A stretch of DNA of 64,000 nt from positions 1-64,000 of the forward strand of contig JBDRWW010000006.1 in assembly GCA_039802605.1 (NCBI GenBank), read 5' to 3'. Below the pieces are notes generated by a model. It was not told the DNA's origin, did not search any database, and was given only the letters and a program-made list of their open reading frames with translations. The DNA is from a candidate division WOR-3 bacterium. GTDB taxonomy: Bacteria; Hydrothermota; Hydrothermia; LBFQ01. Positions 1-64,000 of this stretch are shown one piece after another. Both the position numbers and the translations under genes were made by a program. Numbering within the stretch: the first letter of the stretch is position 1; each line of letters opens with the position of its first letter.

Positions 1-539
1 TCTAAAACCTCAACCTCATCTTCCCAAGTTAATATTCTCCCCTCTTTACCCCTCTCAAACACCATAACAATCCTCGGCTTTGTTAATATCCATATAACTC
101 TTTGTGTCCCAATATCAAACAGGTCTTTAACCTTTTCGCCAACATACTCCATAAAGGTCATATTTTCCAGTTCTGCTTTCACATCCACCTCTATCGCAAC
201 AAGCGGGGCAACATCGGAATACCCCTCAGAGAGTTTAAACTTGTTTTTTTCAAATATCCCTATATCAACAGCCCTATAACCCTTTGGTGTTTTCACTCCG
301 TGTTCATTGGCAACTATAACAAAACCCTTATCCCTTAAAACCCCAATCTTCATTATAATTTCGGCAACTATAAAAGCCTGTAATTTTCCACTCGCCATAA
401 TTTCCTCCGGTTGTTTTTTACCTTCAAGGACATCTTTATAACCGCGATAAAAAATCCGTTTTTCACCTACAACCTCATAGGTTAGCGCTTTAAACAGTTT
501 TTGTTCCCTTTCCTTAACGGATGTTTCCATAGTTTTCAT
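1..539 (-). CDS. Uma2-family (PD-(D/E)XK) putative endonuclease, copy 2; runs off the window edge
   Basis: Manual translation from ATG 539: MKTMETSVKEREQKLFKALTYEVVGEKRIFYRGYKDVLEG...APLVAIEVDVKAELEN; paralogue of 541-1122. Confidence 0.8.
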   Translation of the reverse strand, partial: MKTMETSVKEREQKLFKALTYEVVGEKRIFYRGYKDVLEGKKQPEEIMASGKLQAFIVAEIIMKIGVLRDKGFVIVANEHGVKTPKGYRAVDIGIFEKNKFKLSEGYSDVAPLVAIEVDVKAELENMTFMEYVGEKVKDLFDIGTQRVIWILTKPRIVMVFERGKEGRILTWEDEVEVL

Positions 540-540
540 T

Positions 541-1122
541 TTAAGGCTGAACGAGGTCCGATAACCTAAACCTTAGCCCTTCTAAAACCTCAACCTCATC
601 TTCCCAAGTTAATATTCTCCCCTCTTTACCCCTCTCAAACACCATAACAATCCTCGGCTTTGTTAATATCCATATAACTCTTTGTGTCCCAATATCAAAC
701 AGGTCTTCAACCTTTCCGCCAACATACTCCATAAAGGTCATATTTTCCAGCTCTGCCTTTGTATCAACTTCTATTGCTACGACGGGGGGAACTTCCGAGT
801 ATGTAGGGTTTTGTAGTTTTTCCTTAATTTCATCTTTTCTAAAAATCCCTATGTCCAAAAGTCTCCAATTTTCTCCCACTTTAACACCAATTTCATGGGG
901 TAGTACCTCATAACCTTTTGGTTCAATCTCCCTTGTCAAAAAGACTACAATTACCTTTACTATGTGTGCTTGCAAAATTGAACTCCCCATAACCTCCTCC
1001 GGGCGCTTCTTACCTTCAAGAACATCCTTATAACCACGGTAATATATAGGCTTTCCATCAACCACTTCATAGGTTAGGAGTTCTAATAGTCTTTGATCCC
1101 TTTCCCTAACGCCTGCTTCCAT
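541..1122 (-). CDS. Uma2-family putative endonuclease, copy 1
   Basis: YEVVDGKPIYYRGY, LDIGIF and PPVVAIEV motifs; ATG 1122 preferred over GTG 1134. Confidence 0.8.
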   Translation of the reverse strand: MEAGVRERDQRLLELLTYEVVDGKPIYYRGYKDVLEGKKRPEEVMGSSILQAHIVKVIVVFLTREIEPKGYEVLPHEIGVKVGENWRLLDIGIFRKDEIKEKLQNPTYSEVPPVVAIEVDTKAELENMTFMEYVGGKVEDLFDIGTQRVIWILTKPRIVMVFERGKEGRILTWEDEVEVLEGLRFRLSDLVQP

Positions 1123-1124
1123 AT

Positions 1125-1988
1125 TTAATACCACTTAAACCTTACAACCGGTAGGGTTGTATCCCTTGACCATACCGCAAAACTTCCCTCAAACACCCTT
1201 AACCTTTCCTTTGGATAACCCATCAAACGGAATATGAAGTATCCCAAGGAAGCCTCCCTACCGGTATTGCAATAAAATATGTATTGTTTTGCATTGGGAT
1301 TTACCACGGCTTTCAAAATTGTGTCCACGCTTTCCGCATTCTTTAAGACATAGAAATTGTCATTGACCTTTGTGAAGAAAAATTCAAAGGGTAAGGAAAA
1401 GGCTTGTGGAATGTGTCCAAACCTTTGATAAAACGGCTGCCCGTAAACCCCAAAGTAATATTCCGAAGGTCTAACATCAAAAATTTGATAATTTGGATCG
1501 CCTAAAACCTTTAACACAAAATTTTTATCAACTATTAGGGATGAATCGGGCTTTGCCTTAAGCCTTATTCTCGGGGATAGCCCCCTCTTTGTACTTGTTG
1601 GTAGTTTGTTTTCAACCCAAGCCTCATAACCCCCGTTTAAAACGAAAACCCTTTCAAAACCCAAGTATTCCAATACGAAAAACAACCTACCAACATTTGC
1701 GTAAAATATGGGTAGTTTCCCCGATGAGTATATTAAAATGGGATCATCTTGCCTAACCCCAAGGGATGAAATCACCTCTATAAGCGTATCTATCGGTTTC
1801 ATCTGAAAGGGAATACCATCTTCGGCTCGTAAAAACGAATTTACCGGAAAATTAACCGCACCCTCTATATGACCCTTTTCATACATTTCGGGCTCCCTAA
1901 CATCAATTATTGCCTTAAACCTTATTTTTGAGGCTTCCTTGGGTTCAAGTAGAATATTAAGAGGATATGCACCCATTATCCAAATCAT
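1125..1988 (-). CDS. Two-domain rhodanese / sulfurtransferase
   Basis: IIDVR..Y.KGHIEGAVN, VLNGG, GHIPQA, active-site YCNTG and FEGSFAVW. Confidence 0.9.
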   Translation of the reverse strand: MIWIMGAYPLNILLEPKEASKIRFKAIIDVREPEMYEKGHIEGAVNFPVNSFLRAEDGIPFQMKPIDTLIEVISSLGVRQDDPILIYSSGKLPIFYANVGRLFFVLEYLGFERVFVLNGGYEAWVENKLPTSTKRGLSPRIRLKAKPDSSLIVDKNFVLKVLGDPNYQIFDVRPSEYYFGVYGQPFYQRFGHIPQAFSLPFEFFFTKVNDNFYVLKNAESVDTILKAVVNPNAKQYIFYCNTGREASLGYFIFRLMGYPKERLRVFEGSFAVWSRDTTLPVVRFKWY

Positions 1989-2031
1989 AACCCGTATTCT
2001 AAGGTTGTATATTTTTCCAATTGTGAATTTA

Positions 2032-2043
2032 CAACCTTAGAAT
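2032..2043 (+). promoter_or_regulatory. C-N5-TAGAAT promoter for purL, back-to-back with an equivalent minus-strand promoter at 1996-2007
   Basis: CAACCT-TAGAAT on both strands, 11 and 7 nt before the respective ATGs. Confidence 0.7.
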
Positions 2044-2054
2044 GAATACCCAAC

Positions 2055-4574
2055 ATGAGCATAAAAACCCTTGAAAAGGCCTTATTTATAGGACTAACAG
2101 CCGAGGAGTATGAAACCATAGAGGCACTTTTGGGTAGAGAGCCAAACGATATTGAATTGGGAATTTTTGCCTTAAACTGGTCGGAGCATTGTAGTTATAA
2201 ATCAACAAAAAGGTTTTTAAAACTTTTGCCTTCGGAATCGGATAGGACGGTTGTGGGTCCAGGTGGGGGAGCCGGCGTCTTAAAACTTGATGATGATACC
2301 GTTGTGGCCTTCAAGATAGAGAGCCATAACCATCCCTCCGCCGTTGAGCCGAAAAGCGGGGCTGCCACCGGTGTTGGTGGAATAGTCAGGGATATACTGA
2401 GCATGGGGGTAAGACCAATAGCCCTTTTGGACAGCCTAAGGTTTGGGGATTTTAGAAAATCCACTAAATCTTTAAACCTTTTGAAGGGTGTAGTTGAAGG
2501 GATTTCTTCTTATGGCAATTCCATAGGTGTCCCGGTGGTGGGAGGGGAGGTTTTGACGGACGAAAGTTATGAGGATAATCCCCTGGTGAATGTTATGTGC
2601 GTTGGGGTAGGGGATATAAGGCATTTAAAGGATGGAGTATTAAAGGGTGTGGGAAATTCCGTAATAATTGTTGGTGCCCCGACGGGTAGGGATGGCATAA
2701 TGGGGGCATCCTTTGCTTCGCAAACGCTTGAAGGGGAGATATCGGAGAAAAGGCCGGCGGTTCAGATAGGAGATCCCTTTATGGAAAAACTCCTAATAGA
2801 GGCGACCTTAGAGGCGGTGAAATTACCGCAGGTTTTGGGTTTGCAGGACTTGGGGGCGGGTGGATTATCAACGGCATTACCGGAAATGGCAAACAAGGGG
2901 GGTGTTGGGGTAGAACTCTATACGGATAGGGTACCTTTGAGGGAACCCTTAACCCCATTTGAGATAGTATTATCCGAATCCCAAGAGAGGATGGTTATGT
3001 GTGTGGAAAGGGGAAAAGAGGATGAGGTAATAAACATTTTCAAAAAGTGGGGTTTGGAAGCCGAGGTTATAGGTAGGGTAATAGAAGAAAGGGTTTTTAG
3101 GATTATACACAATGGCGAAAAGTTGGTTGAAATACCCTTGTCTTATATTTTTAAGGCTATACCAAAGCCCGATTGGTTGGCAATGTCTCCAAAAAAGGAT
3201 ATGTGGGAATTTATGGGCATATTCGCGGGTATTGAGGATAAGTATTACGAGATAAATGAAAAAAACGAGAAAAAAACTTTTGTATCCCTCCTTGACATAA
3301 TAGCCTTAACCCTTGAATATACCGCCACTTCCTACGGTTTGAGTAAAATAGACTGGGAGTTGAGGTATCAAACCTTTAAGTCAAAAAGGAATATACTTCT
3401 CGGTAAGGAGGATATAAACGAGGTTAAAGAAAAATCCGCGATACTTTCGGATTACGAGTTCCTCCTCAAAAGGATTGCAAAACTTCAAGGGGAGTCGTAT
3501 GTTGAAAAACACCTACCAAAGAAATTGGTAAAGGATTTGTGTTTAAGGGTTTTGAAAAGGCCATCCGTTGCCTCAAAGAGGTGGATTTATAGGCAATACG
3601 ATTATATGGTTGGCACGGATACGGTTATAACACCGGGCATTGGGGATGCCGCAGTTTTGAGGATTAAGGGGAAGAATTACGGTTTAGCCTTATCGGTTGA
3701 TGGTAATGGAAAGTTTTTGGAAATAAATCCTTATTGGGGTGCCCAAAGGGTTGCATCCGAAGTTTGGTTAAATATAGTCTGTTCGGGTGGTGAGGTTATA
3801 GGGTTTACGGATGGGGTAAATTTTCCATCACCGGCAGATCCCGGAGAATATTGGAAATTACAGGAGGCCATAAGGGGGCTTGCGGATTTCTCAAAGGAAA
3901 CGGGGATTCCCGTGGTTTCCGGAAATGTCAGTTTATACAACGAAAGTGAGAGGTACAAGATATTGCCAACGCTGATAATAGGAGGTGTGGGAATAGTAAG
4001 GGATTTACACAACATTCCAAGGATTGGAGTTTATAAAGAAGGTTTAAGCGTTTATCTCGTAGGTTATCCGCAAACACGGTTTGATTTGGCGGGTAGCGAG
4101 TTTGTTTTAGAAATACACGAATTGCTTGGATTAAAATCCCCCAGTAGGCTACTTTTAAAATACGGCCATCTTCCGAAGGTACATTATACGGATGTTGAAT
4201 ATATTACATCCTTAGTATCCGCTTTGAGGGATACCATTGATTACGGTTTTGCGATAAATTTGCACGATATTTCGGAGGGGGGTTTGTTTGCCGCACTCTC
4301 GGAGATGGTTATAAATGGAAGTGTTGGTATTTCGGTTAATGTTGATGGTTTTGGAGAACTATTTTCCGAACTCGCACCCCGTGTTGTTTTAACAACGGAA
4401 AACCCATACGAAATAGAATCCATTTTAGCAAAATACGGCGTAATGTTCCAACATATAGGAAAAACCATAAAGGATAGGGATTTGATAATTGAGTATCACA
4501 AGGGTAAACGGTTAAAGTTTGGTGTTTCCGAACTTCAAAAGGCATACTATGAAACTTTTGAGAATCTCGGATAA
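2055..4574 (+). CDS. purL: Phosphoribosylformylglycinamidine synthase subunit PurL
   Basis: WSEHCSYKS, KIESHNHPS, GAATGVGGIVRD, SESQERM and SGNVSLYNE motifs. Confidence 0.97.
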   Translation: MSIKTLEKALFIGLTAEEYETIEALLGREPNDIELGIFALNWSEHCSYKSTKRFLKLLPSESDRTVVGPGGGAGVLKLDDDTVVAFKIESHNHPSAVEPKSGAATGVGGIVRDILSMGVRPIALLDSLRFGDFRKSTKSLNLLKGVVEGISSYGNSIGVPVVGGEVLTDESYEDNPLVNVMCVGVGDIRHLKDGVLKGVGNSVIIVGAPTGRDGIMGASFASQTLEGEISEKRPAVQIGDPFMEKLLIEATLEAVKLPQVLGLQDLGAGGLSTALPEMANKGGVGVELYTDRVPLREPLTPFEIVLSESQERMVMCVERGKEDEVINIFKKWGLEAEVIGRVIEERVFRIIHNGEKLVEIPLSYIFKAIPKPDWLAMSPKKDMWEFMGIFAGIEDKYYEINEKNEKKTFVSLLDIIALTLEYTATSYGLSKIDWELRYQTFKSKRNILLGKEDINEVKEKSAILSDYEFLLKRIAKLQGESYVEKHLPKKLVKDLCLRVLKRPSVASKRWIYRQYDYMVGTDTVITPGIGDAAVLRIKGKNYGLALSVDGNGKFLEINPYWGAQRVASEVWLNIVCSGGEVIGFTDGVNFPSPADPGEYWKLQEAIRGLADFSKETGIPVVSGNVSLYNESERYKILPTLIIGGVGIVRDLHNIPRIGVYKEGLSVYLVGYPQTRFDLAGSEFVLEIHELLGLKSPSRLLLKYGHLPKVHYTDVEYITSLVSALRDTIDYGFAINLHDISEGGLFAALSEMVINGSVGISVNVDGFGELFSELAPRVVLTTENPYEIESILAKYGVMFQHIGKTIKDRDLIIEYHKGKRLKFGVSELQKAYYETFENLG

Positions 4575-5433
4575 ATTAGAGGAAGAAACCTGTGCTTGTA
4601 TAGGCTCTTTTGATGGTATGCATATAGGTCATAGGGCTATAATAGAGGATGTAAAGTGTTATGCGAAATTAAAGGGCTTAAAATCTTTGATCATAACTTT
4701 TAGAGAACACCCGAGGCTTGAAAAAAACCTCCTATTTACACCCGAAGAAAAGTTAGAAGCGTTAAGGGAAACCGGAATTGATTATGTTTTACTTTTGGAA
4801 AGGGAAGATATGGAAATAACCGCTTTGGAGTTTTTAAATATCCTGAAAAATGGGTTCAAAGTTAATAGGTTGGTTATGGGTTTTAATCACAGGTTTGGGA
4901 AAAATAGAGAGGGAGATCCATCTTTTATTTTGAGTCATTTAAGCGAATTCCCCTTTGAATTGGTGATATTTCCACCTATAAAGGTTGGTGGCATTGTTGT
5001 AAGTTCCACAAACATAAGAAATATGCTATTGGAGGGCAGGGTTGATGAGGTTATACCTCTTTTGGGCAGAAGATATTCCATTGTGGGGAGGAAGGTTAAA
5101 GGTGCGGGTTTGGGAAAAAACTTGGGTTTTCCTACGGTTAATTTGGAGGTTGAAGGTGGGAAATTAATACCCAAGGATGGGGTATATGCGGTCTTCTTAC
5201 CGGATTTGGGGAAATACGGCGTAATGCATATAGGGAATAGACCAACTTTTTCCTTGGATAAATCCCTTGAAGTTCATATACTTGATTTTGATGGGGATAT
5301 TGGGGATACTTTGAGGGTTGAGTTTGTTAAAAGGATAAGGGATGTTATGAGGTTTAAAAACGGCAAGGAGTTGAAGGAAAGGATACTCAAAGATATTGAG
5401 GTTGCAAAACGGGTGATTTCATCGGCGTTATAA
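4549..5433 (+). CDS. ribF: Bifunctional riboflavin kinase / FAD synthetase
   Basis: IGSFDGMHIGH, VSSTNIR, GFPTVN, GNRPTF and LEVHILDF motifs. Confidence 0.95.
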   Translation: MKLLRISDKLEEETCACIGSFDGMHIGHRAIIEDVKCYAKLKGLKSLIITFREHPRLEKNLLFTPEEKLEALRETGIDYVLLLEREDMEITALEFLNILKNGFKVNRLVMGFNHRFGKNREGDPSFILSHLSEFPFELVIFPPIKVGGIVVSSTNIRNMLLEGRVDEVIPLLGRRYSIVGRKVKGAGLGKNLGFPTVNLEVEGGKLIPKDGVYAVFLPDLGKYGVMHIGNRPTFSLDKSLEVHILDFDGDIGDTLRVEFVKRIRDVMRFKNGKELKERILKDIEVAKRVISSAL

Positions 5434-5443
5434 TTTCCGTATT

Positions 5444-6376
5444 GTGGGTAAGACAAAACTCATAACCGGCGATTTAATCGGGAGGCAAAACTATGAGGAT
5501 TTGATAATTAGGGATATGGATGATATAACTAACTATCCCATTGATAGGGTTAAGAACAGGGTAATATGGGGCGATGCGTTTAAAGTTTTAAAAAAATTTG
5601 ATGATGAAATTTTTGATACGGTTTTTATTGACCCTCCGTATTTTTTACAACTGCCAAATAAAAAGTTGAAGAGGTGGAAGGTAAAAACCGTCGTTGATGG
5701 AGTTGATGACGAATGGGATAAATTTTCATCGTTCCAAGAATACGACGATTTTATAACTAAACTCTTAACGGAGGTTAAGAGGGTAATGAAACCAAACGCA
5801 ACGGTTTGGGTTATAGCCACATATCACAGCATTTTTAGAATCGGAAAGATTATGCAAGACTTGGGTTTTTGGATACTCAACGATGTTATATGGGTAAAGA
5901 CGAACCCCATGCCAAACTGGTTGGGTGTTAGATTTACCAATGCAACCGAAACTCTAATTTGGGCTGTAAAGGATAAAAGCGTTAAAGATTACACATTTAA
6001 CAAAGAATATGCTAAGAAATTCGGTATAGGTAAGGTTGGTGCAAATGTTTGGGTATTGCCTTTGTGTTGGGGTAAGGAAAGGTTAAAAGATGAAAGGGGT
6101 AAAAAATTGCATTCAACCCAAAAACCCGTTGAACTACTAAAAAGGGTTATACTAACCTCAACAAAGGAAGGGGATTTGATTTTAGATCCTATGGCCGGCA
6201 CGGGAACAACGGGATATGTTGCAAAAGCCTTAAAAAGGAATTTTGTTATGATTGAAGTTAATGAAAGGTATATAAAAGGAATTGTGGAAAGGTTTAAAAA
6301 GACTTTGAAAATAACCGATGAGCCGGATCCGAGTCCCGATAAGGTAAGGAAATATTTGAAGTTTGGGGAATTATGA
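5444..6376 (+). CDS. Beta-class adenine DNA methyltransferase, HinfI/CcrM-like (probably GANTC)
   Basis: DPPY, IWVKTNPMPN...RFTNATETLIWA, HSTQKP and LDPMAGTGTT motifs. Confidence 0.9.
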   Translation: MGKTKLITGDLIGRQNYEDLIIRDMDDITNYPIDRVKNRVIWGDAFKVLKKFDDEIFDTVFIDPPYFLQLPNKKLKRWKVKTVVDGVDDEWDKFSSFQEYDDFITKLLTEVKRVMKPNATVWVIATYHSIFRIGKIMQDLGFWILNDVIWVKTNPMPNWLGVRFTNATETLIWAVKDKSVKDYTFNKEYAKKFGIGKVGANVWVLPLCWGKERLKDERGKKLHSTQKPVELLKRVILTSTKEGDLILDPMAGTGTTGYVAKALKRNFVMIEVNERYIKGIVERFKKTLKITDEPDPSPDKVRKYLKFGEL

Positions 6377-7290
6377 TAGATTATAACAAGTTTTGTTCAA
6401 TATTAAACGGGCACATATTTGAAGGCGAGAAAAGAGAACTTTTAAGAAAGATAGCGGATAATCCCAATCGCTTTATAGGTTTGTTTAGACCTACAAAACC
6501 CGAAGCCAAAATACTGCAAAATATTTTGCAATCCCATGAAATACGATTTGGGGATGCTATGGAGGAACTAATATCGGAATTCTTAAAAGACTGGGGGTTT
6601 AAAATCCTTCCCAAGCAAATCATACCAAATCCCGCAAAATCTAAAAACAAACTCGTCATAGACCATTACTTTACGGATGGTAGAACTTATTACTTTATTG
6701 AGCAGAAAATTAGGGACGACCACGATTCATCCAAGAAAAGGGGACAAATAGACAACTTTGAGGCAAAGTTAGAATATCTTTACAAAAACCACCAACAGAA
6801 CCTTGTAGGAATAATGTATTTCATAGACCCCGATCTGATAAAAAACAAAAACTATTACGATAACGAACTCAAAAAAATGAAAAATATTTACGGAGTTGAG
6901 TTATATCTTTTCTACGGCAAGGAATTGTTTAAATTTTTCAACAGAGGATATGATTGGGACAACTTAATCTCTTGGCTAACCAAGTGGAAAATGGGGTTGC
7001 CGGATTTACCCGAAATTAATTTTGATAACGACCCTGAAAGCAGTTTTAACGATATCAAGAACTTGGAAATAAGCGTTTGGAGAAAGATTTTAGAGAATAA
7101 TAGACTATGGGAGGAAGGGATAATGCTATCTATATTTAAGAGTGGAGAAACTTTAAAAATGATTTCGGAACACTATGAGAAAAAACAGGGTAAGGCTTAT
7201 AAAAAAATTGCCGGAATGATAAAACAGAAATTGCAGGCTTATTACAAACACCAGTATTCAGCAAATAACAGGGTAGAGGTTCAGGATTAG
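6373..7290 (+). CDS. Type II restriction endonuclease, HpyAIV-like
   Basis: RFIGLFRPTKP, QSHEIRFGDAME and IDHYF...FIEQKIRDDHDS (PD-ExK); overlaps the MTase stop (ATGA). Confidence 0.8.
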   Translation: MIDYNKFCSILNGHIFEGEKRELLRKIADNPNRFIGLFRPTKPEAKILQNILQSHEIRFGDAMEELISEFLKDWGFKILPKQIIPNPAKSKNKLVIDHYFTDGRTYYFIEQKIRDDHDSSKKRGQIDNFEAKLEYLYKNHQQNLVGIMYFIDPDLIKNKNYYDNELKKMKNIYGVELYLFYGKELFKFFNRGYDWDNLISWLTKWKMGLPDLPEINFDNDPESSFNDIKNLEISVWRKILENNRLWEEGIMLSIFKSGETLKMISEHYEKKQGKAYKKIAGMIKQKLQAYYKHQYSANNRVEVQD

Positions 7291-7522
7291 AATAATAGGA
7301 TGATGAGGATAAGCATAGTACAATACGGAGGAAGGGATAAAATGCATGTATTGAGTACAAGTGCAAAGGGTGTGGGAGGCAAATTGAAAGGGTTGGCTTA
7401 TCTCTTATCATCACTAAACTGATATGTGCGTAATACTTACGGTGTTCTATTCCTGAGCCTTTAAGGGTGTTGCGTGGAATGGATTACGACCCTTTGATCG
7501 TAGGGCTATTTACTCTAACCTC

Positions 7523-7912
7523 ATATCCTCTTTGGCATCAATAATTTACGCCTTTTATGTTGTGGTGGCAAAAAGGTTTTCCCTACAAATAGAACCGATT
7601 CATTACACATTTTCCACAAACTTCGTTTCAACCTTTATAGCCTTAGCATTCTTATCCCTGTTTTTCAAATTCCAACCGGATATTGTCCCCTCCCTATCAA
7701 TAATATGGCTTGCCGTTTTCCCTTCAACTTTGGGTTATATTTTCTACTTTTACGGATTAAAGTTTAAGGGTGCCGTGTCGTCTTCCGTCATAATACTTTC
7801 AACGATAATTTTCGGGACGGTTTTGTCAATAGTTATACTCGGCGAATCCCTAAGCGCATTGGAAACCTTTGGGTTATTCTTGGTAGCCTTAGGCGTTGTT
7901 TTGGCGAAATAA
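7523..7912 (+). pseudogene. C-terminal half of an EamA/DMT transporter (5'-truncated paralogue of 53052-53861)
   Basis: Near-identical protein to the second half of 53052-53861; N-terminal EamA repeat missing. Confidence 0.8.
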
Positions 7913-10090
7913 TTATGGTACAAAAACCCGCTTTGTTATAACCTTATCCCCAACCCTTATACGCGCAAAATATACACCCTTTGGAACATCTAAGGAGATG
8001 GAATATTTACCCGGTTGGACAAATCCAAGGGATTTTGTGTGTTTCCTCCTACCATCCGGAGAGTAAAGGTCAAGCCCGAGATAGGATGGACTTGAAAGGA
8101 TAACCGTTATTTCCCCACGGCTTAGATATACCTCCAACTCTTTCCTTTCCACCTTTTCCTTCACATTCACCAGACAGCGGGGAGAAACTTCTATTAAAAA
8201 GGCTTCATCGTTTGGGCTATAATAAGGGTTATACCTTATATAGGGTTGCGGGTAAGATGTTGTATCATAACCCCGGAATAAATACCCACCTACAAGTATC
8301 CTATCGGGATATACTAAGGTATATCTGGCGTAATCCTCACCAATACCCCCGATGTTTGAAACCCCATAACATGTGTTTAAATCCTTACTCAAACCCACAA
8401 TTAGTGGGTCGGTATCCCAAAAGGATGTATCCCCAGAAGTTATATTACACACCGGGCATGAACCCCAACTCGGGGGATTTGATTTTATGTTTAAGACATA
8501 TATTATGGTGTCGCCTTTTAATGCCATTGTTCGTAGGTATAACTTTTCGGTGTCGGGTGAGGATACATAGGCCATCTTGTAAAAATTCCTTAAAGATGTG
8601 TCCGCCCATATAACACCCATGTCCTTTGCCCCAAGGGTTCCGTAAACTACCCTCGGTATCCCGGTCGCAAAGGAACTTGCATCTTCCGTCCAGAAGAATA
8701 TGTACAGGTTCCCAGAACTGTCCGCCAATATACCCCTTGCATAATCACCGTAATTGCCACCAAAAATAACAGCCCTCAAAATCGTATCAAGGTTCTTATT
8801 AACCTTAACTAAGTATGCATCGTATGAAGACCTGACCCCTATTAGCGTATCAACCCTTGCGTCCCAAGAAAAAACATGGGACATTCCAAAAACATACAAA
8901 CTGTTGTTTAATAAAAGTCCTCCCCATGCCAATTCCGTATCAAATCCGCATATTAGGGATGTGGTTATGTAGTTTAAGGCGGTATCCAACTTGGTTATGA
9001 AAATATCCCCAATCTCACAGGTATCACCTCCTATTACATTCTTTGACAATCCGAATGTCGGGGAATTGTAAGTTGAACCTATGATATAAAGGTACGGAGC
9101 ATCTATTAATACCTCCCAACCATAATCGTTTTCGGCACTGCTTATAAGAACGGTTTTTATATGGACATCAAGGTTGTGGCTAAGTTTTGTCAAGAAAACA
9201 TGTATATCCCCGGCACCGGTAACACCATAAATCGTTCGTGAAGGTGCAATATCGTTGGATTTGGTATAACCGAGAACCAAAATGTTTCCGTTTGGATCCT
9301 CAGTTATGAATGCAGACCTATCCTCACTACTCCCAGATATAAGGGCCACCGACAAAACCGACATAAGATCCGGCGACAGCCTTACAACGAAAACAAGGGG
9401 ATTGGATAAAGATCCGTATATATAGTTTGGCGTTAAGAAGGAACCGTAATCGTAGGTGTGTCCAACAACATAAACATATCCGCTGTCATCCACATGAATA
9501 CCCCTTAGGAAATCCATACTTGAACTCCCTATGATAAATGTGGGGTCTATTATTAGGTCAGATGATGGGTCATAGTTTTCCACCTTGAAGGATAATGTTG
9601 AACCTTCAATTAGAGGGTTAACCTTAACTTCCCTCGCCCCCTGATAAGCCTTCAAATCCTTTATTATAAACCTTTCACCGTTTTCCGCCATTACCTCAAT
9701 TTTTCCGTTTTTACCTTTCAACTCACAACCCGCAAAGTTTAAGCGTATTTTGTTGGGATCGGCATAAGGCTTTATGTGTAGATAGAACTCAAAGGTATTA
9801 CCGGATAGGCCGTTTATTACAAAATCAACCCGGGGATATACATCCTTCAACCGTAGGGATTTAAACATTTTACCGGTGATGGTTTCGCGGGGTCCGAAAT
9901 ATGAGAACTTTCCACCCGTGGGATGTAATCCCTCCACATTACGAACCTTACCGCCTACGAATTCAAGACTTATACCCCTTATGCGCACATCACCCTTGTA
10001 TATCCTTATATCTCCGGATACATTCATCCATATGCCTTTATGCCTTATAAATACCTGCTGAAAGCTAAATCCCAAAATCGCCCAAACCAT
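7913..10090 (-). CDS. Secreted SBBP-like beta-propeller protein with N-terminal DUF7948-like domain and C-terminal sorting-like domain
   Basis: LKDVYPRVD, LKAYQG, LIIDP, DSSGNLY blades and GVYFARIRVGDKVITKRVFV tail; GGAGG RBS. Confidence 0.75.
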   Translation of the reverse strand: MVWAILGFSFQQVFIRHKGIWMNVSGDIRIYKGDVRIRGISLEFVGGKVRNVEGLHPTGGKFSYFGPRETITGKMFKSLRLKDVYPRVDFVINGLSGNTFEFYLHIKPYADPNKIRLNFAGCELKGKNGKIEVMAENGERFIIKDLKAYQGAREVKVNPLIEGSTLSFKVENYDPSSDLIIDPTFIIGSSSMDFLRGIHVDDSGYVYVVGHTYDYGSFLTPNYIYGSLSNPLVFVVRLSPDLMSVLSVALISGSSEDRSAFITEDPNGNILVLGYTKSNDIAPSRTIYGVTGAGDIHVFLTKLSHNLDVHIKTVLISSAENDYGWEVLIDAPYLYIIGSTYNSPTFGLSKNVIGGDTCEIGDIFITKLDTALNYITTSLICGFDTELAWGGLLLNNSLYVFGMSHVFSWDARVDTLIGVRSSYDAYLVKVNKNLDTILRAVIFGGNYGDYARGILADSSGNLYIFFWTEDASSFATGIPRVVYGTLGAKDMGVIWADTSLRNFYKMAYVSSPDTEKLYLRTMALKGDTIIYVLNIKSNPPSWGSCPVCNITSGDTSFWDTDPLIVGLSKDLNTCYGVSNIGGIGEDYARYTLVYPDRILVGGYLFRGYDTTSYPQPYIRYNPYYSPNDEAFLIEVSPRCLVNVKEKVERKELEVYLSRGEITVILSSPSYLGLDLYSPDGRRKHTKSLGFVQPGKYSISLDVPKGVYFARIRVGDKVITKRVFVP

Positions 10091-10108
10091 AGTTATACCT
10101 CCTTTTCC

Positions 10109-11245
10109 TCACCAATCCAAAACATTGCCATCTTTATCAACCTTTAATATAGCCGCAGTTGAAAGGTTGTCTATACATGTCGTAAAATATATCACCCCAT
10201 CATTGGATACCTTGGCATCGTATAAACCACTCGCACCCAAAGGAGACCAGTAATTCCTCAAAAGCGTTATATTCCCCTCATCGTCAAACTTCACAGCAAT
10301 TATACAATACCCAGAACCACAAGTAGCCACCTCCCCAAACGCAAAGTATTGCCCATCAGGTGTCCTTACTACCTCCTTGAAAGGCCCTCCCCATACCTCG
10401 TTATCAAACGGTTTCCTTATGCACCTATACCACTTTAAATTCCCCAAACTGTCAAGCTTTACTATTAAAGGACAATCTTCCGAAGTGTGCCTCTGTACAG
10501 CCTTCCCAACAAATACCAATCCACCATCATAAGCCTCTACTCCGGCATTCACAAAAGCCCCTATAACCGTATCAAGTATTATACCCCTACTCCAAAGAAA
10601 ATTCCCATTGCTATCAACCTTATAAACCGCAAAACTAACAGGTGCCTCGGGCTCGTATGTAGCCACATACCCAGCCCCATGCTTCGTTATGGTGGGAAAA
10701 ATCGGCTGAATGGCTTTCCTATATGTCGTGTCGCATGTTTCCCATAAAAAGTTCAAATCTGAACCCGTAAATTCATATTTCCTTATGCAGTTGTGAGGAT
10801 AAACTGTGGTTGATATTACAACATAACTTCCATCGGATAACACCTCATTACCCCCAAACCCAATATTAACAGATGAATTCCACATATTGCCGTTTAAATC
10901 TACAAACATTGCGTTTAAGGGTGTTGCTATAACAAACTTATCAACAGATACCCTGTATATACCATCAAACCCAATCGTATCCTTGGTTTTTATCCAAATA
11001 ATATTCCCCCCTCCCGATATGCGTGTTACAATGTTGTATTTGTAGTCCTTTACAGTTAGCATAATATCCCCGTTATCAGATAGTGCTATACTCGGTTTCA
11101 TACAAAATTCCTGCAATTTCACACTAACCACCTTTGTTGAATCAAAACAATAATATTGTGGGTCTGGCTCACAGGCCACCTTTCCCTTTCTGCACCCCGC
11201 AAAAACCAAGAAAAGGGCAAAAGCAAAGAATGCTAACCTTTTCAT
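10109..11245 (-). CDS. Lipoprotein, probable beta-propeller
   Basis: Lipobox FAGC; repeated K(V/L)DS.GN..W blades. Confidence 0.75.
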   Translation of the reverse strand: MKRLAFFAFALFLVFAGCRKGKVACEPDPQYYCFDSTKVVSVKLQEFCMKPSIALSDNGDIMLTVKDYKYNIVTRISGGGNIIWIKTKDTIGFDGIYRVSVDKFVIATPLNAMFVDLNGNMWNSSVNIGFGGNEVLSDGSYVVISTTVYPHNCIRKYEFTGSDLNFLWETCDTTYRKAIQPIFPTITKHGAGYVATYEPEAPVSFAVYKVDSNGNFLWSRGIILDTVIGAFVNAGVEAYDGGLVFVGKAVQRHTSEDCPLIVKLDSLGNLKWYRCIRKPFDNEVWGGPFKEVVRTPDGQYFAFGEVATCGSGYCIIAVKFDDEGNITLLRNYWSPLGASGLYDAKVSNDGVIYFTTCIDNLSTAAILKVDKDGNVLDW

Positions 11246-13479
11246 CTCTTTATAACCTTATAAACTTTATTCTTAACCACAACGAAATATATCCCGCGCT
11301 TCAAACCACCCATATCAATCGTATAGTTCCCGAATTTACCTTCCTTAACCAATCTCCCATTGGAATCGTAAACCTTAAAGTATCCGGAAGGTAGGTCAAT
11401 CTTCAAAGTGTTATGAACCAATTTTGTTTCCATTGGTCGAATACCTGTGAATATAGTCCCAAATGCCTTGTTATCATTCATACCCAAAACCTCCCTATAA
11501 ACCGAAAGTATATCCTCTTCGTCATAAGAAGGTGAAACCGTAATATACGAGACCAATGTCCTCGGTTCTTTACCATAAGTTTCAAAGAAAAAGTAATAAA
11601 CACCCCTGCGGTTGAGCCTAAGGTAAGCCTTAAATGTATCCCTAACCTTCACAGGCCTTACAACCCCGTAGCTTGTCCAAGGCCCTATGGAGTAATAAAA
11701 CCCCATAACGGAATCTGCAAATGGATGGTGTATATCTATTCTTATAATCTCACCCTCAGTATATACATGCTTGTTAAACCTTAAGTACGCGCTAACGGGA
11801 CTTAGAAAAGATAGTATTACAGGTGTTGGGAAAATACCTTCTAAATCCGCATGACCTCTTTCTTTTTCTATTTTCATAAGAGGCTGACCAGAAGATTTAT
11901 TAAATGCGGCTATATAAGTGTATCCATATTCGCGTCTGTTTAGATATACAGTATCCGCCCATAAAACCCTTAAAGCCGAAGGAGACCATATTGCAACGCT
12001 GTCAGTTAAATAAGAAGGCATTATGTATAATGTGGAATCAATTAGGGTTATGTATCCCCAACTTCTAACTTCCTTCGGGGAAGTTATGGGTATATCAAAG
12101 GGTGCATTGTAATATGTCTCTTCTGGTAGGGTATCAAGAATAGCACCTTCTATAAAAGGAAACAATGATGGATCCTCTTTTATTGCCGTGTGATCCTTTT
12201 CCCATATATCCGGATCCCCGGAGCATGTCCTTCCACCAGAGCCCGTAGGTTGGTTGGAAAATATTTTGGTTTGCAAATCAAACTGGATATCCCTGGCACT
12301 GGCATTTCCATATTCAACCACACCATCATTACACCCAGCACCCATAACATACCTTACGACAAAACATCCCGCTTGGGATTTGGCGGGAAAGGTGCCACAT
12401 TTCCACTCGGGTGTCCAGCCCATGCCAAGTCTTGCAACCTTGATATTCCCCGGTACCGTATCGGATGCAATATATCTATAATACGCCGACCTCCATGCCA
12501 AAACCCCAAAGCCTGTAAGTATGTCATAGTCCATCTGGAATCCCTCGCATACTAAGGGCACTGTCGCCTGAAATGCCAAGCACAAACTAAACAACCTGGG
12601 GTCCAGTATAAAAAGACCACAATTTAACCAACTACCACCATTACAAAAATCCGCCATGGCAGACCCATAAAAAGGCGTTCCAAGGGCCACAAAACCCATA
12701 ACATATGGATTATTCTTTAAATAAATTACACCTTCGGTTTCTAAGCCCGCCCTACTATGCGCGACTACAACTATACTCCTATTCCAAGTAGAATCATAGT
12801 TCCTGTAAATATACCTCCCCAATGAACCTATAAGGGTATCCAAAAGGTTTGTATTTGGCCAAAAAGAGGGACCTTTCCCATCGTTAAAATCGTATAAGGT
12901 CACCATGGCAACGCGGAAATATGAATTTGTCACTAAGTAATCCTTTAAACTCACCATAGAGTTGCAATCCGAACCCATACCATGAACTAATAACACGACA
13001 GGAAGATCTTTTTGCGGTGAACTGGGGGAATTCCAGAATAGTCCCAACCATTTACGATACCTGGGGGAATACCATGTCCAAATCGGATCACCGCATCTGG
13101 GATAGGGGTTTATAGGACTAGGTCCAGGGCCACTTCCTCCCCCACCCCCCGGTGGTGGCTCATCTCCTGAACCCCTTGGCTGGCAAGGCCCCAACTCGGG
13201 GACACTATCCGGATTCGCCCAGCAGCATACCCCTTGGGAATATGGTGGATTAAAGTCATAGCATCGCCCAACATGGCAAATGGGGGCTATATAGTCCATG
13301 CTGGTATCTATACAACACGGGTTTCCTATGTATCCACATATTTCTGAGTTGGGTTTAATATCCGGTGGATTGTCCTTAGGAAACATAACTCCGGGAAGGA
13401 TTAAAAACGCCAAACCTAAGACCCACGGCGTTTTCTTCCTTCTTCCTTTCCATACGTTTTCTTCCTTCTTCCTTTCCAT
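11242..13479 (-). CDS. Secreted alpha/beta-hydrolase (lipase-like) with Cys-rich N-domain and C-terminal sorting-like domain
   Basis: LVHG oxyanion motif, AHSRAG nucleophile elbow, LGTPFYGS, NDGVV and YDSNGRLV...GIYFVVV tail. Confidence 0.75.
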   Translation of the reverse strand: MERKKEENVWKGRRKKTPWVLGLAFLILPGVMFPKDNPPDIKPNSEICGYIGNPCCIDTSMDYIAPICHVGRCYDFNPPYSQGVCCWANPDSVPELGPCQPRGSGDEPPPGGGGGSGPGPSPINPYPRCGDPIWTWYSPRYRKWLGLFWNSPSSPQKDLPVVLLVHGMGSDCNSMVSLKDYLVTNSYFRVAMVTLYDFNDGKGPSFWPNTNLLDTLIGSLGRYIYRNYDSTWNRSIVVVAHSRAGLETEGVIYLKNNPYVMGFVALGTPFYGSAMADFCNGGSWLNCGLFILDPRLFSLCLAFQATVPLVCEGFQMDYDILTGFGVLAWRSAYYRYIASDTVPGNIKVARLGMGWTPEWKCGTFPAKSQAGCFVVRYVMGAGCNDGVVEYGNASARDIQFDLQTKIFSNQPTGSGGRTCSGDPDIWEKDHTAIKEDPSLFPFIEGAILDTLPEETYYNAPFDIPITSPKEVRSWGYITLIDSTLYIMPSYLTDSVAIWSPSALRVLWADTVYLNRREYGYTYIAAFNKSSGQPLMKIEKERGHADLEGIFPTPVILSFLSPVSAYLRFNKHVYTEGEIIRIDIHHPFADSVMGFYYSIGPWTSYGVVRPVKVRDTFKAYLRLNRRGVYYFFFETYGKEPRTLVSYITVSPSYDEEDILSVYREVLGMNDNKAFGTIFTGIRPMETKLVHNTLKIDLPSGYFKVYDSNGRLVKEGKFGNYTIDMGGLKRGIYFVVVKNKVYKVIKR

Positions 13480-13506
13480 ACGTTTTCTTCCTTCTTCCTT
13501 TCCATA
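13429..13506 (-). repeat. Perfect tandem repeat, 3 x 26 bp (TATGGAAAGGAAGAAGGAAGAAAACG on minus strand)
   Basis: Copies at 13429-13454, 13455-13480 and 13481-13506. Confidence 0.95.
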
Positions 13507-13632
13507 GGGGTGTGAATTATAAGGGGGTAAAAAGTTTTGTGCAGGTGCTTTTCAGCGAACGCAACACAACACGAATTTCCCCGTATAAACCCTATGTATT
13601 ACAAACACCTTTCAACCTTATAATTCCCGTAT

Positions 13633-13845
13633 ATGAAAAAGGTGGTATTAAAAGTTAATGGGATGACTTGTATGGGTTGCGTATCAACGGTTAGGAAGGT
13701 TTTGGAGAAAAAAGGCGGTAAAGAGGTTAAGGTTTCCTTGGAGGAGGGGAAGGCCGAGTTCCTTTTGGAAAACGGAAACTTGGAAGAAATACTAAAGTCC
13801 CTTGAAATTGTGGGTTATCCCGCCGAGGTTATATCGGAAAATTAA
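13633..13845 (+). CDS. Heavy-metal-associated (CopZ-like) chaperone
   Basis: GMTCMGC motif, 70 aa. Confidence 0.9.
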   Translation: MKKVVLKVNGMTCMGCVSTVRKVLEKKGGKEVKVSLEEGKAEFLLENGNLEEILKSLEIVGYPAEVISEN

Positions 13846-14522
13846 CCCTTACGAACATCCTCAACAATCCTTCCATCCCTTAACCTGATAATCCTTTTGC
13901 CGAGTTCTATTATCATAGGGTCATGTGTTGCGAATATAAAAGTCGTTCCAAACTCCTCGTTGAGTTTTAACATTAAATTCATAACATTTAAAGCGTTTTT
14001 GCTGTCAAGGTTTGCGGTTGGCTCATCCGCAAGAACAACTGCCGGATTTCCCACAATTGCCCTCGCAATCGCAACCCTTTGCTGTTGTCCCCCACTGAGT
14101 TCCTTGGGAAACCTGTTTTCCAATCCCTTTAAACCTAAAACCTCAAATATCTCCCCGATTCTTCTTTTTCTCTCCTCGAGCTTAACACCCCTTAAAGCGA
14201 GGATTATTTCAACATTTTCAAAAGCGGTTAAAACTGGTATAAGGTTGTAAGTCTGGAAAACAAAACCTATCCTTTTTAGCCTCAAATCGCTTAAAGAATC
14301 TTCGTCCATTTTTCCTATATCTTTGCCCTCAAACAAAACCCTTCCTTCTGTGGGTTTTTCAATACCGCTTATAACATTTAACATCGTTGTTTTTCCCGAA
14401 CCCGAGGGCCCGGCGAGGACGATAAATTCCCCTTTCCCAATCTCCAAAGTTAAACCGTTTAAAGCCCTAACCTCCTCTTGCCCACTCTTATAAATTTTAA
14501 CAACATTTTCAAGTTTTATCAT
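13842..14522 (-). CDS. ABC transporter ATP-binding protein (LolD/MacB-type)
   Basis: GPSGSGKT, LSGGQQQRVAIARA and LADEPTANLD motifs. Confidence 0.95.
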   Translation of the reverse strand: MIKLENVVKIYKSGQEEVRALNGLTLEIGKGEFIVLAGPSGSGKTTMLNVISGIEKPTEGRVLFEGKDIGKMDEDSLSDLRLKRIGFVFQTYNLIPVLTAFENVEIILALRGVKLEERKRRIGEIFEVLGLKGLENRFPKELSGGQQQRVAIARAIVGNPAVVLADEPTANLDSKNALNVMNLMLKLNEEFGTTFIFATHDPMIIELGKRIIRLRDGRIVEDVRKG

Positions 14523-14526
14523 CCTT

Positions 14527-15690
14527 TTACCTCCTTAAAATTTCCGAAACTTTAACCTTTGAAGCCCATTTGGCTGGCAAATACCCGCTTAAGACTGACA
14601 TTAATAACAGGAGAAGGGGATAACCTACAATACCCCTCCAATCCCAAATGCTCTTAATTTTTGCCTCTAAAGCAACCCCACCATACTCAATTTCGCTTGA
14701 ACCCAACAAAGACGAAACATCCAAGCCATATTTATATGTTAAGTAATTCACCACTATTGCCAAAAGCAATCCTAAGGAAATTCCTATTACCCCAAGTATC
14801 AAAAATTCCAACATCACAATCCTTAAAATATCCCTCCCCTTAAACCCTACTGCCCTCATAAGACCAAACTCCTTCACCCTTTCCAAAACATTCATAAAAC
14901 CCAAATTAACCGTACCAAACGATATTACGATAAACATAAACACAACCATTACTACGATACCGCTGTAATCCAATATTATTGCACTATAAAGTTCCGGCAT
15001 GGCCTCCTGCCATGTCAATACCAAGTAATTCCCCTTCACCTCCTTTGATAATCTTTTCTTTAATGCATATATATCCCTTGTGCTTTTTGGGATAATACCA
15101 ACATAATGCACATTTTCCGTAAATCCAAGATAATCCTTGTTGGCATATATTGTATTGCCATCTACGCCGGATTTAACTATGCCTTCTACCACTAAGACAT
15201 TACCCGTTATATTACCCGAAGTATCCTGATACATTATCGTAATAGCAGAACCTATGTCAATACCGAGATTTTCGGCCAATTCTTTGCTTATTATCGCACC
15301 GTTTTCAGAAGTCGGTAAATCGCTTTCGTTATCAAAATTTAATCCTAAAACCATAACCGGTTGGGAACCCTTTTGTGTCCTAATAATCGCCGGAATATTT
15401 ACCCTATAAAAAGCCTTGTATATCAAATCATCGTTTAAAATCCCTTTAACTTTGGAAACCCTTACCCAAGAGTTGAGTTTTCCCTTCTCAAAATATTCCT
15501 TTGGATATATGGAAACATATCCGCTACCCATCCTTATGCCAAATTTTAGCATATTTTCGTAATTTCCAAAAGCCACATTGTGAAACCAAACGGCCATAAA
15601 TGTACCCCCAGCCAATGCGGATATGTGAATAAATGTACGGATTTTAACCCTCCACACATTTCTCAAAACGAATTTTATCCAAAACATCAT
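14527..15690 (-). CDS. ABC permease (LolC/E / FtsX-like)
   Basis: RNVWR N-terminus, TWQEAMPEL, ERVKEFGLMRAVG and YLPAKWAS motifs. Confidence 0.9.
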   Translation of the reverse strand: MMFWIKFVLRNVWRVKIRTFIHISALAGGTFMAVWFHNVAFGNYENMLKFGIRMGSGYVSIYPKEYFEKGKLNSWVRVSKVKGILNDDLIYKAFYRVNIPAIIRTQKGSQPVMVLGLNFDNESDLPTSENGAIISKELAENLGIDIGSAITIMYQDTSGNITGNVLVVEGIVKSGVDGNTIYANKDYLGFTENVHYVGIIPKSTRDIYALKKRLSKEVKGNYLVLTWQEAMPELYSAIILDYSGIVVMVVFMFIVISFGTVNLGFMNVLERVKEFGLMRAVGFKGRDILRIVMLEFLILGVIGISLGLLLAIVVNYLTYKYGLDVSSLLGSSEIEYGGVALEAKIKSIWDWRGIVGYPLLLLLMSVLSGYLPAKWASKVKVSEILRR

Positions 15691-16801
15691 TCTCTCTCCC
15701 TTATGTAATAGGCTACATTTAACCTTTTAATTCCGAGTGCGGGTGTTATCGTTAAGATAATAACGAGAAGTATCAAAAACAATGCGGGATGTATAAAGTT
15801 GTGCGGGTCTAAAAGTGCGGTTATTATGGGTTGTAATGTTAAACCCTCATAAGATGTTTGGGATACGAAGTTGGATATATCTATTGGGTTGAATTTTAGT
15901 AAGGCCGTTATGGCCAAGGAGATGATTAAGCCTATTATTAAACTGAAAAACCCCATATACAGGTTTTCCAAGAACAACAAAGCATACAAAAACCTCTTCT
16001 TTACCCCTATCGCCATTAACATTGCAAATTCTTTCCTCCTTTCGTAAAAAGAAATCAAAAAGGTGTTAAATATTATCAAACCCACCACAAAATAGAAAAG
16101 GACATCGTAAATTATTCCAAACGCATCCCACATCCTCATATAAAACCACAACACAGGCATATAACAAGGCTTTTTAAGGGATTATCCAATCTTATTACAA
16201 CCTCATGGAATGTGGAATCCGGAAGGTTTAAAAATTCCCTAACATTTTCAAAACTCGTAAAAACAGTCCTCATATCCACAATTCTATCACCACTTGAAAA
16301 TATGCCATTTATAACCCCTCCTATGGTTGAGAACGAACCGTTTAGGGAGTTTCCTATAACATACAAGGAATCACCTACGGAACATTCAAGGATTTTTGCC
16401 AATCCTTTACCAATAACAAAACCATCATCGCCTTTAAAACTTTTTATTAAAGGTTCCCTTTCAAAATTTACGCCAAGGACTTCACCCGAATATATGTTCT
16501 TTCCGCAAACGAAAAGTCCAAACCCCCTAACCCTATAAGAGGTGTTAAACCCTGAAAAGTTGGGCAAATCTCCGGTTTTAAAGAACTTGTAAATACTTCT
16601 ATCCTTTGAGTAACCCTTTTTGGTTATCGTTATATGACCCAAATAGTTGTCCGTGGTGGCCTTTATACTCATTAAGAAAAGGGCTTCGTATATGTCTATC
16701 GTTATAACCAAAAAAGAATAACCCATAACCATGACCGAAATAGTTAGAACCGTCCTACGCTTATTTCGCCAAAGGTTCCTAAAAGCGAGTTTCCATATCA
16801 T
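15687..16801 (-). pseudogene. ABC permease (LolC/E / FtsX-like) split by a frameshift near 16140-16170
   Basis: N-half (KLAFRNLWRNKRRT, 16136-16801) and C-half (ERRKEFAMLMAIG, 15687-16160) are in different frames. Confidence 0.8.
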
Positions 16802-17445
16802 TTTTTCTCTCCCAAACTTTCGGGTGAGAACATAATGTCTGGAATGTTTATATCAAATTTTAGGGTTTTGTATAAAACTTCCGTATATTCCCCGCTTTTG
16901 TCCAAGGGTTCAACCGTTATTCTCATAGGGATATTCCTTTCCGCGAGGGTTTTGTGGTCGTAAAATTTTATAATCCGTAAGGGCTTTAATGTTTTATCGT
17001 AAAACATAATGCTGTAAATCGTTAAGGTTTTGGGGTTTATACGGTATTCTATCTTGCCGTAAATACCCTTGGCTTTTTTCTTGGGTTTCATTTCTATTAT
17101 AGCGGTATCCCCGACCTCATCCGATAGTGAAATATCATAACTTTCTTCTATATCCCCCTCCGCTACTAAATCCTCAAATGTTAGATGGGTTCCCATCCAA
17201 GTGTCAAACATCATTATCTCGGGTAGTTTAATAACCCTGTTTATTGATGGGATATAAAGGTATATGTTTTTGCCACTCTTCAACATAACACCCTTTGAAA
17301 AAACTTCCACCTCCATGTTTTTTGTATATTCCGATGTTTTTGTGGTTATACTTATCAGCGCGTAGGCACTTTTTGAAGTGTATAAACTTTCCAACTCTTT
17401 TATAACTTTTACGGGATCTAAATCCGAGATGAAAAGGATAAACAT
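16798..17445 (-). CDS. Outer-membrane lipoprotein-sorting protein (LolA-like)
   Basis: YLYIPSINRVIKL...WMGTHLTFEDL and FDINIPDIMFS motifs; in operon with Lol-type ABC genes. Confidence 0.8.
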   Translation of the reverse strand: MFILFISDLDPVKVIKELESLYTSKSAYALISITTKTSEYTKNMEVEVFSKGVMLKSGKNIYLYIPSINRVIKLPEIMMFDTWMGTHLTFEDLVAEGDIEESYDISLSDEVGDTAIIEMKPKKKAKGIYGKIEYRINPKTLTIYSIMFYDKTLKPLRIIKFYDHKTLAERNIPMRITVEPLDKSGEYTEVLYKTLKFDINIPDIMFSPESLGEKK

Positions 17446-17457
17446 AAGCCTTATATT

Positions 17458-18438
17458 CTACGGCAGAGATGTTAAAACCTCATAGGGTATGGTCTCCCAA
17501 ATTTTTGCTATTTTATCCGCCGAATTGTTTTTCCCAAGAATTTCCACCCTATCGCCAACCTTTATATCATCATCCTTTGAGAAAACCATAAAGGTGTCCA
17601 TTGTTATCCATCCCGCAACCTTAACAAATTTTCCGTTTATAAAAACCTCGAAGTCCTTACACCTCCTCAAACCCAACGCATAACCGATGGGTACAATACC
17701 TAAAAAACCATCTTCGCAAACAAATGCCCCATCATAACTAACGGTTTCCCCTTTCTTAACCCGTTTAACCTGTATGACCCTTGAATAAACCTCTTTTACA
17801 GGCTTTAAGCTTTTATGGCCATAACCGTACAATAAAATTCCCACACGGGAAAAATCGTAAATGGGTCCAAAATTTAAAAGCCCCAAAGAGTTGTTAATGT
17901 GTCTCTTTACCGGCAAACCCTTTGTTAAATCCTCAAAAATTTCTATCTGCTTTCTTGAAAATTCCATATCGTATGCCTTTGGAAAGTGCGTGAATACCCC
18001 CTCAACTCTAAACCTTTCCTTGGCTTTTTTATAGAAACCTTCAAAATCATCCGGCTTTATTCCCGTCCTGTTCATCCCCGTATCAATTTCAATATGAACC
18101 CTTGAACCTTTTGGCAAAGAATTTAAGGCCTCCCATCCATAAAGGTTGAATACCACATTATCCCTATCGCTTAACTCTTGAAGGGTTTGCCTATCAAATG
18201 TATCGTAGTACAACAACAAAAATTCCGCCGGAAAATCGGAAACCGGTTTGTAATCGTTTACTGATGAGATTAAAAACCTTCTAACACCTAGGGAATATAA
18301 TTTTAAGGAAACCTCCCTTATTCCATGCCCATATGCGTTGGACTTTACAACCGCCATTATGTTTTGTCCCCTTGTCAGTTTCAAAACCTCTCCGTAATTG
18401 TGTTCAAGGGCTTTTAGGTCTATAACCCTTTCAATCAA
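17458..18438 (-). CDS. alr: Alanine racemase
   Basis: AVVKSNAYGHG, IDTGMNRTG, RVGILLYG and TIPYEV motifs. Confidence 0.95.
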   Translation of the reverse strand: MIERVIDLKALEHNYGEVLKLTRGQNIMAVVKSNAYGHGIREVSLKLYSLGVRRFLISSVNDYKPVSDFPAEFLLLYYDTFDRQTLQELSDRDNVVFNLYGWEALNSLPKGSRVHIEIDTGMNRTGIKPDDFEGFYKKAKERFRVEGVFTHFPKAYDMEFSRKQIEIFEDLTKGLPVKRHINNSLGLLNFGPIYDFSRVGILLYGYGHKSLKPVKEVYSRVIQVKRVKKGETVSYDGAFVCEDGFLGIVPIGYALGLRRCKDFEVFINGKFVKVAGWITMDTFMVFSKDDDIKVGDRVEILGKNNSADKIAKIWETIPYEVLTSLP

Positions 18439-18919
18439 ACCTTAAAGCCTCCCTGTAAATAACCATTTCAACACTTTGATCTCCATTTATCACCGGCGTA
18501 TAACCCATATCGCTAAAACCCAAGGAAAACATCTCTTTTAGTGGTATATTCACAAAATCCCTATTCTTCATTTCGGGATGGGGTATAGTTAATTCTTGGC
18601 TTTTAACCGTTAGGTTTTCCCACAGTAGGATGTCCAAGTCTATGGTTCTATCCTTATACGGTTTTCCTTTATGAGTTCTTCCCAATGCCCTTTCAATATA
18701 CTGTAAAATCCGTAAGGTTTCAAAGGGATTGTGTTCCGTTTTCAATAGTGCGCAACAGTTTAAAAAATCTCTGCCGATAAAACCTACGGGTTTTGTCAAA
18801 TATATTGAGGAGAACCCCAAAATTGAAAACCTTTCTTTCAGCAAGCGTACGGAACGGATTACATTTAATAGCCTATCCCCTTCGTTTGAACCTATGGATA
18901 TATAAAACTTACTCCTCAC
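18431..18919 (-). CDS. folK: 2-amino-4-hydroxy-6-hydroxymethyldihydropteridine diphosphokinase
   Basis: ISIGSNEGDR, RTIDLDIL and LTIPHP motifs. Confidence 0.95.
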   Translation of the reverse strand: MRSKFYISIGSNEGDRLLNVIRSVRLLKERFSILGFSSIYLTKPVGFIGRDFLNCCALLKTEHNPFETLRILQYIERALGRTHKGKPYKDRTIDLDILLWENLTVKSQELTIPHPEMKNRDFVNIPLKEMFSLGFSDMGYTPVINGDQSVEMVIYREALRFD

Positions 18920-19727
18920 CCACCATAAACCTTACAAACCTGCGGATTTTATAATCCCCTTGACCTTTTAGCCATTCCCCAAATGTAATGTTATTATCCC
19001 TCATATAGGGTTGGTGGATTAATGTCTTTTCCTGCAAGAAAGCCTTTAACTTCCCTTCAACAATACGGGGTATTACATTCTCGGGTTTTCCGCTCTCCCT
19101 GGCCTGTTCCTCGTATATCCTCTTTTCCCTTTCCAAAACTTCCTTTGGGAAGTCCTCCTCCGAAACCGCTATTGGAGACATAGCGGCTATTTGCATGGCG
19201 GTTTCCTTCGCTACTTCTAAGGATGGTGGATATACTTCAACCATAGAGGCCAACATACTCCCCGGATGTACATAAACATATATCAGACCGTCTTGGGTTT
19301 CAAAGTATGCGCACCTCTTTACCTGAATGTTTTCCCCAACCTTTGACGCTAAGAGCTTCATCCTTTCTTCAACCTCGTTATCAACCAACCCTTTTACATC
19401 GTTCGTTTTCTTACTTAACAACACTTCAAGGACATACCTTCCAAAGCTTTGGAAATCGTCCGTTCTCGCCACAAAATCGGTTTCACAACCCACCTCAACC
19501 ATTGCCCCCCATTTATATTCCTTATCATCCCAAGCGGCAAAAACATTACCCTGCTTTGTCTCCCTAGCCACCTTCTTTTCCGCCTTTGCTATCCCCCACT
19601 TCTTTAATAGTTCAACGGCCTTCTCAAAATCGCCGTTGCTTTCTTCAAGGGCCTTTTTGGCATCCATTAAACCGGCCCCTGTGGCCTCCCTTAAACGCTG
19701 AATATCTTTAACATCTATCTTTGGCAT
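18909..19727 (-). CDS. tsf: Elongation factor Ts
   Basis: LREATGAGLMDAKKAL and CETDFVAR motifs. Confidence 0.98.
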   Translation of the reverse strand: MPKIDVKDIQRLREATGAGLMDAKKALEESNGDFEKAVELLKKWGIAKAEKKVARETKQGNVFAAWDDKEYKWGAMVEVGCETDFVARTDDFQSFGRYVLEVLLSKKTNDVKGLVDNEVEERMKLLASKVGENIQVKRCAYFETQDGLIYVYVHPGSMLASMVEVYPPSLEVAKETAMQIAAMSPIAVSEEDFPKEVLEREKRIYEEQARESGKPENVIPRIVEGKLKAFLQEKTLIHQPYMRDNNITFGEWLKGQGDYKIRRFVRFMVGEE

Positions 19728-19739
19728 TTTTAACCCCCT

Positions 19740-20537
19740 TTATTGCGATTCCCTCGCCATTTTACCGTCAAGATAACCCTGCGCCACTATACCTACAATA
19801 AAGTCCAATGATTTCATTGATTCGTCGTTTGCCGGTATTGGTAAATCAACCGCCGTTGGGTCCGCGTTTGTATCAATTATTCCTATGGATGGGATTTTAA
19901 GGAGTTTGACTTCCCTCGCGGCTATGTCATCGTACTTGGGATCCACGATAAACACCAAATCGGGTAGCCTATCCATATCCCTAATTCCCCCTAACCTTAT
20001 TTTTAGTTTGGTGTATTCCCGCTGCATCTTTAATATTTCCTTTTTGGGATAGGGTAATACCCTGCCTTCCCTTTTCATCGCTTCAAGTTGGTCAAAGAGG
20101 TTTTCGTATTCCTTCATCTTTATTATTCGTTTGTATATGGTTTCAAAATTTGTGAGCATTCCGCCAAGCCACCTTTCAATTATATAAAAAGCTCCCACCC
20201 TTTCGGCGTGTCTTCTAATGATTGACTTGGCCTGAGGCTTTGTACTAACGAATAGAACTTTGCCACCCCTTGCCCCCTCTTTTCTCATCATATCGTAGGC
20301 TTTCTTTATGGCAACCGCGGTGTATCTGACATCTATAATGTGTATCCCGTTCTTAGCCGTGTATATGAAAGGCTTCATCTTGGGGTTCCACCTACTCGTT
20401 CTGTGCCCGTAATGTGCCCCGATTTCAAGTAGCTTCTTTAAAAGCGCCTGGGTATCCTGCAAATACTTGCTATAATCCACAAACTCTTCGCTAACGCTTG
20501 GTATACTGCCAAGACCTTCTTCTTTTAGTTTTTCCAT
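19740..20537 (-). CDS. rpsB: 30S ribosomal protein S2 (start uncertain)
   Basis: GAHYGH...WNPKM, RWLGGMLTNF and IPAND motifs. Confidence 0.95.
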   Translation of the reverse strand: MEKLKEEGLGSIPSVSEEFVDYSKYLQDTQALLKKLLEIGAHYGHRTSRWNPKMKPFIYTAKNGIHIIDVRYTAVAIKKAYDMMRKEGARGGKVLFVSTKPQAKSIIRRHAERVGAFYIIERWLGGMLTNFETIYKRIIKMKEYENLFDQLEAMKREGRVLPYPKKEILKMQREYTKLKIRLGGIRDMDRLPDLVFIVDPKYDDIAAREVKLLKIPSIGIIDTNADPTAVDLPIPANDESMKSLDFIVGIVAQGYLDGKMARESQ

Positions 20538-20880
20538 ATTTCATCCTCTCCTTTTTCCTTGCATCACGCGTAAGCATTCCTTCTTTCTTAAACTTTTCCT
20601 TTAAACTCTCGTCAAGTTTTAATAAAGCCTTTGCAAGGGCGTACCTCATCGCTCCCGCTTGACCCGATAATCCCCCACCGTCAAGCCTAACCTTAACATC
20701 AACCACATCTTTGAGTTCGGATATTTCAAGGGGTTTTAGTGCCCATATTACGAGGTCTTTTCTCTTAAAGTATTCTTCGGGGGATTTTCCGTTGACAAAA
20801 ACCTTTCCCGTACCCCTCTTTACAAGGGTTACCCTTGCAACCGCACTTTTTCTACCACCTGAAACCTGTATAACATCCAT
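20491..20880 (-). CDS. rpsI: 30S ribosomal protein S9
   Basis: GGRKSAVARV, GGGLSGQAGA and QYTKR terminus. Confidence 0.98.
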   Translation of the reverse strand: MDVIQVSGGRKSAVARVTLVKRGTGKVFVNGKSPEEYFKRKDLVIWALKPLEISELKDVVDVKVRLDGGGLSGQAGAMRYALAKALLKLDESLKEKFKKEGMLTRDARKKERMKYGKTKRRRSWQYTKR

Positions 20881-20890
20881 AATTGCCTTC

Positions 20891-21328
20891 CTATATGTTT
20901 AAATTCAGAACTTCCGGTTTTTGTGCCGCGTGGGGATGGGTGTTTCCGGCATATATCTTTAACCTTTTTAGTCTCTTTTGCCTCAGGCGGTTTGCCGGTA
21001 GCATCCTTTTAACGGCTAGATATATCACCCTTTCGGGATGATGTTGCAACATCCATTCAAGGGTTTTTTCCTTTAAACCGGATGGATATCCCGAATGCCA
21101 CCTGTAAATCTTTTTTTCCAATTTCTTACCCGTAACGGCTACTTTTTCGGCATTTATAACTATAACGAAATCCCCGCAATCCGCATGTGGAGTATATTGA
21201 GGTTTATGCTTTCCCGTTAAGATTTTGGCTATTTCCGAAGCAAGCCTACCCAAAACTTTGCCCTCCGCATCAACTAGCCACCATTTTCTTACAACATCTT
21301 CCTTTCTCAATGAAGGCGTGATTTTCAA
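20891..21328 (-). CDS. rplM: 50S ribosomal protein L13 (TTG start after AAGGAGG)
   Basis: [15 protein letters not shown] and [15 protein letters not shown] motifs. Confidence 0.97.
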
Positions 21329-21410
21329 TTTTCCCCTCCTTTTTTGAGTGGGTATTATAAGGGTGAAAACGATGGCGGTAATCAATTTAAAAGCCTTTGA
21401 GGGAGATGTC

Positions 21411-22202
21411 CTATGCCACCCAAAGGGGTATTATCGCCAATACGGTTGTAAGTTTTAAAACCTTCCTGAGAGCCGAATATTTCCGCCAATATACCAACCA
21501 ACCAAAAGTCCATAGTGGTCCATTTACCAATAAAAAAACGCCTATGCCATAATAAAGGGAATATCCAGTAAAAACGGGCAAAATGTCCAAAACCGTTAAA
21601 ACCATTATCCCAACGAATATTAGATGTTGGATTTTACTTTCGGCCAAGACATGCGCTATGGTTTTCCTTTGAATTTCATCGCCTTTTTTGTCTTCCAAAC
21701 TCTTTACAATCTCCCTTAACAATTGTAGGTATGCGCCTAAGAAGGCGGCCGGTATTACCCTAAGAATGTTCTCTGGGTTTGCCCCGTACAAAAATGCCAA
21801 AAATACAACAAAGGAAACCGATAAATTTCCCAAAAGCGGCACGGACTTTAATTCCAAATTATATAGTATTCCAATAAACATTGCCAAAGAACCTATCATT
21901 AAGGCCCAATAGGAGTGCTTTGCGGAGAAATAAAGGCTTAGGATCAAGCACACAACGGAAAGCATAAAGGCATCCAGAGGGGTGGCTTCACCGGTAATAA
22001 GGGGTTTGTTTGGGTGATTAACCCTATCAACCTCTATATCCGATATATCGTTGGTTATGTTGATAAAGGAGGATATGAAAAAGGCTCCCAAAACCAAATA
22101 AAACACCTTAAAAAAATCCCCGTATGTTATCTTTGTTGATACTATTACCACCAATGCCGCTATTAATCCGTTAAGCGGACGGGCTAACCTTATTTGTCCC
22201 AT
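21411..22202 (-). CDS. UbiA-family prenyltransferase, DGGGP-synthase-like
   Basis: [24 protein letters not shown]...LGN and [13 protein letters not shown] motifs. Confidence 0.8.
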
Positions 22203-22959
22203 ATATCCTTATAAACATCACTAACCCCAAGATCATCAAAACTATTGCTATCCACTGGTTAAATGTTAAAGGCAATCCAAAAGGGTAAGCATTCGGTTCG
22301 TAATGCCGGGTAAAATCCACCAAAAACCTAACAAAAGGGGTGAATATTAACGCCAAGGAACCCACCAAACCGGCTTTTTTAACCCCAAATTTCCGCAATA
22401 ATATCAAATATACCAAAAATAGTATTGCATCCCCTACGGATTCGTATATTTGGGATGGATGTACGGGAACCCCTCCGAATTCAATATAGGGCTCGCTACC
22501 TTCCGGAAAGATTACTCCAAAGGGGAGACTTGTGGGTTTTCCATAACAACATCCGTTAAAGAAACACCCCCACCTACCTATTGCTATACCGAGCGTTATC
22601 CCTGGAATTGCCGCGTCCAAAGTAGCCCAAAAGTTCCATTTCTCCTTATGTATAAACCATAAAACCGGTATAACGCCAAAAAGTATCCCGTAAAAGGTCA
22701 TACCACCTTTCCATATGGCAAAAATCTCCGTAGGGTTTAGACTATAATAATCCCAATGCTGTATAACGAAAAACACCCTAGCCCCTACAACGCCGAAAAT
22801 CATCGCCCATATCGCCACATCCCAAACCCTGTCCTTTGAAATTCCAAATTTACTTAAATGATTAGATGCAAACCAGACCCCAGCCAAAAATCCCAACAGA
22901 ACCAAAACCCCATATGTCCTAATCTCAATACCACCTATTTCAAAAAGAATGGGATGCAT
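22171..22959 (-). CDS. lgt: Prolipoprotein diacylglyceryl transferase
   Basis: GAR, IWKGGMTFYG, GRWGCFFNGCCYG and HPSQIYE motifs. Confidence 0.96.
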   Translation of the reverse strand: MHPILFEIGGIEIRTYGVLVLLGFLAGVWFASNHLSKFGISKDRVWDVAIWAMIFGVVGARVFFVIQHWDYYSLNPTEIFAIWKGGMTFYGILFGVIPVLWFIHKEKWNFWATLDAAIPGITLGIAIGRWGCFFNGCCYGKPTSLPFGVIFPEGSEPYIEFGGVPVHPSQIYESVGDAILFLVYLILLRKFGVKKAGLVGSLALIFTPFVRFLVDFTRHYEPNAYPFGLPLTFNQWIAIVLMILGLVMFIRIYGTNKVSPSA

Positions 22960-23019
22960 AAGGGTAGCATTCTAAGGCCGAGTAATTGAAGGTTTTCCGA
23001 GCGTATAATACTTGCCGTA

Positions 23020-25449
23020 ATGGGAGATATTTTTGTCGGGATAGATGCGCATACGGTTGCTTATAGGGGATTTTACGCTTTTAAGGATACTCCTTTAAGA
23101 AATTCAAAGGGGTTAAATACCTCTGCGGTTTATTACTTTTATACTTTGGTAAAGGATATACTTAGGCAGATAAGACCCAAATATATGCTAGTGGCTTTTG
23201 ACAGTCCGAGCCCCACATTCAGGCACAAAATTTTAACATACTACAAGGCAAACAGGCCCCCACAGCCGGATGAATTAAGGCCACAAATAAGAATAATAAA
23301 GGAACTTGCCGAAGCCATGGGTATAAAAACCTATGCCAAGGAAGGCTTTGAAGCCGATGACATTTTGGGTTCTGTTGCGGTTAAGTTTAGGGAAAAGGGC
23401 ATTCGTTCAATACTAGTAACGACGGATAAGGATGTAATGGCCTTGGTGGATGATTACATAAGGGTTATGGATATATCAACAAAGGACAATATAATACTTG
23501 ATGCCGAAAAAATCGAGAAAAAGTTCGGTGTTAAACCCCAACAATTACCGGATTACCTATTACTCGTTGGTGATAGCGCAGACAACATTCCAGGTATAAA
23601 AGGCATAGGGAAGAAAACGGCTATTGAATTACTACAAAAATTCGGCTCCTTGGAAGAAATCCTTAAAAGCCTGCACAAACTCCCCCAAAAACTTGTCATC
23701 GCCTTAAAGGAAGAGGGGGAAAGGATAACAAAGTTAAGGGAAGTTTATTCCCTAAGGTTTGATGCCTTTGACGGGAAATTAGAAGACCTAAGTGTTGGAA
23801 AACCCCAAAGGGAAAAGTTGGTTGATATATTGAGGGAATTGGAGTTTTTCTCGGCTTTGAGCGATATAGCGGAATATCCCAAAATACCCGAAATTAAACC
23901 CTTTAAAGGTGAGGAATTTAAGTCCGTTGGCTTTGATGGTAAGTTTTATTTCAGCGATGGTGAAAACATTTATACCGTTGAGGAAATTAAACCCGAAGTT
24001 ATCGGTAATAAATACTGCATTAACTCAAAGGAAATATACAAAGTTTTTCCGAATGCGGGAATTTTATACGACCTATCCATTGGAGATTACCTATTACTAC
24101 CGGAGATTGAAGAAATGGGGAAGGATAGGCACAATTTGGAATCTTTGGCTTTGAAGTATAAGGCCTGGAAACCCGTTTCACCCTTGGGCGCCTTTTCCGC
24201 GTACCTATCCGCACAAATAGGGGATTACATAGCGGAAAGGTTGAAAGGGGAAAACCTTTGGGATATTTATGTGAATTTAGATCTTCCTTTAAGTATGGTT
24301 TTGGCATATATGGAAAACAATGGGGTTATGGTTTCCATTGATAGGTTGGAAGAGTTGGGGAAAGAATTGAACAAAGAAATTAAAAGGCTCGAAGAGGAAA
24401 TATATAACCTCTCGGGGGTAAGGTTTAACCTGAACTCTCCCAAACAATTGGCACATATTCTATTTGAAAGGCTAAAACTCCCACCCGTTAAGAAGACAAA
24501 AACCGGATATTCAACGGATGTTGAGGTTTTAACGGAATTATCAAAACTCCACCCCTTACCCGCGAAGATTTTGGAATACAGGGAATTGTTCAAACTAAAA
24601 TCCACATATATAGAAGCCTTAGTAAAGTATGTTCAAAGAGATGGAAGGATTCACCCAACCTTTTCCCAAACAACTACGGCAACGGGAAGGTTATCATGCT
24701 TTAATCCAAACTTACAGAATATACCCGTTAGGGGGATTTGGGGTAAGAAGTTAAGGGAAGCCTTTGTATGCCCAAAGGGTTATAAACTCGTATCCTTGGA
24801 CTATTCTCAAATTGAACTCAGAATTCTGGCGCATCTGAGCGGGGATGAAAACCTTAAAAGGATATTTTACGAGGGTAGGGATATACATTTGGAAACCGCG
24901 AAGGCGCTGTTTGGTAAAGAGGAGATAAAAGACGACGAAAGGAGGGTGGCAAAAACGGTGAATTTTGGAATAATTTACGGTATAAGCCCTTATGGGTTAT
25001 CAAAGGCCATAGGTGTGGATTACGAAATTGCCGATAGGATGATAAAGGCATATTACGAGAGGTTTCCGGGGGTAAAGAGGTGGCAGGAAAAAATTATTGA
25101 ATTTGCAAGGGAAAACGGATATGTTCAAACGCTTATGGGTAGGAGGAGATACATATTCGTAGATCCAAAAATAAACGATGCTTATAGGAGGATAACCATA
25201 AACACCCCGGTTCAGGGTTCCGCCGCCGATATGATAAAGAAGGCGATGATAGATATATACGGGTATATTAAGGGGAAGAAAAGCAAAATGGTTTTACAGG
25301 TGCACGATGAATTGCTCTTTGAAATTGCGGAAGAAGAATTGGGAATAATTGAAGATTTAAAGAACCTTATGGAAAATGCCATAAAGTTGGATGTCCCCGT
25401 AGTTGTGGATGTTGGCATAGGCGATAATTGGGCGGAGGCAAAACCTTAA
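23020..25449 (+). CDS. polA: DNA polymerase I (3'-5' exonuclease domain appears degenerate)
   Basis: EADD, GDSADNIPG, TGRLS, DYSQIELR, AKTVNFGIIYG and QVHDEL motifs. Confidence 0.97.
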   Translation: MGDIFVGIDAHTVAYRGFYAFKDTPLRNSKGLNTSAVYYFYTLVKDILRQIRPKYMLVAFDSPSPTFRHKILTYYKANRPPQPDELRPQIRIIKELAEAMGIKTYAKEGFEADDILGSVAVKFREKGIRSILVTTDKDVMALVDDYIRVMDISTKDNIILDAEKIEKKFGVKPQQLPDYLLLVGDSADNIPGIKGIGKKTAIELLQKFGSLEEILKSLHKLPQKLVIALKEEGERITKLREVYSLRFDAFDGKLEDLSVGKPQREKLVDILRELEFFSALSDIAEYPKIPEIKPFKGEEFKSVGFDGKFYFSDGENIYTVEEIKPEVIGNKYCINSKEIYKVFPNAGILYDLSIGDYLLLPEIEEMGKDRHNLESLALKYKAWKPVSPLGAFSAYLSAQIGDYIAERLKGENLWDIYVNLDLPLSMVLAYMENNGVMVSIDRLEELGKELNKEIKRLEEEIYNLSGVRFNLNSPKQLAHILFERLKLPPVKKTKTGYSTDVEVLTELSKLHPLPAKILEYRELFKLKSTYIEALVKYVQRDGRIHPTFSQTTTATGRLSCFNPNLQNIPVRGIWGKKLREAFVCPKGYKLVSLDYSQIELRILAHLSGDENLKRIFYEGRDIHLETAKALFGKEEIKDDERRVAKTVNFGIIYGISPYGLSKAIGVDYEIADRMIKAYYERFPGVKRWQEKIIEFARENGYVQTLMGRRRYIFVDPKINDAYRRITINTPVQGSAADMIKKAMIDIYGYIKGKKSKMVLQVHDELLFEIAEEELGIIEDLKNLMENAIKLDVPVVVDVGIGDNWAEAKP

Positions 25450-25602
25450 ATTTGGCACTTCCACATATTAAACCCTACAAACGGCAGGCTTGTAAATGGT
25501 TTTGATGTTTTGGCAAAAGAGGGGTTTGAGTTTGAATATGCTTCCACCCTTAGGCAATAATCCCCTTTACAAAAAACTTTTCAATATTAAAATGCTTTTC
25601 TT

Positions 25603-27258
25603 GTGGCAATAATAGCATTAATAACATCCTTGCCGCTGGAAGGCATAACCCCAAAGCCCGACAAAAGGGCTGGGGAGATATACGAGGAAGGTATAAGTAT
25701 GCTCTTCACACAGAATGTAGGGCAAATACCAAACCACGAGGTAGTTTTCTACACAATACACCCAAGCGTTGTGTATGTTCTAAGGAACGGGAAAATAAAC
25801 ATAAACGGGATAACAATAGACTTTGGTAAGGAGCCGAGGTTTATAACCGGAGATATGGAACAGATAACGAGGGTATCATACTTTGGGAACAACAAGAGCA
25901 TAAGCGGAATAGCCACATACAAGAGGGTTGTGTTAAAAGAGGTATATCCGAATGTGGATGTTATACTAACGGCAGATGGAAAAGGGGTAATAGAGTTCCA
26001 GTATATAGTAAAGCCTGGTGGCAATGTTAAGGACATAAGGGTTAAAGTTGAAGGGGAGTTGAAGGTTAAGGAAGATGGGATATATGTGGTTGAGGGTGAA
26101 AAAGAACTTGTGAAGTTAAGCGAGATAAAGGCATATCAAGGTGCGGATGAGGTTGAGGTAAGGGCGAAGGTTGAGGGTAAATACCTATCCTTTGAAGTTG
26201 GAAGGTATGACAAAAAAGAAACCCTTGTTATAGACCCATTTATATCTATAACATTTTTAAGTGATGGTGATGTTGCCCATTCCTTGGCGATAGATGGTAG
26301 TGGAAATGTTTTTGTTGCGGGATATAGTAGTAATTCCTCAAGCTTTGCGCCTAGTAGAAATTTCTTCGGTACTACCGGTTATTATTATGTCTTTGTGAGC
26401 AAGTTGAGTAATGATTTAAGCACACATATCGCTACCGCTATACTGGCTTCAAGTGGTGATGATTATGCCTATTCCGTAGCGATAGATGGAAGTGGAAATG
26501 TTTTTGTTGCGGGATATACTATGAATCCCTCAGACTTTGCACCGAGTAGAAATATCTTCGGTACTACTAATTGGGCCGATGTCTTTGTAAGCAAGTTGAG
26601 TAATGATTTAAGCGCACATATCGCTACCGCCATACTGGCTTCAAGTGGGGATGATTATGCCTATTCCTTAGCGATAGATAACAGTGGAAATGTTTTTGTT
26701 GCTGGATGGACTTTGAATTCCTCAGACTTTGCACCTAGTAGAAATGTCTTCGGTACTACTGGTTTGTGGGATGTCTTTGTAAGCAAGTTTAGTAATGATT
26801 TAAGCACACATATCGCTACCGCTATACTGACTTCAAGTGGTGATGATTATGCCCGTTCCTTAGCGATAGATATAAGTGGAAATGTTTTTGTTGTGGGATA
26901 TACTTATAATTCCTCAGACTTTGCACCGAGTAGAAATGTCTTCGGTACTACTGGTTCATGGGATGTCTTTGTGAGCAAGTTGAGTAATGATTTAAGAAAA
27001 CATATTGCTACCGCTATACTGACTTCAAGTGATGGTGATTATGCCTATTCCTTAGCGATAGATGGAAGTGGCAATGTTTTTGTTGCTGGGGCAACTGGTA
27101 ATTCCTCAGACTTTGCACCGAGTAGAAATGTCTTCGGTACCATACGGAAGGAAATGGTACTGGGTTGCTTGGCTGCCTTTGCACCAATTATAAATGTCTT
27201 CAGTACTATCGGTTCTCCTGATGCCTTTGTTATTAGGTTATCCAACGAATTGAAATAA
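25603..27258 (+). CDS. SBBP-repeat beta-propeller protein with DUF7948-like N-domain
   Basis: FTQNVGQ, LKEVYPNVD, IKAYQG and LVIDP, then 64-aa repeats (AIDGSGNVFVAG). Confidence 0.85.
   Translation: MAIIALITSLPLEGITPKPDKRAGEIYEEGISMLFTQNVGQIPNHEVVFYTIHPSVVYVLRNGKININGITIDFGKEPRFITGDMEQITRVSYFGNNKSISGIATYKRVVLKEVYPNVDVILTADGKGVIEFQYIVKPGGNVKDIRVKVEGELKVKEDGIYVVEGEKELVKLSEIKAYQGADEVEVRAKVEGKYLSFEVGRYDKKETLVIDPFISITFLSDGDVAHSLAIDGSGNVFVAGYSSNSSSFAPSRNFFGTTGYYYVFVSKLSNDLSTHIATAILASSGDDYAYSVAIDGSGNVFVAGYTMNPSDFAPSRNIFGTTNWADVFVSKLSNDLSAHIATAILASSGDDYAYSLAIDNSGNVFVAGWTLNSSDFAPSRNVFGTTGLWDVFVSKFSNDLSTHIATAILTSSGDDYARSLAIDISGNVFVVGYTYNSSDFAPSRNVFGTTGSWDVFVSKLSNDLRKHIATAILTSSDGDYAYSLAIDGSGNVFVAGATGNSSDFAPSRNVFGTIRKEMVLGCLAAFAPIINVFSTIGSPDAFVIRLSNELK
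26269..27140 (+). repeat. About 4.5 intragenic tandem repeats of 192 bp
   Basis: Units start at 26269, 26461, 26653, 26845 and 27037 and are highly similar at DNA level. Confidence 0.95.
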
Positions 27259-27381
27259 CCTTTAATTTGGATGTTAAAAGAGGCATAAGGATAGGCGATA
27301 AAGTTGAGAAATTTAAGGGGGTGTTTTAAAAGTTTGCGCATTCTTTGGTGAAATTTTTACAACCTTATAATACTTACCTGC

Positions 27382-27465
27382 GCCGGGGTGGCGGAATTGG
27401 CAGACGCGCATGGTTGAGGGCCATGTGGGGGCAACCCCGTGCGGGTTCAAGTCCCGCCCCCGGCA
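27382..27465 (+). tRNA. tRNA-Leu (GAG), CCA not encoded
   Basis: GCCGGGG/CCCCGGC acceptor stem, CATGG-TTGAGGG-CCATG anticodon arm, long variable arm, GGTTCAAGTCC. Confidence 0.96.
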
Positions 27466-27466
27466 T

Positions 27467-27823
27467 TTGAAAAAAATCGCTTTCTTTTTTATAAGCCTTA
27501 TGTTAGTCATCGGTTATATACTTTTTGCGGCTGCCACAAATTATTCGTACTATTTAGAGGCAAACGAGATTACCGAAAAATACGCTAACAAAAAGGTAAA
27601 GGTCTCCGGTGTAGCATTCAACATTGATAAAAATGGTAGGGATGTAAGGTTTTTCATTCAAAAGAACGGCAAGGGTGTGTTTGTAAAGTATATGGGTGCT
27701 ACACCCGATGCGTTTGGTGAAGGTGTTCCAGTTGTGGTTGAAGGAACGTATAAAAACGACACTATATTCGCCCAGACATTATTAACAAAATGTCCTTCAA
27801 AGTACGAGTCCGCAGAGAGATAA
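27467..27823 (+). CDS. ccmE: Cytochrome c maturation heme chaperone CcmE (CxxxY variant)
   Basis: N-terminal TM, Y.GATPDAF.EG..VVVEG and LLTKCPSKY; TTG start inferred. Confidence 0.88.
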   Translation: MKKIAFFFISLMLVIGYILFAAATNYSYYLEANEITEKYANKKVKVSGVAFNIDKNGRDVRFFIQKNGKGVFVKYMGATPDAFGEGVPVVVEGTYKNDTIFAQTLLTKCPSKYESAER

Positions 27824-28608
27824 TAACATCTCTCTTTTTAATCCTTTCCTGTTCAAAACCCTCTGAAATTGAAAGGATAAATTATAGAGTTTTTGTTGAG
27901 GTTGATACCGTTAAATTCGGAATACTTAAAAAAACCTTTAAGGTTTGGTGTTATGCGAAGCCTACGAATGTTATAAGCATAGTTTCGGATGTTGAAGGCA
28001 TTATAAATAAGGTTTATATAATTCCAGGGCAGTGGATAAAAAAGGGTGATACAATGGCAAAGGTTTATAAGGGGCCTATATATAAAGAAATACCGATAAT
28101 TTCCCCTTCATCCGGAAGGGTTGAAGATGTTTTCATTAGCGAGGGCTCGCCGGTGAATGTCGGTAGTATAATTGGGATAATATCAGGGGGTGGAAATGAG
28201 GTTGTTTTATATATTCCTTTGAATTATAGAAAAGCCGTAAAAGGGGGTACAAAGTTTTTGTTGGATAATAAAGAGGGGAAAATCTTATACATTTCCAACA
28301 TCCCAAACGATAGTATTCTATCCTATGTTGCAAAGGGCAGAGTAAATACTTACATTTATCCCGGTGCTTATTTATGCGATGTCATAAAAGAAGAAACGGA
28401 TAAGGTTTTATATGTTAAGAAAAGTGCCATAATCGGCGATTCAGTGATCTTTAAGGTATCGGGAAATAAGGTTAAATCAATAAGGGTTAAGCCCATATTT
28501 GAGGATGATAACGGGAATGTCGCCGTTTTGTCGGATTTAAAGGTTGGTGATACGGTTGTGGTATTGGGTGGGGAAATGCTAAGCGATACTATGGAAGTGG
28601 TTTATTAA
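27790..28608 (+). CDS. Efflux RND periplasmic adaptor (MFP)-like lipoprotein; start uncertain
   Basis: LILSC lipobox, lipoyl-like halves (GQWIKKGD, IISPSSGRV) and LKVGDTVVVLG. Confidence 0.7.
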   Translation: MSFKVRVRREIITSLFLILSCSKPSEIERINYRVFVEVDTVKFGILKKTFKVWCYAKPTNVISIVSDVEGIINKVYIIPGQWIKKGDTMAKVYKGPIYKEIPIISPSSGRVEDVFISEGSPVNVGSIIGIISGGGNEVVLYIPLNYRKAVKGGTKFLLDNKEGKILYISNIPNDSILSYVAKGRVNTYIYPGAYLCDVIKEETDKVLYVKKSAIIGDSVIFKVSGNKVKSIRVKPIFEDDNGNVAVLSDLKVGDTVVVLGGEMLSDTMEVVY

Positions 28609-28641
28609 TCATCATCCTTAGAATTTACGACTAAGGTTTAA

Positions 28642-29967
28642 ATGAAATACATATCCGTAATGTTTTTAAGCGATCTCTTAGCCGTGCTTATATCCGTGGT
28701 TCTGGCGTTCTTAATAAAGTTTAGGGGAAACTATATGTTGGAATTGCAAAGGGATAGGTGGATTGAGGGTTTATTGATAGTTCTATCCCTTATGCTAATA
28801 TTCGTAATGAAAAGGCTTTATATACAAAGGAGGCTGTTCTTTGATGAGCTAAGGGAAATCTTGGAGGGTGTATTCTTAGCATTCCTGTTGATATTTGCGT
28901 ATTTTGCCTTTGCGAAGGGAGACCCGGATTATTCAAGGATGTACACGAGTTTATCGTTGATATTTTCCGTAGTTTTTGTTCCCGCTTTTAGGGCTATAAC
29001 CAAAAAACTTTTAAGGGATTTTATATCGGAAGATGTTTTAGTTCTCAAAGGTCCCGAATGTGAAAAGGTGTTCAACTTTTTGCAAAAAAACTGGTATTTA
29101 TCTTATAAACCGGTAGGTTTGGTTGATATTCAAGATTTGGATAAGTGGGTTGGCAAAGTTGGGAATGTGGTAATTCCCAAAATACCGTTTTTATCGGAAT
29201 TTACCACAGAATTGGCGGAAATAAGCATAAACTTTAAAAGGATATTCTTCTCCCCGGATATTGGAGGAATACCCTTTATGAACAGGATATTCCACTTTGA
29301 CCCATCTTACAACCTTCCTTTGGTTGAAACGTATTTTATAGGCTTGGACCCCATAAACTCTTTTTTAAAACGGTTATTTGATATAGTTTTTTCGGCCACC
29401 GTGTTAATAACACTATCGCCCCTCCTTATTATAATCGCAATCCTGATAAAATTAACATCAAAAGGCCCGGTTATATACAAGCACAAGCGGATGGGAAAAA
29501 ACGGAAAGGAATTTTATCTTTACAAGTTTAGAACAATGTACGAAAATGCCGATAAAATGTTAGAGGATATTTTGAAAAAGGATGAAAAGTCTCGGAAGTT
29601 GTGGGAAAGTAGGAGGAAATTGCCAAACGACCCTAGGATAACACCTATTGGGAGGATTTTAAGAAAGTTTTCATTAGACGAATTGCCCCAATTCTTCAAC
29701 GTTTTAAAGGGTGATATGAGCGTTGTGGGACCAAGGCCAGCACCAAAGGATGAGATAGAAAAGTATCATGGAAAATTCTCAAAGTATTACTTTATGGTAA
29801 GGCCGGGAATAACCGGGCTTTGGCAGGTTAGCGGTAGGAGTGATACGGATTACGAAATGCGGGTTAAGCTTGACCTAATTTATATTTTAAATCAATCCTT
29901 TTGGCTGGATATCGTTATAATATTTAAAACCGTAATAGTGGTCTTGAAGGGGGAGGGTGCGTACTGA
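28642..29967 (+). CDS. Polyprenyl-phosphate sugar phosphotransferase (WbaP/WcaJ family)
   Basis: LKRLFD, KFRTM, DPRIT, SLDELPQFFNVLKGDMSVVGPRP and PGITGLWQVSGRS motifs. Confidence 0.95.
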   Translation: MKYISVMFLSDLLAVLISVVLAFLIKFRGNYMLELQRDRWIEGLLIVLSLMLIFVMKRLYIQRRLFFDELREILEGVFLAFLLIFAYFAFAKGDPDYSRMYTSLSLIFSVVFVPAFRAITKKLLRDFISEDVLVLKGPECEKVFNFLQKNWYLSYKPVGLVDIQDLDKWVGKVGNVVIPKIPFLSEFTTELAEISINFKRIFFSPDIGGIPFMNRIFHFDPSYNLPLVETYFIGLDPINSFLKRLFDIVFSATVLITLSPLLIIIAILIKLTSKGPVIYKHKRMGKNGKEFYLYKFRTMYENADKMLEDILKKDEKSRKLWESRRKLPNDPRITPIGRILRKFSLDELPQFFNVLKGDMSVVGPRPAPKDEIEKYHGKFSKYYFMVRPGITGLWQVSGRSDTDYEMRVKLDLIYILNQSFWLDIVIIFKTVIVVLKGEGAY

Positions 29968-30049
29968 TTAGCTTGAAAAACGGCTTAAAAAGTGTAGGGG
30001 GTTAATATCATTCCCCAAAACAAATCACTCGAATATATAATTCCCGTAT

Positions 30050-30700
30050 ATGCTTGAAGGAATAAAGGCTATACTTCAAGGTTTGGTTATAACTTTTAAG
30101 CATTTTTTGATGAATGTGGCAACAAACAGGTTTACGGTTCAATATCCCAAACAGAGGAGGGAACTACCCGATAGGGCTAGGTGGGCTTTATCCTTGCAGT
30201 GGCATGAGGATTTAACCGAAAGGTGTGTGGGTTGCCAGCTCTGTGCGGCTATATGCCCATCAGAGGCGATATACATTGAGGGGGCTGTTAACCCCCTTGA
30301 CAAACCCATTGGAAAGGGTGAAAGGTATGCGATGACATGGATCTGGGATGCTACGAGGTGTTTGTACTGCGGCTTTTGTGTTGAGGCCTGTCCGGAAGAG
30401 GCCATTGTTATGACAAAAATATACGAAATGGCTACGGATAAGAGGGAAGACTTGATATGGCATAAACCGAGACTTTATGAAGCCAAAAGGCAGCAATTTG
30501 GAGAGCAACCCACATTTGCGTGGATGGGGTTTTATAGAAAGTTGAAGGATATGGGCAAACCAATTGAGTTGGCGAGAATTTGGCATGAACAGGAGGAGGA
30601 GTATTATAAAAACAGGGGTAAAGGCTTTGATATGCACGACAGGTATAAGAGGTTCCTATTAGATGAGGATGTGGATGTCTATCTATCCACAAACAAATAA
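30050..30700 (+). CDS. nuoI: NADH-quinone oxidoreductase subunit I
   Basis: TVQYP, ERCVGCQLCAAICP and RCLYCGFCVEACPEEAI motifs. Confidence 0.88.
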   Translation: MLEGIKAILQGLVITFKHFLMNVATNRFTVQYPKQRRELPDRARWALSLQWHEDLTERCVGCQLCAAICPSEAIYIEGAVNPLDKPIGKGERYAMTWIWDATRCLYCGFCVEACPEEAIVMTKIYEMATDKREDLIWHKPRLYEAKRQQFGEQPTFAWMGFYRKLKDMGKPIELARIWHEQEEEYYKNRGKGFDMHDRYKRFLLDEDVDVYLSTNK

Positions 30701-30723
30701 AACGGAATTAAAATACCCAACTT

Positions 30724-30936
30724 ATGGGAAAGGGCAAAACCGCTTTACTCGCCTTTTTAGCCGGTGTTGTAGTAGGGGGCGCTATGGTGGTACTCTTAAC
30801 CCCATATACGGGTGAAGAGATAAGGGATAGACTCAAAAGGGAAGGGAGAAAACTCCTTAATAAAATTAGGGAAGATATAAAGGATATAGTGGAAAGGGTT
30901 GAGGAAGATATAGTCTCCATAGAGGAGGAAGAATAA
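30724..30936 (+). CDS. YtxH-like protein
   Basis: FLAGVVVGG...LLTPYTGEEIR motif. Confidence 0.85.
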   Translation: MGKGKTALLAFLAGVVVGGAMVVLLTPYTGEEIRDRLKREGRKLLNKIREDIKDIVERVEEDIVSIEEEE

Positions 30937-30937
30937 G

Positions 30938-31927
30938 ATGAAGATTGCGATAAACGGATTTGGTAGGATAGGTAGACAGGTTTTTAAGATTTTGCATAAA
31001 AGGGGGATTTTCGTTGATTATATAAACGACCTTACCGATGCGAAAACGTTGGCCCATTTGTTGAAATACGATACCGTTTATGGAAGGTTTGAAGCGGATA
31101 TTTCTTATGCCCAAGACGAAATAAAGGTTGATGGAAAATCCGTTAAGGTCTTTGCCGAAAGCGATCCCTCAAAACTCCCTTGGAAGGATTTGGGTGTTGA
31201 TATAGTTATAGAGGCTACGGGTAAGTTTGCGGAATATAACAAGGCTTATAAACACATAGAGGCGGGTGCAAAACATGTAATAATAACCGCTCCCGCAAAG
31301 GATAGGGCGGATATAACGGTCGTTTATGGTTTAAACCACAATAAAATAGACAAAGAAAAACATAAGATTATATCGGCCGCTTCTTGCACCACAAATGCCT
31401 TTGCCCTAATGGTTAAGGTCTTGCATGAAAACTTTGGAATCCGTAAAGGGCTTATGACAACCGTACACGGTTATACAAACGACCAGAGGTTGCAAGATGC
31501 ACCCCATAAGGACTTAAGGAGGGCGAGGAATGCCGCCTTAAACATAGTTCCCACCTCAACCGGGGCGTCTAAAACCATATTTGAGATTTACCCGGAATTG
31601 AAAGGGAAACTTGACGCGATTGCTCTAAGGGTTCCCGTCGCGGTTCCATCAATTGTTGATTTCTCGGTAGAGATAGAAAAGGATGTATCCGTGGATGATA
31701 TAAACTTGGCATTCAAAAAGGCCGCGGAGGGGGAATTAAAAGGGGTTTTGGGTTATACCGAAGAGGAACTCGTATCAAGCGACTTCATAGGGGAAAGGAG
31801 AACGGTAATTATAGATTTGCCTTTAACCAAGAAGGTGGATAATTATTACAAGGTTTTTGGTTGGTATGATAACGAATGGGGCTATTCCGAGAGGGTTGCG
31901 GATATAGTTTCCCTTCTCCTTAGATGA
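30938..31927 (+). CDS. gap: Type I glyceraldehyde-3-phosphate dehydrogenase
   Basis: INGFGRIGR, ASCTTN and WYDNEWGYS motifs. Confidence 0.98.
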   Translation: MKIAINGFGRIGRQVFKILHKRGIFVDYINDLTDAKTLAHLLKYDTVYGRFEADISYAQDEIKVDGKSVKVFAESDPSKLPWKDLGVDIVIEATGKFAEYNKAYKHIEAGAKHVIITAPAKDRADITVVYGLNHNKIDKEKHKIISAASCTTNAFALMVKVLHENFGIRKGLMTTVHGYTNDQRLQDAPHKDLRRARNAALNIVPTSTGASKTIFEIYPELKGKLDAIALRVPVAVPSIVDFSVEIEKDVSVDDINLAFKKAAEGELKGVLGYTEEELVSSDFIGERRTVIIDLPLTKKVDNYYKVFGWYDNEWGYSERVADIVSLLLR

Positions 31928-32859
31928 TAACATTTTTAGTTTTTCAAATTGGTAGTGCTACCGAAGAAATTTACGAGTTTAGTAAAATCGGTAGCTGGAC
32001 ATTTAAAGAGGTTTCAAAGGTTTATGCCCAAGGCGGTTTTTTATTTCTTGGTACCCCGGAGGGTTTAAAAACATTAAACATAATTACATTAAAGGATTCC
32101 GTAAAGGGCATACAACTTCCGGAATATAAAGCCGGTGCAAGGCCGGTAGGTATAGCATATTATAAAGGGGTGGTTTATGTGGGGGTTAATAAACTAACCG
32201 CTCCCGAAATTAGTGTTGTAAGCTTTACGGATGGAAAACTCATAACCTCAATACCCACTTCGGGAAACATAATTTCCCTTTCCGTATCTTCAAACTACCT
32301 TTTTGTCCTAACTTCATTGGGTTTGGAGGTTTATAATATTTCGGATCCAACTAACCCACAAAACGAGGCAAACTTGGTTTTTTCCTCGGGAGCGGCGCTT
32401 TCCATGTATGCATCCTATCCTTATATTATGATAGCATTGGGGCAGGATGGGCTTATGATACTTAAAATGGAAGGCAAATCCCTAAGTAAAGTTTATGAAT
32501 ACAAGCTTCCCGATGGAAACCCCGTTTTGGATGTTTCACCTTATGGTTCTTATGTTTATTTGGCTGCGGGTAAAGGCGGAATAAAGGTTTTAAACACAAC
32601 ATCACCAAACCCCCTCATTGGTGAAATAAAAACGGATAAACCGGTTTCTCGGGTATTGGTGTATGGAAAATACCTTTTAGCATCGTTGGGAGAAGGTGGT
32701 CTTGTTATGTATTCTTTGAGTAATCCGGCAAATCCCACACCCGTGGCATATTATTCAAGGGGAATGTTTCTGTACGATATTGCCGTTTATTCCGATGTGG
32801 TTGCTTTGGCCTTTGGAACAGGAGGTGTTATAACCCTTAAATCAAGACTCTTGAAGTGA
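31924..32859 (+). CDS. LVIVD-repeat beta-propeller protein
   Basis: GLEVYNISDPTNP, YVYLAAGKGGIKV and GLVMYSLSNPANP repeats. Confidence 0.8.
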   Translation: MITFLVFQIGSATEEIYEFSKIGSWTFKEVSKVYAQGGFLFLGTPEGLKTLNIITLKDSVKGIQLPEYKAGARPVGIAYYKGVVYVGVNKLTAPEISVVSFTDGKLITSIPTSGNIISLSVSSNYLFVLTSLGLEVYNISDPTNPQNEANLVFSSGAALSMYASYPYIMIALGQDGLMILKMEGKSLSKVYEYKLPDGNPVLDVSPYGSYVYLAAGKGGIKVLNTTSPNPLIGEIKTDKPVSRVLVYGKYLLASLGEGGLVMYSLSNPANPTPVAYYSRGMFLYDIAVYSDVVALAFGTGGVITLKSRLLK

Positions 32860-33593
32860 AGCATAGTCAAGTATTCCTAAAAGATGAAAGTTTTATAAAA
32901 AGGGTTGTGGATTCCCTTGATGTAAAACCCGGCGATTTTTTCGTTGAAGTTGGGCCTGGAATGGGAAACATCACTTTTGAATTGTTAAAACGGGGTGCAA
33001 AGGTTTTGACGGTAGAGATTGACGAGTTTTTATGTGGCCTTTTGAGGATGAAAGGTGTTGATGTTATATGTGCGGATTATTTAAAGGTTGATATTTCAAA
33101 AGAATTGGAAGAAAGGGGGATTTCCCCACCAATAAGGTTTTTTTCCAGTATCCCATATCACATAACCCACAGCATTTTGTTAAAAATTTGTTCTGAAAGG
33201 AAACTTTATAAGGATGTAAATCTTATTTTGCAATACGAGGTTGGTAAAAAATTAACGGCCGAGCACAACACAAAAGCCTACGGCGCCTTTACGGTTCTGA
33301 TGAGGAGCGTGTTTGATATATCCTTGGTATTTAACATCCCAAACAGGGCTTTTTCTCCCGTTCCAAAGGTGCATTCTTCACTTTTGAGGCTTATACCCAA
33401 ACCGGAAAATTCGGATATAAATTGCGAAAGGTTTTTAAAATTCCTCAACGGGTTTTTCAAAAACAGGAGAAAAAAAATGAAAAACATTTATCCAAGTGTC
33501 CCCAAAGAAATGGAGGATTTAAGACCGGAAAACATACCTCCCGAAACTTGGTTAAAATTCTTCCTTGTTGAAAACAAAACAAGACAACTTTAA
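32856..33593 (+). CDS. rsmA: 16S rRNA adenine dimethyltransferase RsmA/KsgA
   Basis: SQVFL, EVGPGMG, EIDE, SIPYHIT, FSPVPKVHS and RRK motifs. Confidence 0.9.
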   Translation: MKHSQVFLKDESFIKRVVDSLDVKPGDFFVEVGPGMGNITFELLKRGAKVLTVEIDEFLCGLLRMKGVDVICADYLKVDISKELEERGISPPIRFFSSIPYHITHSILLKICSERKLYKDVNLILQYEVGKKLTAEHNTKAYGAFTVLMRSVFDISLVFNIPNRAFSPVPKVHSSLLRLIPKPENSDINCERFLKFLNGFFKNRRKKMKNIYPSVPKEMEDLRPENIPPETWLKFFLVENKTRQL

Positions 33594-33605
33594 AATATTT
33601 GGTGG

Positions 33606-34409
33606 GTGTATAAGGTACAGGTTTCATACGATCTCCTTGAGGCTATAAAAAAGGCTTTGGAAAGTGAAAATTTGTATAAAGATTTGTTAAAAGGGGAAGT
33701 TCGCAAAAAGATAACACCAAACATATTCGAGGAGGCTTACAAGTATCACATATACAAAAATCCCATACATGCCCTTAGGCTTTTCCGCAGGTCAATAAAC
33801 GAAATATTAAAATACGCGGATGGAAAAACTCTAATTGACGAAACGGTTGGAAACTTAAAAAACATAGCAAAGGTGGGGGATCAATATTTAAAACTATTTC
33901 TGGTAAAATTGGATTTAAGCGACATTGAGGATTTTGACAAGGTTTTGGATATAGAGCCGGCCTTGATATTAAAGGAGGTGGATTATAAAGATATTGATAA
34001 TTTGTTTATGGCCGCCGGGCATTTCTTGGAAGCGGCCGAGACATCCTTACTTTTAAGGTTGTACGCTTATTTTCACCTGTTTTACTACAAGTTCTTGGTA
34101 TGCTTCAGCTTAATAAAGAGGATAATTGATATAAAGCGGGTTAAAGGCGCAGACGACCTGATAAAGGTTCATTTGGAAGGGATGGAGGTTATAGAATCAC
34201 TTTTGGTAGAGCATTACAGGTTAAAGGATATGGGCGAACTCAATCTCTCCGTTGAAGAGATGTTTTACACCTTGGAAAATCTAAAAGCCATTTTGATTTC
34301 AAAGTATGAGGATGGGGATTATGTTGGCGTGATAAAGGAATACTTTAAGTTGATGGGTGTTATCGATGCCTTTGAGAAAAGTTTCCTAAACGGTGAAATT
34401 CAACCTTAA
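33606..34409 (+). CDS. Hypothetical helical protein
   Basis: 267-aa ORF with typical codon usage and its own promoter. Confidence 0.7.
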   Translation: MYKVQVSYDLLEAIKKALESENLYKDLLKGEVRKKITPNIFEEAYKYHIYKNPIHALRLFRRSINEILKYADGKTLIDETVGNLKNIAKVGDQYLKLFLVKLDLSDIEDFDKVLDIEPALILKEVDYKDIDNLFMAAGHFLEAAETSLLLRLYAYFHLFYYKFLVCFSLIKRIIDIKRVKGADDLIKVHLEGMEVIESLLVEHYRLKDMGELNLSVEEMFYTLENLKAILISKYEDGDYVGVIKEYFKLMGVIDAFEKSFLNGEIQP

Positions 34410-34433
34410 AATACCCGCCAAAGGAGGTTGATT

Positions 34434-34679
34434 ATGGACAGGGCACAAATATTGGAAAAAATTCGTGAGATAGTGGTAGAAGAACTTGGCGTTAGTGCCG
34501 ATAAGGTTACGGAACAGGCAAGGTTCATAGAGGACCTCGGTGCGGATTCCATAGGCGTAATGGAACTCGTGATGAAAATGGAGGATGCCTTTGACATTCA
34601 GATACCCGATCAGGATATAGAAAAGATCCGTACCGTAGGGGATGCCATAAATTATATACTTTCAAAGAAAGGGCAGTGA
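34434..34679 (+). CDS. acpP: Acyl carrier protein
   Basis: DLGADSI motif; AAGGAGG RBS. Confidence 0.97.
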
Positions 34680-35926
34680 GAAGGGTTGTTATAACCGGCC
34701 TTGGGGCTTTAACGCCCCTCGGCCACGATGTTAAAGAAACTTGGGAAAATCTGGTTGCGGGTAAAAGTGGGGTTGGTCTGATTGATAGGTTTGATACTTC
34801 AAGCTTTAAGGTTAAGATTGCCGCTCAGATAAAGAATTTTGACCCTACCAAGAGGTTATCGCAAAAAGAGGCCGGTGTTCCGTTAAGAAAACTCGATCCC
34901 TTTGCAATATACACATTATGGGCGGTCGAGGAAGCCATCGAAGACAGTAACTTACTGAAATCGAAATTTGACCCAGATAAGGTGGGGGTTATAATAGCAT
35001 CTGGGATAGGGGGTGTTGAAACCCTTGAAAGGGAAATAATTGAAGGTTATACACGGGGATACGACAAGATAACCCCTTACCTCATCCCAATGATGATACC
35101 GGACATGGCTTCGGGTTTGGTGGCCATAAAGTACGGTTTTAAGGGACCAAACTATTGCACCGTTTCCGCCTGCGCATCCTCCGCTCACGCAATAGGTGAT
35201 GCTATGAGGTTAATACAGTATGGGGATGCGGATGTTATGGTAGTTGGGGGTTCGGAGGCCCCAATAATACCCACGGCCGTCGCCGGATTTTCCGCCATGA
35301 GGGCTTTATCCATGAGGAATGACGAACCGGAAAAGGCTTCAAGACCATTTGATAGGGATAGGGATGGTTTTGTTATGGGTGAGGGGGCGGCGGTTTTGAT
35401 TTTGGAGGAGTACGAACACGCTTTAAGGAGGGGGGCAAAAATATACGCCGAACTCATAGGATATGGCGCCACGGCGGATGCATATCACATAACGGCCCCT
35501 TGCGCCGACGGCGAGGGCGCGGTTAAATGTATGCTTAGGGCTATTAAAGATGCCAAAATAACCCCAGATGATGTTGATTACATAAATGCCCATGGGACAT
35601 CCACAAAACTCAACGATGCGGCCGAAACCCTTGCAATAAAAAGGGTTTTTGGTGAAAGGGCGTATAAAATTCCTATAAGTTCAACAAAGTCAATGATAGG
35701 GCATCTTTTAGGCGCTGCGGGGGCAATAGAAGCCTTGGTAACAGTAATGACGGTTTATACCGATACAATACACCCCACCATAAATTACGAAAACCCTGAC
35801 CCCGAATGCGATTTGGATTATGTTCCCAATGTTGCCCGTAAGCAAAGGGTTAATATAGCATTAACCAACTCATTCGGTTTTGGCGGGCACAATGTTAGCC
35901 TAATATTTAAGAAATTTGAGGGATGA
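34676..35926 (+). CDS. fabF: Beta-ketoacyl-ACP synthase II
   Basis: [33 protein letters not shown] and NSFGFGG motifs. Confidence 0.97.
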
Positions 35927-35973
35927 AAAACTTACCCCAATACACACCTTTCACCCTTATAATATTCACCTCT

Positions 35974-36264
35974 ATGAAAAGGTATATTTTATCAATCGCA
36001 TTGGCCGCGGTGGGTGTTATGCTCATAGGCGCCAATGGGTGCGCCGATCAGGAGGCCCGCAACAAGATAGCGGAGTTGGAGTCCAAGGTAGCGGCGGTTG
36101 GCGACCTCCAAAGCAGGATAGAATCCTTGGAAAACAGGCTTTCCGAGTTGGAGGCAAAGATAAGCGAAATGGAAGCCAAGAAAGAAGAGAAGAAAACCGG
36201 CGCGGCAGCTACAAAGGGTACAACGCAACCCAAGACCGGGCCTTTACCCGGTAAGGTTAAGTGA
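35974..36264 (+). CDS. Small coiled-coil lipoprotein
   Basis: MKRYILS...GANGC signal peptide, heptad repeats; start follows TATAAT. Confidence 0.75.
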   Translation: MKRYILSIALAAVGVMLIGANGCADQEARNKIAELESKVAAVGDLQSRIESLENRLSELEAKISEMEAKKEEKKTGAAATKGTTQPKTGPLPGKVK

Positions 36265-36284
36265 GAAAAAAAGGAGGTATGAGC

Positions 36285-37064
36285 ATGCGTAAGTTTTATG
36301 TTTTAGCGCTTTTAGGCATAGGGGCCTTGGCCCTTGCGGGGTGCGATGGGGGCACCCTTGGAGGGAATCCCGAGATAGTTAGTAAGACGGCTACCAATAG
36401 CGGGGCCGATCTCCAAATAGTATGGAAGAGCGTTGAGAACGCGGAAGAATATAGGGTATACTGCGACGGCAACAAGATATGGAGCGGTAAGGATACCACA
36501 TATACCATAGCGGGTGCCAGCAATGTATGTAAAACCGTAGAGGTTTCGGCTGTCAAGGGAGGTGATGAAAGCAAAACGCCAATAGACCTAACCCCCAAAT
36601 CCGGAAGTATTAGCGGTTTGATTTCTCATGACGGCACGGGTAATTCTTGGGTAAAGATAGACTTTTCAACGGGTGATATAAGTTCAACCCAGCAGAGTAG
36701 CGTAAATCCCAACGCTCCAAATACCGGTTGGTTTGTATTCTTCAACAACTCCGGTAATCCGGAATTTAGGGATGCTTCTGCCACTTCTGTTGGTTCCGCA
36801 AAAATGGAAATGGCTTTCACGGCTTCAAGCAGCGGAAACCTCGCTCCGGGGACGGGGAATTACAATACGGTTAGAGGTACTGGCAATAATGCCTATCACT
36901 TCTTCTGGGCGGATAACACGGCCACAGGATATGGTAGTATGGATAACAACGATTACTTCGGTGTTATAAAGGTAACAAGCCTTACGGGTGCCGGTCCATA
37001 CACGGCAAACCTGGAAATATATGTGCAAAACAAGGTTGCCGGCCTAAGGTGGGTTAAGTTCTAA
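36285..37064 (+). CDS. Surface lipoprotein (possible HmuY-like C-terminal fold)
   Basis: LAGC lipobox, GGAGG RBS, followed by a terminator. Confidence 0.75.
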   Translation: MRKFYVLALLGIGALALAGCDGGTLGGNPEIVSKTATNSGADLQIVWKSVENAEEYRVYCDGNKIWSGKDTTYTIAGASNVCKTVEVSAVKGGDESKTPIDLTPKSGSISGLISHDGTGNSWVKIDFSTGDISSTQQSSVNPNAPNTGWFVFFNNSGNPEFRDASATSVGSAKMEMAFTASSSGNLAPGTGNYNTVRGTGNNAYHFFWADNTATGYGSMDNNDYFGVIKVTSLTGAGPYTANLEIYVQNKVAGLRWVKF

Positions 37065-37089
37065 CGCGTAAGGTAGGAACAAACAATGG

Positions 37090-37113
37090 GGGGGCCGAAA
37101 GGCCCCCTTTTTT
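37090..37113 (+). terminator. Intrinsic terminator
   Basis: GGGGGCC-GAAA-GGCCCCC followed by T6. Confidence 0.92.
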
Positions 37114-37438
37114 ATTTCAGCATTTGGTTTATATGCCCTTCCATAAGCCTTTTCGTTTTCCCCCTTTATTTCATATAAAAATCGCAAGGTGTAGGGGTCA
37201 TCTTTGGCATACTTTAAAGCCTTTTCAAAGTTTAACCTTATGGAATAGTACACGCTTAAAGCGAAATCCGATATTGGCGTTTCTATACCTTCCCTTTTCA
37301 CCTTCACCGCAAACTCCCCCCCAAATGATACCATCCCCTTAAAATCGCCGTTATCATGGCATCTTCTAAAATACCTTTATCCCCATTCCGTAAGGCATAT
37401 TCAAACTCCGACTTTAACTTCTTTTTATCCATTTCCAT
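37110..37438 (-). pseudogene. Frameshifted and truncated paralogue of 37425-38357
   Basis: MEMDKKKLKSEFEYALRNGDK...GWYHLG frame switches at a G7 run to GEFAVK...SDFALSVYYSI; aligns by eye with the upstream gene. Confidence 0.65.
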
Positions 37439-38357
37439 AAAGTACCTCCACAAATTTAAGCGTATGTTTATGCCAATGCTTGTTTTTTATAATTTCAACC
37501 CTTTCACCGTATTCTTTATACCCCATAAGCAATAATGCCCCTTTACACATGACCTCGTGATAGAGGAACCTCCTATTATAAAACTTATCAGCCCAGAATT
37601 TCAGGTAGTTTTCATCACGGCTCAGGATGGCCTTATATATTTCAAACCATTTAAACATATACAAACTCCTTTCGGTTTTTGCCGTATCAATGGCGCTTTT
37701 GATAAGCCTTTTTGCAATTTGCCCTTTACCCATAAAAACCGTATATGGTATCAAAACCTGCATTATTCTTAAAGAATCGTGGTCATAATTTTCCGAAAGC
37801 GTTAAATTCAAAACCCTCAAAGCCTTCTTCAAATAGCTTTCATCACCCCTTCCCAGTAAAAGGTTGTATATTCCCTCGGCATAAGTTTTTATCGCCAATT
37901 GGCTTATATATTCTATATCATCCTCCGAAGGTTCTAAACCGACAAACTTATCAAAATCCCCCTTGTAAAGGATGAAATACTTTTCCCTTACATCCCTCCA
38001 AAATGTGGATTGTTGGGGATACTGTTTCCTCGCCAATCTATCGTATTTTAAAGCCAAGGGGTTATAGCCGAGATATTCGTAAAAAATCCTTTTACACCTG
38101 TAATAAAACTCACCTTTTCCGTTTGTGTGTTTATAAGCCCTTTTGGAATCCATTTTGGATATGGTATAATATACAACCGACATTAGATCGCTAAGCTCAT
38201 CCCCGCCAAACCTCTTTTCATAAACATTTATGACCATTTTTAACCTTTTAAACCATCCAAAATGGGCTATTTTTAAACCCAACTCTGCCAAATCATCCTT
38301 AGTACCCGTTTCCAATGTGCGCATAAACCCCTTTAAAAAATCGTCCGATATTGGCAT
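37425..38357 (-). CDS. Hypothetical helical-repeat (TPR-like) protein
   Basis: 310-aa ORF directly after asnS. Confidence 0.7.
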   Translation of the reverse strand: MPISDDFLKGFMRTLETGTKDDLAELGLKIAHFGWFKRLKMVINVYEKRFGGDELSDLMSVVYYTISKMDSKRAYKHTNGKGEFYYRCKRIFYEYLGYNPLALKYDRLARKQYPQQSTFWRDVREKYFILYKGDFDKFVGLEPSEDDIEYISQLAIKTYAEGIYNLLLGRGDESYLKKALRVLNLTLSENYDHDSLRIMQVLIPYTVFMGKGQIAKRLIKSAIDTAKTERSLYMFKWFEIYKAILSRDENYLKFWADKFYNRRFLYHEVMCKGALLLMGYKEYGERVEIIKNKHWHKHTLKFVEVLYGNG

Positions 38358-39680
38358 CTACGGGCTAAATCTTTCTATTGTCCTCGCAAATGGTATGGCT
38401 TCCCTAACATGCTTTATTCCGCATATCCACGCCACCGTCCTTTCAAGTCCCAATCCAAAACCGGAATGGGGAACGGAACCGAATTTCCTCAAATCCAAAT
38501 ACCAATCATAAACTTCCAAGGGCAAACCCGCTTCCTTTATCCTCTCAACCAATGTGTTATAATCGTCTTCCCTTTGACTTCCACCTATTATTTCCCCATA
38601 ACCTTCCGGAGCCAAAACATCAACGCATAAAACCTTGTTGGGATCCTCCGGGTCCAATTTCATATAGAAGGGTTTTATGGACTTGGGATAACGGGTTATC
38701 ATAACCGGTTTATCAAATCTTTCGGATATTATAGTCTCCTCATCCCCTCCAAAATCATCACCGTATCTAAAATCTATTTCCCTACCCTTTGCCCTCTCCT
38801 CTTGCAAAATTTTTGCCGCATCGTCATAAGTTATCCTTGGAAATGGCTTTTTTATCCTTTCAAGTTTCGTTATATCCCTTTCCAAAGTCTCCAATTCAAA
38901 CCTCTTATTCTCCAAAACCCTTTCAACTATATAAACCACCAAATCTTCGGCCAAATCCATTATATCTTCAAGGGTTGCCCATGCCACCTCGGGTTCTATC
39001 ATCCAGAATTCGGTTAAATGCCTCCTGGTTTTTGACTTCTCCGCCCTAAAAGTAGGGCCAAAGGAATAAACCTTACCCAAGGCCATTGCCCCAGCCTCCA
39101 TATACAGCTGCCCGGATTGCGTTAAATAAACCTTGTTTTCGTCAAAATATGGAACCTCAAAAAGTGTTGTGGTACCCTCAACGGATGCCGGGGTAAATAT
39201 TGGCGGGTCAAACCTTACAAATCCCCTATTCTCAAAGAAATCCACAATGGCCCTTTCAACCTCGTCCCTTATCCTTAAAATCGCCCACTGTTTTCTTGAC
39301 CTTATCCACAAATGCCTAAAATGAAATAATTTCCCAACATCGGGTATGTTTTCGGGCCTTACCTTTGGAATGGGATATGTTTCAAGGGATTTTGAGTGTA
39401 TCTTTAAGTCTTTAACATGTATTTCGTATCCGCCTATTGCCCTTTTATCTTCCTTTGCTATTCCCCTTACTATAACCGCATCTTCGTAATCCAACTCATC
39501 GTAAAGGTTAAACACATCTTCCGGGACATCGCTTTTTGCAACAACGCATTGAACAAAGCCCGTGCCGTCCCTAATTATCAAGAAGTGTATTTTACCCGAT
39601 GACCTTTTGTTAAAAAGCCAACCCCTTATCTCAACCTCTTCATCTTTATGTTTTTTTAAATCCTCAATCCAGACATGCAT
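38358..39680 (-). CDS. asnS: Asparagine--tRNA ligase
   Basis: [32 protein letters not shown] and [11 protein letters not shown]; start MHVWIED follows TATAAT. Confidence 0.96.
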
Positions 39681-39703
39681 AGGTTGGGAATTATAAAGAG
39701 GCA

Positions 39704-40099
39704 TCACTTGCCGATGATTTCTATATAAACCTTTCTACTCCTTGGGCCATCAAATTCGCAAAAGAATACCCCTTGCCATGTCCCGAGAACTATATCGCCG
39801 TTGTTTATTATCAATGTTAAACTCTGACCGACTAAAACGCTTTTTATGTGTGAATCCGCGTTCCCTTCAAGGTGTTTATAAACCTTGTTTTCCGGAACCA
39901 ATTCGGATAGATGTTGGGATATATCAACCCCAACGGAGGGGTCCGCGTTCTCGTTTATTGTTAAGGCGGCCGTTGTATGCGGACAGTATAACACGCATAT
40001 ACCCTCCTTAACCCCACTTTCTTTAACAACCCTCCTAACCTCATATGTTATATCAACCAGTTCGTTCCGCTTATTCGTCCTTATGTTTAAGGTTTTCAT
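39704..40099 (-). CDS. yjbQ: YjbQ / UPF0047 family protein
   Basis: [22 protein letters not shown] and [14 protein letters not shown] motifs. Confidence 0.93.
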
Positions 40100-40977
40100 C
40101 CTATCTTCTCGTTTAAAACATAACCCTCATCGGCGTTTATTATGAAGTTATCTATAAGCCTTGCTTCTGGAAACCTAACGGCTATTGCGAGCAATACCTC
40201 ATCCGAAACTATATTTACGGGTTCAAGGGTTTTGGTGCTCGCTATTTCAACATAATCTATTTTGGCACTCGGTGCGTTTTCGTTTAAAAACTTTTTCATC
40301 TCCCCTTTTATTTTTTCAGATATCCTCTCACCCGAGAAAATCATTTCCTTGCCGAGTTTTAAAGCCTTGTATATTGCGGTTGCCTGTTTACGGCTCTCTT
40401 CGGATAGGTATTCGTTCCTTGAAGACATGGCCAAACCATCCGGTTCCCTAACGGTCTCATGCGGTAAAATCTCAATATCCAAATTCAAATCCCTAACCAT
40501 CCTCTTGATTATGTAATACTGCTGGGCATCCTTTAAACCGAAAACCGCAAAGTGGGGTTTGACTATGTTAAAGAGCTTCAAAACTACCGTTGCAACCCCC
40601 CTAAAATGCCCCGGCCTAAACTCCCCCTCCATATACCTGTCGAGGTTCTTAACCTCAACATATGTAGAAAAATCTTCGGGATACATATCCTCAACCGTAG
40701 GATAGAATACGGCTTGAACCCCTTCCATCTCACACTTATACCTATCCTCTTCAAACCTCCTCGGATACCTGATATAATCCGAGCCGGGTTCAAACTGTAA
40801 AGGGTTTACAAATATGCTAACAACGAGAAAATCGCTTTCCTTCCTCGCCTTTCTTATAAGCCTTAAATGGCCTTCGTGCAAGGCCCCCATAGTGGGCACA
40901 AAACCTATAACCTTTCCCTCTTTACGCAAGTTATTTACCAACAACTGCATCTCTTTTGGATTGCTTATAACGAGCAT
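40096..40977 (-). CDS. panC: Pantoate--beta-alanine ligase
   Basis: [28 protein letters not shown] and RLIDN motifs. Confidence 0.97.
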
Positions 40978-41014
40978 GATAAAGAATTCTAAGGGTGGGT
41001 GGGATTTTAAAACT

Positions 41015-41857
41015 TTAAAAGCCGTTTATCCAACTCCCCTCTTCTTCAACACCCAAATACTTGTTTAAAGCCTCTACGGTTTTCTTCATAACCTCTAACC
41101 TATCTATTTTCCTTTCAAACTTTACATTGGTCGCAGAAACGGGAACCCAAGATGTCGTATCGTATTTCATAGATAAACCATAATATTGCCCCTTTATACC
41201 TTTTATGTTATCCTTTCCACCTTTCCAAGGACCCGATATATTACCCGCACCCGCAAAGAATTCGGCATATACAATGGTGGATATACCTCTGCAAAGGCTT
41301 GTGAGCGTTTTGCTTACACTCGTCTTGTTTGCGACATCCGTTATTACGGTATCCCAAGAAAAGTTTACATAAACCGAACCATCGGTGCAATATCCATAAG
41401 CCTCCACCAAAATAGCCGATACCTGTTTTTCATCGGGTTTTCCCCAAGATATATTCAGCTCCCCGCCGGTTATTTTTACCGCCAATCCGCTTAGTTCGTT
41501 TGGGAGTTTTATCTTTGAACTTATCTTCTTTTCACCCTCGTTTAGATCTTTGTAGGTTCCACTCATTTCAACCTCCGCATTGGGTGAAACTTTGGGCAGT
41601 GTATCAAAACCCGAATACTCCCCAAAGAAATATGAAGTGTTTTCATCAGGAATATTCCTACCGTTAAAGGATATTTGTGGTTTGTAGTTTGGACTAACGG
41701 CGTTGATTTGGAAATCATGATAACTATAATCACCATAATATGGATCGTTCACATAGGCGCTGAGAGCCCTCATATATGCCGTAGGCACGGACTTCCTACA
41801 AGATAGGATGACACCCATCAAAATGCCTGCAAAAAGCAAGACCCTGAAAAATCTCAT
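41015..41857 (-). CDS. Hypothetical lipoprotein
   Basis: MRFFRVLLFAGILMGVILSC lipobox after AAGGAGGT. Confidence 0.75.
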   Translation of the reverse strand: MRFFRVLLFAGILMGVILSCRKSVPTAYMRALSAYVNDPYYGDYSYHDFQINAVSPNYKPQISFNGRNIPDENTSYFFGEYSGFDTLPKVSPNAEVEMSGTYKDLNEGEKKISSKIKLPNELSGLAVKITGGELNISWGKPDEKQVSAILVEAYGYCTDGSVYVNFSWDTVITDVANKTSVSKTLTSLCRGISTIVYAEFFAGAGNISGPWKGGKDNIKGIKGQYYGLSMKYDTTSWVPVSATNVKFERKIDRLEVMKKTVEALNKYLGVEEEGSWINGF

Positions 41858-41939
41858 ATTTATACCTCCTTTTTTATATATCCCACCCACCCGGATTGGT
41901 ATTATAAAGCTGTTCCTTTTCAAGTCTGGCGATTTACAC

Positions 41940-44231
41940 TCATTTCACCACCACAAACTTGCCCGTAGCTATTCCCCTTTCGGTCATCAATACTACAACA
42001 TACACACCCTCTTCCAAATCGCCAACATTCAAGGAATATTCCCATAAACCGGCGTTTTTTGTTCCCTTTACTGGTATTTCCCTTACAAGCGTACCAAAGG
42101 ATGTATATATCCTTAAAACCGGTTCGGTGGGGAACATAGCCTTTACCCTTAAAACCACCTTTCTATTTTTGGATTTTGAAACCGGATTTGGATATATCCT
42201 CTCAAAAAAGAGTTCCCTTTTATCCGTTTTAACCTCCAAGGGTTCGGAAAAGACCAAAGCGGCGGCATCCACAAGGCCATAACCGGTACAATAGTTGGGT
42301 TTAAAAGGGATATCCTCTAAGGGTTTTGCGGTTTCAAGGAGTTTGTTCCTGAGTTTTTCAAGTGTCCATGAGGGATGGGCTTCAAGGGCTAAGGCCAAAA
42401 CCCCGGCTGTTATGGGTGCCGCATAGGATGTTCCGGATGCGATTACGGTTCTATTAGAATCGTCCGCCGCCACGGCCTCAAAGGGTGCAACCACTTCGGG
42501 TTTAACCCTCCCATCCGAAGACGGACCACAGGCCGAATTGCTTGAAAGTACAACCTTCCCAGATGTGCTATCGTATATAACCCCTCCAACGGAAATTATG
42601 TCAAAAGCATCCGCGGGGGCGGTTAGCGTTGTATCCCCGACATTTGGGTCTACGCTTCTTGAAGAAACATTACCTATGGATATTACCGGCAATATGCCCC
42701 TTTTTAAGGCCTCAGATGTAGCCCTTGAAGATATTGCACTTTTCCCATCCATCATATCCTTTGTATATCCCAAATCAGAACCGTATCCCAAACTTGCGTT
42801 GATTATTTTAACCCCCTTTCTTGCCGCCCATTCCAAAGCGGCAACATAAAAATCTTCCTCCAACCTGTTCTCCCAATTTGTGGTGGTATCACTCCTGCTA
42901 ACCTTTTCGGTTTTCGCAAGGTAATATGTTGCACCCGGAGATATACCTATTAATGTCCCCTCAATATACCCCGCCATTACGGATAAAACCCTCGTGCCGT
43001 GATACCTACCGGTTCCGTACTTTGGAACCTCTGCCATTGTATCTCCCCTTTCCCTGAAAACGAGTTTGCCGTTTATAAACTTTGGTTTATCGCAAAATGT
43101 CCAACCCGTTCTCCGGATTTCCGAGCGGCTACTAACGGACATTATTGATATGTAATCCTCCCTTGGAACCGCAATGCTATCCCCGGATAAAGCGAAGTTT
43201 TCTAAAAACTTTACGGATGTTATGAAATTCCCATTAACGAATAAAGAATCGTTCCTTATGTATGCAAGCCTCCCGTTATCAATAACCGGATAAAATCCGA
43301 GGTTTTCAAACCTGAAAGATGAACCCTTAAAAACAAAGATGCTATCCCCATCGGAAAAGGCCAAACTGTCCCCATTCAAATACATTCCGCCAAATCCCCG
43401 GGAATATTTTGAGGCCGCGCAGTTTAAGGATGTTGAGAATTCGCAAAGTTTAACGCTATCGCCCGTATAAATGCCCAGTACAAAGTTTCCCGCAAATGTA
43501 TCGATGACCGCCGTATAACCCGGTGTAAGGTTTATAACCCTTTCAAATGTGTCCGTATATATCGCCCCGAGTTTTAAAAAGCCATAAGACGACCAAACCA
43601 AATAAACCGTATCGTTCCTCAAAGTTAAATCCGGATTTATCTCAAATCCCAAGGACAACCTCTTCAAACTCCAAGAGGTATTATACTTGGCCAGATATAG
43701 GTCCCACCTGTTTATGTTTGTCCCCGCAATGTCCCCCTCATCTATTCCCGAAAATACACAGTATACTTCCGCACCCCTATATATACAATCGTATGAGTGG
43801 ATGTAAAAGGCGTTATCGGTTGGTGTTGGCAAAGAACTCCCGTCAAAGTTTAACCTATCCCCACTGTTAAAGTCCATCTGGCCGCCAACTATTACCCCCC
43901 TAAGGGAATTGTGGTTCAGATCAAAACCCGTATCAAATATTCCAACCTTTACGCCGTTTCCTGTTAATCCCAATTTGTGGAGCGTATCCGCCCTTACGGT
44001 TTTCACCTGAAATTCCGATTCCCCATATTTATATTCCCTCACCCTTTCTTCCTTGTGGAGTTTAAACATTAAAACCTTACCCTTTGGAAAGCCTTTTAGT
44101 TTGGCATTATCGGGAATGAAAAAGGATCTATATCCCGTCCAGTAGGATTTTACCCTTTGGTATCCCCCGAAAACCTCCACATAATTAACGGAATTTGCAT
44201 TTACACTGAGCCAATATATGGGAAAACTCAT
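41940..44231 (-). CDS. S8 subtilisin-like serine peptidase with large insertion and C-terminal sorting-like domain
   Basis: GIFDTG, HGT, SIGN and SGTSYAAP catalytic motifs; YPNP...GVYVVVL...KFVVVK tail. Confidence 0.9.
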   Translation of the reverse strand: MSFPIYWLSVNANSVNYVEVFGGYQRVKSYWTGYRSFFIPDNAKLKGFPKGKVLMFKLHKEERVREYKYGESEFQVKTVRADTLHKLGLTGNGVKVGIFDTGFDLNHNSLRGVIVGGQMDFNSGDRLNFDGSSLPTPTDNAFYIHSYDCIYRGAEVYCVFSGIDEGDIAGTNINRWDLYLAKYNTSWSLKRLSLGFEINPDLTLRNDTVYLVWSSYGFLKLGAIYTDTFERVINLTPGYTAVIDTFAGNFVLGIYTGDSVKLCEFSTSLNCAASKYSRGFGGMYLNGDSLAFSDGDSIFVFKGSSFRFENLGFYPVIDNGRLAYIRNDSLFVNGNFITSVKFLENFALSGDSIAVPREDYISIMSVSSRSEIRRTGWTFCDKPKFINGKLVFRERGDTMAEVPKYGTGRYHGTRVLSVMAGYIEGTLIGISPGATYYLAKTEKVSRSDTTTNWENRLEEDFYVAALEWAARKGVKIINASLGYGSDLGYTKDMMDGKSAISSRATSEALKRGILPVISIGNVSSRSVDPNVGDTTLTAPADAFDIISVGGVIYDSTSGKVVLSSNSACGPSSDGRVKPEVVAPFEAVAADDSNRTVIASGTSYAAPITAGVLALALEAHPSWTLEKLRNKLLETAKPLEDIPFKPNYCTGYGLVDAAALVFSEPLEVKTDKRELFFERIYPNPVSKSKNRKVVLRVKAMFPTEPVLRIYTSFGTLVREIPVKGTKNAGLWEYSLNVGDLEEGVYVVVLMTERGIATGKFVVVK

Positions 44232-45187
44232 AAAACCTCCCCCAATATAAATGCCCCTTTAAACCTGTGTAAGATTTCATCAACCCGTTTTCTCGGAACT
44301 ATGAAGGCAAAACCCACACCCATATTGAAAACCCTCTTTGCTTCATCTTCCGGAATATTACCCATCCTTATAAAGGCCTTCATGTACTCCGGTGTAGGAA
44401 TGTTTTCCCAGTATATTTTTGCCTTGTTCCCTTCAAGTGCCCTGGGAAGGTTTTCGGGTATCCCGCCGCCGGTTATATGCGCCCCCCTTTTAGCCCCAAA
44501 CTTTAAAAACATTTCCTTACCCTCTTTGTGGTATAACCTCGTAGGCGTTAAGAGTATATCAATAAGGGGTTTTTGGGGATGGATTTCCGGATAAACCTTA
44601 AAAGGGTCCAACCCCTTTTCCTCTAAAACCTTCCTTATAAGGGAATAACCGTTTGAATGGAAACCGGATGATGGGAAACCTATTATTGCATCACCACTCT
44701 TTACCCTTTGGAACCTCTTTTTTAAGGGAACCCCTACGCCAAATCCGGCAATGTCAAATGTATCCTTTACTATTATACCGGGAAGCTCCGCGGTTTCACC
44801 CCCAACCAGTTTTGCCCCAATTTTCTTGCAAGATTCAATAACATCCGATAAAACCTCTTTTGCAACTTCTCCCTTTAAGGGAAAGGTGGCGTAGTAGTCC
44901 AAGAAATAAACCATTCTTCCACCATCGGCCAAAATATCGTTTGAAACCATAGCCACCAGATCCTGCCCCAAACCCTTAAACCTCCCAGCCTTTAAATAGA
45001 GCAAGATTTTCGTACCAACACCATCCGCTGAAAGCAAAACCGTACTATTACCCACTTTAACCTTTACGGAAAAGGAGCCTATTTGTTTATTCTTTCCTTT
45101 TAACCACCCTACTAACCTTTCCGCCTCTTTAATTGAAACCCCTGCATCCTCGTATGTTATACATCTATTATCACCGATGCCCTCCAT
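44228..45187 (-). CDS. purM: Phosphoribosylformylglycinamidine cyclo-ligase
   Basis: TYEDAGV, DGVGTK, GGETAE, SSGFHSNGYSL, HITGGG and FNMGVG motifs. Confidence 0.97.
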   Translation of the reverse strand: MEGIGDNRCITYEDAGVSIKEAERLVGWLKGKNKQIGSFSVKVKVGNSTVLLSADGVGTKILLYLKAGRFKGLGQDLVAMVSNDILADGGRMVYFLDYYATFPLKGEVAKEVLSDVIESCKKIGAKLVGGETAELPGIIVKDTFDIAGFGVGVPLKKRFQRVKSGDAIIGFPSSGFHSNGYSLIRKVLEEKGLDPFKVYPEIHPQKPLIDILLTPTRLYHKEGKEMFLKFGAKRGAHITGGGIPENLPRALEGNKAKIYWENIPTPEYMKAFIRMGNIPEDEAKRVFNMGVGFAFIVPRKRVDEILHRFKGAFILGEVL

Positions 45188-45582
45188 ATGCCCCTTTCCC
45201 TCTCAACATGGAGTTTGTGCCGGGTTACCCCTTTAAGTGCCTTCTTTATGGTATGTTTGTTTGGATCAAAGGGCTCTCCCCCGATTGTGGCGTCAAGCTT
45301 AAACTTGTCATCCTCAAAGTTTATATTAACCTTGAACTGCCTGTATATCATCTTTGAGGTCTCAAACTCGTAAAGTAAATGCGAGAGCCATTTGTGTAAT
45401 AAATCTTCAAGGTCTTCCCCTTCAAGATGCACCTTTTTCTCCTCCAAAATCTTTATACCGTATAGACTTCCAAGCATTTCCCTAAACATAGCCCTCGCGC
45501 ACTCAATAAAAAGTTTTGCCAAATCCATTGAACTAACCTCAAAACCTATTTCCGATGTATGTGAAATCGGTTTATATGCCAT
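45157..45582 (-). CDS. Archease
   Basis: YKPISHTSEIG, GEPFD, LKGVTRH and VIIDV terminus; GGAGG RBS. Confidence 0.88.
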   Translation of the reverse strand: MAYKPISHTSEIGFEVSSMDLAKLFIECARAMFREMLGSLYGIKILEEKKVHLEGEDLEDLLHKWLSHLLYEFETSKMIYRQFKVNINFEDDKFKLDATIGGEPFDPNKHTIKKALKGVTRHKLHVERERGIWRASVIIDV

Positions 45583-45598
45583 AATGCACCTCCTTTTT

Positions 45599-47233
45599 TT
45601 ATTTATTTTCTTCCGCAAACTTATGCGCAACGCAATCGCACTCTATTATAGGCTTAAATGTGCTTTGAACGGTTATAGTTAGGTTTTCACTACCACAACC
45701 CGAGTTCGTAAATGTTGTCGTAACCGTCATGGTGGCGGAGAATGGTTTAAAAGACAAAATCGTTTCATTTCCACCCCTGAAAACAAGCGGATCGTTTATA
45801 TACACCGGTACATCCGAAAACCTAACCCTATCTCCTCCGACAACCCTCATACCCAATAGGTCAAATATTGTATTCTCACTGCCCACGCTACTTACCATTA
45901 CACCTCCGTTTATGTAATATCTGAGCGTTACATCCTGGGTTTTACCCACGGAGTATGCGGCCATAAATACGGTATCAATTGAAGGGTCCTTTAGGTTCCA
46001 CGGATCCAAAACCCCGCAGTCGCTATATTTTGCTGATACAACCTTACCCTTATCCGTTTGCCCAATTTTCTTGTTTTTTAGAAAGTTATCCGAAACGAAC
46101 AAAACATCCTCTCCTGATAATCCGAATGTTTGGGCAAATTTGGAATTAAAGTCTATGAAATTCCTACAAGCAAACTTTGAATGCAAGATGTAATTCAATT
46201 CGTACTTAACATTGCTGTGCTCCGATGATACGCTTACCGTTGAGGAAACGTTCCAAGCATAAGGTGCCTTAACCTTAAAGGCCGTTTTGCCCGATGACAA
46301 TGTGGGTTTTACACCCGGTAAAATCTTGTTATCCCTTGGACATACCGCCGCAACCTCAAAGGATACATCTATCGGGTTTTGCTGGTTGAAAACATTGCAA
46401 TCCGGGGGTTGGTATAGAACAACGGGGTTTTCTCCCCTTATAATGTACCAACCATCGCCAATATTTTCGCCACTCGTTATCCTCCCCTTTGAGTTTCCGC
46501 TTAAACGAACGGCCACCCCGGCCTTTTTATCGAGTATATCAAACAAACTTTTTCCCTCGGAGTTATTCATTGATGAAAACCTTATGGCCACAAACCTATC
46601 TTGAGAAATGTCGGCCTCATCAACCACTTGAACCGAATACATTATCATGGTTTCCTTTGTGGCTATCCTCGTAAGGATTGATCCCATTTTTTCCGCTAAT
46701 TTGTTCGTTATCAAAACTATTGATTGCAACACATCCTTTACGGCCGTTGATGGTATCCTGTAAGAAAATGTCTCATACACGGTTTCGCTTTCAAGGTTTA
46801 TAAGCCAAATCTTACCCACCAAGCCATATGAATCTTCACCTATAAGTATATCAACCAGATAGGGAACGCTCCCATATGCCGTATCGTCTTTGTGTAAGGC
46901 CGCGGTTAGCGAATCGTTTATGAGTTTTGAAAATGTTCCAAAAGGGGTTTCCGTCCAACCCGAACCCACTATTTTTATAGAATTACCATCAACACCCGTG
47001 AAATACTCTTGCGCCTTTTTTATTATCACGGGTAAGTATGTGGTTAAATTTCCGCGAAAGTTTTGGCTATACTTACCTGCGGGGTTTACCGCTATTCTCG
47101 CCTTTAAATACACTTCCGGAGGAGAGCATACCGAGTAAGGTAGTTTTTTGGTTGTGGTGCTCTCCTTACTTTTTTGGGCGTATGTGGGGGATACGAGAAA
47201 AGGCAATAAAATAAAAGGAAAAACCCGTTTCAT
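45599..47233 (-). CDS. Hypothetical secreted protein
   Basis: Canonical signal peptide MKRVFPFILLPFLVSPTYA-Q; 544 aa. Confidence 0.75.
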   Translation of the reverse strand: MKRVFPFILLPFLVSPTYAQKSKESTTTKKLPYSVCSPPEVYLKARIAVNPAGKYSQNFRGNLTTYLPVIIKKAQEYFTGVDGNSIKIVGSGWTETPFGTFSKLINDSLTAALHKDDTAYGSVPYLVDILIGEDSYGLVGKIWLINLESETVYETFSYRIPSTAVKDVLQSIVLITNKLAEKMGSILTRIATKETMIMYSVQVVDEADISQDRFVAIRFSSMNNSEGKSLFDILDKKAGVAVRLSGNSKGRITSGENIGDGWYIIRGENPVVLYQPPDCNVFNQQNPIDVSFEVAAVCPRDNKILPGVKPTLSSGKTAFKVKAPYAWNVSSTVSVSSEHSNVKYELNYILHSKFACRNFIDFNSKFAQTFGLSGEDVLFVSDNFLKNKKIGQTDKGKVVSAKYSDCGVLDPWNLKDPSIDTVFMAAYSVGKTQDVTLRYYINGGVMVSSVGSENTIFDLLGMRVVGGDRVRFSDVPVYINDPLVFRGGNETILSFKPFSATMTVTTTFTNSGCGSENLTITVQSTFKPIIECDCVAHKFAEENK

Positions 47234-47299
47234 TGCGGGAATTATAAGGCTGAAAGATTTTATAAAATTTAAAACAAAACGGGCATATAATCCCCGCTT

Positions 47300-49381
47300 A
47301 TGAAAAGGCTCCTTGTAAGTTTAGGCGTTTTAGGTATTATTTCCTGCGCTGGAAAATTCGTAGAGGAAGGGTATTTGCAAAATGAAAGTTTGGTGAAGGG
47401 ACTGTTTCAGGAACTCAAAGGGGATTATAGCGGTTCAATAAACACCTTCCGGTCCTCGGGTGACAAATATTGGGGAAACCTATTAACGGCGGATGTTTAT
47501 CTTTACAGGTTTAGGGATTACGCAAAGGCGAAGGAATTTGTGGATAAAGTTAAAGTTAAGGAAAAGTCCCCAGCAGCACAGGAAGTATTGTACAGAAAGG
47601 CTTTGCTTCTTGAACTTTTGGGTAATTACGCCGAGGCGGGGAAGTTATACGAATTTTTGGCGGTTAATTTTCCAAACGGAAAGTATTTTGAAGACGCCTC
47701 ACAGGCGGTTGAGGAGATGTTTAGGAGGAATTTTCCGGATACAGTTGCGGTATTTGACGGGGGATATATAACTTCCATGATGGTGGATTACGCAATAGAA
47801 CAGATACCACCTTTTAACAGAAACCAATTTGATACACCCGAAGGTAGGAAGCAGATAGCGGAAAGGCTTGCGATAGAGGTTGTAGCCCTCAAAGAGGCGG
47901 AAAAGTTGAAGCTTGATACCGCACAAAAGGTTAAGGAAAAAATTGAAATTGATAGGATAAACGCTTTAAGACAGGCCTATTACCAGTACGCCATAAAGGC
48001 TAAGGCAACCGCTACGGAGAAAGAACTTTTGGCTTATTATAACGAACACAAATCGGAATACAGGGTTCCGGCAAGGGTTGAGTTGAGTAGGGTTATACTA
48101 AAAGATAGTGCAAAGGCCTATGAGGTTTATAACTTGGTAAAATCCGGCCAAAAAATAGACTCTTTGGCCAAGGAATTGTCAGTTGATAAATATGAGGGTC
48201 AAAGGGGAGGGAAAATAACTATTTATGACACATACGAGGCTTACAAGGATCTGTTTAACGAGGCCTACCAAAAGGACACGGGAAGCGTTTTTGTGTATAA
48301 GAAGGATACGCTTTGGATGGTTATAAGGGTTGATGAAAAGGAAGCGGATAGGATAAGGTCCTTTGACGAGGTTAAAACCATAGTTAAAGGTGCCGTTGAA
48401 GGGCAGAAGGAAAAGGATTTATTTGAAAAGGAAAAGCAGAGGTTAAGGGAATTTTACGGGGTAAATATTTTTATTAAACCCGATACCGCGGAAAAGTCTA
48501 AGTTTGAAGAGGAAAGGGGATATGAAGAAGAGGCGGGGGTTTTAACAGAGGAGGAGAAAAATGCCCTTGAAAAACTTCCCGATACCATGGCCATAATAAC
48601 AAAACTCAACAGGGTAATAACAAAGGAAGATTTTATCGATAGGCTCAACAAAATGCCCCGTAGGTATAGGTCTTATTATCTAACAAATAAAGGGGCATAC
48701 CAACTCTTAAACGATGTCATGATCCAAGAAATACTTGAAACATCCGAGGCTGAGTTTAGAAGGTATTACCTGCACTACCCGATATTCAAGAGGTTGTGGG
48801 AATCTTATAGGGATGCCATGTTGTTGCAGCTATACGATGTTTTGGTTAAAAACAATGTATCCGTTTCCGATGAAGAGGTTAAGGAGTATTATGAGAAGAA
48901 CAGGGATAAGGAGTTTAAAGACCCGGCGAGGATAAGGGTTCAAAGGATAGTGGTTCCGACGAAAGATTCGGCTTTAAAGGTTTTAAGAAGGGTAAGAGGT
49001 ATTAAAAATGATAAACAACTTAGGGAATTCGTTCAAAAGGTATCTATTTACACCGGTGAGGCCTCGGCGGGTGGTTTTGCTTTTATAACCGAAGATAGGG
49101 AACCCGATTTCTTCAAGGAGGCTTGGAAAAAACCCCTAAAAATGTGGTATATAGGAAAGCTTAACGACGGGAATTGGGCGGTATATAGGGTTTTTGAGAA
49201 AACAAAGGAAAGCGTTAAGCCTTTTGAAGATGTTGAGGCTTATATAAAAGACAGGTTGAGGTACGAGAAGGAAAAGAAGTTATACGAAAGCGTTTTGGAA
49301 GATTTGAAGAAGAAGTATAACATTTTGGTGTTTGAGGAAAAGTTTAAGAAAGCGGAAGGGGAAGAAAAAGGCGAAAAATGA
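47300..49381 (+). CDS. Lipoprotein with TPR and two PpiC/parvulin-type foldase modules (SurA/PrsA-like)
   Basis: IISC lipobox, YYNEHKSEY..PARV, LAKELS.D...GG and FDEVK; module duplicated. Confidence 0.85.
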   Translation: MKRLLVSLGVLGIISCAGKFVEEGYLQNESLVKGLFQELKGDYSGSINTFRSSGDKYWGNLLTADVYLYRFRDYAKAKEFVDKVKVKEKSPAAQEVLYRKALLLELLGNYAEAGKLYEFLAVNFPNGKYFEDASQAVEEMFRRNFPDTVAVFDGGYITSMMVDYAIEQIPPFNRNQFDTPEGRKQIAERLAIEVVALKEAEKLKLDTAQKVKEKIEIDRINALRQAYYQYAIKAKATATEKELLAYYNEHKSEYRVPARVELSRVILKDSAKAYEVYNLVKSGQKIDSLAKELSVDKYEGQRGGKITIYDTYEAYKDLFNEAYQKDTGSVFVYKKDTLWMVIRVDEKEADRIRSFDEVKTIVKGAVEGQKEKDLFEKEKQRLREFYGVNIFIKPDTAEKSKFEEERGYEEEAGVLTEEEKNALEKLPDTMAIITKLNRVITKEDFIDRLNKMPRRYRSYYLTNKGAYQLLNDVMIQEILETSEAEFRRYYLHYPIFKRLWESYRDAMLLQLYDVLVKNNVSVSDEEVKEYYEKNRDKEFKDPARIRVQRIVVPTKDSALKVLRRVRGIKNDKQLREFVQKVSIYTGEASAGGFAFITEDREPDFFKEAWKKPLKMWYIGKLNDGNWAVYRVFEKTKESVKPFEDVEAYIKDRLRYEKEKKLYESVLEDLKKKYNILVFEEKFKKAEGEEKGEK

Positions 49382-50334
49382 CGGAGGATCGGATAATAGA
49401 GGAACTCGTATCACCTTATAGGGAATATGGTCCAAGGGTTGTAGTGGGTGTTGGGGATGATTGTGCCGTAATAAGGGAGAATGTGGCAAAAGAACTTTTA
49501 ATAACCGTTGATAGTGTGGTTGAAGGTGTTCATTTCACATTCTCCCTTTTGAGGCCGAAAGAAATAGGGCATAGGGGTTTAACGGCGGCTTTGTCCGATA
49601 TAGCCGCTATGGGTGGGGAACCTTTGGGTGTTCTGATAAACGCCCAGGTTCCGCAAGACGGTGTTGAGAAGCTCAAAGAGATTTATAGGGGGTTTAACCA
49701 CCTTTTGAAGGAGTATTGCGTAGATCTCCTAGGGGGTAATATTACCAAAGGGGAAAATTTTGCCTTGACATTTACGGTTTTGGGTGAGGTTAGTAGGGGA
49801 AAGGCTTGGAGGAGGGACGGGGCTCGGGATGGGGATTTGGTTTTTATAACGGGTGATGTGGGTAGGGTTAAATCCTTTCTAATGCTTGAAAAGTTGAACG
49901 CAAAGGGTTATGAGTGGTGGTTTAGGGAAACCAGGTTAAAATTTGCCAACCCGGAACCCAAGTTGAAGGAGGTTATGAGAATAAAATCCGAAGGGATAGA
50001 GGTTCATTCCGCAATTGATATATCCGACGGTTTGGCCATTGACCTTTGGAGGTTGGCTAGATCCTCAGAAGTTAGTATATTTATTGATTTGAACGCAATT
50101 CCCATTAAGGATTCCGTTAGGTATGTTGCGGAAAATCTGAAAAAAGACCCCTATGAGGTGGCGCTTTCAAGCGGGGAGGAATACGAACTCGTTCTAACCG
50201 TTCCAAAGGAATACGGCAAAATTATGGAAGACTTGAAGTTTATACAGATAGGTGAGGTGAAACTCGGTGAGGTTGGTGTTTTTGATACATCCGGAAACAG
50301 GATTCAGCCCTTGGGTTGGCAACACTTTAAGTGA
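49378..50334 (+). CDS. thiL: Thiamine-monophosphate kinase
   Basis: GVGDDCAV, LSDIAAMGG, IDISDGL, GEEYEL and GWQHF motifs. Confidence 0.96.
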   Translation: MTEDRIIEELVSPYREYGPRVVVGVGDDCAVIRENVAKELLITVDSVVEGVHFTFSLLRPKEIGHRGLTAALSDIAAMGGEPLGVLINAQVPQDGVEKLKEIYRGFNHLLKEYCVDLLGGNITKGENFALTFTVLGEVSRGKAWRRDGARDGDLVFITGDVGRVKSFLMLEKLNAKGYEWWFRETRLKFANPEPKLKEVMRIKSEGIEVHSAIDISDGLAIDLWRLARSSEVSIFIDLNAIPIKDSVRYVAENLKKDPYEVALSSGEEYELVLTVPKEYGKIMEDLKFIQIGEVKLGEVGVFDTSGNRIQPLGWQHFK

Positions 50335-51461
50335 TGGATAAAATACCCATTTTTGAACTAAACTGGGATGGGGATGAGGAAAGGGAGGTTTTAGAGGTAT
50401 TAAAGAGTAAGTGGGTTTCAATGGGTCCTAAAACCGAGGAATATGAGCGGGATTTGTCAAGGTTTTACGGTGTTAAATATGCCCTCGCTTTTAACAACGG
50501 AACATCTGCCCTTTTATCCGCATATTACTCCTTGGGTTTAAAGGGAGAGGTCGTTTTACCCTCCTTAACATTCGTCGCTACGGCAAACGCCTTAAGGTTC
50601 CTCGGAATAAAGCCCATTTTTGCGGATATACATTCCTTGGAAATCCCTTTAATCTCTGCGGAAACGGTTGAGAGGGTTTTAAATCCAAATGTTTGCGCCG
50701 TCGTATATGTTAATTATGCCGGTTATTCGCTTTTTATCGATGAGATTAAAGATTTATGCGATAGAAAGGGGTTAATACTCGTAGAGGACGCCTCGCATGC
50801 CCATGGGGCGGTTTATAAAGATAGATTTGCGGGGACATGGGGAAATGTGGGCGTTTTTAGTACCTTTGCAAATAAGAACCTATCAACGGGTGAAGGTGGG
50901 TACCTTTTAACGGACGACGGGGAACTATACAGAAGGGCAAAACTTTTTAGATCTCATGGATTAACATCATCCTCTTGGGAGAGGTTTAAAGAGGGTAAAA
51001 ACAGGATTTACGATGTCGTTGATATTGGATTAAATTTAAGACCTTCCGAAATACAATCCGCAATAGGTTTGGCAAATTTGAGGAAACTCAAAAGAGAAAA
51101 CGAAAAGAGGCGGAATCTCGTCTCCCTTTATAGGAAGCTTATAAGGGAGGAAATACCCGATATAACCATACCCTTTGAAAACATACCCGTTGAAGGATCT
51201 TCCCATTACATATTCCCGATACTTTTACCCAAGGGCGTCAATAGGGATAAAATTGCGGAGAAATTGGCGGATATAGGTATAGGGACGAGTGTGCATTATC
51301 CCCCCGTACATAGGTTTTCCTTTTATTATGAGGGTCAAAAACTTGAAAAAACGGAAGAGTATTCGGAAAGGACATTAACATTGCCCCTATGGGGGGATAT
51401 GGGTGAGGAGAGGGTTTATAGGGTAGTTGAGGGTTTAAAGAAATGCCTATATTCGCAATAG
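50334..51461 (+). CDS. DegT/DnrJ/EryC1/StrS sugar aminotransferase
   Basis: NNGTSAL, EDASHAHGA, NKNLSTGEGG and LTLPL motifs. Confidence 0.95.
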   Translation: MDKIPIFELNWDGDEEREVLEVLKSKWVSMGPKTEEYERDLSRFYGVKYALAFNNGTSALLSAYYSLGLKGEVVLPSLTFVATANALRFLGIKPIFADIHSLEIPLISAETVERVLNPNVCAVVYVNYAGYSLFIDEIKDLCDRKGLILVEDASHAHGAVYKDRFAGTWGNVGVFSTFANKNLSTGEGGYLLTDDGELYRRAKLFRSHGLTSSSWERFKEGKNRIYDVVDIGLNLRPSEIQSAIGLANLRKLKRENEKRRNLVSLYRKLIREEIPDITIPFENIPVEGSSHYIFPILLPKGVNRDKIAEKLADIGIGTSVHYPPVHRFSFYYEGQKLEKTEEYSERTLTLPLWGDMGEERVYRVVEGLKKCLYSQ

Positions 51462-53017
51462 TACCACCTTCCCAAGCCTTGCATATACGATGTTATCATA
51501 GGCCTTACACCTAAAAGGTTCCTTATACCGCAGTTAAACTGGCTAGTATAATCCCCCTTAAAGCCCACCATGTTAAGGTTTAAATCCAAGAATACACCCA
51601 CATTGGCTTTATAACCGAAGTAATCGTATTGGGTTGTATCGTTCTCAACCCTAAGGCCGAGGATGTTTGTTAAGAATGAAAACCTATACCTCGGGAAGGA
51701 TGGGGTGTATCTTCCCGCGCCTTTTACATCCGGATAAAGGGCCGAGAATGAAAGGTTTAGGGTTATAGGTCCTAAGTAATAAACCGGTGAGAAGGCCTCA
51801 AAGCCGTATATATTGTGTGTTTGTATGTTTTCCGCGAAGTATTTATCATCCCTTTTAACCCAATCAATCCTATCGTAAAACCTTATGGCATAAACCTTAA
51901 AGATCCCAAAATCCGCATCAACTCCAAAGTCAAAACCCAAAACCCTTTCGGGCTTTAAGTTCTTATTCCCATAGTTTTTTGGGTCGGAATAAAACAATTC
52001 CGTGAAATCCGGCAACCTGCGGGAATAATAAGCGTTCAATGAAAACCACCCATAAACCCCAAATATATAGGGTTCATATCCCAATTTTCCGGAAAAGTTA
52101 TCGTACGAAACCTTTAAACCACCCTTAACAACCCAGTTGTATCCGTTTGATATAAGGGAAGGTAATATAAAGGCGTAATACCTCATTGTATCCCTAATAC
52201 CCGTAGCCCTTTCAACTATTGAACTTTTTATATACTCCGCATTCCCGCCGGTTTTTATTTCAAGAAACCCAATCTTATGGGAAAACTCCCCACCGGAATT
52301 TAAAGTATTGTGTAAGTTTCTACCGGTTCCCCAATTAAACTGGTCTTGGTGCCATCTGGCAAACAACTTTAACCCTTTAAAACTCCCACCCAAAAGGGCT
52401 ACCTGTGTGGTTTCATTTGATTCAAAGGTTGGAGGCAGATAAAACCCCTTTGCCGAGAAGGAGTTATACCTATAACCCGCAAACACATCAAAATCCGTTT
52501 CTTTTCTTGAAAGGAACAATGCTATGGAATTTGCCGGATTAAAGTATTTTCCGTTATCATACTCAAAAACATAACCATCCCACCTAAAACCCTCAAAGGA
52601 AAGCGTATTGTTTTGATGGTAAAACTTACCAATGCCCTTTACATACCCCCTTCCCCCAATCCTCAAAATCCCACCCGAGATATTTGAAGGCGTTATATTT
52701 ATCCCCGGAAGGTTTGCAAATCCGGAATAAAAGGATGAAACCAATCCAAAACCCGATATATCCATTTCGGTGAAAGGTAGGTTTGAGTTGTGATGGCCCG
52801 TTTGTGGATCGTAAAGGGGTATTCCATTATATAAAATCCTCGTTTGGTTAAAACTCAAACCCCTAAGGGATATATCCGCCTGAATTCCAAAAGGTCCCCT
52901 TTCTATAAGATAAACCGAAGGTAGTGAATTTAGGGAGTATATAGGGTCGGCACTTGATACGGAAACGGCATACATATGAAAAGGGCTTATTGCCATTACC
53001 GTGTCTATCCAAAACAT
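51416..53017 (-). CDS. TonB-dependent receptor (compact)
   Basis: RGPFGIQADISLRG...NGIP.YDPQTGHHN plug, RLPDFTELFY, GNKNLKPE and GIRNL. Confidence 0.88.
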   Translation of the reverse strand: MFWIDTVMAISPFHMYAVSVSSADPIYSLNSLPSVYLIERGPFGIQADISLRGLSFNQTRILYNGIPLYDPQTGHHNSNLPFTEMDISGFGLVSSFYSGFANLPGINITPSNISGGILRIGGRGYVKGIGKFYHQNNTLSFEGFRWDGYVFEYDNGKYFNPANSIALFLSRKETDFDVFAGYRYNSFSAKGFYLPPTFESNETTQVALLGGSFKGLKLFARWHQDQFNWGTGRNLHNTLNSGGEFSHKIGFLEIKTGGNAEYIKSSIVERATGIRDTMRYYAFILPSLISNGYNWVVKGGLKVSYDNFSGKLGYEPYIFGVYGWFSLNAYYSRRLPDFTELFYSDPKNYGNKNLKPERVLGFDFGVDADFGIFKVYAIRFYDRIDWVKRDDKYFAENIQTHNIYGFEAFSPVYYLGPITLNLSFSALYPDVKGAGRYTPSFPRYRFSFLTNILGLRVENDTTQYDYFGYKANVGVFLDLNLNMVGFKGDYTSQFNCGIRNLLGVRPMITSYMQGLGRWYYCEYRHFFKPSTTL

Positions 53018-53051
53018 AAGAGGGTATTATAAAAAGGTTTGTTTCACAAAA

Positions 53052-53861
53052 TTACTTTGTTAAAGCAACGCTTACGGCTACCAAGAATAAACCAAAGGAT
53101 TCCGTTGCACTTAGGGATTCGCCGAGGATAAAAATTGAAAAAACGGTTCCAAAAATTATTGTTGAAAGTATTATTACGGAAGACGAAACGGCACCTTTAA
53201 ACTTTAATCCGTAAAAGTAGAGGATATAACCCAAACTTGAAGGGAAAACGGCAAGCCATATTACCGATAGCGATGGAACAATATCCGGTTGGAATTTAAA
53301 GAACATAGGTAAGAATGCCAAGGCTATAAAGGTTGAAACGAAGTTTGTGGAAAATGTATAATAAATCGGTTCTATTTGTAGGGAAAACTTTTTTGCAACC
53401 ACTACATAGAATGCGTAAATTATTGATGCCAGGAAGGATAAAAAGTCCCCCAAATTTATACCCCTAAATTCAAAAACATTCCCTATTAATAAAACCCCAA
53501 GGGTTCCCAAAACTATGGAAATTATGCTCCTGTTAATAAGCCTTTCCTTTAAAACCAGCGGCGCCAAGATACCCACATAAATCGGAAAAGTGTTTGATAT
53601 TATTGCAACCTTTGAGGCTGTTGTAAAAACCTGCCCCGTAAATTGGAGCTCGTGGGCCAATGCGTTTAAAGTTCCCAATATTATCGTAGGCTTTGAGATT
53701 AAAGGGGTTTTTCTGAGTATTAAAAACAAAAGAATGCTACTCAGAAGGAACCTGAAAAATATTATAACCTGCGGTGAAAAAGATGCTAAGGCGAATTCGG
53801 TGGCCGGTGGCGATGTTCCCCAAATTATTGAGGCTATTATTAAGGCAATGAAGCCCCTCAA
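53052..53861 (-). CDS. EamA/DMT family transporter
   Basis: IWG, RF, LKER, GD...A.Y.V and LGE motifs; about 10 TM segments. Confidence 0.92.
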   Translation of the reverse strand: MRGFIALIIASIIWGTSPPATEFALASFSPQVIIFFRFLLSSILLFLILRKTPLISKPTIILGTLNALAHELQFTGQVFTTASKVAIISNTFPIYVGILAPLVLKERLINRSIISIVLGTLGVLLIGNVFEFRGINLGDFLSFLASIIYAFYVVVAKKFSLQIEPIYYTFSTNFVSTFIALAFLPMFFKFQPDIVPSLSVIWLAVFPSSLGYILYFYGLKFKGAVSSSVIILSTIIFGTVFSIFILGESLSATESFGLFLVAVSVALTK

Positions 53862-53945
53862 AGCGGGGAATTCTAAGGGTGTGGTTTGTTTTGCCGGAAA
53901 TGGTTAGATTTAAGACTTGAAGGCAACCGTAAAATAACCGGTTAA

Positions 53946-54806
53946 ATGGACTTAAAAGAGATCCTCAAAGAAATTGAGAACCTTGAAACCGAAAAAAAGG
54001 GGTTTCAACTGGACGATTTGGATTATGGAGAAATCGTAAGCCTTTCAATAAACGACAACATTTATGGCCTTTTAAAGGTAAGGGAACATATAGGGGAGGT
54101 TGTGAAAGTTGCGAATATGTGGGCTAAGGCTTTGGGGGGAGGGGGAAGGGTTGTTATGGTTGGTGCTGGGACATCGGGAAGACTTGCAATAATGGAAGCG
54201 GCGGAAATGTTCCCAACATTCGGTATAGGCAGGGATAGGGTTTTGGGTTTCATAGCGGGGGGTAAAAACTCCGTATTCGCATCAAAAGAGGGTGCGGAGG
54301 ATAATATTACCGCCGGTAAAAGGCTTGTAAAAAGGCTTAAACTATCAAAAAAAGACCTCCTAATAGGTTTATCCGCATCCGGGAGAACCCCATATGTAAA
54401 GGGTGCTATTGATATGGCGAAGGTTTTAAACTGTCCCACCGCTTTAATATCAACAAATCCAAAGGAAAGGGTTTTAATAAAGGCGGATGTAAATATTTGT
54501 GTAAATGTTGGGAGCGAGATTCTACCGGGTTCAACGAGGATGAAATCCGCAACGGTACAAAAGGTGATATTGAACACGATTTCGCTTTTGGGTGCGGTAA
54601 TTTTGGGAAGGGTTAAGAGGGGTAGGATGGTTGATTTGGTTCCAACATCCGGGAAGTTGAGGGCAAGGGCTATAAAAACATTGGTTGAGGAATTTTCATT
54701 GGAATACGATGAGGCTGTAAAACTCCTTGAAAAAACGGGTTGGAATTTGAGGTTAGCCTTTGAAATTATGGAGGGTAAAGATGCAGATAACGGGCGGAAA
54801 GTTTAA
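53946..54806 (+). CDS. murQ: N-acetylmuramic acid 6-phosphate etherase
   Basis: GAGTSGRL, EGAED, SASGRTPYV and GSTRMKS motifs. Confidence 0.95.
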   Translation: MDLKEILKEIENLETEKKGFQLDDLDYGEIVSLSINDNIYGLLKVREHIGEVVKVANMWAKALGGGGRVVMVGAGTSGRLAIMEAAEMFPTFGIGRDRVLGFIAGGKNSVFASKEGAEDNITAGKRLVKRLKLSKKDLLIGLSASGRTPYVKGAIDMAKVLNCPTALISTNPKERVLIKADVNICVNVGSEILPGSTRMKSATVQKVILNTISLLGAVILGRVKRGRMVDLVPTSGKLRARAIKTLVEEFSLEYDEAVKLLEKTGWNLRLAFEIMEGKDADNGRKV

Positions 54807-55308
54807 AGGTTTTAAGGTGAAGGTTTCAAAGGACATAAGGCCCACGAGTGCATTTAATAGGAAAAGGATTTTTGACATTTTGAGGGATGTTAAAGGTTTT
54901 AAGGTGTTAGACCTATTTTGCGGAAGTGGGGCCTTGGGTTTGGAGGCCCTTTCAAGGGGGGCATCGTTTTGCGTTTTCGTTGATATTTCCAATGAAAGCG
55001 TTAAGGTGGTTAAAGAGAACCTAAAAAAATTGGGTATAACCGACATGGGTTTGGTATTAAGGGAGGACGCATTAAAGTTTTGCAGGAATTGGAAAAATGG
55101 CGAATTTGACCTTATATTCGCCGACCCCCCGTACAGTTGGGATAGGTATGACGAATTGGTTTCCGGTGTATCAAACCTCCTTAAAGACGGTGGGATCTTT
55201 GTTTTAGAGCTTTCAAGCAGGGTTAAACCGCCAGAAAACGAAACCCTTAAAATGTTTAAATTCATTAAAGGTGGTGATAGTGCCTTTGCTTTTTATAGCA
55301 AAGCCTAA
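54781..55308 (+). CDS. rsmD: 16S rRNA m2G966 methyltransferase
   Basis: ITGGKFKG, IRPT, LDLFCGSGALGLEALSRGA and DPPY motifs. Confidence 0.93.
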   Translation: MQITGGKFKGFKVKVSKDIRPTSAFNRKRIFDILRDVKGFKVLDLFCGSGALGLEALSRGASFCVFVDISNESVKVVKENLKKLGITDMGLVLREDALKFCRNWKNGEFDLIFADPPYSWDRYDELVSGVSNLLKDGGIFVLELSSRVKPPENETLKMFKFIKGGDSAFAFYSKA

Positions 55309-55526
55309 ACCCTTACCTCCACGACTTTATTCCGGGATTTTTCCCCCCTCAAAATTTTTATATTATCCTTTGGAATACCAAAGAAATCCGATAAAAGTTC
55401 TATTAACCTCTTGTTTGCCCTCCCATCAATAGGTGGGGAATTTATACCAACTTCAAACCTGTTTTCATCTAACCTTTTAACATATTCCCTCTTTGAATTG
55501 GGTTTAACTTTTACCTCAATTATCAA
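55305..55526 (-). CDS. DUF167 (YggU) family protein
   Basis: VKPNS, PPIDGRAN and GEKSRNK motifs. Confidence 0.92.
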   Translation of the reverse strand: MIIEVKVKPNSKREYVKRLDENRFEVGINSPPIDGRANKRLIELLSDFFGIPKDNIKILRGEKSRNKVVEVRV

Positions 55527-56800
55527 ACCACAACATCAACCAGGGGTTTTGCTTTTAAGGTTAAACCGCTAACATCGGTGATCTTAACCTTTACGAATTC
55601 ACCGGGTTTAAACAACCCTTCAACAACTACCGTTAAACCGTTTTTTATCTTTCCGGAAGACTCTTTAACGCTTTTCCTACTTATCCCATCAATTAATACC
55701 TCTTCTTCCCTTCCCAGGAAAACCTTTCTCCTTTCAAGGGCATTTTTATTAACCTCGTCTATAAGCCTTCTTTGTCTCAAAATCTTTGTATCCTCATCCA
55801 CCTGATCCTTGTAGAAGGCCGCCGGTGTGTTTGGCCTTGGTGAATAAACGAACATAAAAGCCCCGTCAAACTTAACCTTCCTAACGACATCCAAGGTTTC
55901 CTCAAAGTCTTCCTCGCTTTCACCCGGGAATCCCACAATTATATCCGTTGTTATCGTCCCATAAGGCATCAATTCCCTTATCATATACGCCTGTTCAAGG
56001 TATTCCGCTTTGTTATAACCCCTATTCATCTTCCTCAAAATCCTATCCGAGCCCGCCTGTAAAGGCAAGTGTATCCAATCCGTTATAATCTCGCTTTCCG
56101 CAATGGTCTTTAAAACCTTATAAGAAAAGTCCCTCGGGTTTGGGCTCGTAAATCTAACCCTCCTTATATTCTTTACATTATCCTCTATAATCCTTAAAAG
56201 GTCGGCAAAATCGTATTTCCCATCAAAATAACTGTTAACATTCTGCCCAAGTAGGGTTATCTCAACAACCCCTTGCCCGTCCAAGGTTTTAACCTCTTCA
56301 ACTATTTCCTCCGCAGGCCTTGATATTTCCCTACCCCTCGTATAAGGCACAACGCAAAATGTGCAAAAGTTATCACATCCGTATTGTATGCTAACATACT
56401 CGGAATAACTTAAAGCCTTCCTTTTTGTCCTGTAATGCAAACCCAAATCATAACAAACGACCTTTTTCTCTTCCAATGAACCTAAAAGTTTTGGGAGTTC
56501 GTTGTATCCCCTCGTTCCAACCACAATATCCGCCCCAAATTCCAAGAGTTTATCGCCTTCCTGTTGAGCCAAACAACCCAGAACGCCTACAAACTTTCCC
56601 CTATTTTTATAATGTCTCAAAAGGTGTTTTGCCTTTCTGGCCGCCTTTTCCCTAACCGTACATGTGTTTATTAAAACGATATCCGCATTTTGTGGATTTT
56701 CTGTATATACAAAACCGCTTTCCTCCAAAATATCCCTGATTATCTCGCTATCCAACTCGTTCATCTGACAACCAAAAGTTTTAATATAAAACCTCCTCAT
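55523..56800 (-). CDS. miaB: tRNA 2-methylthio-N6-isopentenyladenosine synthase
   Basis: TFGCQMN, NTCTVREKA, GCDNFCTFCVVPYTRGRE and TRAM domain. Confidence 0.95.
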   Translation of the reverse strand: MRRFYIKTFGCQMNELDSEIIRDILEESGFVYTENPQNADIVLINTCTVREKAARKAKHLLRHYKNRGKFVGVLGCLAQQEGDKLLEFGADIVVGTRGYNELPKLLGSLEEKKVVCYDLGLHYRTKRKALSYSEYVSIQYGCDNFCTFCVVPYTRGREISRPAEEIVEEVKTLDGQGVVEITLLGQNVNSYFDGKYDFADLLRIIEDNVKNIRRVRFTSPNPRDFSYKVLKTIAESEIITDWIHLPLQAGSDRILRKMNRGYNKAEYLEQAYMIRELMPYGTITTDIIVGFPGESEEDFEETLDVVRKVKFDGAFMFVYSPRPNTPAAFYKDQVDEDTKILRQRRLIDEVNKNALERRKVFLGREEEVLIDGISRKSVKESSGKIKNGLTVVVEGLFKPGEFVKVKITDVSGLTLKAKPLVDVVV

Positions 56801-56815
56801 AATTTCAACTGCTTA

Positions 56816-58009
56816 TTATAAGGCTGAAATAAACTCTTCGCCCGTTTCCATATCCTTTACCTTGAATTTCCCGGTTTTTACTTCTTCCTCACCCACAAAC
56901 ACCACCCACTTAGCACCTACTCTATTAGCCCTCCTCATCTGAGATTTTAAGCTCTTACCCCTTTCAAAAACCATATCCGCCTTTTTACCCATTTCCCTTA
57001 ATCTCATCAGCGCGTTAAAGGCCACATCCGTATATTCGTCCGATGTCCTAACTACAAAGTAAATTTCTTCCCTTTCCCCTTGCGGGTTGTATATAAGGCT
57101 AATCCTATCAATTCCCGCCGCCCATCCGAATGCCGGTGTATCTTTACCCCCAAGCCAAGATACGAGTTTATCGTATCTCCCACCGGCCAAAATGGTGTTC
57201 TGTGCGGCATCCAAACCCTCGGCCTTAACTTCAAAAACCAATCCCGTATAGTAATCCAATCCCCTTACGAGCTTAGGATCCCTCTCAACCGGAACCCCGA
57301 AATCTTTTAATATTTGAAAGGTCTTTTCAAAATTATCCCTCTCTTCATCCGGTGTAAAATCCGCAATATCCGGCGGATTGAGTTTTGGGGAGCAGGTTTT
57401 ACAATCAAGAACCCTTAAAGGGTTTCTTTCCCTCCTAAATTTACAATCATCGCACAGGAAATCCAAATCTTTAAGGTATTTTTTTAACTCCTCCGAATAC
57501 CTCAATTTTGTATCCTCGCCTCCAAGCGTATTAACATAAATTTTAACATCCAAATTTAATTCCCTTAACGGTAGATACGCCGCAAGTATTCCCTCGGCAT
57601 CCGAATAAGGACCCGAATAACCCAAGAACTCCACCCCCAATTGGTAGAATTGCCTATACCTTCCCTTTTGAGGCCTTTCACCCCTAAACATAGGGCCGAA
57701 ATAAGCGAGTTTAATGGGGGGGGAGAGGCCGTTTTCCAAAAATGCCCTCACAACTCCGGCAGTTCCCTCAGGCCTCAAAGCCACATCCCTCCCCCCCCTA
57801 TCCTTAAAGACAAACATCTGCTTTTGCACTATGTCCGTAAATTCCCCCACGGATCTTACGAACAGTTCCAGAGGCTCAACTATCGGCGTTTCTATCCATA
57901 TAACATTGAACCTTCCCAACCAAACCTTAAAGGTGTTAACAATCCTCTCAAACTTGTAGAGCTCAAAACCCACCAAATCCCTAAAACCCCTAAGGGCTTT
58001 TATCTGCAT
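56816..58009 (-). CDS. hisS: Histidine--tRNA ligase
   Basis: LRPEGTA, ERPQKGRYRQF, LVRGLDYY and GGRYD motifs. Confidence 0.97.
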   Translation of the reverse strand: MQIKALRGFRDLVGFELYKFERIVNTFKVWLGRFNVIWIETPIVEPLELFVRSVGEFTDIVQKQMFVFKDRGGRDVALRPEGTAGVVRAFLENGLSPPIKLAYFGPMFRGERPQKGRYRQFYQLGVEFLGYSGPYSDAEGILAAYLPLRELNLDVKIYVNTLGGEDTKLRYSEELKKYLKDLDFLCDDCKFRRERNPLRVLDCKTCSPKLNPPDIADFTPDEERDNFEKTFQILKDFGVPVERDPKLVRGLDYYTGLVFEVKAEGLDAAQNTILAGGRYDKLVSWLGGKDTPAFGWAAGIDRISLIYNPQGEREEIYFVVRTSDEYTDVAFNALMRLREMGKKADMVFERGKSLKSQMRRANRVGAKWVVFVGEEEVKTGKFKVKDMETGEEFISAL

Positions 58010-58022
58010 TTGGGATATTACC

Positions 58023-58862
58023 CTATCTCCTACCCGTTAGAGCCCTATACCTACGGGTTATTTCTATTTGGCTTCCCATAGATGAGTTGAACACAACGCT
58101 ATCCTTCGCTTGTGTTAAAACAACACCATAATAAGGTTTTATGTAGGTTGTATCGTATGTGTCAAGTGTTGCAAATGTATCGCCCGAAATCGGAAGGCAT
58201 CCCGTTGGAATGGTGAATAATCCATAAAACAATCTTGCATGCATTTTACTCCTAATCCTATAAGCGCTAAAAATTCCGGCGGGTACGGAAACTGACAAGG
58301 AATCCATAACATAAGCATGAGAGGAATCAACCCTGAAACTGTCCAATCTGACTCCCAAAGTGCAGGTTGCCGTAAGAGGATTTTTTATCGTATCTCTTAA
58401 CCTTTGGGTTTGCGGTAATAACGGCATCCAAGATTTACCTATATTTAAAGGCCTTATACCAAAATTATACCTAAGCCTTACAGTATCCGATTCAATAGCG
58501 AAACTCGTGTATAGATAGACCGTGTCCCCCTTTATATGAAAGGTATCCTTTAAGGTTCTACCGGATATGAAGAAAGTATCAACATGTGGTACCAAGAGTT
58601 CCCCTCCGGAAGGTATATAGTTGTAGAAAATAGTTTGAACGGTATCCAGCGCGGTTCCGCTACTTGAAGATGTGGTACTGTCCCAATATACGAAGGAACT
58701 GTCCGGTGTGATACCGAAATACACAGCCGTGCTTTCCGGACTTGGTGTGGGGCCACCTCCCCCGCCTCCTCCGCCACCCCCACCGCCTTCTTCGGGAGCC
58801 GTGCTCCTTTTACACCCAAAAGCCACCGCTAAGGCTAAAAGAATTAAAGAAACGCGTTTCAT
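58023..58862 (-). CDS. Hypothetical lipoprotein with poly-Gly linker
   Basis: AFGC lipobox; VSVPAGIF motif. Confidence 0.75.
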   Translation of the reverse strand: MKRVSLILLALAVAFGCKRSTAPEEGGGGGGGGGGGGPTPSPESTAVYFGITPDSSFVYWDSTTSSSSGTALDTVQTIFYNYIPSGGELLVPHVDTFFISGRTLKDTFHIKGDTVYLYTSFAIESDTVRLRYNFGIRPLNIGKSWMPLLPQTQRLRDTIKNPLTATCTLGVRLDSFRVDSSHAYVMDSLSVSVPAGIFSAYRIRSKMHARLFYGLFTIPTGCLPISGDTFATLDTYDTTYIKPYYGVVLTQAKDSVVFNSSMGSQIEITRRYRALTGRR

Positions 58863-58909
58863 GGTTGAGGGTATTATAAGGGTGAAATTTAACTACCGTA
58901 GAATTTTCT

Positions 58910-59509
58910 ATGTGGGTGAATGAAAGTTGGGGGTTTTTATTTAAAGGCGAGAATTTTTTGATAAAGGTTAGCGTTGAACCCGTTAAGATGGATATAAATT
59001 TGCACCAAATACACGGGGCCAAGGTTGTGGTTTATAGGGGTCGGGATGGGTATGTGGGAGATGGGATAATAACGGATAAAAAAGGGGTAGTTATAGGCGT
59101 TAAAACGGCCGATTGTTATCCGATTTTTTTGGTTTCACAAAATGTTGTAGGGGTTCTCCATGCGGGTTGGAGGGGTAGTATAAAGGGTATAGTTCTTGAA
59201 GGCTTAAAGGAGATTTATGAAAATTTTGGGGTAAAACCAAAAGATGTAAAGGCCATATTTGGACCCGGCATATGTGGTAAATGTTATGAGGTTGGCTACG
59301 ATGTTGCCAGTCTTTTCAACGGCTTCGTGATTTTTAAAGATAATGGAAAATACCTTTTAGATCTTTACCTTTACAATAAGCACATATTGGAAAACCTCGG
59401 CGTTAAGGTTATAATACCCCCACCTTCATGCACATACGAAAACAAAAGCCTCTTTTCACATCGCAGGGGGGATAGGGGAAGATTGTACAATACGGTTGTT
59501 ATGGTATGA
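58910..59509 (+). CDS. pgeF: PgeF/YfiH (laccase-domain, purine nucleoside phosphorylase-like) protein
   Basis: QIHG, TADCYP, HAGWRG, GPGICGKCYEVG and FSHRR motifs. Confidence 0.9.
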   Translation: MWVNESWGFLFKGENFLIKVSVEPVKMDINLHQIHGAKVVVYRGRDGYVGDGIITDKKGVVIGVKTADCYPIFLVSQNVVGVLHAGWRGSIKGIVLEGLKEIYENFGVKPKDVKAIFGPGICGKCYEVGYDVASLFNGFVIFKDNGKYLLDLYLYNKHILENLGVKVIIPPPSCTYENKSLFSHRRGDRGRLYNTVVMV

Positions 59510-60468
59510 AACCGAAATTCAGAATATTAATGTCCTTGGCCTTGATATTATTTGTAATATTAACGGGGAGTTTGGGATATATGTGGTTGGAAAATATGAG
59601 GTTTTTAGATGCTTTATATATGACGGTTATTACCGTTTCCACCGTGGGTTTTAGGGAAGTTAAAGATTTATCCGATATTGGAAAGTTATGGACGATAATA
59701 CTAATAATTTTCGGTTGGGGAACGGTGAGCATTTTAATAACAAATGTTGCGGCATATTTTTTAAGCCTTGAAGTTTTTAAAAGGAGGTATGGAATGCCCA
59801 AGGGGATTTCGGATCATTACATAATTTGCGGCTTTGGTAGGATGGGTAGGATAGTGGCGGAATTCCTGAAAAGCTCCCATTCCCCTTTTATCATCGTGGA
59901 AAACGACCCCGAAAGGGTTGAGCAGGCCATATCCATGGGTTATAAGGTAATTGAGGGGGATGCAACCGAGGAAAGCACGCTGATTAAGGCGTGTATTCAT
60001 AGGGCAAGGGGGTTGGCATCCCTTTTACGGGACGATCCGGATAACCTGTATGTCATCATAAACGCCAAAAACCTAAACCCTAAGATTTATACCGTTGCGA
60101 AGGCCACAACCGAAAAAGGAGCCAAGCTGATGAGAAATGTGGGGACTGATAGGGTAATACTACCCTATGATTGGGCTGGGATAAGAATAGCAAGAGCCCT
60201 TATACACCCGGCGGTTTCGGAGTTCCTTGACCTTTATCATATGCGGGTTGAGGAAATTACCCTTGATGAGGGATCACCATTCGTGGGTAAGAGCTTGAGG
60301 GAATTAAACTTAACGAAGTACGGTGCATATGTCCTTGCAGTTTTTAGAAATGGAAAACCCATTATACCACCAAACCCACACGAACCTTTAAACAGGGGAG
60401 ATGTTTTAATAATTCTCGGTGAGATTGAAAAACTGAAAGATGTTGAAGTTTTAGTACATGGGAAATAA
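59506..60468 (+). CDS. Potassium channel with TrkA-N/TrkA-C (RCK) domains
   Basis: TVSTVGF filter, ICGFGRMG and GDAT motifs. Confidence 0.93.
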   Translation: MKPKFRILMSLALILFVILTGSLGYMWLENMRFLDALYMTVITVSTVGFREVKDLSDIGKLWTIILIIFGWGTVSILITNVAAYFLSLEVFKRRYGMPKGISDHYIICGFGRMGRIVAEFLKSSHSPFIIVENDPERVEQAISMGYKVIEGDATEESTLIKACIHRARGLASLLRDDPDNLYVIINAKNLNPKIYTVAKATTEKGAKLMRNVGTDRVILPYDWAGIRIARALIHPAVSEFLDLYHMRVEEITLDEGSPFVGKSLRELNLTKYGAYVLAVFRNGKPIIPPNPHEPLNRGDVLIILGEIEKLKDVEVLVHGK

Positions 60469-60476
60469 TTCTAATT

Positions 60477-60579
60477 TCCTCCGGGCCTTCCCTCTTTTGT
60501 TAGCCCCACTCAGTTTAACCTCATAGGGTAGAGTTGATGAGTAAAGTTCCGCGGAGGCCGAAGTTTATGACCCGAAGGA
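60477..60579 (-). ncRNA. Candidate structured non-coding RNA, family unknown
   Basis: Nested helices whose G-U pairs form only on the minus strand (see findings). Confidence 0.4.
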
Positions 60580-60627
60580 TGGACATATTCAATACTTCTT
60601 TTTTTCGCCCTTATAATATACGGTAGC

Positions 60628-61125
60628 ATGTTTTGGTTAATTGCGTTTGGCAAAGGCGCCGCTATAACCGTTCCGGTTACCCCGGCTCCGGATAAAAAGC
60701 CGGGTGAGTGGAGGACATATAACTCTACAATAAGTCCCGCAAGTGAATCGCCGAAAATAGAAGGTATAAGGTGGGGTAGTCCTGTGATAATAAACCTTTC
60801 TGGGAAAGGGGAAGATCCAGCATCCGCGACTTTAACCGGAAGGGGTGAAGACCTCAAAGGTTTTTCAAACATAACCGTATATATCAAGGGCAATGGTAAT
60901 GTAAAGTTTAACCTGTATTACACATACGACGGTAAATATATGATGTTATCAAGGGATATAACCGCCAGTGAAAGTTGGCAGGAGATAGTGTTTAACCTTT
61001 CGGAAGGCTTAGAGTTTGGACTCGGTATGCCCAACCGTCCCGATGTTATAATGCCTTATAAACTCGTAATTTCTTCCGAGGGCAACGCCGTTATCAACTT
61101 TGGTGGTGCATACATAAGGAGGTAA
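60628..61125 (+). CDS. Hypothetical protein, possible CBM11/CIA30-like carbohydrate-binding fold
   Basis: DLKGFSNITVYIKGNG and WQEIVFNL patterns. Confidence 0.6.
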   Translation: MFWLIAFGKGAAITVPVTPAPDKKPGEWRTYNSTISPASESPKIEGIRWGSPVIINLSGKGEDPASATLTGRGEDLKGFSNITVYIKGNGNVKFNLYYTYDGKYMMLSRDITASESWQEIVFNLSEGLEFGLGMPNRPDVIMPYKLVISSEGNAVINFGGAYIRR

Positions 61126-61128
61126 GAA

Positions 61129-62505
61129 ATGTTAATACTTCTATTAACCGATGCGCCATTTGGCCCAAATGTTAAGGTTTCAAACTGGGATATTAGCACG
61201 GGATTGGATCAGCTTGAAGTATCCCTTGCCAAGAGCTCTTCTTGGATAGCGGCTCATTGGATAGATACGGATTGGTCCGGATGGTTTTCCGCCAACGATT
61301 TTGCTATAAGTTCCGATGGTGGCTCTACATGGAAGTTCGTATGGTATATCAGACCCCCTGACACCGTAAACTGTTGGATAGGGGATCCATCCGTCGCTTC
61401 CGATCCCACAAATCCGGACAAGTTCTACGCAGTGGGTATGATATATTGCAACCCTTCAGATCCCAAAGGTGAGGTTTATTTCTGTAAAAACACCGGAAGG
61501 CCTGATACGATTACCAGTTGGAGTTGTTCCATACTCCCCCCTAACGACGGCTGGGCATACTTTAAGGATAAACCTTGGATAATATCACTGGGTGGGGGTG
61601 TTCTCCTTGTAAATTACACTACCGACAAGTACGGAAGTTATGAAATAGATATAGCCCGGAGTACGAATGACGGTTCAACTTGGAATACAATAAGGCTATC
61701 TGGGGTACAATCAACGGTTGCATACTTTTACAGGGATGGTTCAACTGTTTATCTATCCCAAAACAACTTTAACTCTTGGCCTAATATAGCCATAAGGGTT
61801 AGGAAATCAACGGATAACGGAGCTACTTGGACATCCTTAGGGGATGCGGTCAGTTTTAGTCCGGGCTCTTCAACATATTGTCCAAACTTTAACAGACCAG
61901 CAAAGATACACAACCATATAACCGCCCAAGGCAACAATATAGCCGTTGCCTTTATAAAACCCAACGGTTCTTATTGTAATGTAGGTGTGGCATATTCAAC
62001 GAATGGGGGTTCTACTTGGAACAACAAATATGTGGCACAGGCATCAATCGATCAGGTTCTCCCAATGATTGCGAGTTCTTCCCCTTCAAATCTATATGTT
62101 ATGTGGCAGGAAAAGGTTGGGAGTCAATGGGCCACAAAGTGGGCGTCTTCAAGCAACTGGGCAACAACCTTCTCCTCGCCGGGTAGGGTATCCGATCATA
62201 ACTATACATTTAACCAAAATCCGGCCGGCCATGACTACAACGGTTTCCTATACGATGCGGGCAATCTCTTTGCCATATGGGCAAACGACTATTACGGAGA
62301 TGATGCGGGAGCTGTTTATTTTACTAGAACCGCATATACATCCTTAGAAGAGGCTTTGGATAATGGGATTGCCGGGGAATTTGATATATATACCGTTGAT
62401 GGAAGGGTTGTTGCAAGAAATGTCAAAAACTTAAAAGAAATGCACCTGCCAAATGGTGTATATTTCTTAAAGACGGGAACGCGGGTTATAAAGGTTGTAA
62501 GATAA
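61129..62505 (+). CDS. BNR/Asp-box (sialidase-fold) protein with C-terminal sorting-like domain
   Basis: SSDGGSTW, STNDGSTW, STDNGATW, STNGGSTW and DKPWI; IYTVDGRVV...GVYFLK tail. Confidence 0.85.
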   Translation: MLILLLTDAPFGPNVKVSNWDISTGLDQLEVSLAKSSSWIAAHWIDTDWSGWFSANDFAISSDGGSTWKFVWYIRPPDTVNCWIGDPSVASDPTNPDKFYAVGMIYCNPSDPKGEVYFCKNTGRPDTITSWSCSILPPNDGWAYFKDKPWIISLGGGVLLVNYTTDKYGSYEIDIARSTNDGSTWNTIRLSGVQSTVAYFYRDGSTVYLSQNNFNSWPNIAIRVRKSTDNGATWTSLGDAVSFSPGSSTYCPNFNRPAKIHNHITAQGNNIAVAFIKPNGSYCNVGVAYSTNGGSTWNNKYVAQASIDQVLPMIASSSPSNLYVMWQEKVGSQWATKWASSSNWATTFSSPGRVSDHNYTFNQNPAGHDYNGFLYDAGNLFAIWANDYYGDDAGAVYFTRTAYTSLEEALDNGIAGEFDIYTVDGRVVARNVKNLKEMHLPNGVYFLKTGTRVIKVVR

Positions 62506-62511
62506 CCATAA

Positions 62512-62531
62512 GGGGGGTATCCCCCCTTTTT
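62512..62531 (+). terminator. Intrinsic terminator
   Basis: GGGGGG-TAT-CCCCCC followed by a T run. Confidence 0.8.
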
Positions 62532-62571
62532 CCACAAACATAAAAATCAACTATATAATACCCAGTCGTAT

Positions 62572-62645
<74 letters not shown>

Positions 62646-62648
62646 TTT

Positions 62649-62816
62649 ATGGCTAAAAAGGCACAGGGTAGGCATACGGTAGGTTTGAAGTGTGGTGAAT
62701 GCGGGCGTTTTAATTACGCTATAAGCAAAAACAGGGCGAACAGGAAAAAATTGGAGTTGCGCAAGTACTGCAAGTGGTGCAAAAAACATACAATCCATAC
62801 GGAGGGTAAGATATGA
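62649..62816 (+). CDS. rpmG: 50S ribosomal protein L33 (Zn-binding type)
   Basis: CGEC...NY...KN...LELRKYCKWCKKHTIHTE. Confidence 0.96.
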   Translation: MAKKAQGRHTVGLKCGECGRFNYAISKNRANRKKLELRKYCKWCKKHTIHTEGKI

Positions 62817-63049
62817 ATATTGTAAAGCAAATAAAAGAAACCTTTGCAAAGTTTTTCAACATAATAATCAATTTGCCCGATTTTCTTGAAGGGATGAAAG
62901 ATGAGATAAACCGTTTAACATGGCCTGATTGGAACAGCATAGTCGTCGGGACGGTAGGGGTAATAGCCATTTCGCTATTTACCACCGTTTTCGTGTGGAT
63001 TTCGGACTTCATAATTTCCCGTATATTGATGATGATAATAGGGGGTTAG
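62813..63049 (+). CDS. secE: Preprotein translocase subunit SecE
   Basis: FL..MKDEINRLTWP followed by one TM; between rpmG and nusG. Confidence 0.92.
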   Translation: MNIVKQIKETFAKFFNIIINLPDFLEGMKDEINRLTWPDWNSIVVGTVGVIAISLFTTVFVWISDFIISRILMMIIGG

Positions 63050-63051
63050 TC

Positions 63052-63963
63052 GTGACTGGGCAAAAAACCTGGCTTATATTTTGGACTAGGGGTGGAGAGG
63101 AATTAAAAACCAAGGAAAAAATAGAAAAACTTGTAAGAGATTTAAAATTGCAGGATAAAGTTGAAAAGGTGTTCGTACCCACCACTAGAACCACAAAATA
63201 CAATAAAAAGAGGGTAAAACCCAAACTTTACGATATAGTGATAAACAATTTCCCAAAAGATTTACCCTTAGAATTTCCTAAACTAATATCGGCGTATCCC
63301 TTAGGGTTTAAGGGTAAGTTGGCTGGGGGCATTGGGTACGACTACGAAGAAATTTCGAAGAACACTTATAGACTTAAGAAGTTGGACAGGAGTAGGTTAT
63401 CGGATATATTTAAAAACCTGTCCGAAAGGGGATTAAAACCCGCTATATTGGGTGTTAAGGAAAAGGAAAGTGAAGAATTGATGAATAAACTATCATCTAT
63501 GGGTTTCTCGGTTGAAAGGGTAAAAAGCGCGTTAAAACCCCAAGCTCATGAGATAGAAACACAGCCGATGGTGGTTGAAAAGCCCATGTACAAAGGTTAT
63601 ATTTTCATCTTTATGGAAGAGGATCAAGCCGTTATAGACAAAATAACCCAAATCATATCAAACACGAGGCCGATTAGGGCAACAGATCCTGCCACGGGTT
63701 TGCCCGTATATATACACGCCAGTGAGGAAGATATAAAGAAGATAGAGGAGCTGATGGCCAGGCAGGAGAGGGAAAAGAGTAGAGAGGCACCGTTTGTGAA
63801 AGGTGATAAGGTGAAAATTACCGAAGGCACTTTGAAGGGTAGAGAGGGTGAAGTGGTTGATGTGGATCTGGATAAGGGGGTTTTGACGGTTAGGGTAAGC
63901 CTTTTTGGAAGGCCACAAGAGGTTCCGGTAAAATTTACGCAGGTTGAAAGATTAGAAGTATAA
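63052..63963 (+). CDS. nusG: Transcription factor NusG with large insertion
   Basis: W...T.GGEE, VFVPT, PMYKGYIFI and KOW (GDKVKITEG...VSLFGR); GTG start after secE. Confidence 0.92.
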   Translation: MTGQKTWLIFWTRGGEELKTKEKIEKLVRDLKLQDKVEKVFVPTTRTTKYNKKRVKPKLYDIVINNFPKDLPLEFPKLISAYPLGFKGKLAGGIGYDYEEISKNTYRLKKLDRSRLSDIFKNLSERGLKPAILGVKEKESEELMNKLSSMGFSVERVKSALKPQAHEIETQPMVVEKPMYKGYIFIFMEEDQAVIDKITQIISNTRPIRATDPATGLPVYIHASEEDIKKIEELMARQEREKSREAPFVKGDKVKITEGTLKGREGEVVDVDLDKGVLTVRVSLFGRPQEVPVKFTQVERLEV

Positions 63964-63977
63964 AAAAGGGGGAAAAT

Positions 63978-64000
63978 ATGGCCAAAAAACCTAAGAAGGA
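63978..64000 (+). CDS. rplK: Start of a gene, probably ribosomal protein L11
   Basis: MAKKPKK following nusG; assigned from conserved gene order only. Confidence 0.55.

Follow-up and report, generated by a model that had tools for sequence, protein, structure and literature searches.

Numerous proteins of a hot-spring bacterium of candidate division WOR-3, BamA and SprA among them, begin with methionine and a very short run of uncharged hydrophobic residues; these leaders are best explained (with a probability of about 0.6) as truncated Sec signals devoid of an n-region, most of which would be cut by an ordinary LepB. Judging from the sequences, they probably correspond to a classical signal minus its n-region and the first half of its h-region, and not to a separate pathway. 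Such predicted leaders occur genome-wide and also in many relatives of the bacterium.

Short leaders in the window

The window, i.e., the entire stretch of 64,000 nucleotides that was analysed, contains nine of these loci next to genes with classical signals and genes of the export pathway (Table 1). All nine short N-termini listed in a preliminary description of this DNA read as given there, with correct coordinates and strands, 25603 starting with GTG; none of them has a lipobox Cys at +1. The normal signals ascribed to the lipoproteins and to 47233 were likewise confirmed from their sequences. The further claim that all nine proteins must be exported is upheld only in part: export is predicted to be obligatory for the TonB receptor (53017), the LolA-like protein (17445) and the CTD proteins 10090, 44231 and 61129, whereas it is only plausible for 25603, 31924 and 1988, and 60628 is at best a candidate.

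Table 1. Short-leader loci, internal controls and export genes of the window. Loci are named in the text after the position of their start; a slash marks the presumed end of the leader.
Feature	Position	Strand	N-terminus	Evidence and context
TonB-dependent receptor, BtuB-like, 533 aa	51416..53017	-	MFWI, then TonB-box-like DTVMAIS	
-10 box TATAAT	53026..53031	-		8 nt before the 53017 ATG
LolA-like protein, PF17131	16798..17445	-	MFILFIS/D	TAG 4 codons upstream; TAGAAT at 17455-17460
SBBP/DUF7948 propeller protein with T9SS CTD	7913..10090	-	MVWAILGFSF/Q	9-nt SD match
SBBP/DUF7948 protein	25603..27258	+	MAIIALITS	GTG start; -10 box 25588-25593
BNR/sortilin-like propeller with weak T9SS CTD	61129..62505	+	MLILLLT/D	8-nt SD match; stop 1 codon upstream
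LVIVD-repeat protein	31924..32859	+	MITFLVF/Q	start overlaps gapA stop; in-frame TAG directly 5'
S8 subtilase with T9SS CTD	41940..44231	-	MSFPIYWLSV/N	6-nt SD match
Family-less protein	60628..61125	+	MFWLIAFG/K	-10 box 60612-60617
Two-domain rhodanese	1125..1988	-	MIWIMGA/Y	-10 box 1996-2001
Internal control, classical 19-residue signal	45599..47233	-	MKRVFPFILLPFLVSPTYA/Q	sequence reading
Internal control, CTD protein	11242..13479	-	signal with long basic n-region	profile match and sequence
lgt, lipoprotein pathway	22171..22959	-		PF01790; Lgt substrates retain basic n-regions
secE, translocon subunit	62813..63049	+		PF00584, E 9.4e-11; missing from the preliminary description's list

The shortest and weakest case is MFWI of 53017, which lacks a canonical cleavage site. 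The plug domain of this receptor is matched by Pfam, its homologues start with MFWIDT or MVLIDT, and its structure model consists of a plug and a barrel of ~22 strands, with PirA and BtuB as the closest folds and low confidence at residues 1-13. A 23-residue signal cut at VSSA/D was rejected for this protein, since homologues have E or R at that place and this segment corresponds in the alignment to the TonB box and plug. A homologue of the LolA-like protein in a relative (G146, 34% identity) has the N-terminus MIIFLFS/LD. The T9SS CTD profile search found no match in 25603, the CTD match of 61129 (E 3.1e-4) is just short of the cut-off, and profile searches gave no known family for 60628.

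Extent in the genome and among relatives

The strict leader pattern is present at 123 of 1,080 non-membrane, non-classical gene starts (11.4%) as compared to 47 of 4,389 internal methionines (1.1%), so that the occurrence of short leaders at gene starts is beyond chance; a looser filter (250/1,598) was discarded because it let in many Rossmann-type starts. Among the 40 full-length T9SS-CTD proteins, 33 begin, as judged by eye, with Met followed by 4-9 hydrophobic residues without charge, while an automatic rule biased towards classical signals scored 25/40 as short. Short leaders are found on BamA, two further Omp85 and two TolC proteins, TonB receptors, SurA, LolA, SodC, a dihaem cytochrome c, NosD, PCuAC, an OmpA-family protein, SprA and PorV-family proteins. 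Of the strict-class proteins, 46/117 are without a Pfam match and, among the 71 that are annotated, only eight are cytoplasmic.

The BamA leaders of the relatives form a graded series of 7, 8, 11-12 and 16-20 residues, in a comparison from which nine loci were omitted as mis-picked, split, duplicate or with a start not clear in view; for BamA of relative G032, a TTG start located six codons upstream gives an 8-residue leader.

Leader composition and register

Strict leaders measure 7 or 8 residues up to the first polar one in 60/123 cases (range 5-13); the latter is Q in 32/123, against a background of 5.8%; Q also occupies +1 in 13/26 hand-picked classical signals, assessed by eye. Q-anchored leaders are bimodal: 27 have 6-9 residues, with K/R in 0/27, and another group has 15-23 residues, with K/R in 17/18, five being intermediate; the filter used here excludes K/R from the last five residues and the strict filter forces hydrophobicity at positions 2-7, and therefore the absence of charge is tested only at positions 2-4 of 23 leaders of 7-9 residues. 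The leaders have no Arg and hence no Tat twin-arginine motif, although TatA and TatC are encoded, and Cys is found at positions 6-12 in just 5/114 short-class proteins. The net charge of the ten residues after the leader is -0.69 vs +0.08.

Many leaders end with [LIV]-x-[ASG]/Q, a motif common to the classical signals of this genome. The -1 residue is small in 20/32 Q-anchored leaders and -3 is mostly L, I or V, as in the classical signals, the -1 residue being large (F, L, V or P) in the other 12, including the bacterium's own BamA (MLLGILVL/Q). Glutaminyl cyclase was not found, PF05096 being unmatched in the genome (90% complete); the two proteins matching PF04389 are, judged by eye, an M20-type peptidase and a protein of 551 aa with an additional weak match to DegP. 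Since this enzyme was not found, Q at +1 constitutes weaker evidence than in Bacteroidetes.

Alignment of the N-termini with orthologues, a check suggested earlier, places the beginning of the BamA mature domain at residue 8-9 and reveals that the short start is kept in orthologues. The distance from Q to the conserved G of POTRA1 is equal in short (MWLFLTA/Q) and classical (..SLYS/Q) orthologues; among 12 close orthologues of BamA, nine have a 7-residue leader, 11 have S, A, G or T at -1 and 11 have L or I at -3, the identity being 0.25 in the leader vs 0.50 in the mature part. In a paralogue pair, the Met of the short leader aligns with residue 14 of the classical signal. The leaders thus precede the mature domain directly, in the same register as in cleaved orthologues.

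The export machinery

The genome encodes the complete set of SecA, SecY, SecE, SecG, SecD, SecF, YidC and LepB, no SRP being detected. The preliminary description had postulated a second, minimal signal without n-region together with an unusual SecA, SecY or signal peptidase; the first part is well supported and extends far beyond the window, while the second finds no support in the sequences of the three proteins. LepB looks ordinary, with a single TM segment and both the catalytic Ser and Lys, SecA displays no feature tracking with the leaders and SecY keeps I278, L407 and I408. No change in these proteins would thus account for the toleration of such short leaders, which counts against the reading as truncated Sec signals.

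The most serious alternative, even though a rather unlikely one, is that the leaders are vestigial or uncleaved tags. In this view, signals in the mature domain would mainly drive export, the translocon would be permissive and prl-like, and the stub would be retained or undergo non-specific trimming. According to the accessible text of PMC5412566, mature domains have SecA-binding signals of their own and prl strains secrete signal-less proteins; non-canonical -1 residues and a leader as short as MFWI (4 residues) would fit such a scheme, as would the Arg that SecY has at E. coli S405 (S405R), beside L407 and I408, two prlA sites, in 11/11 class genomes and the I187A replacement in this genome. 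However, I278, L407 and I408 are unchanged, and R405 is absent from the SecY of all seven non-class genomes of the set that have short BamA leaders. S405R, although diagnostic of the class, is therefore not needed for short leaders, and a prl-like SecY was rejected as the cause; S405R might do no more than pair with D197 or E202, both of them conserved in the class. Furthermore, leader length and a small residue at -1 are maintained although the sequence turns over, as expected if a cleavage site is under selection, and a hydrophobic tag left in place would be expected to tether soluble LolA and SurA. Other changes in the machinery were rejected as causes: the C-terminal Zn motif of SecA is absent in G000 and in 9/11 class members, but two short-leader class members keep it and G075, whose BamA is classical, is without it; ten class-diagnostic SecA columns have no evident link to short leaders, and both deformylase and SecG are present.

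That a dedicated lineage-specific factor or route (YidC-assisted, or a chaperone replacing SRP) reads the leaders, the loss of SRP being part of the same rewiring, is improbable. Ffh and FtsY were undetected in this genome by profile search, SRP54 matches are weak (E of at least 9.8e-7) or lacking in 37/37 other class genomes vs strong in 95/113 non-class genomes, and 4.5S RNA was found in 0/46 class genomes vs 4/4 SRP-positive relatives. On the other hand, the two traits are uncoupled both ways, inasmuch as BamA leaders of ~7-11 residues without a basic residue occur in eight non-class genomes that possess SRP and SRP-less non-class genomes have classical BamA signals in 7/7 cases; SRP loss is thereby excluded as the cause of short leaders. 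Moreover, an SRP-less member of the class itself (G058) has classical signals on 10/12 CTD proteins.

Translation starts

Going back from the start, an in-frame stop is reached after 0 codons in 31924, 1 in 61129, 3 in 53017 (TAA 9 nt upstream), 4 in 17445 (TAG) and 25603, 6 in 10090, 9 in 44231, 16 in 1988 and 19 in 60628; the upstream stops reported earlier for 53017 and 17445 are thus where they were said to be, and the strong RBS attributed to 10090 and 61129 are also there. A C-N5-TAnAAT box lies 7-10 nt 5' of the 53017, 17445, 25603, 60628 and 1988 starts; it is found 6-10 nt upstream in 58/187 single-start genes, compared to ~5 expected (7,229 internal ATGs as reference), and also 5' of the tRNA gene at 62572. 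Because of this enrichment and of its presence before a tRNA gene, the box is considered to be a promoter, and we infer that the 53017 mRNA is leaderless. Leaderless mRNA is not a requirement for short leaders, given that SD-led genes share them and that leaderless 47233 has a classical signal. The 53017, 60628 and 61129 starts are covered, with zero substitutions or indels, by contigs that derive from runs of two other studies, the one across the 61129 start being from an RNA library; these contigs carry no transcript 5' ends, and gaps in their coverage are not evidence.

In-frame stops, SD sites or the -10 promoters of leaderless mRNAs fix the starts. It is very unlikely that these are mis-called and that upstream near-cognate codons, a frameshift or stop readthrough would yield normal signal peptides. 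An upstream in-frame codon, mostly near-cognate, could add a basic residue in 37/123 cases and another frame, by a lenient rule, in 45/123, and an ATA 36 nt 5' of 60628 would give an uncharged 20-residue leader. Yet 86/123 have no in-frame option for a basic residue, 31/114 stay at 12 residues or fewer even when all codons after the upstream stop are read, and the bounding stops are mixed (TAA 27, TGA 12, TAG 11), so that no single recoding would rescue the leaders; on these counts, a recoded stop, a frameshift or a near-cognate start was rejected as a general explanation. In addition, the rescues mostly cross the promoter and almost never lengthen the hydrophobic run (by eye), the short start is common to orthologues across families and independent contigs are without indels.

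Least probable of all is that the proteins are cytoplasmic or non-functional relics, since, even if the eight cytoplasmic proteins among the 71 annotated ones of the strict class are enzymes whose first strand is hydrophobic and export of 60628, 1988, 31924 and 25603 is not established, BamA, SprA, LolA, SurA and TolC are all full-length, BamA with a short leader is conserved across families and, as stated in the accessible part of PMC12285271, inner and outer membranes are present in a cultured WOR-3 bacterium from the same phylogenetic cluster.

Comparison with known systems

Sec/SPI signal peptides have a length of about 18-30 residues. The leaders resemble them in being N-terminal, hydrophobic, poorly conserved and located directly before the mature domain, with a mostly small -1, in serving the same cargo families and in co-occurring with SecAYEG-DF and LepB. 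Unlike these signals, they have an h-region too short, by customary span values, for a membrane-spanning helix and usually Leu or Ile at -3. They also depart from the tripartite n-h-c organization outlined in the available text of PMC9360617 in that they lack a positive n-region and comprise 6-9 residues in total. With the Bacteroidetes Q-rule, as far as it is presented in the accessible portion of PMC5837995, they share, together with the classical signals of the genome, the enrichment of Gln directly after the presumed cleavage site; however, Bacteroidetes signals are full-length, while here Q is rarer in short leaders (32/123) and no glutaminyl cyclase was detected. As in prl mutants, Sec would export with little signal information, but the mutants are laboratory alleles (PMC5412566, accessible text) and here I278N, L407R and I408N are absent and a conserved leader is retained. 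The simultaneous absence of Ffh, FtsY and SRP RNA recalls the SRP-less Leptospira, Dehalococcoides and SAR86, for which the accessible text of PMC4758666 does not report ultra-short signals; in the present phylum, short leaders and the absence of SRP are uncoupled. Our literature searches found no description of such short uncharged export leaders.

Proposed mechanism and implications

If the leaders are truncated Sec signals, Met plus 5-8 hydrophobic residues would sit where classical orthologues have the C-terminal half of the h-region and the c-region; SecA would bind the unfolded preprotein post-translationally via the leader and hydrophobic patches in the mature domain, SecYEG would move it across and LepB would, in most cases, cut the leader off, some leaders, e.g., MFWI-DT, probably staying uncleaved. 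Seven residues measure ~10 Å as a helix and ~23 Å when extended, i.e., less than the ~30 Å of the bilayer core, so that a head-first geometry is the likeliest: granted the rest of this reading, the chances are a little below even that the uncharged N-terminus crosses the channel and lodges in the outer leaflet, where LepB would bind, a strained N-in loop with a thinned lateral gate being a less probable geometry. Head-first passage would explain why K/R is absent from all leaders of 7-9 residues and why lipoproteins, whose membrane-spanning signal is needed by Lgt, keep it. It is conceivable, if rather doubtful, that all this amounts to a distinct type of Sec targeting, in which an obligatorily uncharged leader of 6-9 residues would enter the translocon head-first with no N-in hairpin and stay in the outer leaflet until LepB cleaves it.

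By the textbook rule, signal peptides are tripartite and insert into SecY as a loop; the question of how little signal Sec can do with has been explored mainly with mutants. In this bacterium, a natural proteome seems to contain about a hundred proteins with 7-residue leaders, BamA and SprA included, alongside classical signals; ~7 uncharged greasy residues instead of the usual ~20 are below the textbook rules for export. The graded series of BamA leaders in the relatives makes the Sec minimum directly testable, and prediction programs geared to an n-region and a long h-region would likely miss this secretome. The distinct targeting mode, if true, would serve essential outer-membrane machines beside classical signals within the same cell, in an SRP-less class.

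Short leaders in the host genome

The profile of the T9SS C-terminal sorting domain (CTD; TIGR04183) matches 46 frames of the host genome (1.65 Mb, 41% GC, 90% complete), six of which are fragments. Among the remaining 40 proteins, inspection by eye yielded 33 short leaders (Met plus a few uncharged hydrophobic residues, without n-region), six classical signals and one frame without a start; an automatic rule, biased towards "classical", gave 25 short, eight classical, one long without K/R and six unassigned. A strict short-leader pattern is matched by 123 of the 1,556 genes and by 11.4% of 1,080 non-membrane, non-classical starts, as opposed to 1.1% of 4,389 internal methionines; a recount restricted to the start codon that comes first in each frame again returned 123 genes, not necessarily identical.

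A Pfam scan of 117 strict-class proteins encoded outside the window left 46 without a match and identified eight cytoplasmic enzymes and 63 members of envelope or plausibly envelope families; the latter comprise SurA, LolA, BamA and two more Omp85 proteins, two TolC, TonB receptors, Cu/Zn superoxide dismutase, dihaem cytochrome c, NosD, PCuAC, amidases, M23 peptidases, a lytic transglycosylase and an OmpA-family protein, along with ambiguous members (rhodaneses, thioredoxins, TPR proteins and DUFs). Among the 46, NCBIfam recognized two PorV-family proteins, one scoring above cut-off, and SprA, whose 560-residue piece scored below it. As judged from these sequences, the short leader is a genome-wide trait tied to export. 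It is also found in a second YidD-like protein (see table), where it is odd, this family being assigned to the cytoplasmic side of the membrane.

Architecture of the leaders

The strict-class leaders have a modal length of 7–8 residues, I/L/V/F/M at positions 2–5, where hydrophobicity is imposed by the filter, and Trp at position 3 in 24% of the cases. Not imposed by the filter are the small residues at positions 6–7, the acidic stretch that follows and the presence of Gln as the first polar residue in 32 of the 123 leaders, compared with a background of 5.8%. Most classical signals of this genome close with [LVI]-x-[AGS], and Q was seen by eye at +1 in 13 of 26 hand-picked ones; among the 32 Q-anchored short leaders, 23 carry L/I/V at −3 and 20 a small −1 residue. 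A motif-anchored filter having no length condition, which itself excludes K/R from the last five leader residues, returned 27 leaders of 6–9 residues, none with K/R, 18 of 15–23 residues, 17 with K/R, and five of in-between length. Lipoproteins had been said to keep normal signals and, indeed, lipoprotein-like signals retain K/R; they are compact (12–13 residues to Cys in 25/70). Five short-class proteins with an early Cys may be lipoproteins lacking an n-region.

Export machinery and proposed mechanism

SecA, SecY, SecD, SecF, YidC, LepB, trigger factor, deformylase, Fmt, Map and Tat are present, SecE is encoded inside the window and SecG elsewhere in the genome. The preliminary description had invoked unusual behavior of SecA, SecY or signal peptidase. 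LepB proved to be ordinary in sequence and no feature of SecA tracks the short leaders; in SecY, S405R, adjoining the prlA sites L407 and I408, occurs in 11/11 genomes of the class Hydrothermia and in 0/19 outside it, and both prlA sites are intact. The sequences do not bear out this suggestion. The class-diagnostic SecY residues could possibly form a new salt bridge near the plug. Class SecA usually ends in a basic tail.

The reading that we favor, with a probability of about 0.6, is that the short leader represents a truncated Sec signal without n-region, which would be recognized post-translationally by SecA aided by patches of the mature domain and would in most cases be cut off by LepB; we infer the export, the Sec dependence and the cleavage of these proteins. 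The uncharged N-terminus would pass head-first, a geometry favored because a seven-residue helix cannot span the bilayer and signal peptidase binds about seven residues at the outer face. Such a leader would act in the manner of a Sec/SPI signal, although two of the features that define that family are missing from it. Against this reading stand the large −1 residue of 12 of the 32 Q-anchored leaders, the lack of a cleavage site in the TonB receptor leader (MFWI-DT, 53017) and the failure to find a glutaminyl cyclase in the genome. That the leader is instead an uncleaved tag, export being permissive, is distinctly less probable, and a dedicated factor handling short leaders is improbable. No description of ultra-short leaders was found in the literature searched, which includes few subscription journals, as far as titles and the first lines of abstracts show; in the main text of PMC12285271 the word "signal" does not occur, and passages of PMC7203096 contain nothing bearing on them.

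Start codons and promoters

Genes were predicted with a custom-written caller. All nine N-termini of the preliminary description stand at the positions given there. A TAnnAT box lies 6–10 nt upstream of 58 of the 187 genes having only one possible start codon in the first 45 codons, whereas the frequency at 7,229 internal ATGs would predict ~5; a C is conserved six bases before the box. Since the same type of box precedes a tRNA gene, it is regarded as a promoter, and many mRNAs would therefore be leaderless. In its extended form, C-N5-TAnAAT, the promoter has no evident −35 element and stands 6–10 nt before approximately one third of the start codons genome-wide, a distribution implying that leaderless mRNAs are widespread.

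The box precedes five of the nine window starts, an SD match is found at three, and 31924 directly follows an in-frame TAG. In sequencing runs of two further studies, the contigs that span three of the window starts show no difference, and an RNA-library contig, not in itself proof of transcription, covers 61129. An in-frame stop, of all three types, occurs within six codons upstream in 50 of the 123 strict-class genes; in 86 no basic residue could be gained from any upstream in-frame start, near-cognates included, and in 31 of 114 short-class genes the leader would remain ≤12 residues whichever upstream codon initiates. These features argue that the called starts are real. Mis-calling is quite unlikely. 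Under lenient rules a rescue exists on paper for 37/123 genes in frame and for 45/123 out of frame, 17445 and 1988 among them, and initiation at an ATA preceding 60628 would produce a leader of 20 uncharged residues; the rescue codons of these three genes lie upstream of, inside or directly after the −10 box. Less credible still is that the short-leader proteins are not exported.

None of the first 45 codons of one CTD frame is ATG, GTG or TTG; an ATA start or a pseudogene is possible.

Coordinates of features in the window (G000:C6:1-64000) and elsewhere in the host genome (G000; C, contig; L, locus)
Feature	Position (strand)	Observation
C-N5-TAnAAT promoter, examples	window 53026-53031, 47241-47246, 62554-62559	
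YidD-like protein, second	L355:4-342 (G000:C9:26196-26537, -)	leader MFWIILG
Early-Cys proteins, examples	C7:1977; C7:74883	MIIILS-C; MILAVYWFSG-C
SecY	L100 (G000:C2:107320-108651)	class-diagnostic E51, E202, K340, R405 (E. coli numbering), plus D197 in TM5
SecA	L387 (G000:C3:24679-27615)	C-terminal Zn-binding motif missing in 9/11 class genomes
CTD frame	G000:C4:107600-109550 (-)	654 aa, begins ATA directly after stop
BtuB-like receptor	window 51416-53017	very compact; TonB box nearly fused to plug; short non-aromatic tail beyond last strand
tRNA, rpmG-like frame (by eye), secE, NusG frame	window 62572-63963	NusG frame unusually long (344 aa with TTG start), the NusG domain starting only at residue 176
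ABC permease beside LolA-like gene	window 15687-16801 (-)	two overlapping frames; counterpart in genome G146 a single 403-aa gene (L391)
N6/N4 DNA methylase, then 305-aa protein of no family	window 5444-7290 (+)	probable restriction-modification pair

Relatives and loss of SRP

The sequencing runs containing the window sequence are nearly all hot-spring metagenomes, and the nearest named BamA homologue (38% identity) bears the label candidate division WOR-3. The 53017 protein is predicted to be a complete plug and barrel receptor (pLDDT 73.6, pTM 0.80); of 116 more distant homologues, a count leaving out 20 further cluster members, 95 have classical signals, two pass the short filter and 19 do neither.

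Ffh, FtsY and YajC were not found in the host genome with E. coli queries. SRP54 matches are weak or absent in all 37 other class genomes and strong in 95 of 113 non-class genomes, and 4.5S RNA was detected in 0/46 class genomes and in 4/4 SRP-positive relatives but not in the SRP-less relative G060; the loss of Ffh, FtsY and 4.5S RNA is thus real and class-wide. At least one separate loss occurred elsewhere in the phylum (G045, G060, G075), and relatives G008 and G028 have divergent SRP54 matches (E ~1e-41 to 1e-46). Loss of SRP was rejected as the explanation of the short leaders because BamA type and SRP status are uncoupled outside the class: a short leader occurs in eight of 25 aligned non-class BamA proteins, all eight from genomes with SRP, and the BamA signal is classical in 7/7 SRP-less non-class genomes. 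In a FastTree of SecA and SecY (31 genomes, E. coli root) short BamA leaders fall into two clades and SRP loss into two others that overlap them only partly; the deep nodes being weak, short leaders may have had a single origin, with reversals.

BamA is present in 28/28 class and 30/30 non-class genomes searched. In 51 aligned N-termini, host included and starts picked by eye, the conserved POTRA1 strand begins at residue 8–9 in short forms (e.g., MWLFLTA|Q, MIIILFF|Q, MIFFLLS|L) and at 17–21 in classical ones. Class leaders have 7–8 residues in four families, 11–14 in five (some with one Lys) and ~15 in one. Of 12 close orthologues, nine have a seven-residue leader and 11 a small −1 residue, and the leader sequence is half as conserved as the mature part. 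By the automatic rule, CTD proteins with short leaders occur in 12 of 15 relatives (from 1/12 to 5/9) and not in the other three (0/17, 0/12, 0/5), these counts being from selected stretches that hold part of each CTD set, with a few calls wrong. The short leaders are real and lineage-wide; across the phylum the trait is widespread and graded, and this genome is an extreme case.

Follow-up and report, generated by a model that had tools for sequence, protein, structure and literature searches.

A conserved spacer cytosine in the housekeeping promoter of one family of uncultured thermophilic bacteria

In the textbook view, bacterial promoters are recognized by a sigma factor that reads the -35 and -10 elements. 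The window analysed here (the whole 64,000-nt stretch) raises the question of whether one spacer base takes the place of the former, and what reads it. An earlier note had described TAnAAT hexamers upstream of gene and tRNA starts, all with a C exactly 6 nt before the first T and with neither a TG extended -10 nor a consistent TTGACA, and had proposed that the primary sigma factor reads this C instead. All eight sites that it quoted are present in the window; the quoted coordinate is that of the C, and TAnAAT begins 6 nt later. We refer to the C as -18, a label that assumes the usual placement of the box at -12 to -7.

Taken regardless of place, TAnAAT in the window has C at -6 no more often than background (67/253). 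With a start codon (ORF of at least 80 aa) 11–18 nt downstream, C is found in 24 of 33, and the nine C-less sites are all at codons within longer ORFs; the gene-head sites (22/22) and both tRNA promoters carry it.

The individual sites are as follows, with distances counted from the first T of the box to the start codon and scores taken from the position matrix described below. On the plus strand they precede the FGAM-synthase-like gene 2055..4574 (CAACCT-TAGAAT, 2032..2043; ATG at 17 nt; score 12.7), a DNA methylase gene at 5444.. (CGGCGT-TATAAT, 5423..5434; GTG at 15 nt; 20.9), a 70-aa ORF (CAACCT-TATAAT, 13613..13624; ATG at 14 nt; 26.5), polA at 23020.. (CGAGCG-TATAAT, 22998..23009; ATG at 16 nt; 17.1) and a gene at 25603.. 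(CAATAT-TAAAAT, 25582..25593; GTG at 15 nt; 11.8) that has a 5/6 match to the -35 element (TTTACA, spacer 16). Further along are tRNA-Leu 27382..27465 (CAACCT-TATAAT, 27360..27371; mature 5’ end at 16 nt; 23.1), a sugar transferase gene at 28642.. (CATCCT-TAGAAT, 28613..28624; ATG at 23 nt; 16.6), a ferredoxin-type gene at 30050.. (CGAATA-TATAAT, 30030..30041; ATG at 14 nt; 17.1), a 70-aa ORF upstream of the GAPDH gene 30938.. (CGGAAT-TAAAAT, 30703..30714; ORF at 15 nt; 19.2) and a gene at 33606.. (CAACTT-TAAAAT, 33585..33596; GTG at 15 nt; 15.8), again with a 5/6 match (TTGAAA, spacer 17). The acyl carrier protein gene 34428.. is leadered, with AAGGAGG between box and start (CAACCT-TAAAAT, 34401..34412; 21.2). 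The remaining plus-strand sites serve a 96-aa form of ORF 35923..36264 (CACCCT-TATAAT, 35952..35963; in-frame ATG at 16 nt; 21.7), a PPIase-domain gene at 47300.. (CGGGCA-TATAAT, 47280..47291; ATG at 14 nt; 19.4), a SIS-domain gene at 53946.. (CAACCG-TAAAAT, 53924..53935; ATG at 16 nt; 12.1), genes at 58910.. (CTACCG-TAGAAT, 58893..58904; ATG at 11 nt; 15.9) and 60628.. (CGCCCT-TATAAT, 60606..60617; ATG at 16 nt; 19.4), and tRNA-Trp 62571..62646 (CAACTA-TATAAT, 62548..62559; mature 5’ end at 17 nt; 20.6).

On the minus strand, a C-N5-TAAAAT promoter lies at 538..549 (ATG at 13 nt; 10.8). Four sites stand back to back with plus-strand ones: those of the rhodanese gene 1125..1988 (CAACCT-TAGAAT, 1996..2007, with 2032; ATG at 13 nt; 21.3), of lgt 22171..22959 (CGGCCT-TAGAAT, 22969..22980, with 22998; ATG at 15 nt; 11.9), of 45599..47233 (CAGCCT-TATAAT, 47241..47252, with 47280; ATG at 13 nt; 28.6, the window's highest score) and of the EamA gene 53052..53861 (CACCCT-TAGAAT, 53870..53881, with 53924; TTG at 14 nt; 18.7). 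The site of 58023..58862 overlaps the upstream part of the one at 58893 (CACCCT-TATAAT, 58873..58884; ATG at 16 nt; 22.7). Upstream of 11242..13479, CCCCCT-TATAAT (13516..13527; 21.8) is followed at 16 nt by a short out-of-frame ATG, the long ORF beginning further on, and the site of the rplM-rpsI-rpsB-tsf operon (CACCCT-TATAAT, 21354..21365; 22.2) is leadered with AAGGAGG downstream. The others belong to a LolA-like gene 16798..17445 (CTGCCG-TAGAAT, 17455..17466; ATG at 15 nt; 13.3), a class II aminoacyl-tRNA synthetase gene (CCTCTT-TATAAT, 39690..39701; ATG at 15 nt; 15.3), panC 40096..40977 (CACCCT-TAGAAT, 40986..40997; ATG at 14 nt; 13.9), the gene 41015.. in its 291-aa form (CAGCTT-TATAAT, 41901..41912; GTG at 16 nt; 17.5), 51416..53017 (CCTTTT-TATAAT, 53026..53037; ATG at 14 nt; 14.4) and a radical-SAM/TRAM gene 55523..56800 (CAGCCT-TATAAT, 56815..56826; ATG at 20 nt; 18.6).

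We then counted across the genome (1.65 Mb), with TAnAAT as the sole criterion and gene starts from our own crude ORF caller (1601 genes); a start-proximal site was a TAnAAT 11–18 nt ahead of an ORF start. C stood at -6 in 458 of 493 start-proximal sites (~93%), as against 1120 of 5805 intragenic controls (19.3%, background) and 170 of 473 other intergenic sites. The C-N5-TAnAAT pattern of the earlier note is thus confirmed in an unbiased set: C is enriched at gene starts and at background inside ORFs. The 35 C-less start-proximal sites have A (20), G (8) or T (7); some 10–12 of them, mostly with A, resemble real promoters, and the rest look like chance occurrences.

TAnAAT itself piles up before ORF starts (of 1588 genes, 130 have it at -15, 162 at -14, 68 at -13 and 61 at -12); the distance between first T and start codon peaks at 14 nt, which leaves 8 nt between box and codon. 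The full motif reads A/T tract, C, N2, C, Y, T, TAnAAT, ACCC, with a start codon 6–9 nt downstream. C occurs at -3 in 326 and T at -1 in 318 of the 493 sites, and upstream of the C the sequence is A-rich at index -16 to -12 (A 56% at -14) and T-rich at -11 to -7 (T 48% at -8). An iterated position matrix from ~520 genes gave box frequencies of T.99, A 1.0, A.98, A.99 and T 1.0, although it had been seeded on exact TAnAAT. A scan of all 3.3 million positions with a position matrix returned 639 matches scoring at least 14, and 518 of these have, 9–23 nt downstream, a start codon opening at least 50 aa. The motif lies 11–18 nt before the start codon in 275 of 402 gene heads with a divergent neighbour and in 136 of 905 genes at most 25 nt behind a same-strand gene.

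A fixed short distance to start codons could also mark a translation or RNA signal, or the pattern could be an artefact of how sites were chosen. However, genome-wide, 42 of 47 tRNA and tmRNA genes have TAnAAT 12–30 nt before the mature 5’ end, at the same distance as before coding genes, and all 42 have the C; the core of the motif is the classical -10 consensus. Together with the unselected 93% versus 19% inside ORFs, these sites rule out both readings as far as can be done short of start-site data, and we consider either extremely improbable. TAnAAT with its C therefore behaves as a promoter, as the earlier note had supposed, and the C is very probably a real promoter element under selection. 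About 10 promoters, judged by the remaining motif, apparently work with A instead, and the predicted 16S rRNA promoter, a canonical TTGACA-N17-CATAAT, is entirely without the C; both observations count against the explanation favoured below.

We next asked which known promoter types this resembles. TAnAAT before genes and a primary sigma with regions 2.3-2.4 are those of sigma-70-type -10 recognition. Only 5 of the 493 start-proximal sites have TG at -15/-14, and no positional -35 signal was found upstream of the 493. TTGACA matches of at least 5/6 at a spacer of 16–18 occur in 5.7% of them versus 1.9% of intragenic controls (eight are perfect), so a small minority of promoters does carry a -35; a TTGACA-like element 16–18 bp upstream is not a genome-wide feature, although the 16S promoter has one. 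The earlier note was therefore right on both the missing TG and the lack of a consistent TTGACA, and the C does stand where these elements are missing. As in extended -10 promoters (T-15 G-14, read by sigma region 3.0), specific bases upstream of the box offset a missing -35, and H455 and E458 of that readout are present in this sigma-A. The bases here are C at -15 and -18, however, so these promoters are not members of the extended -10 class.

With the start codon 6–9 nt after the box, the mRNAs would have almost no leader, and the spacing between box and start points to a -10-only promoter of near-leaderless mRNAs. GGAGG ribosome sites precede the rplA-to-rpoC genes, and operon-internal genes use ordinary GGAGG. 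The spacing peak and the internal GGAGG sites would fit the leaderless ‘group C’ organization of GeneMarkS-2, described for Actinobacteria and Deinococcus-Thermus with a Pribnow box 6–8 nt before first genes, no Shine-Dalgarno site there and internal ribosome sites (PMC6028130). Group C is described as a -10 box alone, whereas here there are a near-invariant C, C/T at -15/-13 and an almost invariant box; the passages on group C in that paper do not mention this lineage. RNA reads were sparse, the best run giving 61 across 20 kb, and showed no pile of 5’ ends. We infer both the start site of the C-N5-TAnAAT promoters and their dependence on sigma-A. The motif also has C at +9 and a purine at +10 from the first T, which would fit transcription starting just 5 nt past the box; if so, all promoter numbers shift.

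The note's claim that the element is lineage-specific is borne out. Each of the 7 family genomes, which span two genera of 41% and 57% GC, has 448–631 matches to C-N5-TAnAAT-N6-9-ATG and 18–79 to its reversed control. The ‘not C’ version stayed near its control in six of them (in the seventh, G007, 68 versus 22), and not-C counts were above C counts in all 144 other genomes sampled from the phylum. In this sample the C is thus confined to the housekeeping promoter of one family, two genera of uncultured thermophiles from hot springs. The sister family (28% GC) has the promoter AtgCttTAAAATttt (G012, G014), with CttTAAAAT, C at about -15 and A, T or G, mostly A/T, at -18; its tRNA promoters have C at -15 in 26 of 26 and at -18 in 2 of 26. 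Both families thus have a near-leaderless -10 with C at -15 and T at -14/-13, but the sister family has an A/T-rich discriminator and rarely C at -18.

Possibly no protein reads the C, which might instead mark the junction between a bent T-tract and the box, sensed through shape, or act as a G:C clamp against melting at high temperature. The A-rich and then T-rich tract upstream of the C fits such a role, as does the likewise C-rich discriminator, and A/T tracts at -17 to -23 activate E. coli -10-only promoters through shape (PMC7229825). Yet with shape or a clamp G should serve almost as well as C (458 C versus 8 G), the 57%-GC sister genus (G005) retains C in 26 of 26 tRNA promoters despite a weak A/T tract, and the C is absent from the 28%-GC sister family, whose GC resembles that of a hot-spring relative described in PMC11696919. 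We regard this explanation as very unlikely.

The earlier note held that the primary sigma reads the C, and asked whether its regions 3.0 and 4.2 carry substitutions. The 567-aa sigma matches RpoD/SigA chains up to E 3e-90 and has the YATWWIRQ motif; the only further sigmas in the genome are of 279 and 175 aa. Its -35-reading residues (equivalents of R584, E585, R588 and Q589) are retained. The C family and the sister family do not differ at the residues aligned to E. coli R451, H455 and E458 or anywhere in the region 3.0 helix, and no family-specific substitution was found between E. coli positions 444 and 478 (region 3.0 and the domain 2-3 linker). A sigma changed to read C is not supported: no sigma change accompanies the gain of the C.

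An unchanged sigma could still read the C through the linker or region 3.0, because in Taq complexes (PMC4593229) the H455 and R451 equivalents, both present here, touch the phosphates at -17 and -16. But stretch 444–478 is the same in the sister family with its A/T at -18, and the R451 effect in E. coli favours A or T there and has been attributed to backbone and shape rather than to recognition of the base (PMC3130263, PMC7229825). As in E. coli, the R451 equivalent is kept and a tract lies upstream of -17; there, by these accounts, A/T at -18 stimulates and any A/T works, whereas here the tract runs from -19 upstream and -18 is C in 93%. Readout by sigma is accordingly unlikely.

The beta’ zipper, by contrast, differs between the families. 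All 12 family genomes have INY-K-T there, and all 18 others seen have INY-R-T; a pattern coding for ETINYKT occurs in each of the 7 family genomes and in none of the 144 others, and R is at this position in 5 of 5 solved-structure homologues among those listed. A 13-residue basic insertion, common to both families, precedes the zipper Lys. Because the spacer-facing residues of sigma-A are the same in both families and only the C family has Arg changed to Lys, we tentatively favour the zipper of the polymerase core as the reader of C-18. That the core and not sigma reads the -18 base pair through a zipper remodelled by both Lys and insertion is possible, though doubtful. Sigma-A of the C family is only 41–45% identical to those of all other families; on so long a branch many substitutions track the family, so the co-distribution amounts to one evolutionary event, not 151 observations. 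Two points weigh against the zipper: Lys for Arg is a conservative change, and in solved complexes zipper residues lie on phosphate, not base. One instance is the Taq open complex, in which beta’ Y34/R35 touch the non-template phosphate at -17 (PMC4593229).

Contact with the spacer through the core has a precedent in the Z-element, a stretch of spacer at -22 to -18 that the zipper reads and that can take over from the -35 (PMC3173786). C-18 would lie at its downstream edge if the usual numbering holds, and the zipper Tyr-Arg pair described for its readout is the pair altered here. The Z-element, as described, has a loose consensus with effects below 2-fold per base; here one base is 93–97% conserved, as judged from sequence. 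The T7A1 Z-element, which we take to be AACCT 4 bp before the box, is out of register with the AACCT that adjoins the box here.

A separate, family-specific general DNA-binding factor on polymerase or promoter could also read C-18. Helper factors such as CarD and RbpA exist in other phyla, the near-invariance of one base exceeds what known spacer contacts give, and the family is highly diverged. However, no candidate emerged, a search for the CarD C-terminal family finding none in the genome (90% complete), and with the element a single base 6 nt from the box, sigma and beta’ leave little space for a further protein. We consider such a factor quite unlikely.

The best explanation as a whole, to which we assign a probability of about one half, is a selected C read at -18 by the holoenzyme, with the core as the likeliest reader. 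Reading downstream, the promoter would begin with a tract rich first in A and then in T (about -28 to -19), followed by C at about -18 and by C-15, Y-14 and T-13 ahead of a near-perfect TAnAAT; the discriminator, ACCC, is rich in C, the start codon comes 6–9 nt after the box, and there is no -35. The sigma-A holoenzyme would recognize the -18 C:G pair in duplex DNA, where both the beta’ zipper and the sigma domain 2-3 linker would lie against the spacer. The extra -18 contact, C-15/T-13 and a bent A/T tract would together stand in for the -35 contact, and the likeliest reader of C-18 would be the beta’ zipper, with Arg changed to Lys and the basic insertion ahead of it.

To our knowledge, contacts with the spacer have been described only from E. 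coli and Thermus, as weak effects of loose specificity. The earlier note knew of no description of this promoter class, and our literature search found none. Here some 500 transcription units and nearly all tRNA genes rest on one spacer base, which is as conserved as the -10 itself, while in a sister family without it the sigma surface in question is identical. The pattern suggests a so far undescribed means by which polymerase locates promoters that have no -35. If true, it would be the first natural promoter class in which a strict-consensus, core-read spacer element replaces the -35 genome-wide, and the zipper Lys is a concrete residue for testing. The two families form a natural before-and-after pair for the evolution of a new promoter element alongside the polymerase; if core readout arose within one deep-branching thermophile family, ancestral and derived states can be compared directly. 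In these uncultured genomes, programs that look for Shine-Dalgarno sites will put gene starts in the wrong place, whereas the motif allows both these starts and the heads of operons to be located exactly.

The TAnAAT hexamer is found throughout the window, and the earlier note had claimed that copies upstream of genes invariably carry a C exactly six bases before the first T. Its eight quoted plus-strand sites are all present, the quoted coordinate being that of the C, with TAnAAT 6 nt later. Counting the first T as index 0, hexamers taken regardless of place carry a C at -6 at background frequency (67 of 253). Those followed 11-18 nt on by a start codon (ORF of at least 80 aa) have it in 24 of 33, and the nine exceptions are all found at codons inside longer ORFs; C is found at 22 of 22 gene-head hexamers and at both of two in front of tRNA genes. 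In the window, the signal is confined to gene heads.

We then took the whole assembly (1.65 Mb, 41% GC, 23 contigs), with gene starts resting on our own crude caller (1601 ORFs of at least 80 aa, chosen greedily by length). The first T falls at -15, -14, -13 and -12 from the ORF start in 130, 162, 68 and 61 of 1588 genes, other positions having 0-10. Among the 493 hexamers beginning -18 to -11 from an ORF start, 458 carry C at -6 (A in 20, G in 8, T in 7), versus 1120 of 5805 hexamers inside ORFs (19.3%; genomic C 20.7%); other intergenic copies have C in 170 of 473. Of the 35 C-less start-proximal sites, about 10-12 otherwise match the motif, mostly having A at -6, and the remainder resemble chance sites, several being followed by GGAGG. 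We rejected chance or site selection as the source of the signal, and also repeated mobile cassettes, as flanks differ and the motif is kept in two genera at 41% and 57% GC.

The motif also heads genes for tRNA and tmRNA, which led us to reject a translation signal. TAnAAT lies 12-30 nt before the mature 5' end in 42 of 47 such genes, with C at -6 in all 42, C at -3 in 38 and T at -1 in 37; of the five lacking it, four stand downstream within a single tRNA cluster and the fifth lies at the end of a contig. By its placement, C-N5-TAnAAT is a transcription signal. Nearly every tRNA gene has its own promoter, and the mature 5' end is only 14-21 nt past the first T (27360-27382 and 62548-62571 in the window, and genome-wide), so tRNA 5' leaders must be no longer than a few nucleotides. 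Downstream of the tRNA box, a ATCCACCTC-like stretch is conserved in both genera of the family.

Base counts over the 493 upstream regions confirmed C at -6 within a conserved profile wider than had been noticed. Upstream of the C the profile is A-rich from -16 to -12 and T-rich from -11 to -7; between C and box, T is avoided at -5 and -4, C is common at -3 (326/493), C or T at -2 and T at -1 (318). Past the box, +6 is A, +7 to +9 are C and +10 is a purine, and the start codon follows mostly at +13 to +15. A position matrix built from these sites, whose box columns are biased because it was seeded on exact TAnAAT, separates genes into two groups, about 520 scoring above 8 and the rest far below. 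Scanning both strands (3.3 million positions) gave 639 matches of at least 14, and 518 of these had, 9-23 nt further on, the start codon of an ORF of at least 50 aa. Genes divergent from their neighbour face away from it and so need their own promoter; the motif lies 11-18 nt before the start codon in 275 of 402 of them and further upstream in 33, and 94 have none. Genes at most 25 nt behind a same-strand gene have it in 136 of 905 cases, and operon-internal genes have GGAGG sites in its place, as rplA to rpoC do just beyond the window.

No conserved signal was found in the -35 region of the 493 sites. The claims that TTGACA is not consistent and that there is no TG extended -10 both held: at least five of six TTGACA bases occur at a spacer of 16-18 in 5.7% of sites (eight perfect) versus 1.9% of intragenic controls, and only 5 of the 493 have TG at -15/-14. 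When tested against the -35/-10 and extended -10 classes, the promoter fell outside both. PMC6028130 describes a Pribnow box 6-8 nt before the start as the layout of bacterial leaderless genes, which the genes studied here resemble in box-to-start layout. The promoter would be of a known kind, sigma-70-type, -10-only and leaderless. The genome encodes three sigma factors, a 567-aa primary factor (sigma-A), one of 279 aa and one of 175 aa (ECF type), and this box with this gene set makes sigma-A the obvious candidate user. Promoter numbering, by which index -6 is about -18 (hence C-18), presumes that the box spans -12 to -7; alternatively, transcription may start 5 nt past the box, at the C-purine step of +9/+10. 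Four of the seven sequencing runs found were compared with 17001-37000 of the window: three raw-read metatranscriptomes (3-5% of each) gave 2, 0 and 61 reads and a fourth run 41 contigs, with no pile of 5' ends. The deepest contig (depth 123, one metatranscriptome), at 35534-37000, spans ORFs at 35923-37064 that have no Pfam match.

The only 16S gene (contig C3, 80425, locus L089) has a predicted TTGACA-N17-CATAAT promoter about 100 nt upstream, with G in place of the C. Unlike the rest of the genome, which hardly uses -35, this is a canonical -35/-10 promoter, and from it the polymerase is presumably still able to use a -35 element.

Next, we asked how far the pattern extends. Relative to its reversed control, CNNCNTTANAAT is enriched 3-6-fold in five genomes of the same genus and 5-16-fold (mostly 10-15) in seven of the sister genus, with no enrichment in the order's next family. 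In a phylum sample of 151 genomes, mostly metagenome bins, we counted C-N5-TAnAAT-N6-9-ATG and its 'not C' version, each against a reversed control. Within the family (f1), the C pattern and its control gave 501/77 in the genome studied here (G000), 523/70 in G002, 631/79 in G003, 524/44 in G005, 596/40 in G006, 448/18 in G007 and 568/33 in G008, and the not-C version, in the same order, 301/279, 291/269, 382/338, 65/83, 82/119, 68/22 and 93/92. In the sister family (f2), the C pattern gave 124/20 in G012, 142/23 in G016, 113/99 in G013, 163/73 in G014 and 152/74 in G015, and the not-C version 376/64, 330/56, 990/542, 1355/420 and 1345/439. Almost the whole excess over chance in f1 therefore has the C, whereas f2 has the start-proximal box without it; by our reading of both pattern tables, not-C counts exceed C counts in all 144 genomes outside f1. 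Fetched sequence agreed: 100 kb of G005 (57% GC) has C at -6 in 38 of 50 TAnnnT sites, and G014 (28% GC) and G012 (51% GC) have C at -6 in 5/30 and 7/26 but C at -3 in 19/30 and 17/26, while G021, of family f5, shows neither preference. At tRNA promoters, which give the clearest contrast, C at -6 and at -3 was found in 26/26 and 21/26 in G005 (42/42 and 38/42 in G000), in 0/11 and 11/11 in G014, and in 2/15 and 15/15 in G012. The f2 consensus is AtgCttTAAAATttt. Over selected rows, the share of the start-proximal excess that has C at -3 is about 67-76% for f1, 38-57% for f2, 34-44% for f5/f8 and 13-18% for f3/f11/f17. C-18 is thus lineage-specific, as had been proposed, and since the sampled genomes are kin to each other, the family pattern counts as one event. 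In our reading, C-15 and T-13 (indices -3 and -1) would be older and common to the order, C-18 having been added in the f1 ancestor. The sigma-A gene is operon-internal in all families, with a GGAGG site in front of it, and so gave no orthologous-promoter comparison.

The element had been ascribed to readout by the primary sigma factor, with regions 3.0 and 4.2 named as places to look for substitutions. Sigma-A is 72-100% identical within f1 and only 41-45% to every other family. In E. coli, sigma70 R451 mediates the effects of position -18 and of an A/T tract (-17 to -23), A or T being preferred (PMC3130263 and PMC7229825). With positions transferred from E. coli sigma70 chains by a gap-free offset (query 293-563 = chain 342-612), f1 and f2 do not differ at the equivalents of R451, H455 and E458 or anywhere in the region 3.0 helix, and the family alignment has no f1-specific substitution at E. 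coli 444-478, so readout through a changed region 3.0 is not supported. Region 4.2 does differ in f1, with E or Q at 596 and Q or S at 593, which may weaken -35 binding, but R584, E585, R588 and Q589 are kept; we rejected these changes as the reader because they cannot explain reading at -18 and Q at 593 also occurs in G019 (f3).

The beta' zipper, which contacts the promoter spacer, reads INY-K-T-L in 12 of 12 f1 genomes versus INY-R-T in 18 of 18 others; all seven f1 genomes of the phylum sample carry an ETINYKT coding pattern, against 0 of 144 others, and among the solved homologues listed all five have R at the Lys position. PMC3173786 has the zipper Tyr/Arg pair stabilising promoter complexes through the spacer, where an element at -22 to -18 can replace -35, and PMC4593229 has this pair facing the -17 non-template phosphate in Taq open complexes, beside sigma H278 and R274. 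The beta' change falls exactly where the spacer is contacted. Given this literature, the unchanged sigma-A surface and the f1-only Lys, we consider the core, through its zipper, a likelier reader of the C:G pair than sigma, although the association is a correlation on one long branch and Lys in place of Arg is a mild change. C is preferred to G in a strand-specific way (458 to 8), which speaks for contact with the base at -18 and against shape or a thermal clamp. Directly before the zipper, rpoC (contig positions 70552-70941, just beyond the window; loci L059-L088) carries a 13-residue basic insertion, AE(R/M)(R/K)GRERGE.G., present in f1, f2 and f5 and absent from f3, f4 and f6-f9; in solved cyanobacterial gamma subunits this site also holds an insertion, but a shorter one. 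Two other candidates were dropped: CarD, for whose C-terminal family this 90%-complete genome gave no match, and an f1-specific Arg in the beta' zinc-binding domain (EVTRSD), where solved homologues from other phyla also have Arg.

Strictness above all, together with chosen base and register, would set the C-18 promoter apart from two known spacer elements, the Z-element and the A/T-tract element. We found no description of it in open-access text on leaderless WOR-3 genes, Caldipriscus or spacer elements; by title and abstract start, none of the papers found that name Caldipriscus concerns promoters, and the open-access spacer-element work found covers only E. coli and Thermus. As far as this literature goes, the class is undescribed, as the earlier note had supposed.

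The motif also marks features outside the simple gene head. Five back-to-back divergent promoter pairs, with motif sites on both strands (1996-2043, 22969-23009, 47241-47291, 53870-53935 and 58873-58904), each share one short A/T-rich spacer, and in the tightest the two Cs are 9 nt apart. High-scoring copies (12.8-18.0) without an ORF behind them lie inside or antisense to genes at 14530 (+), 24875 (-), 48462 (-, with A for C), 4194 (-) and 32170 (-), and may act as promoters of antisense or internal transcripts. At 13613-13840 and 30703-30930, strong promoters (scores 26.5 and 19.2) stand before 70-codon ORFs missing from the gene list, which may encode small proteins or be leaders of the next genes. 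For several genes, 20891-21385 (-), 35923-36264 (+) and the 541..539 region (-), the start of the longest ORF precedes the box or falls within it, so the true start must be the next in-frame codon, and the motif can be used for correcting gene starts.
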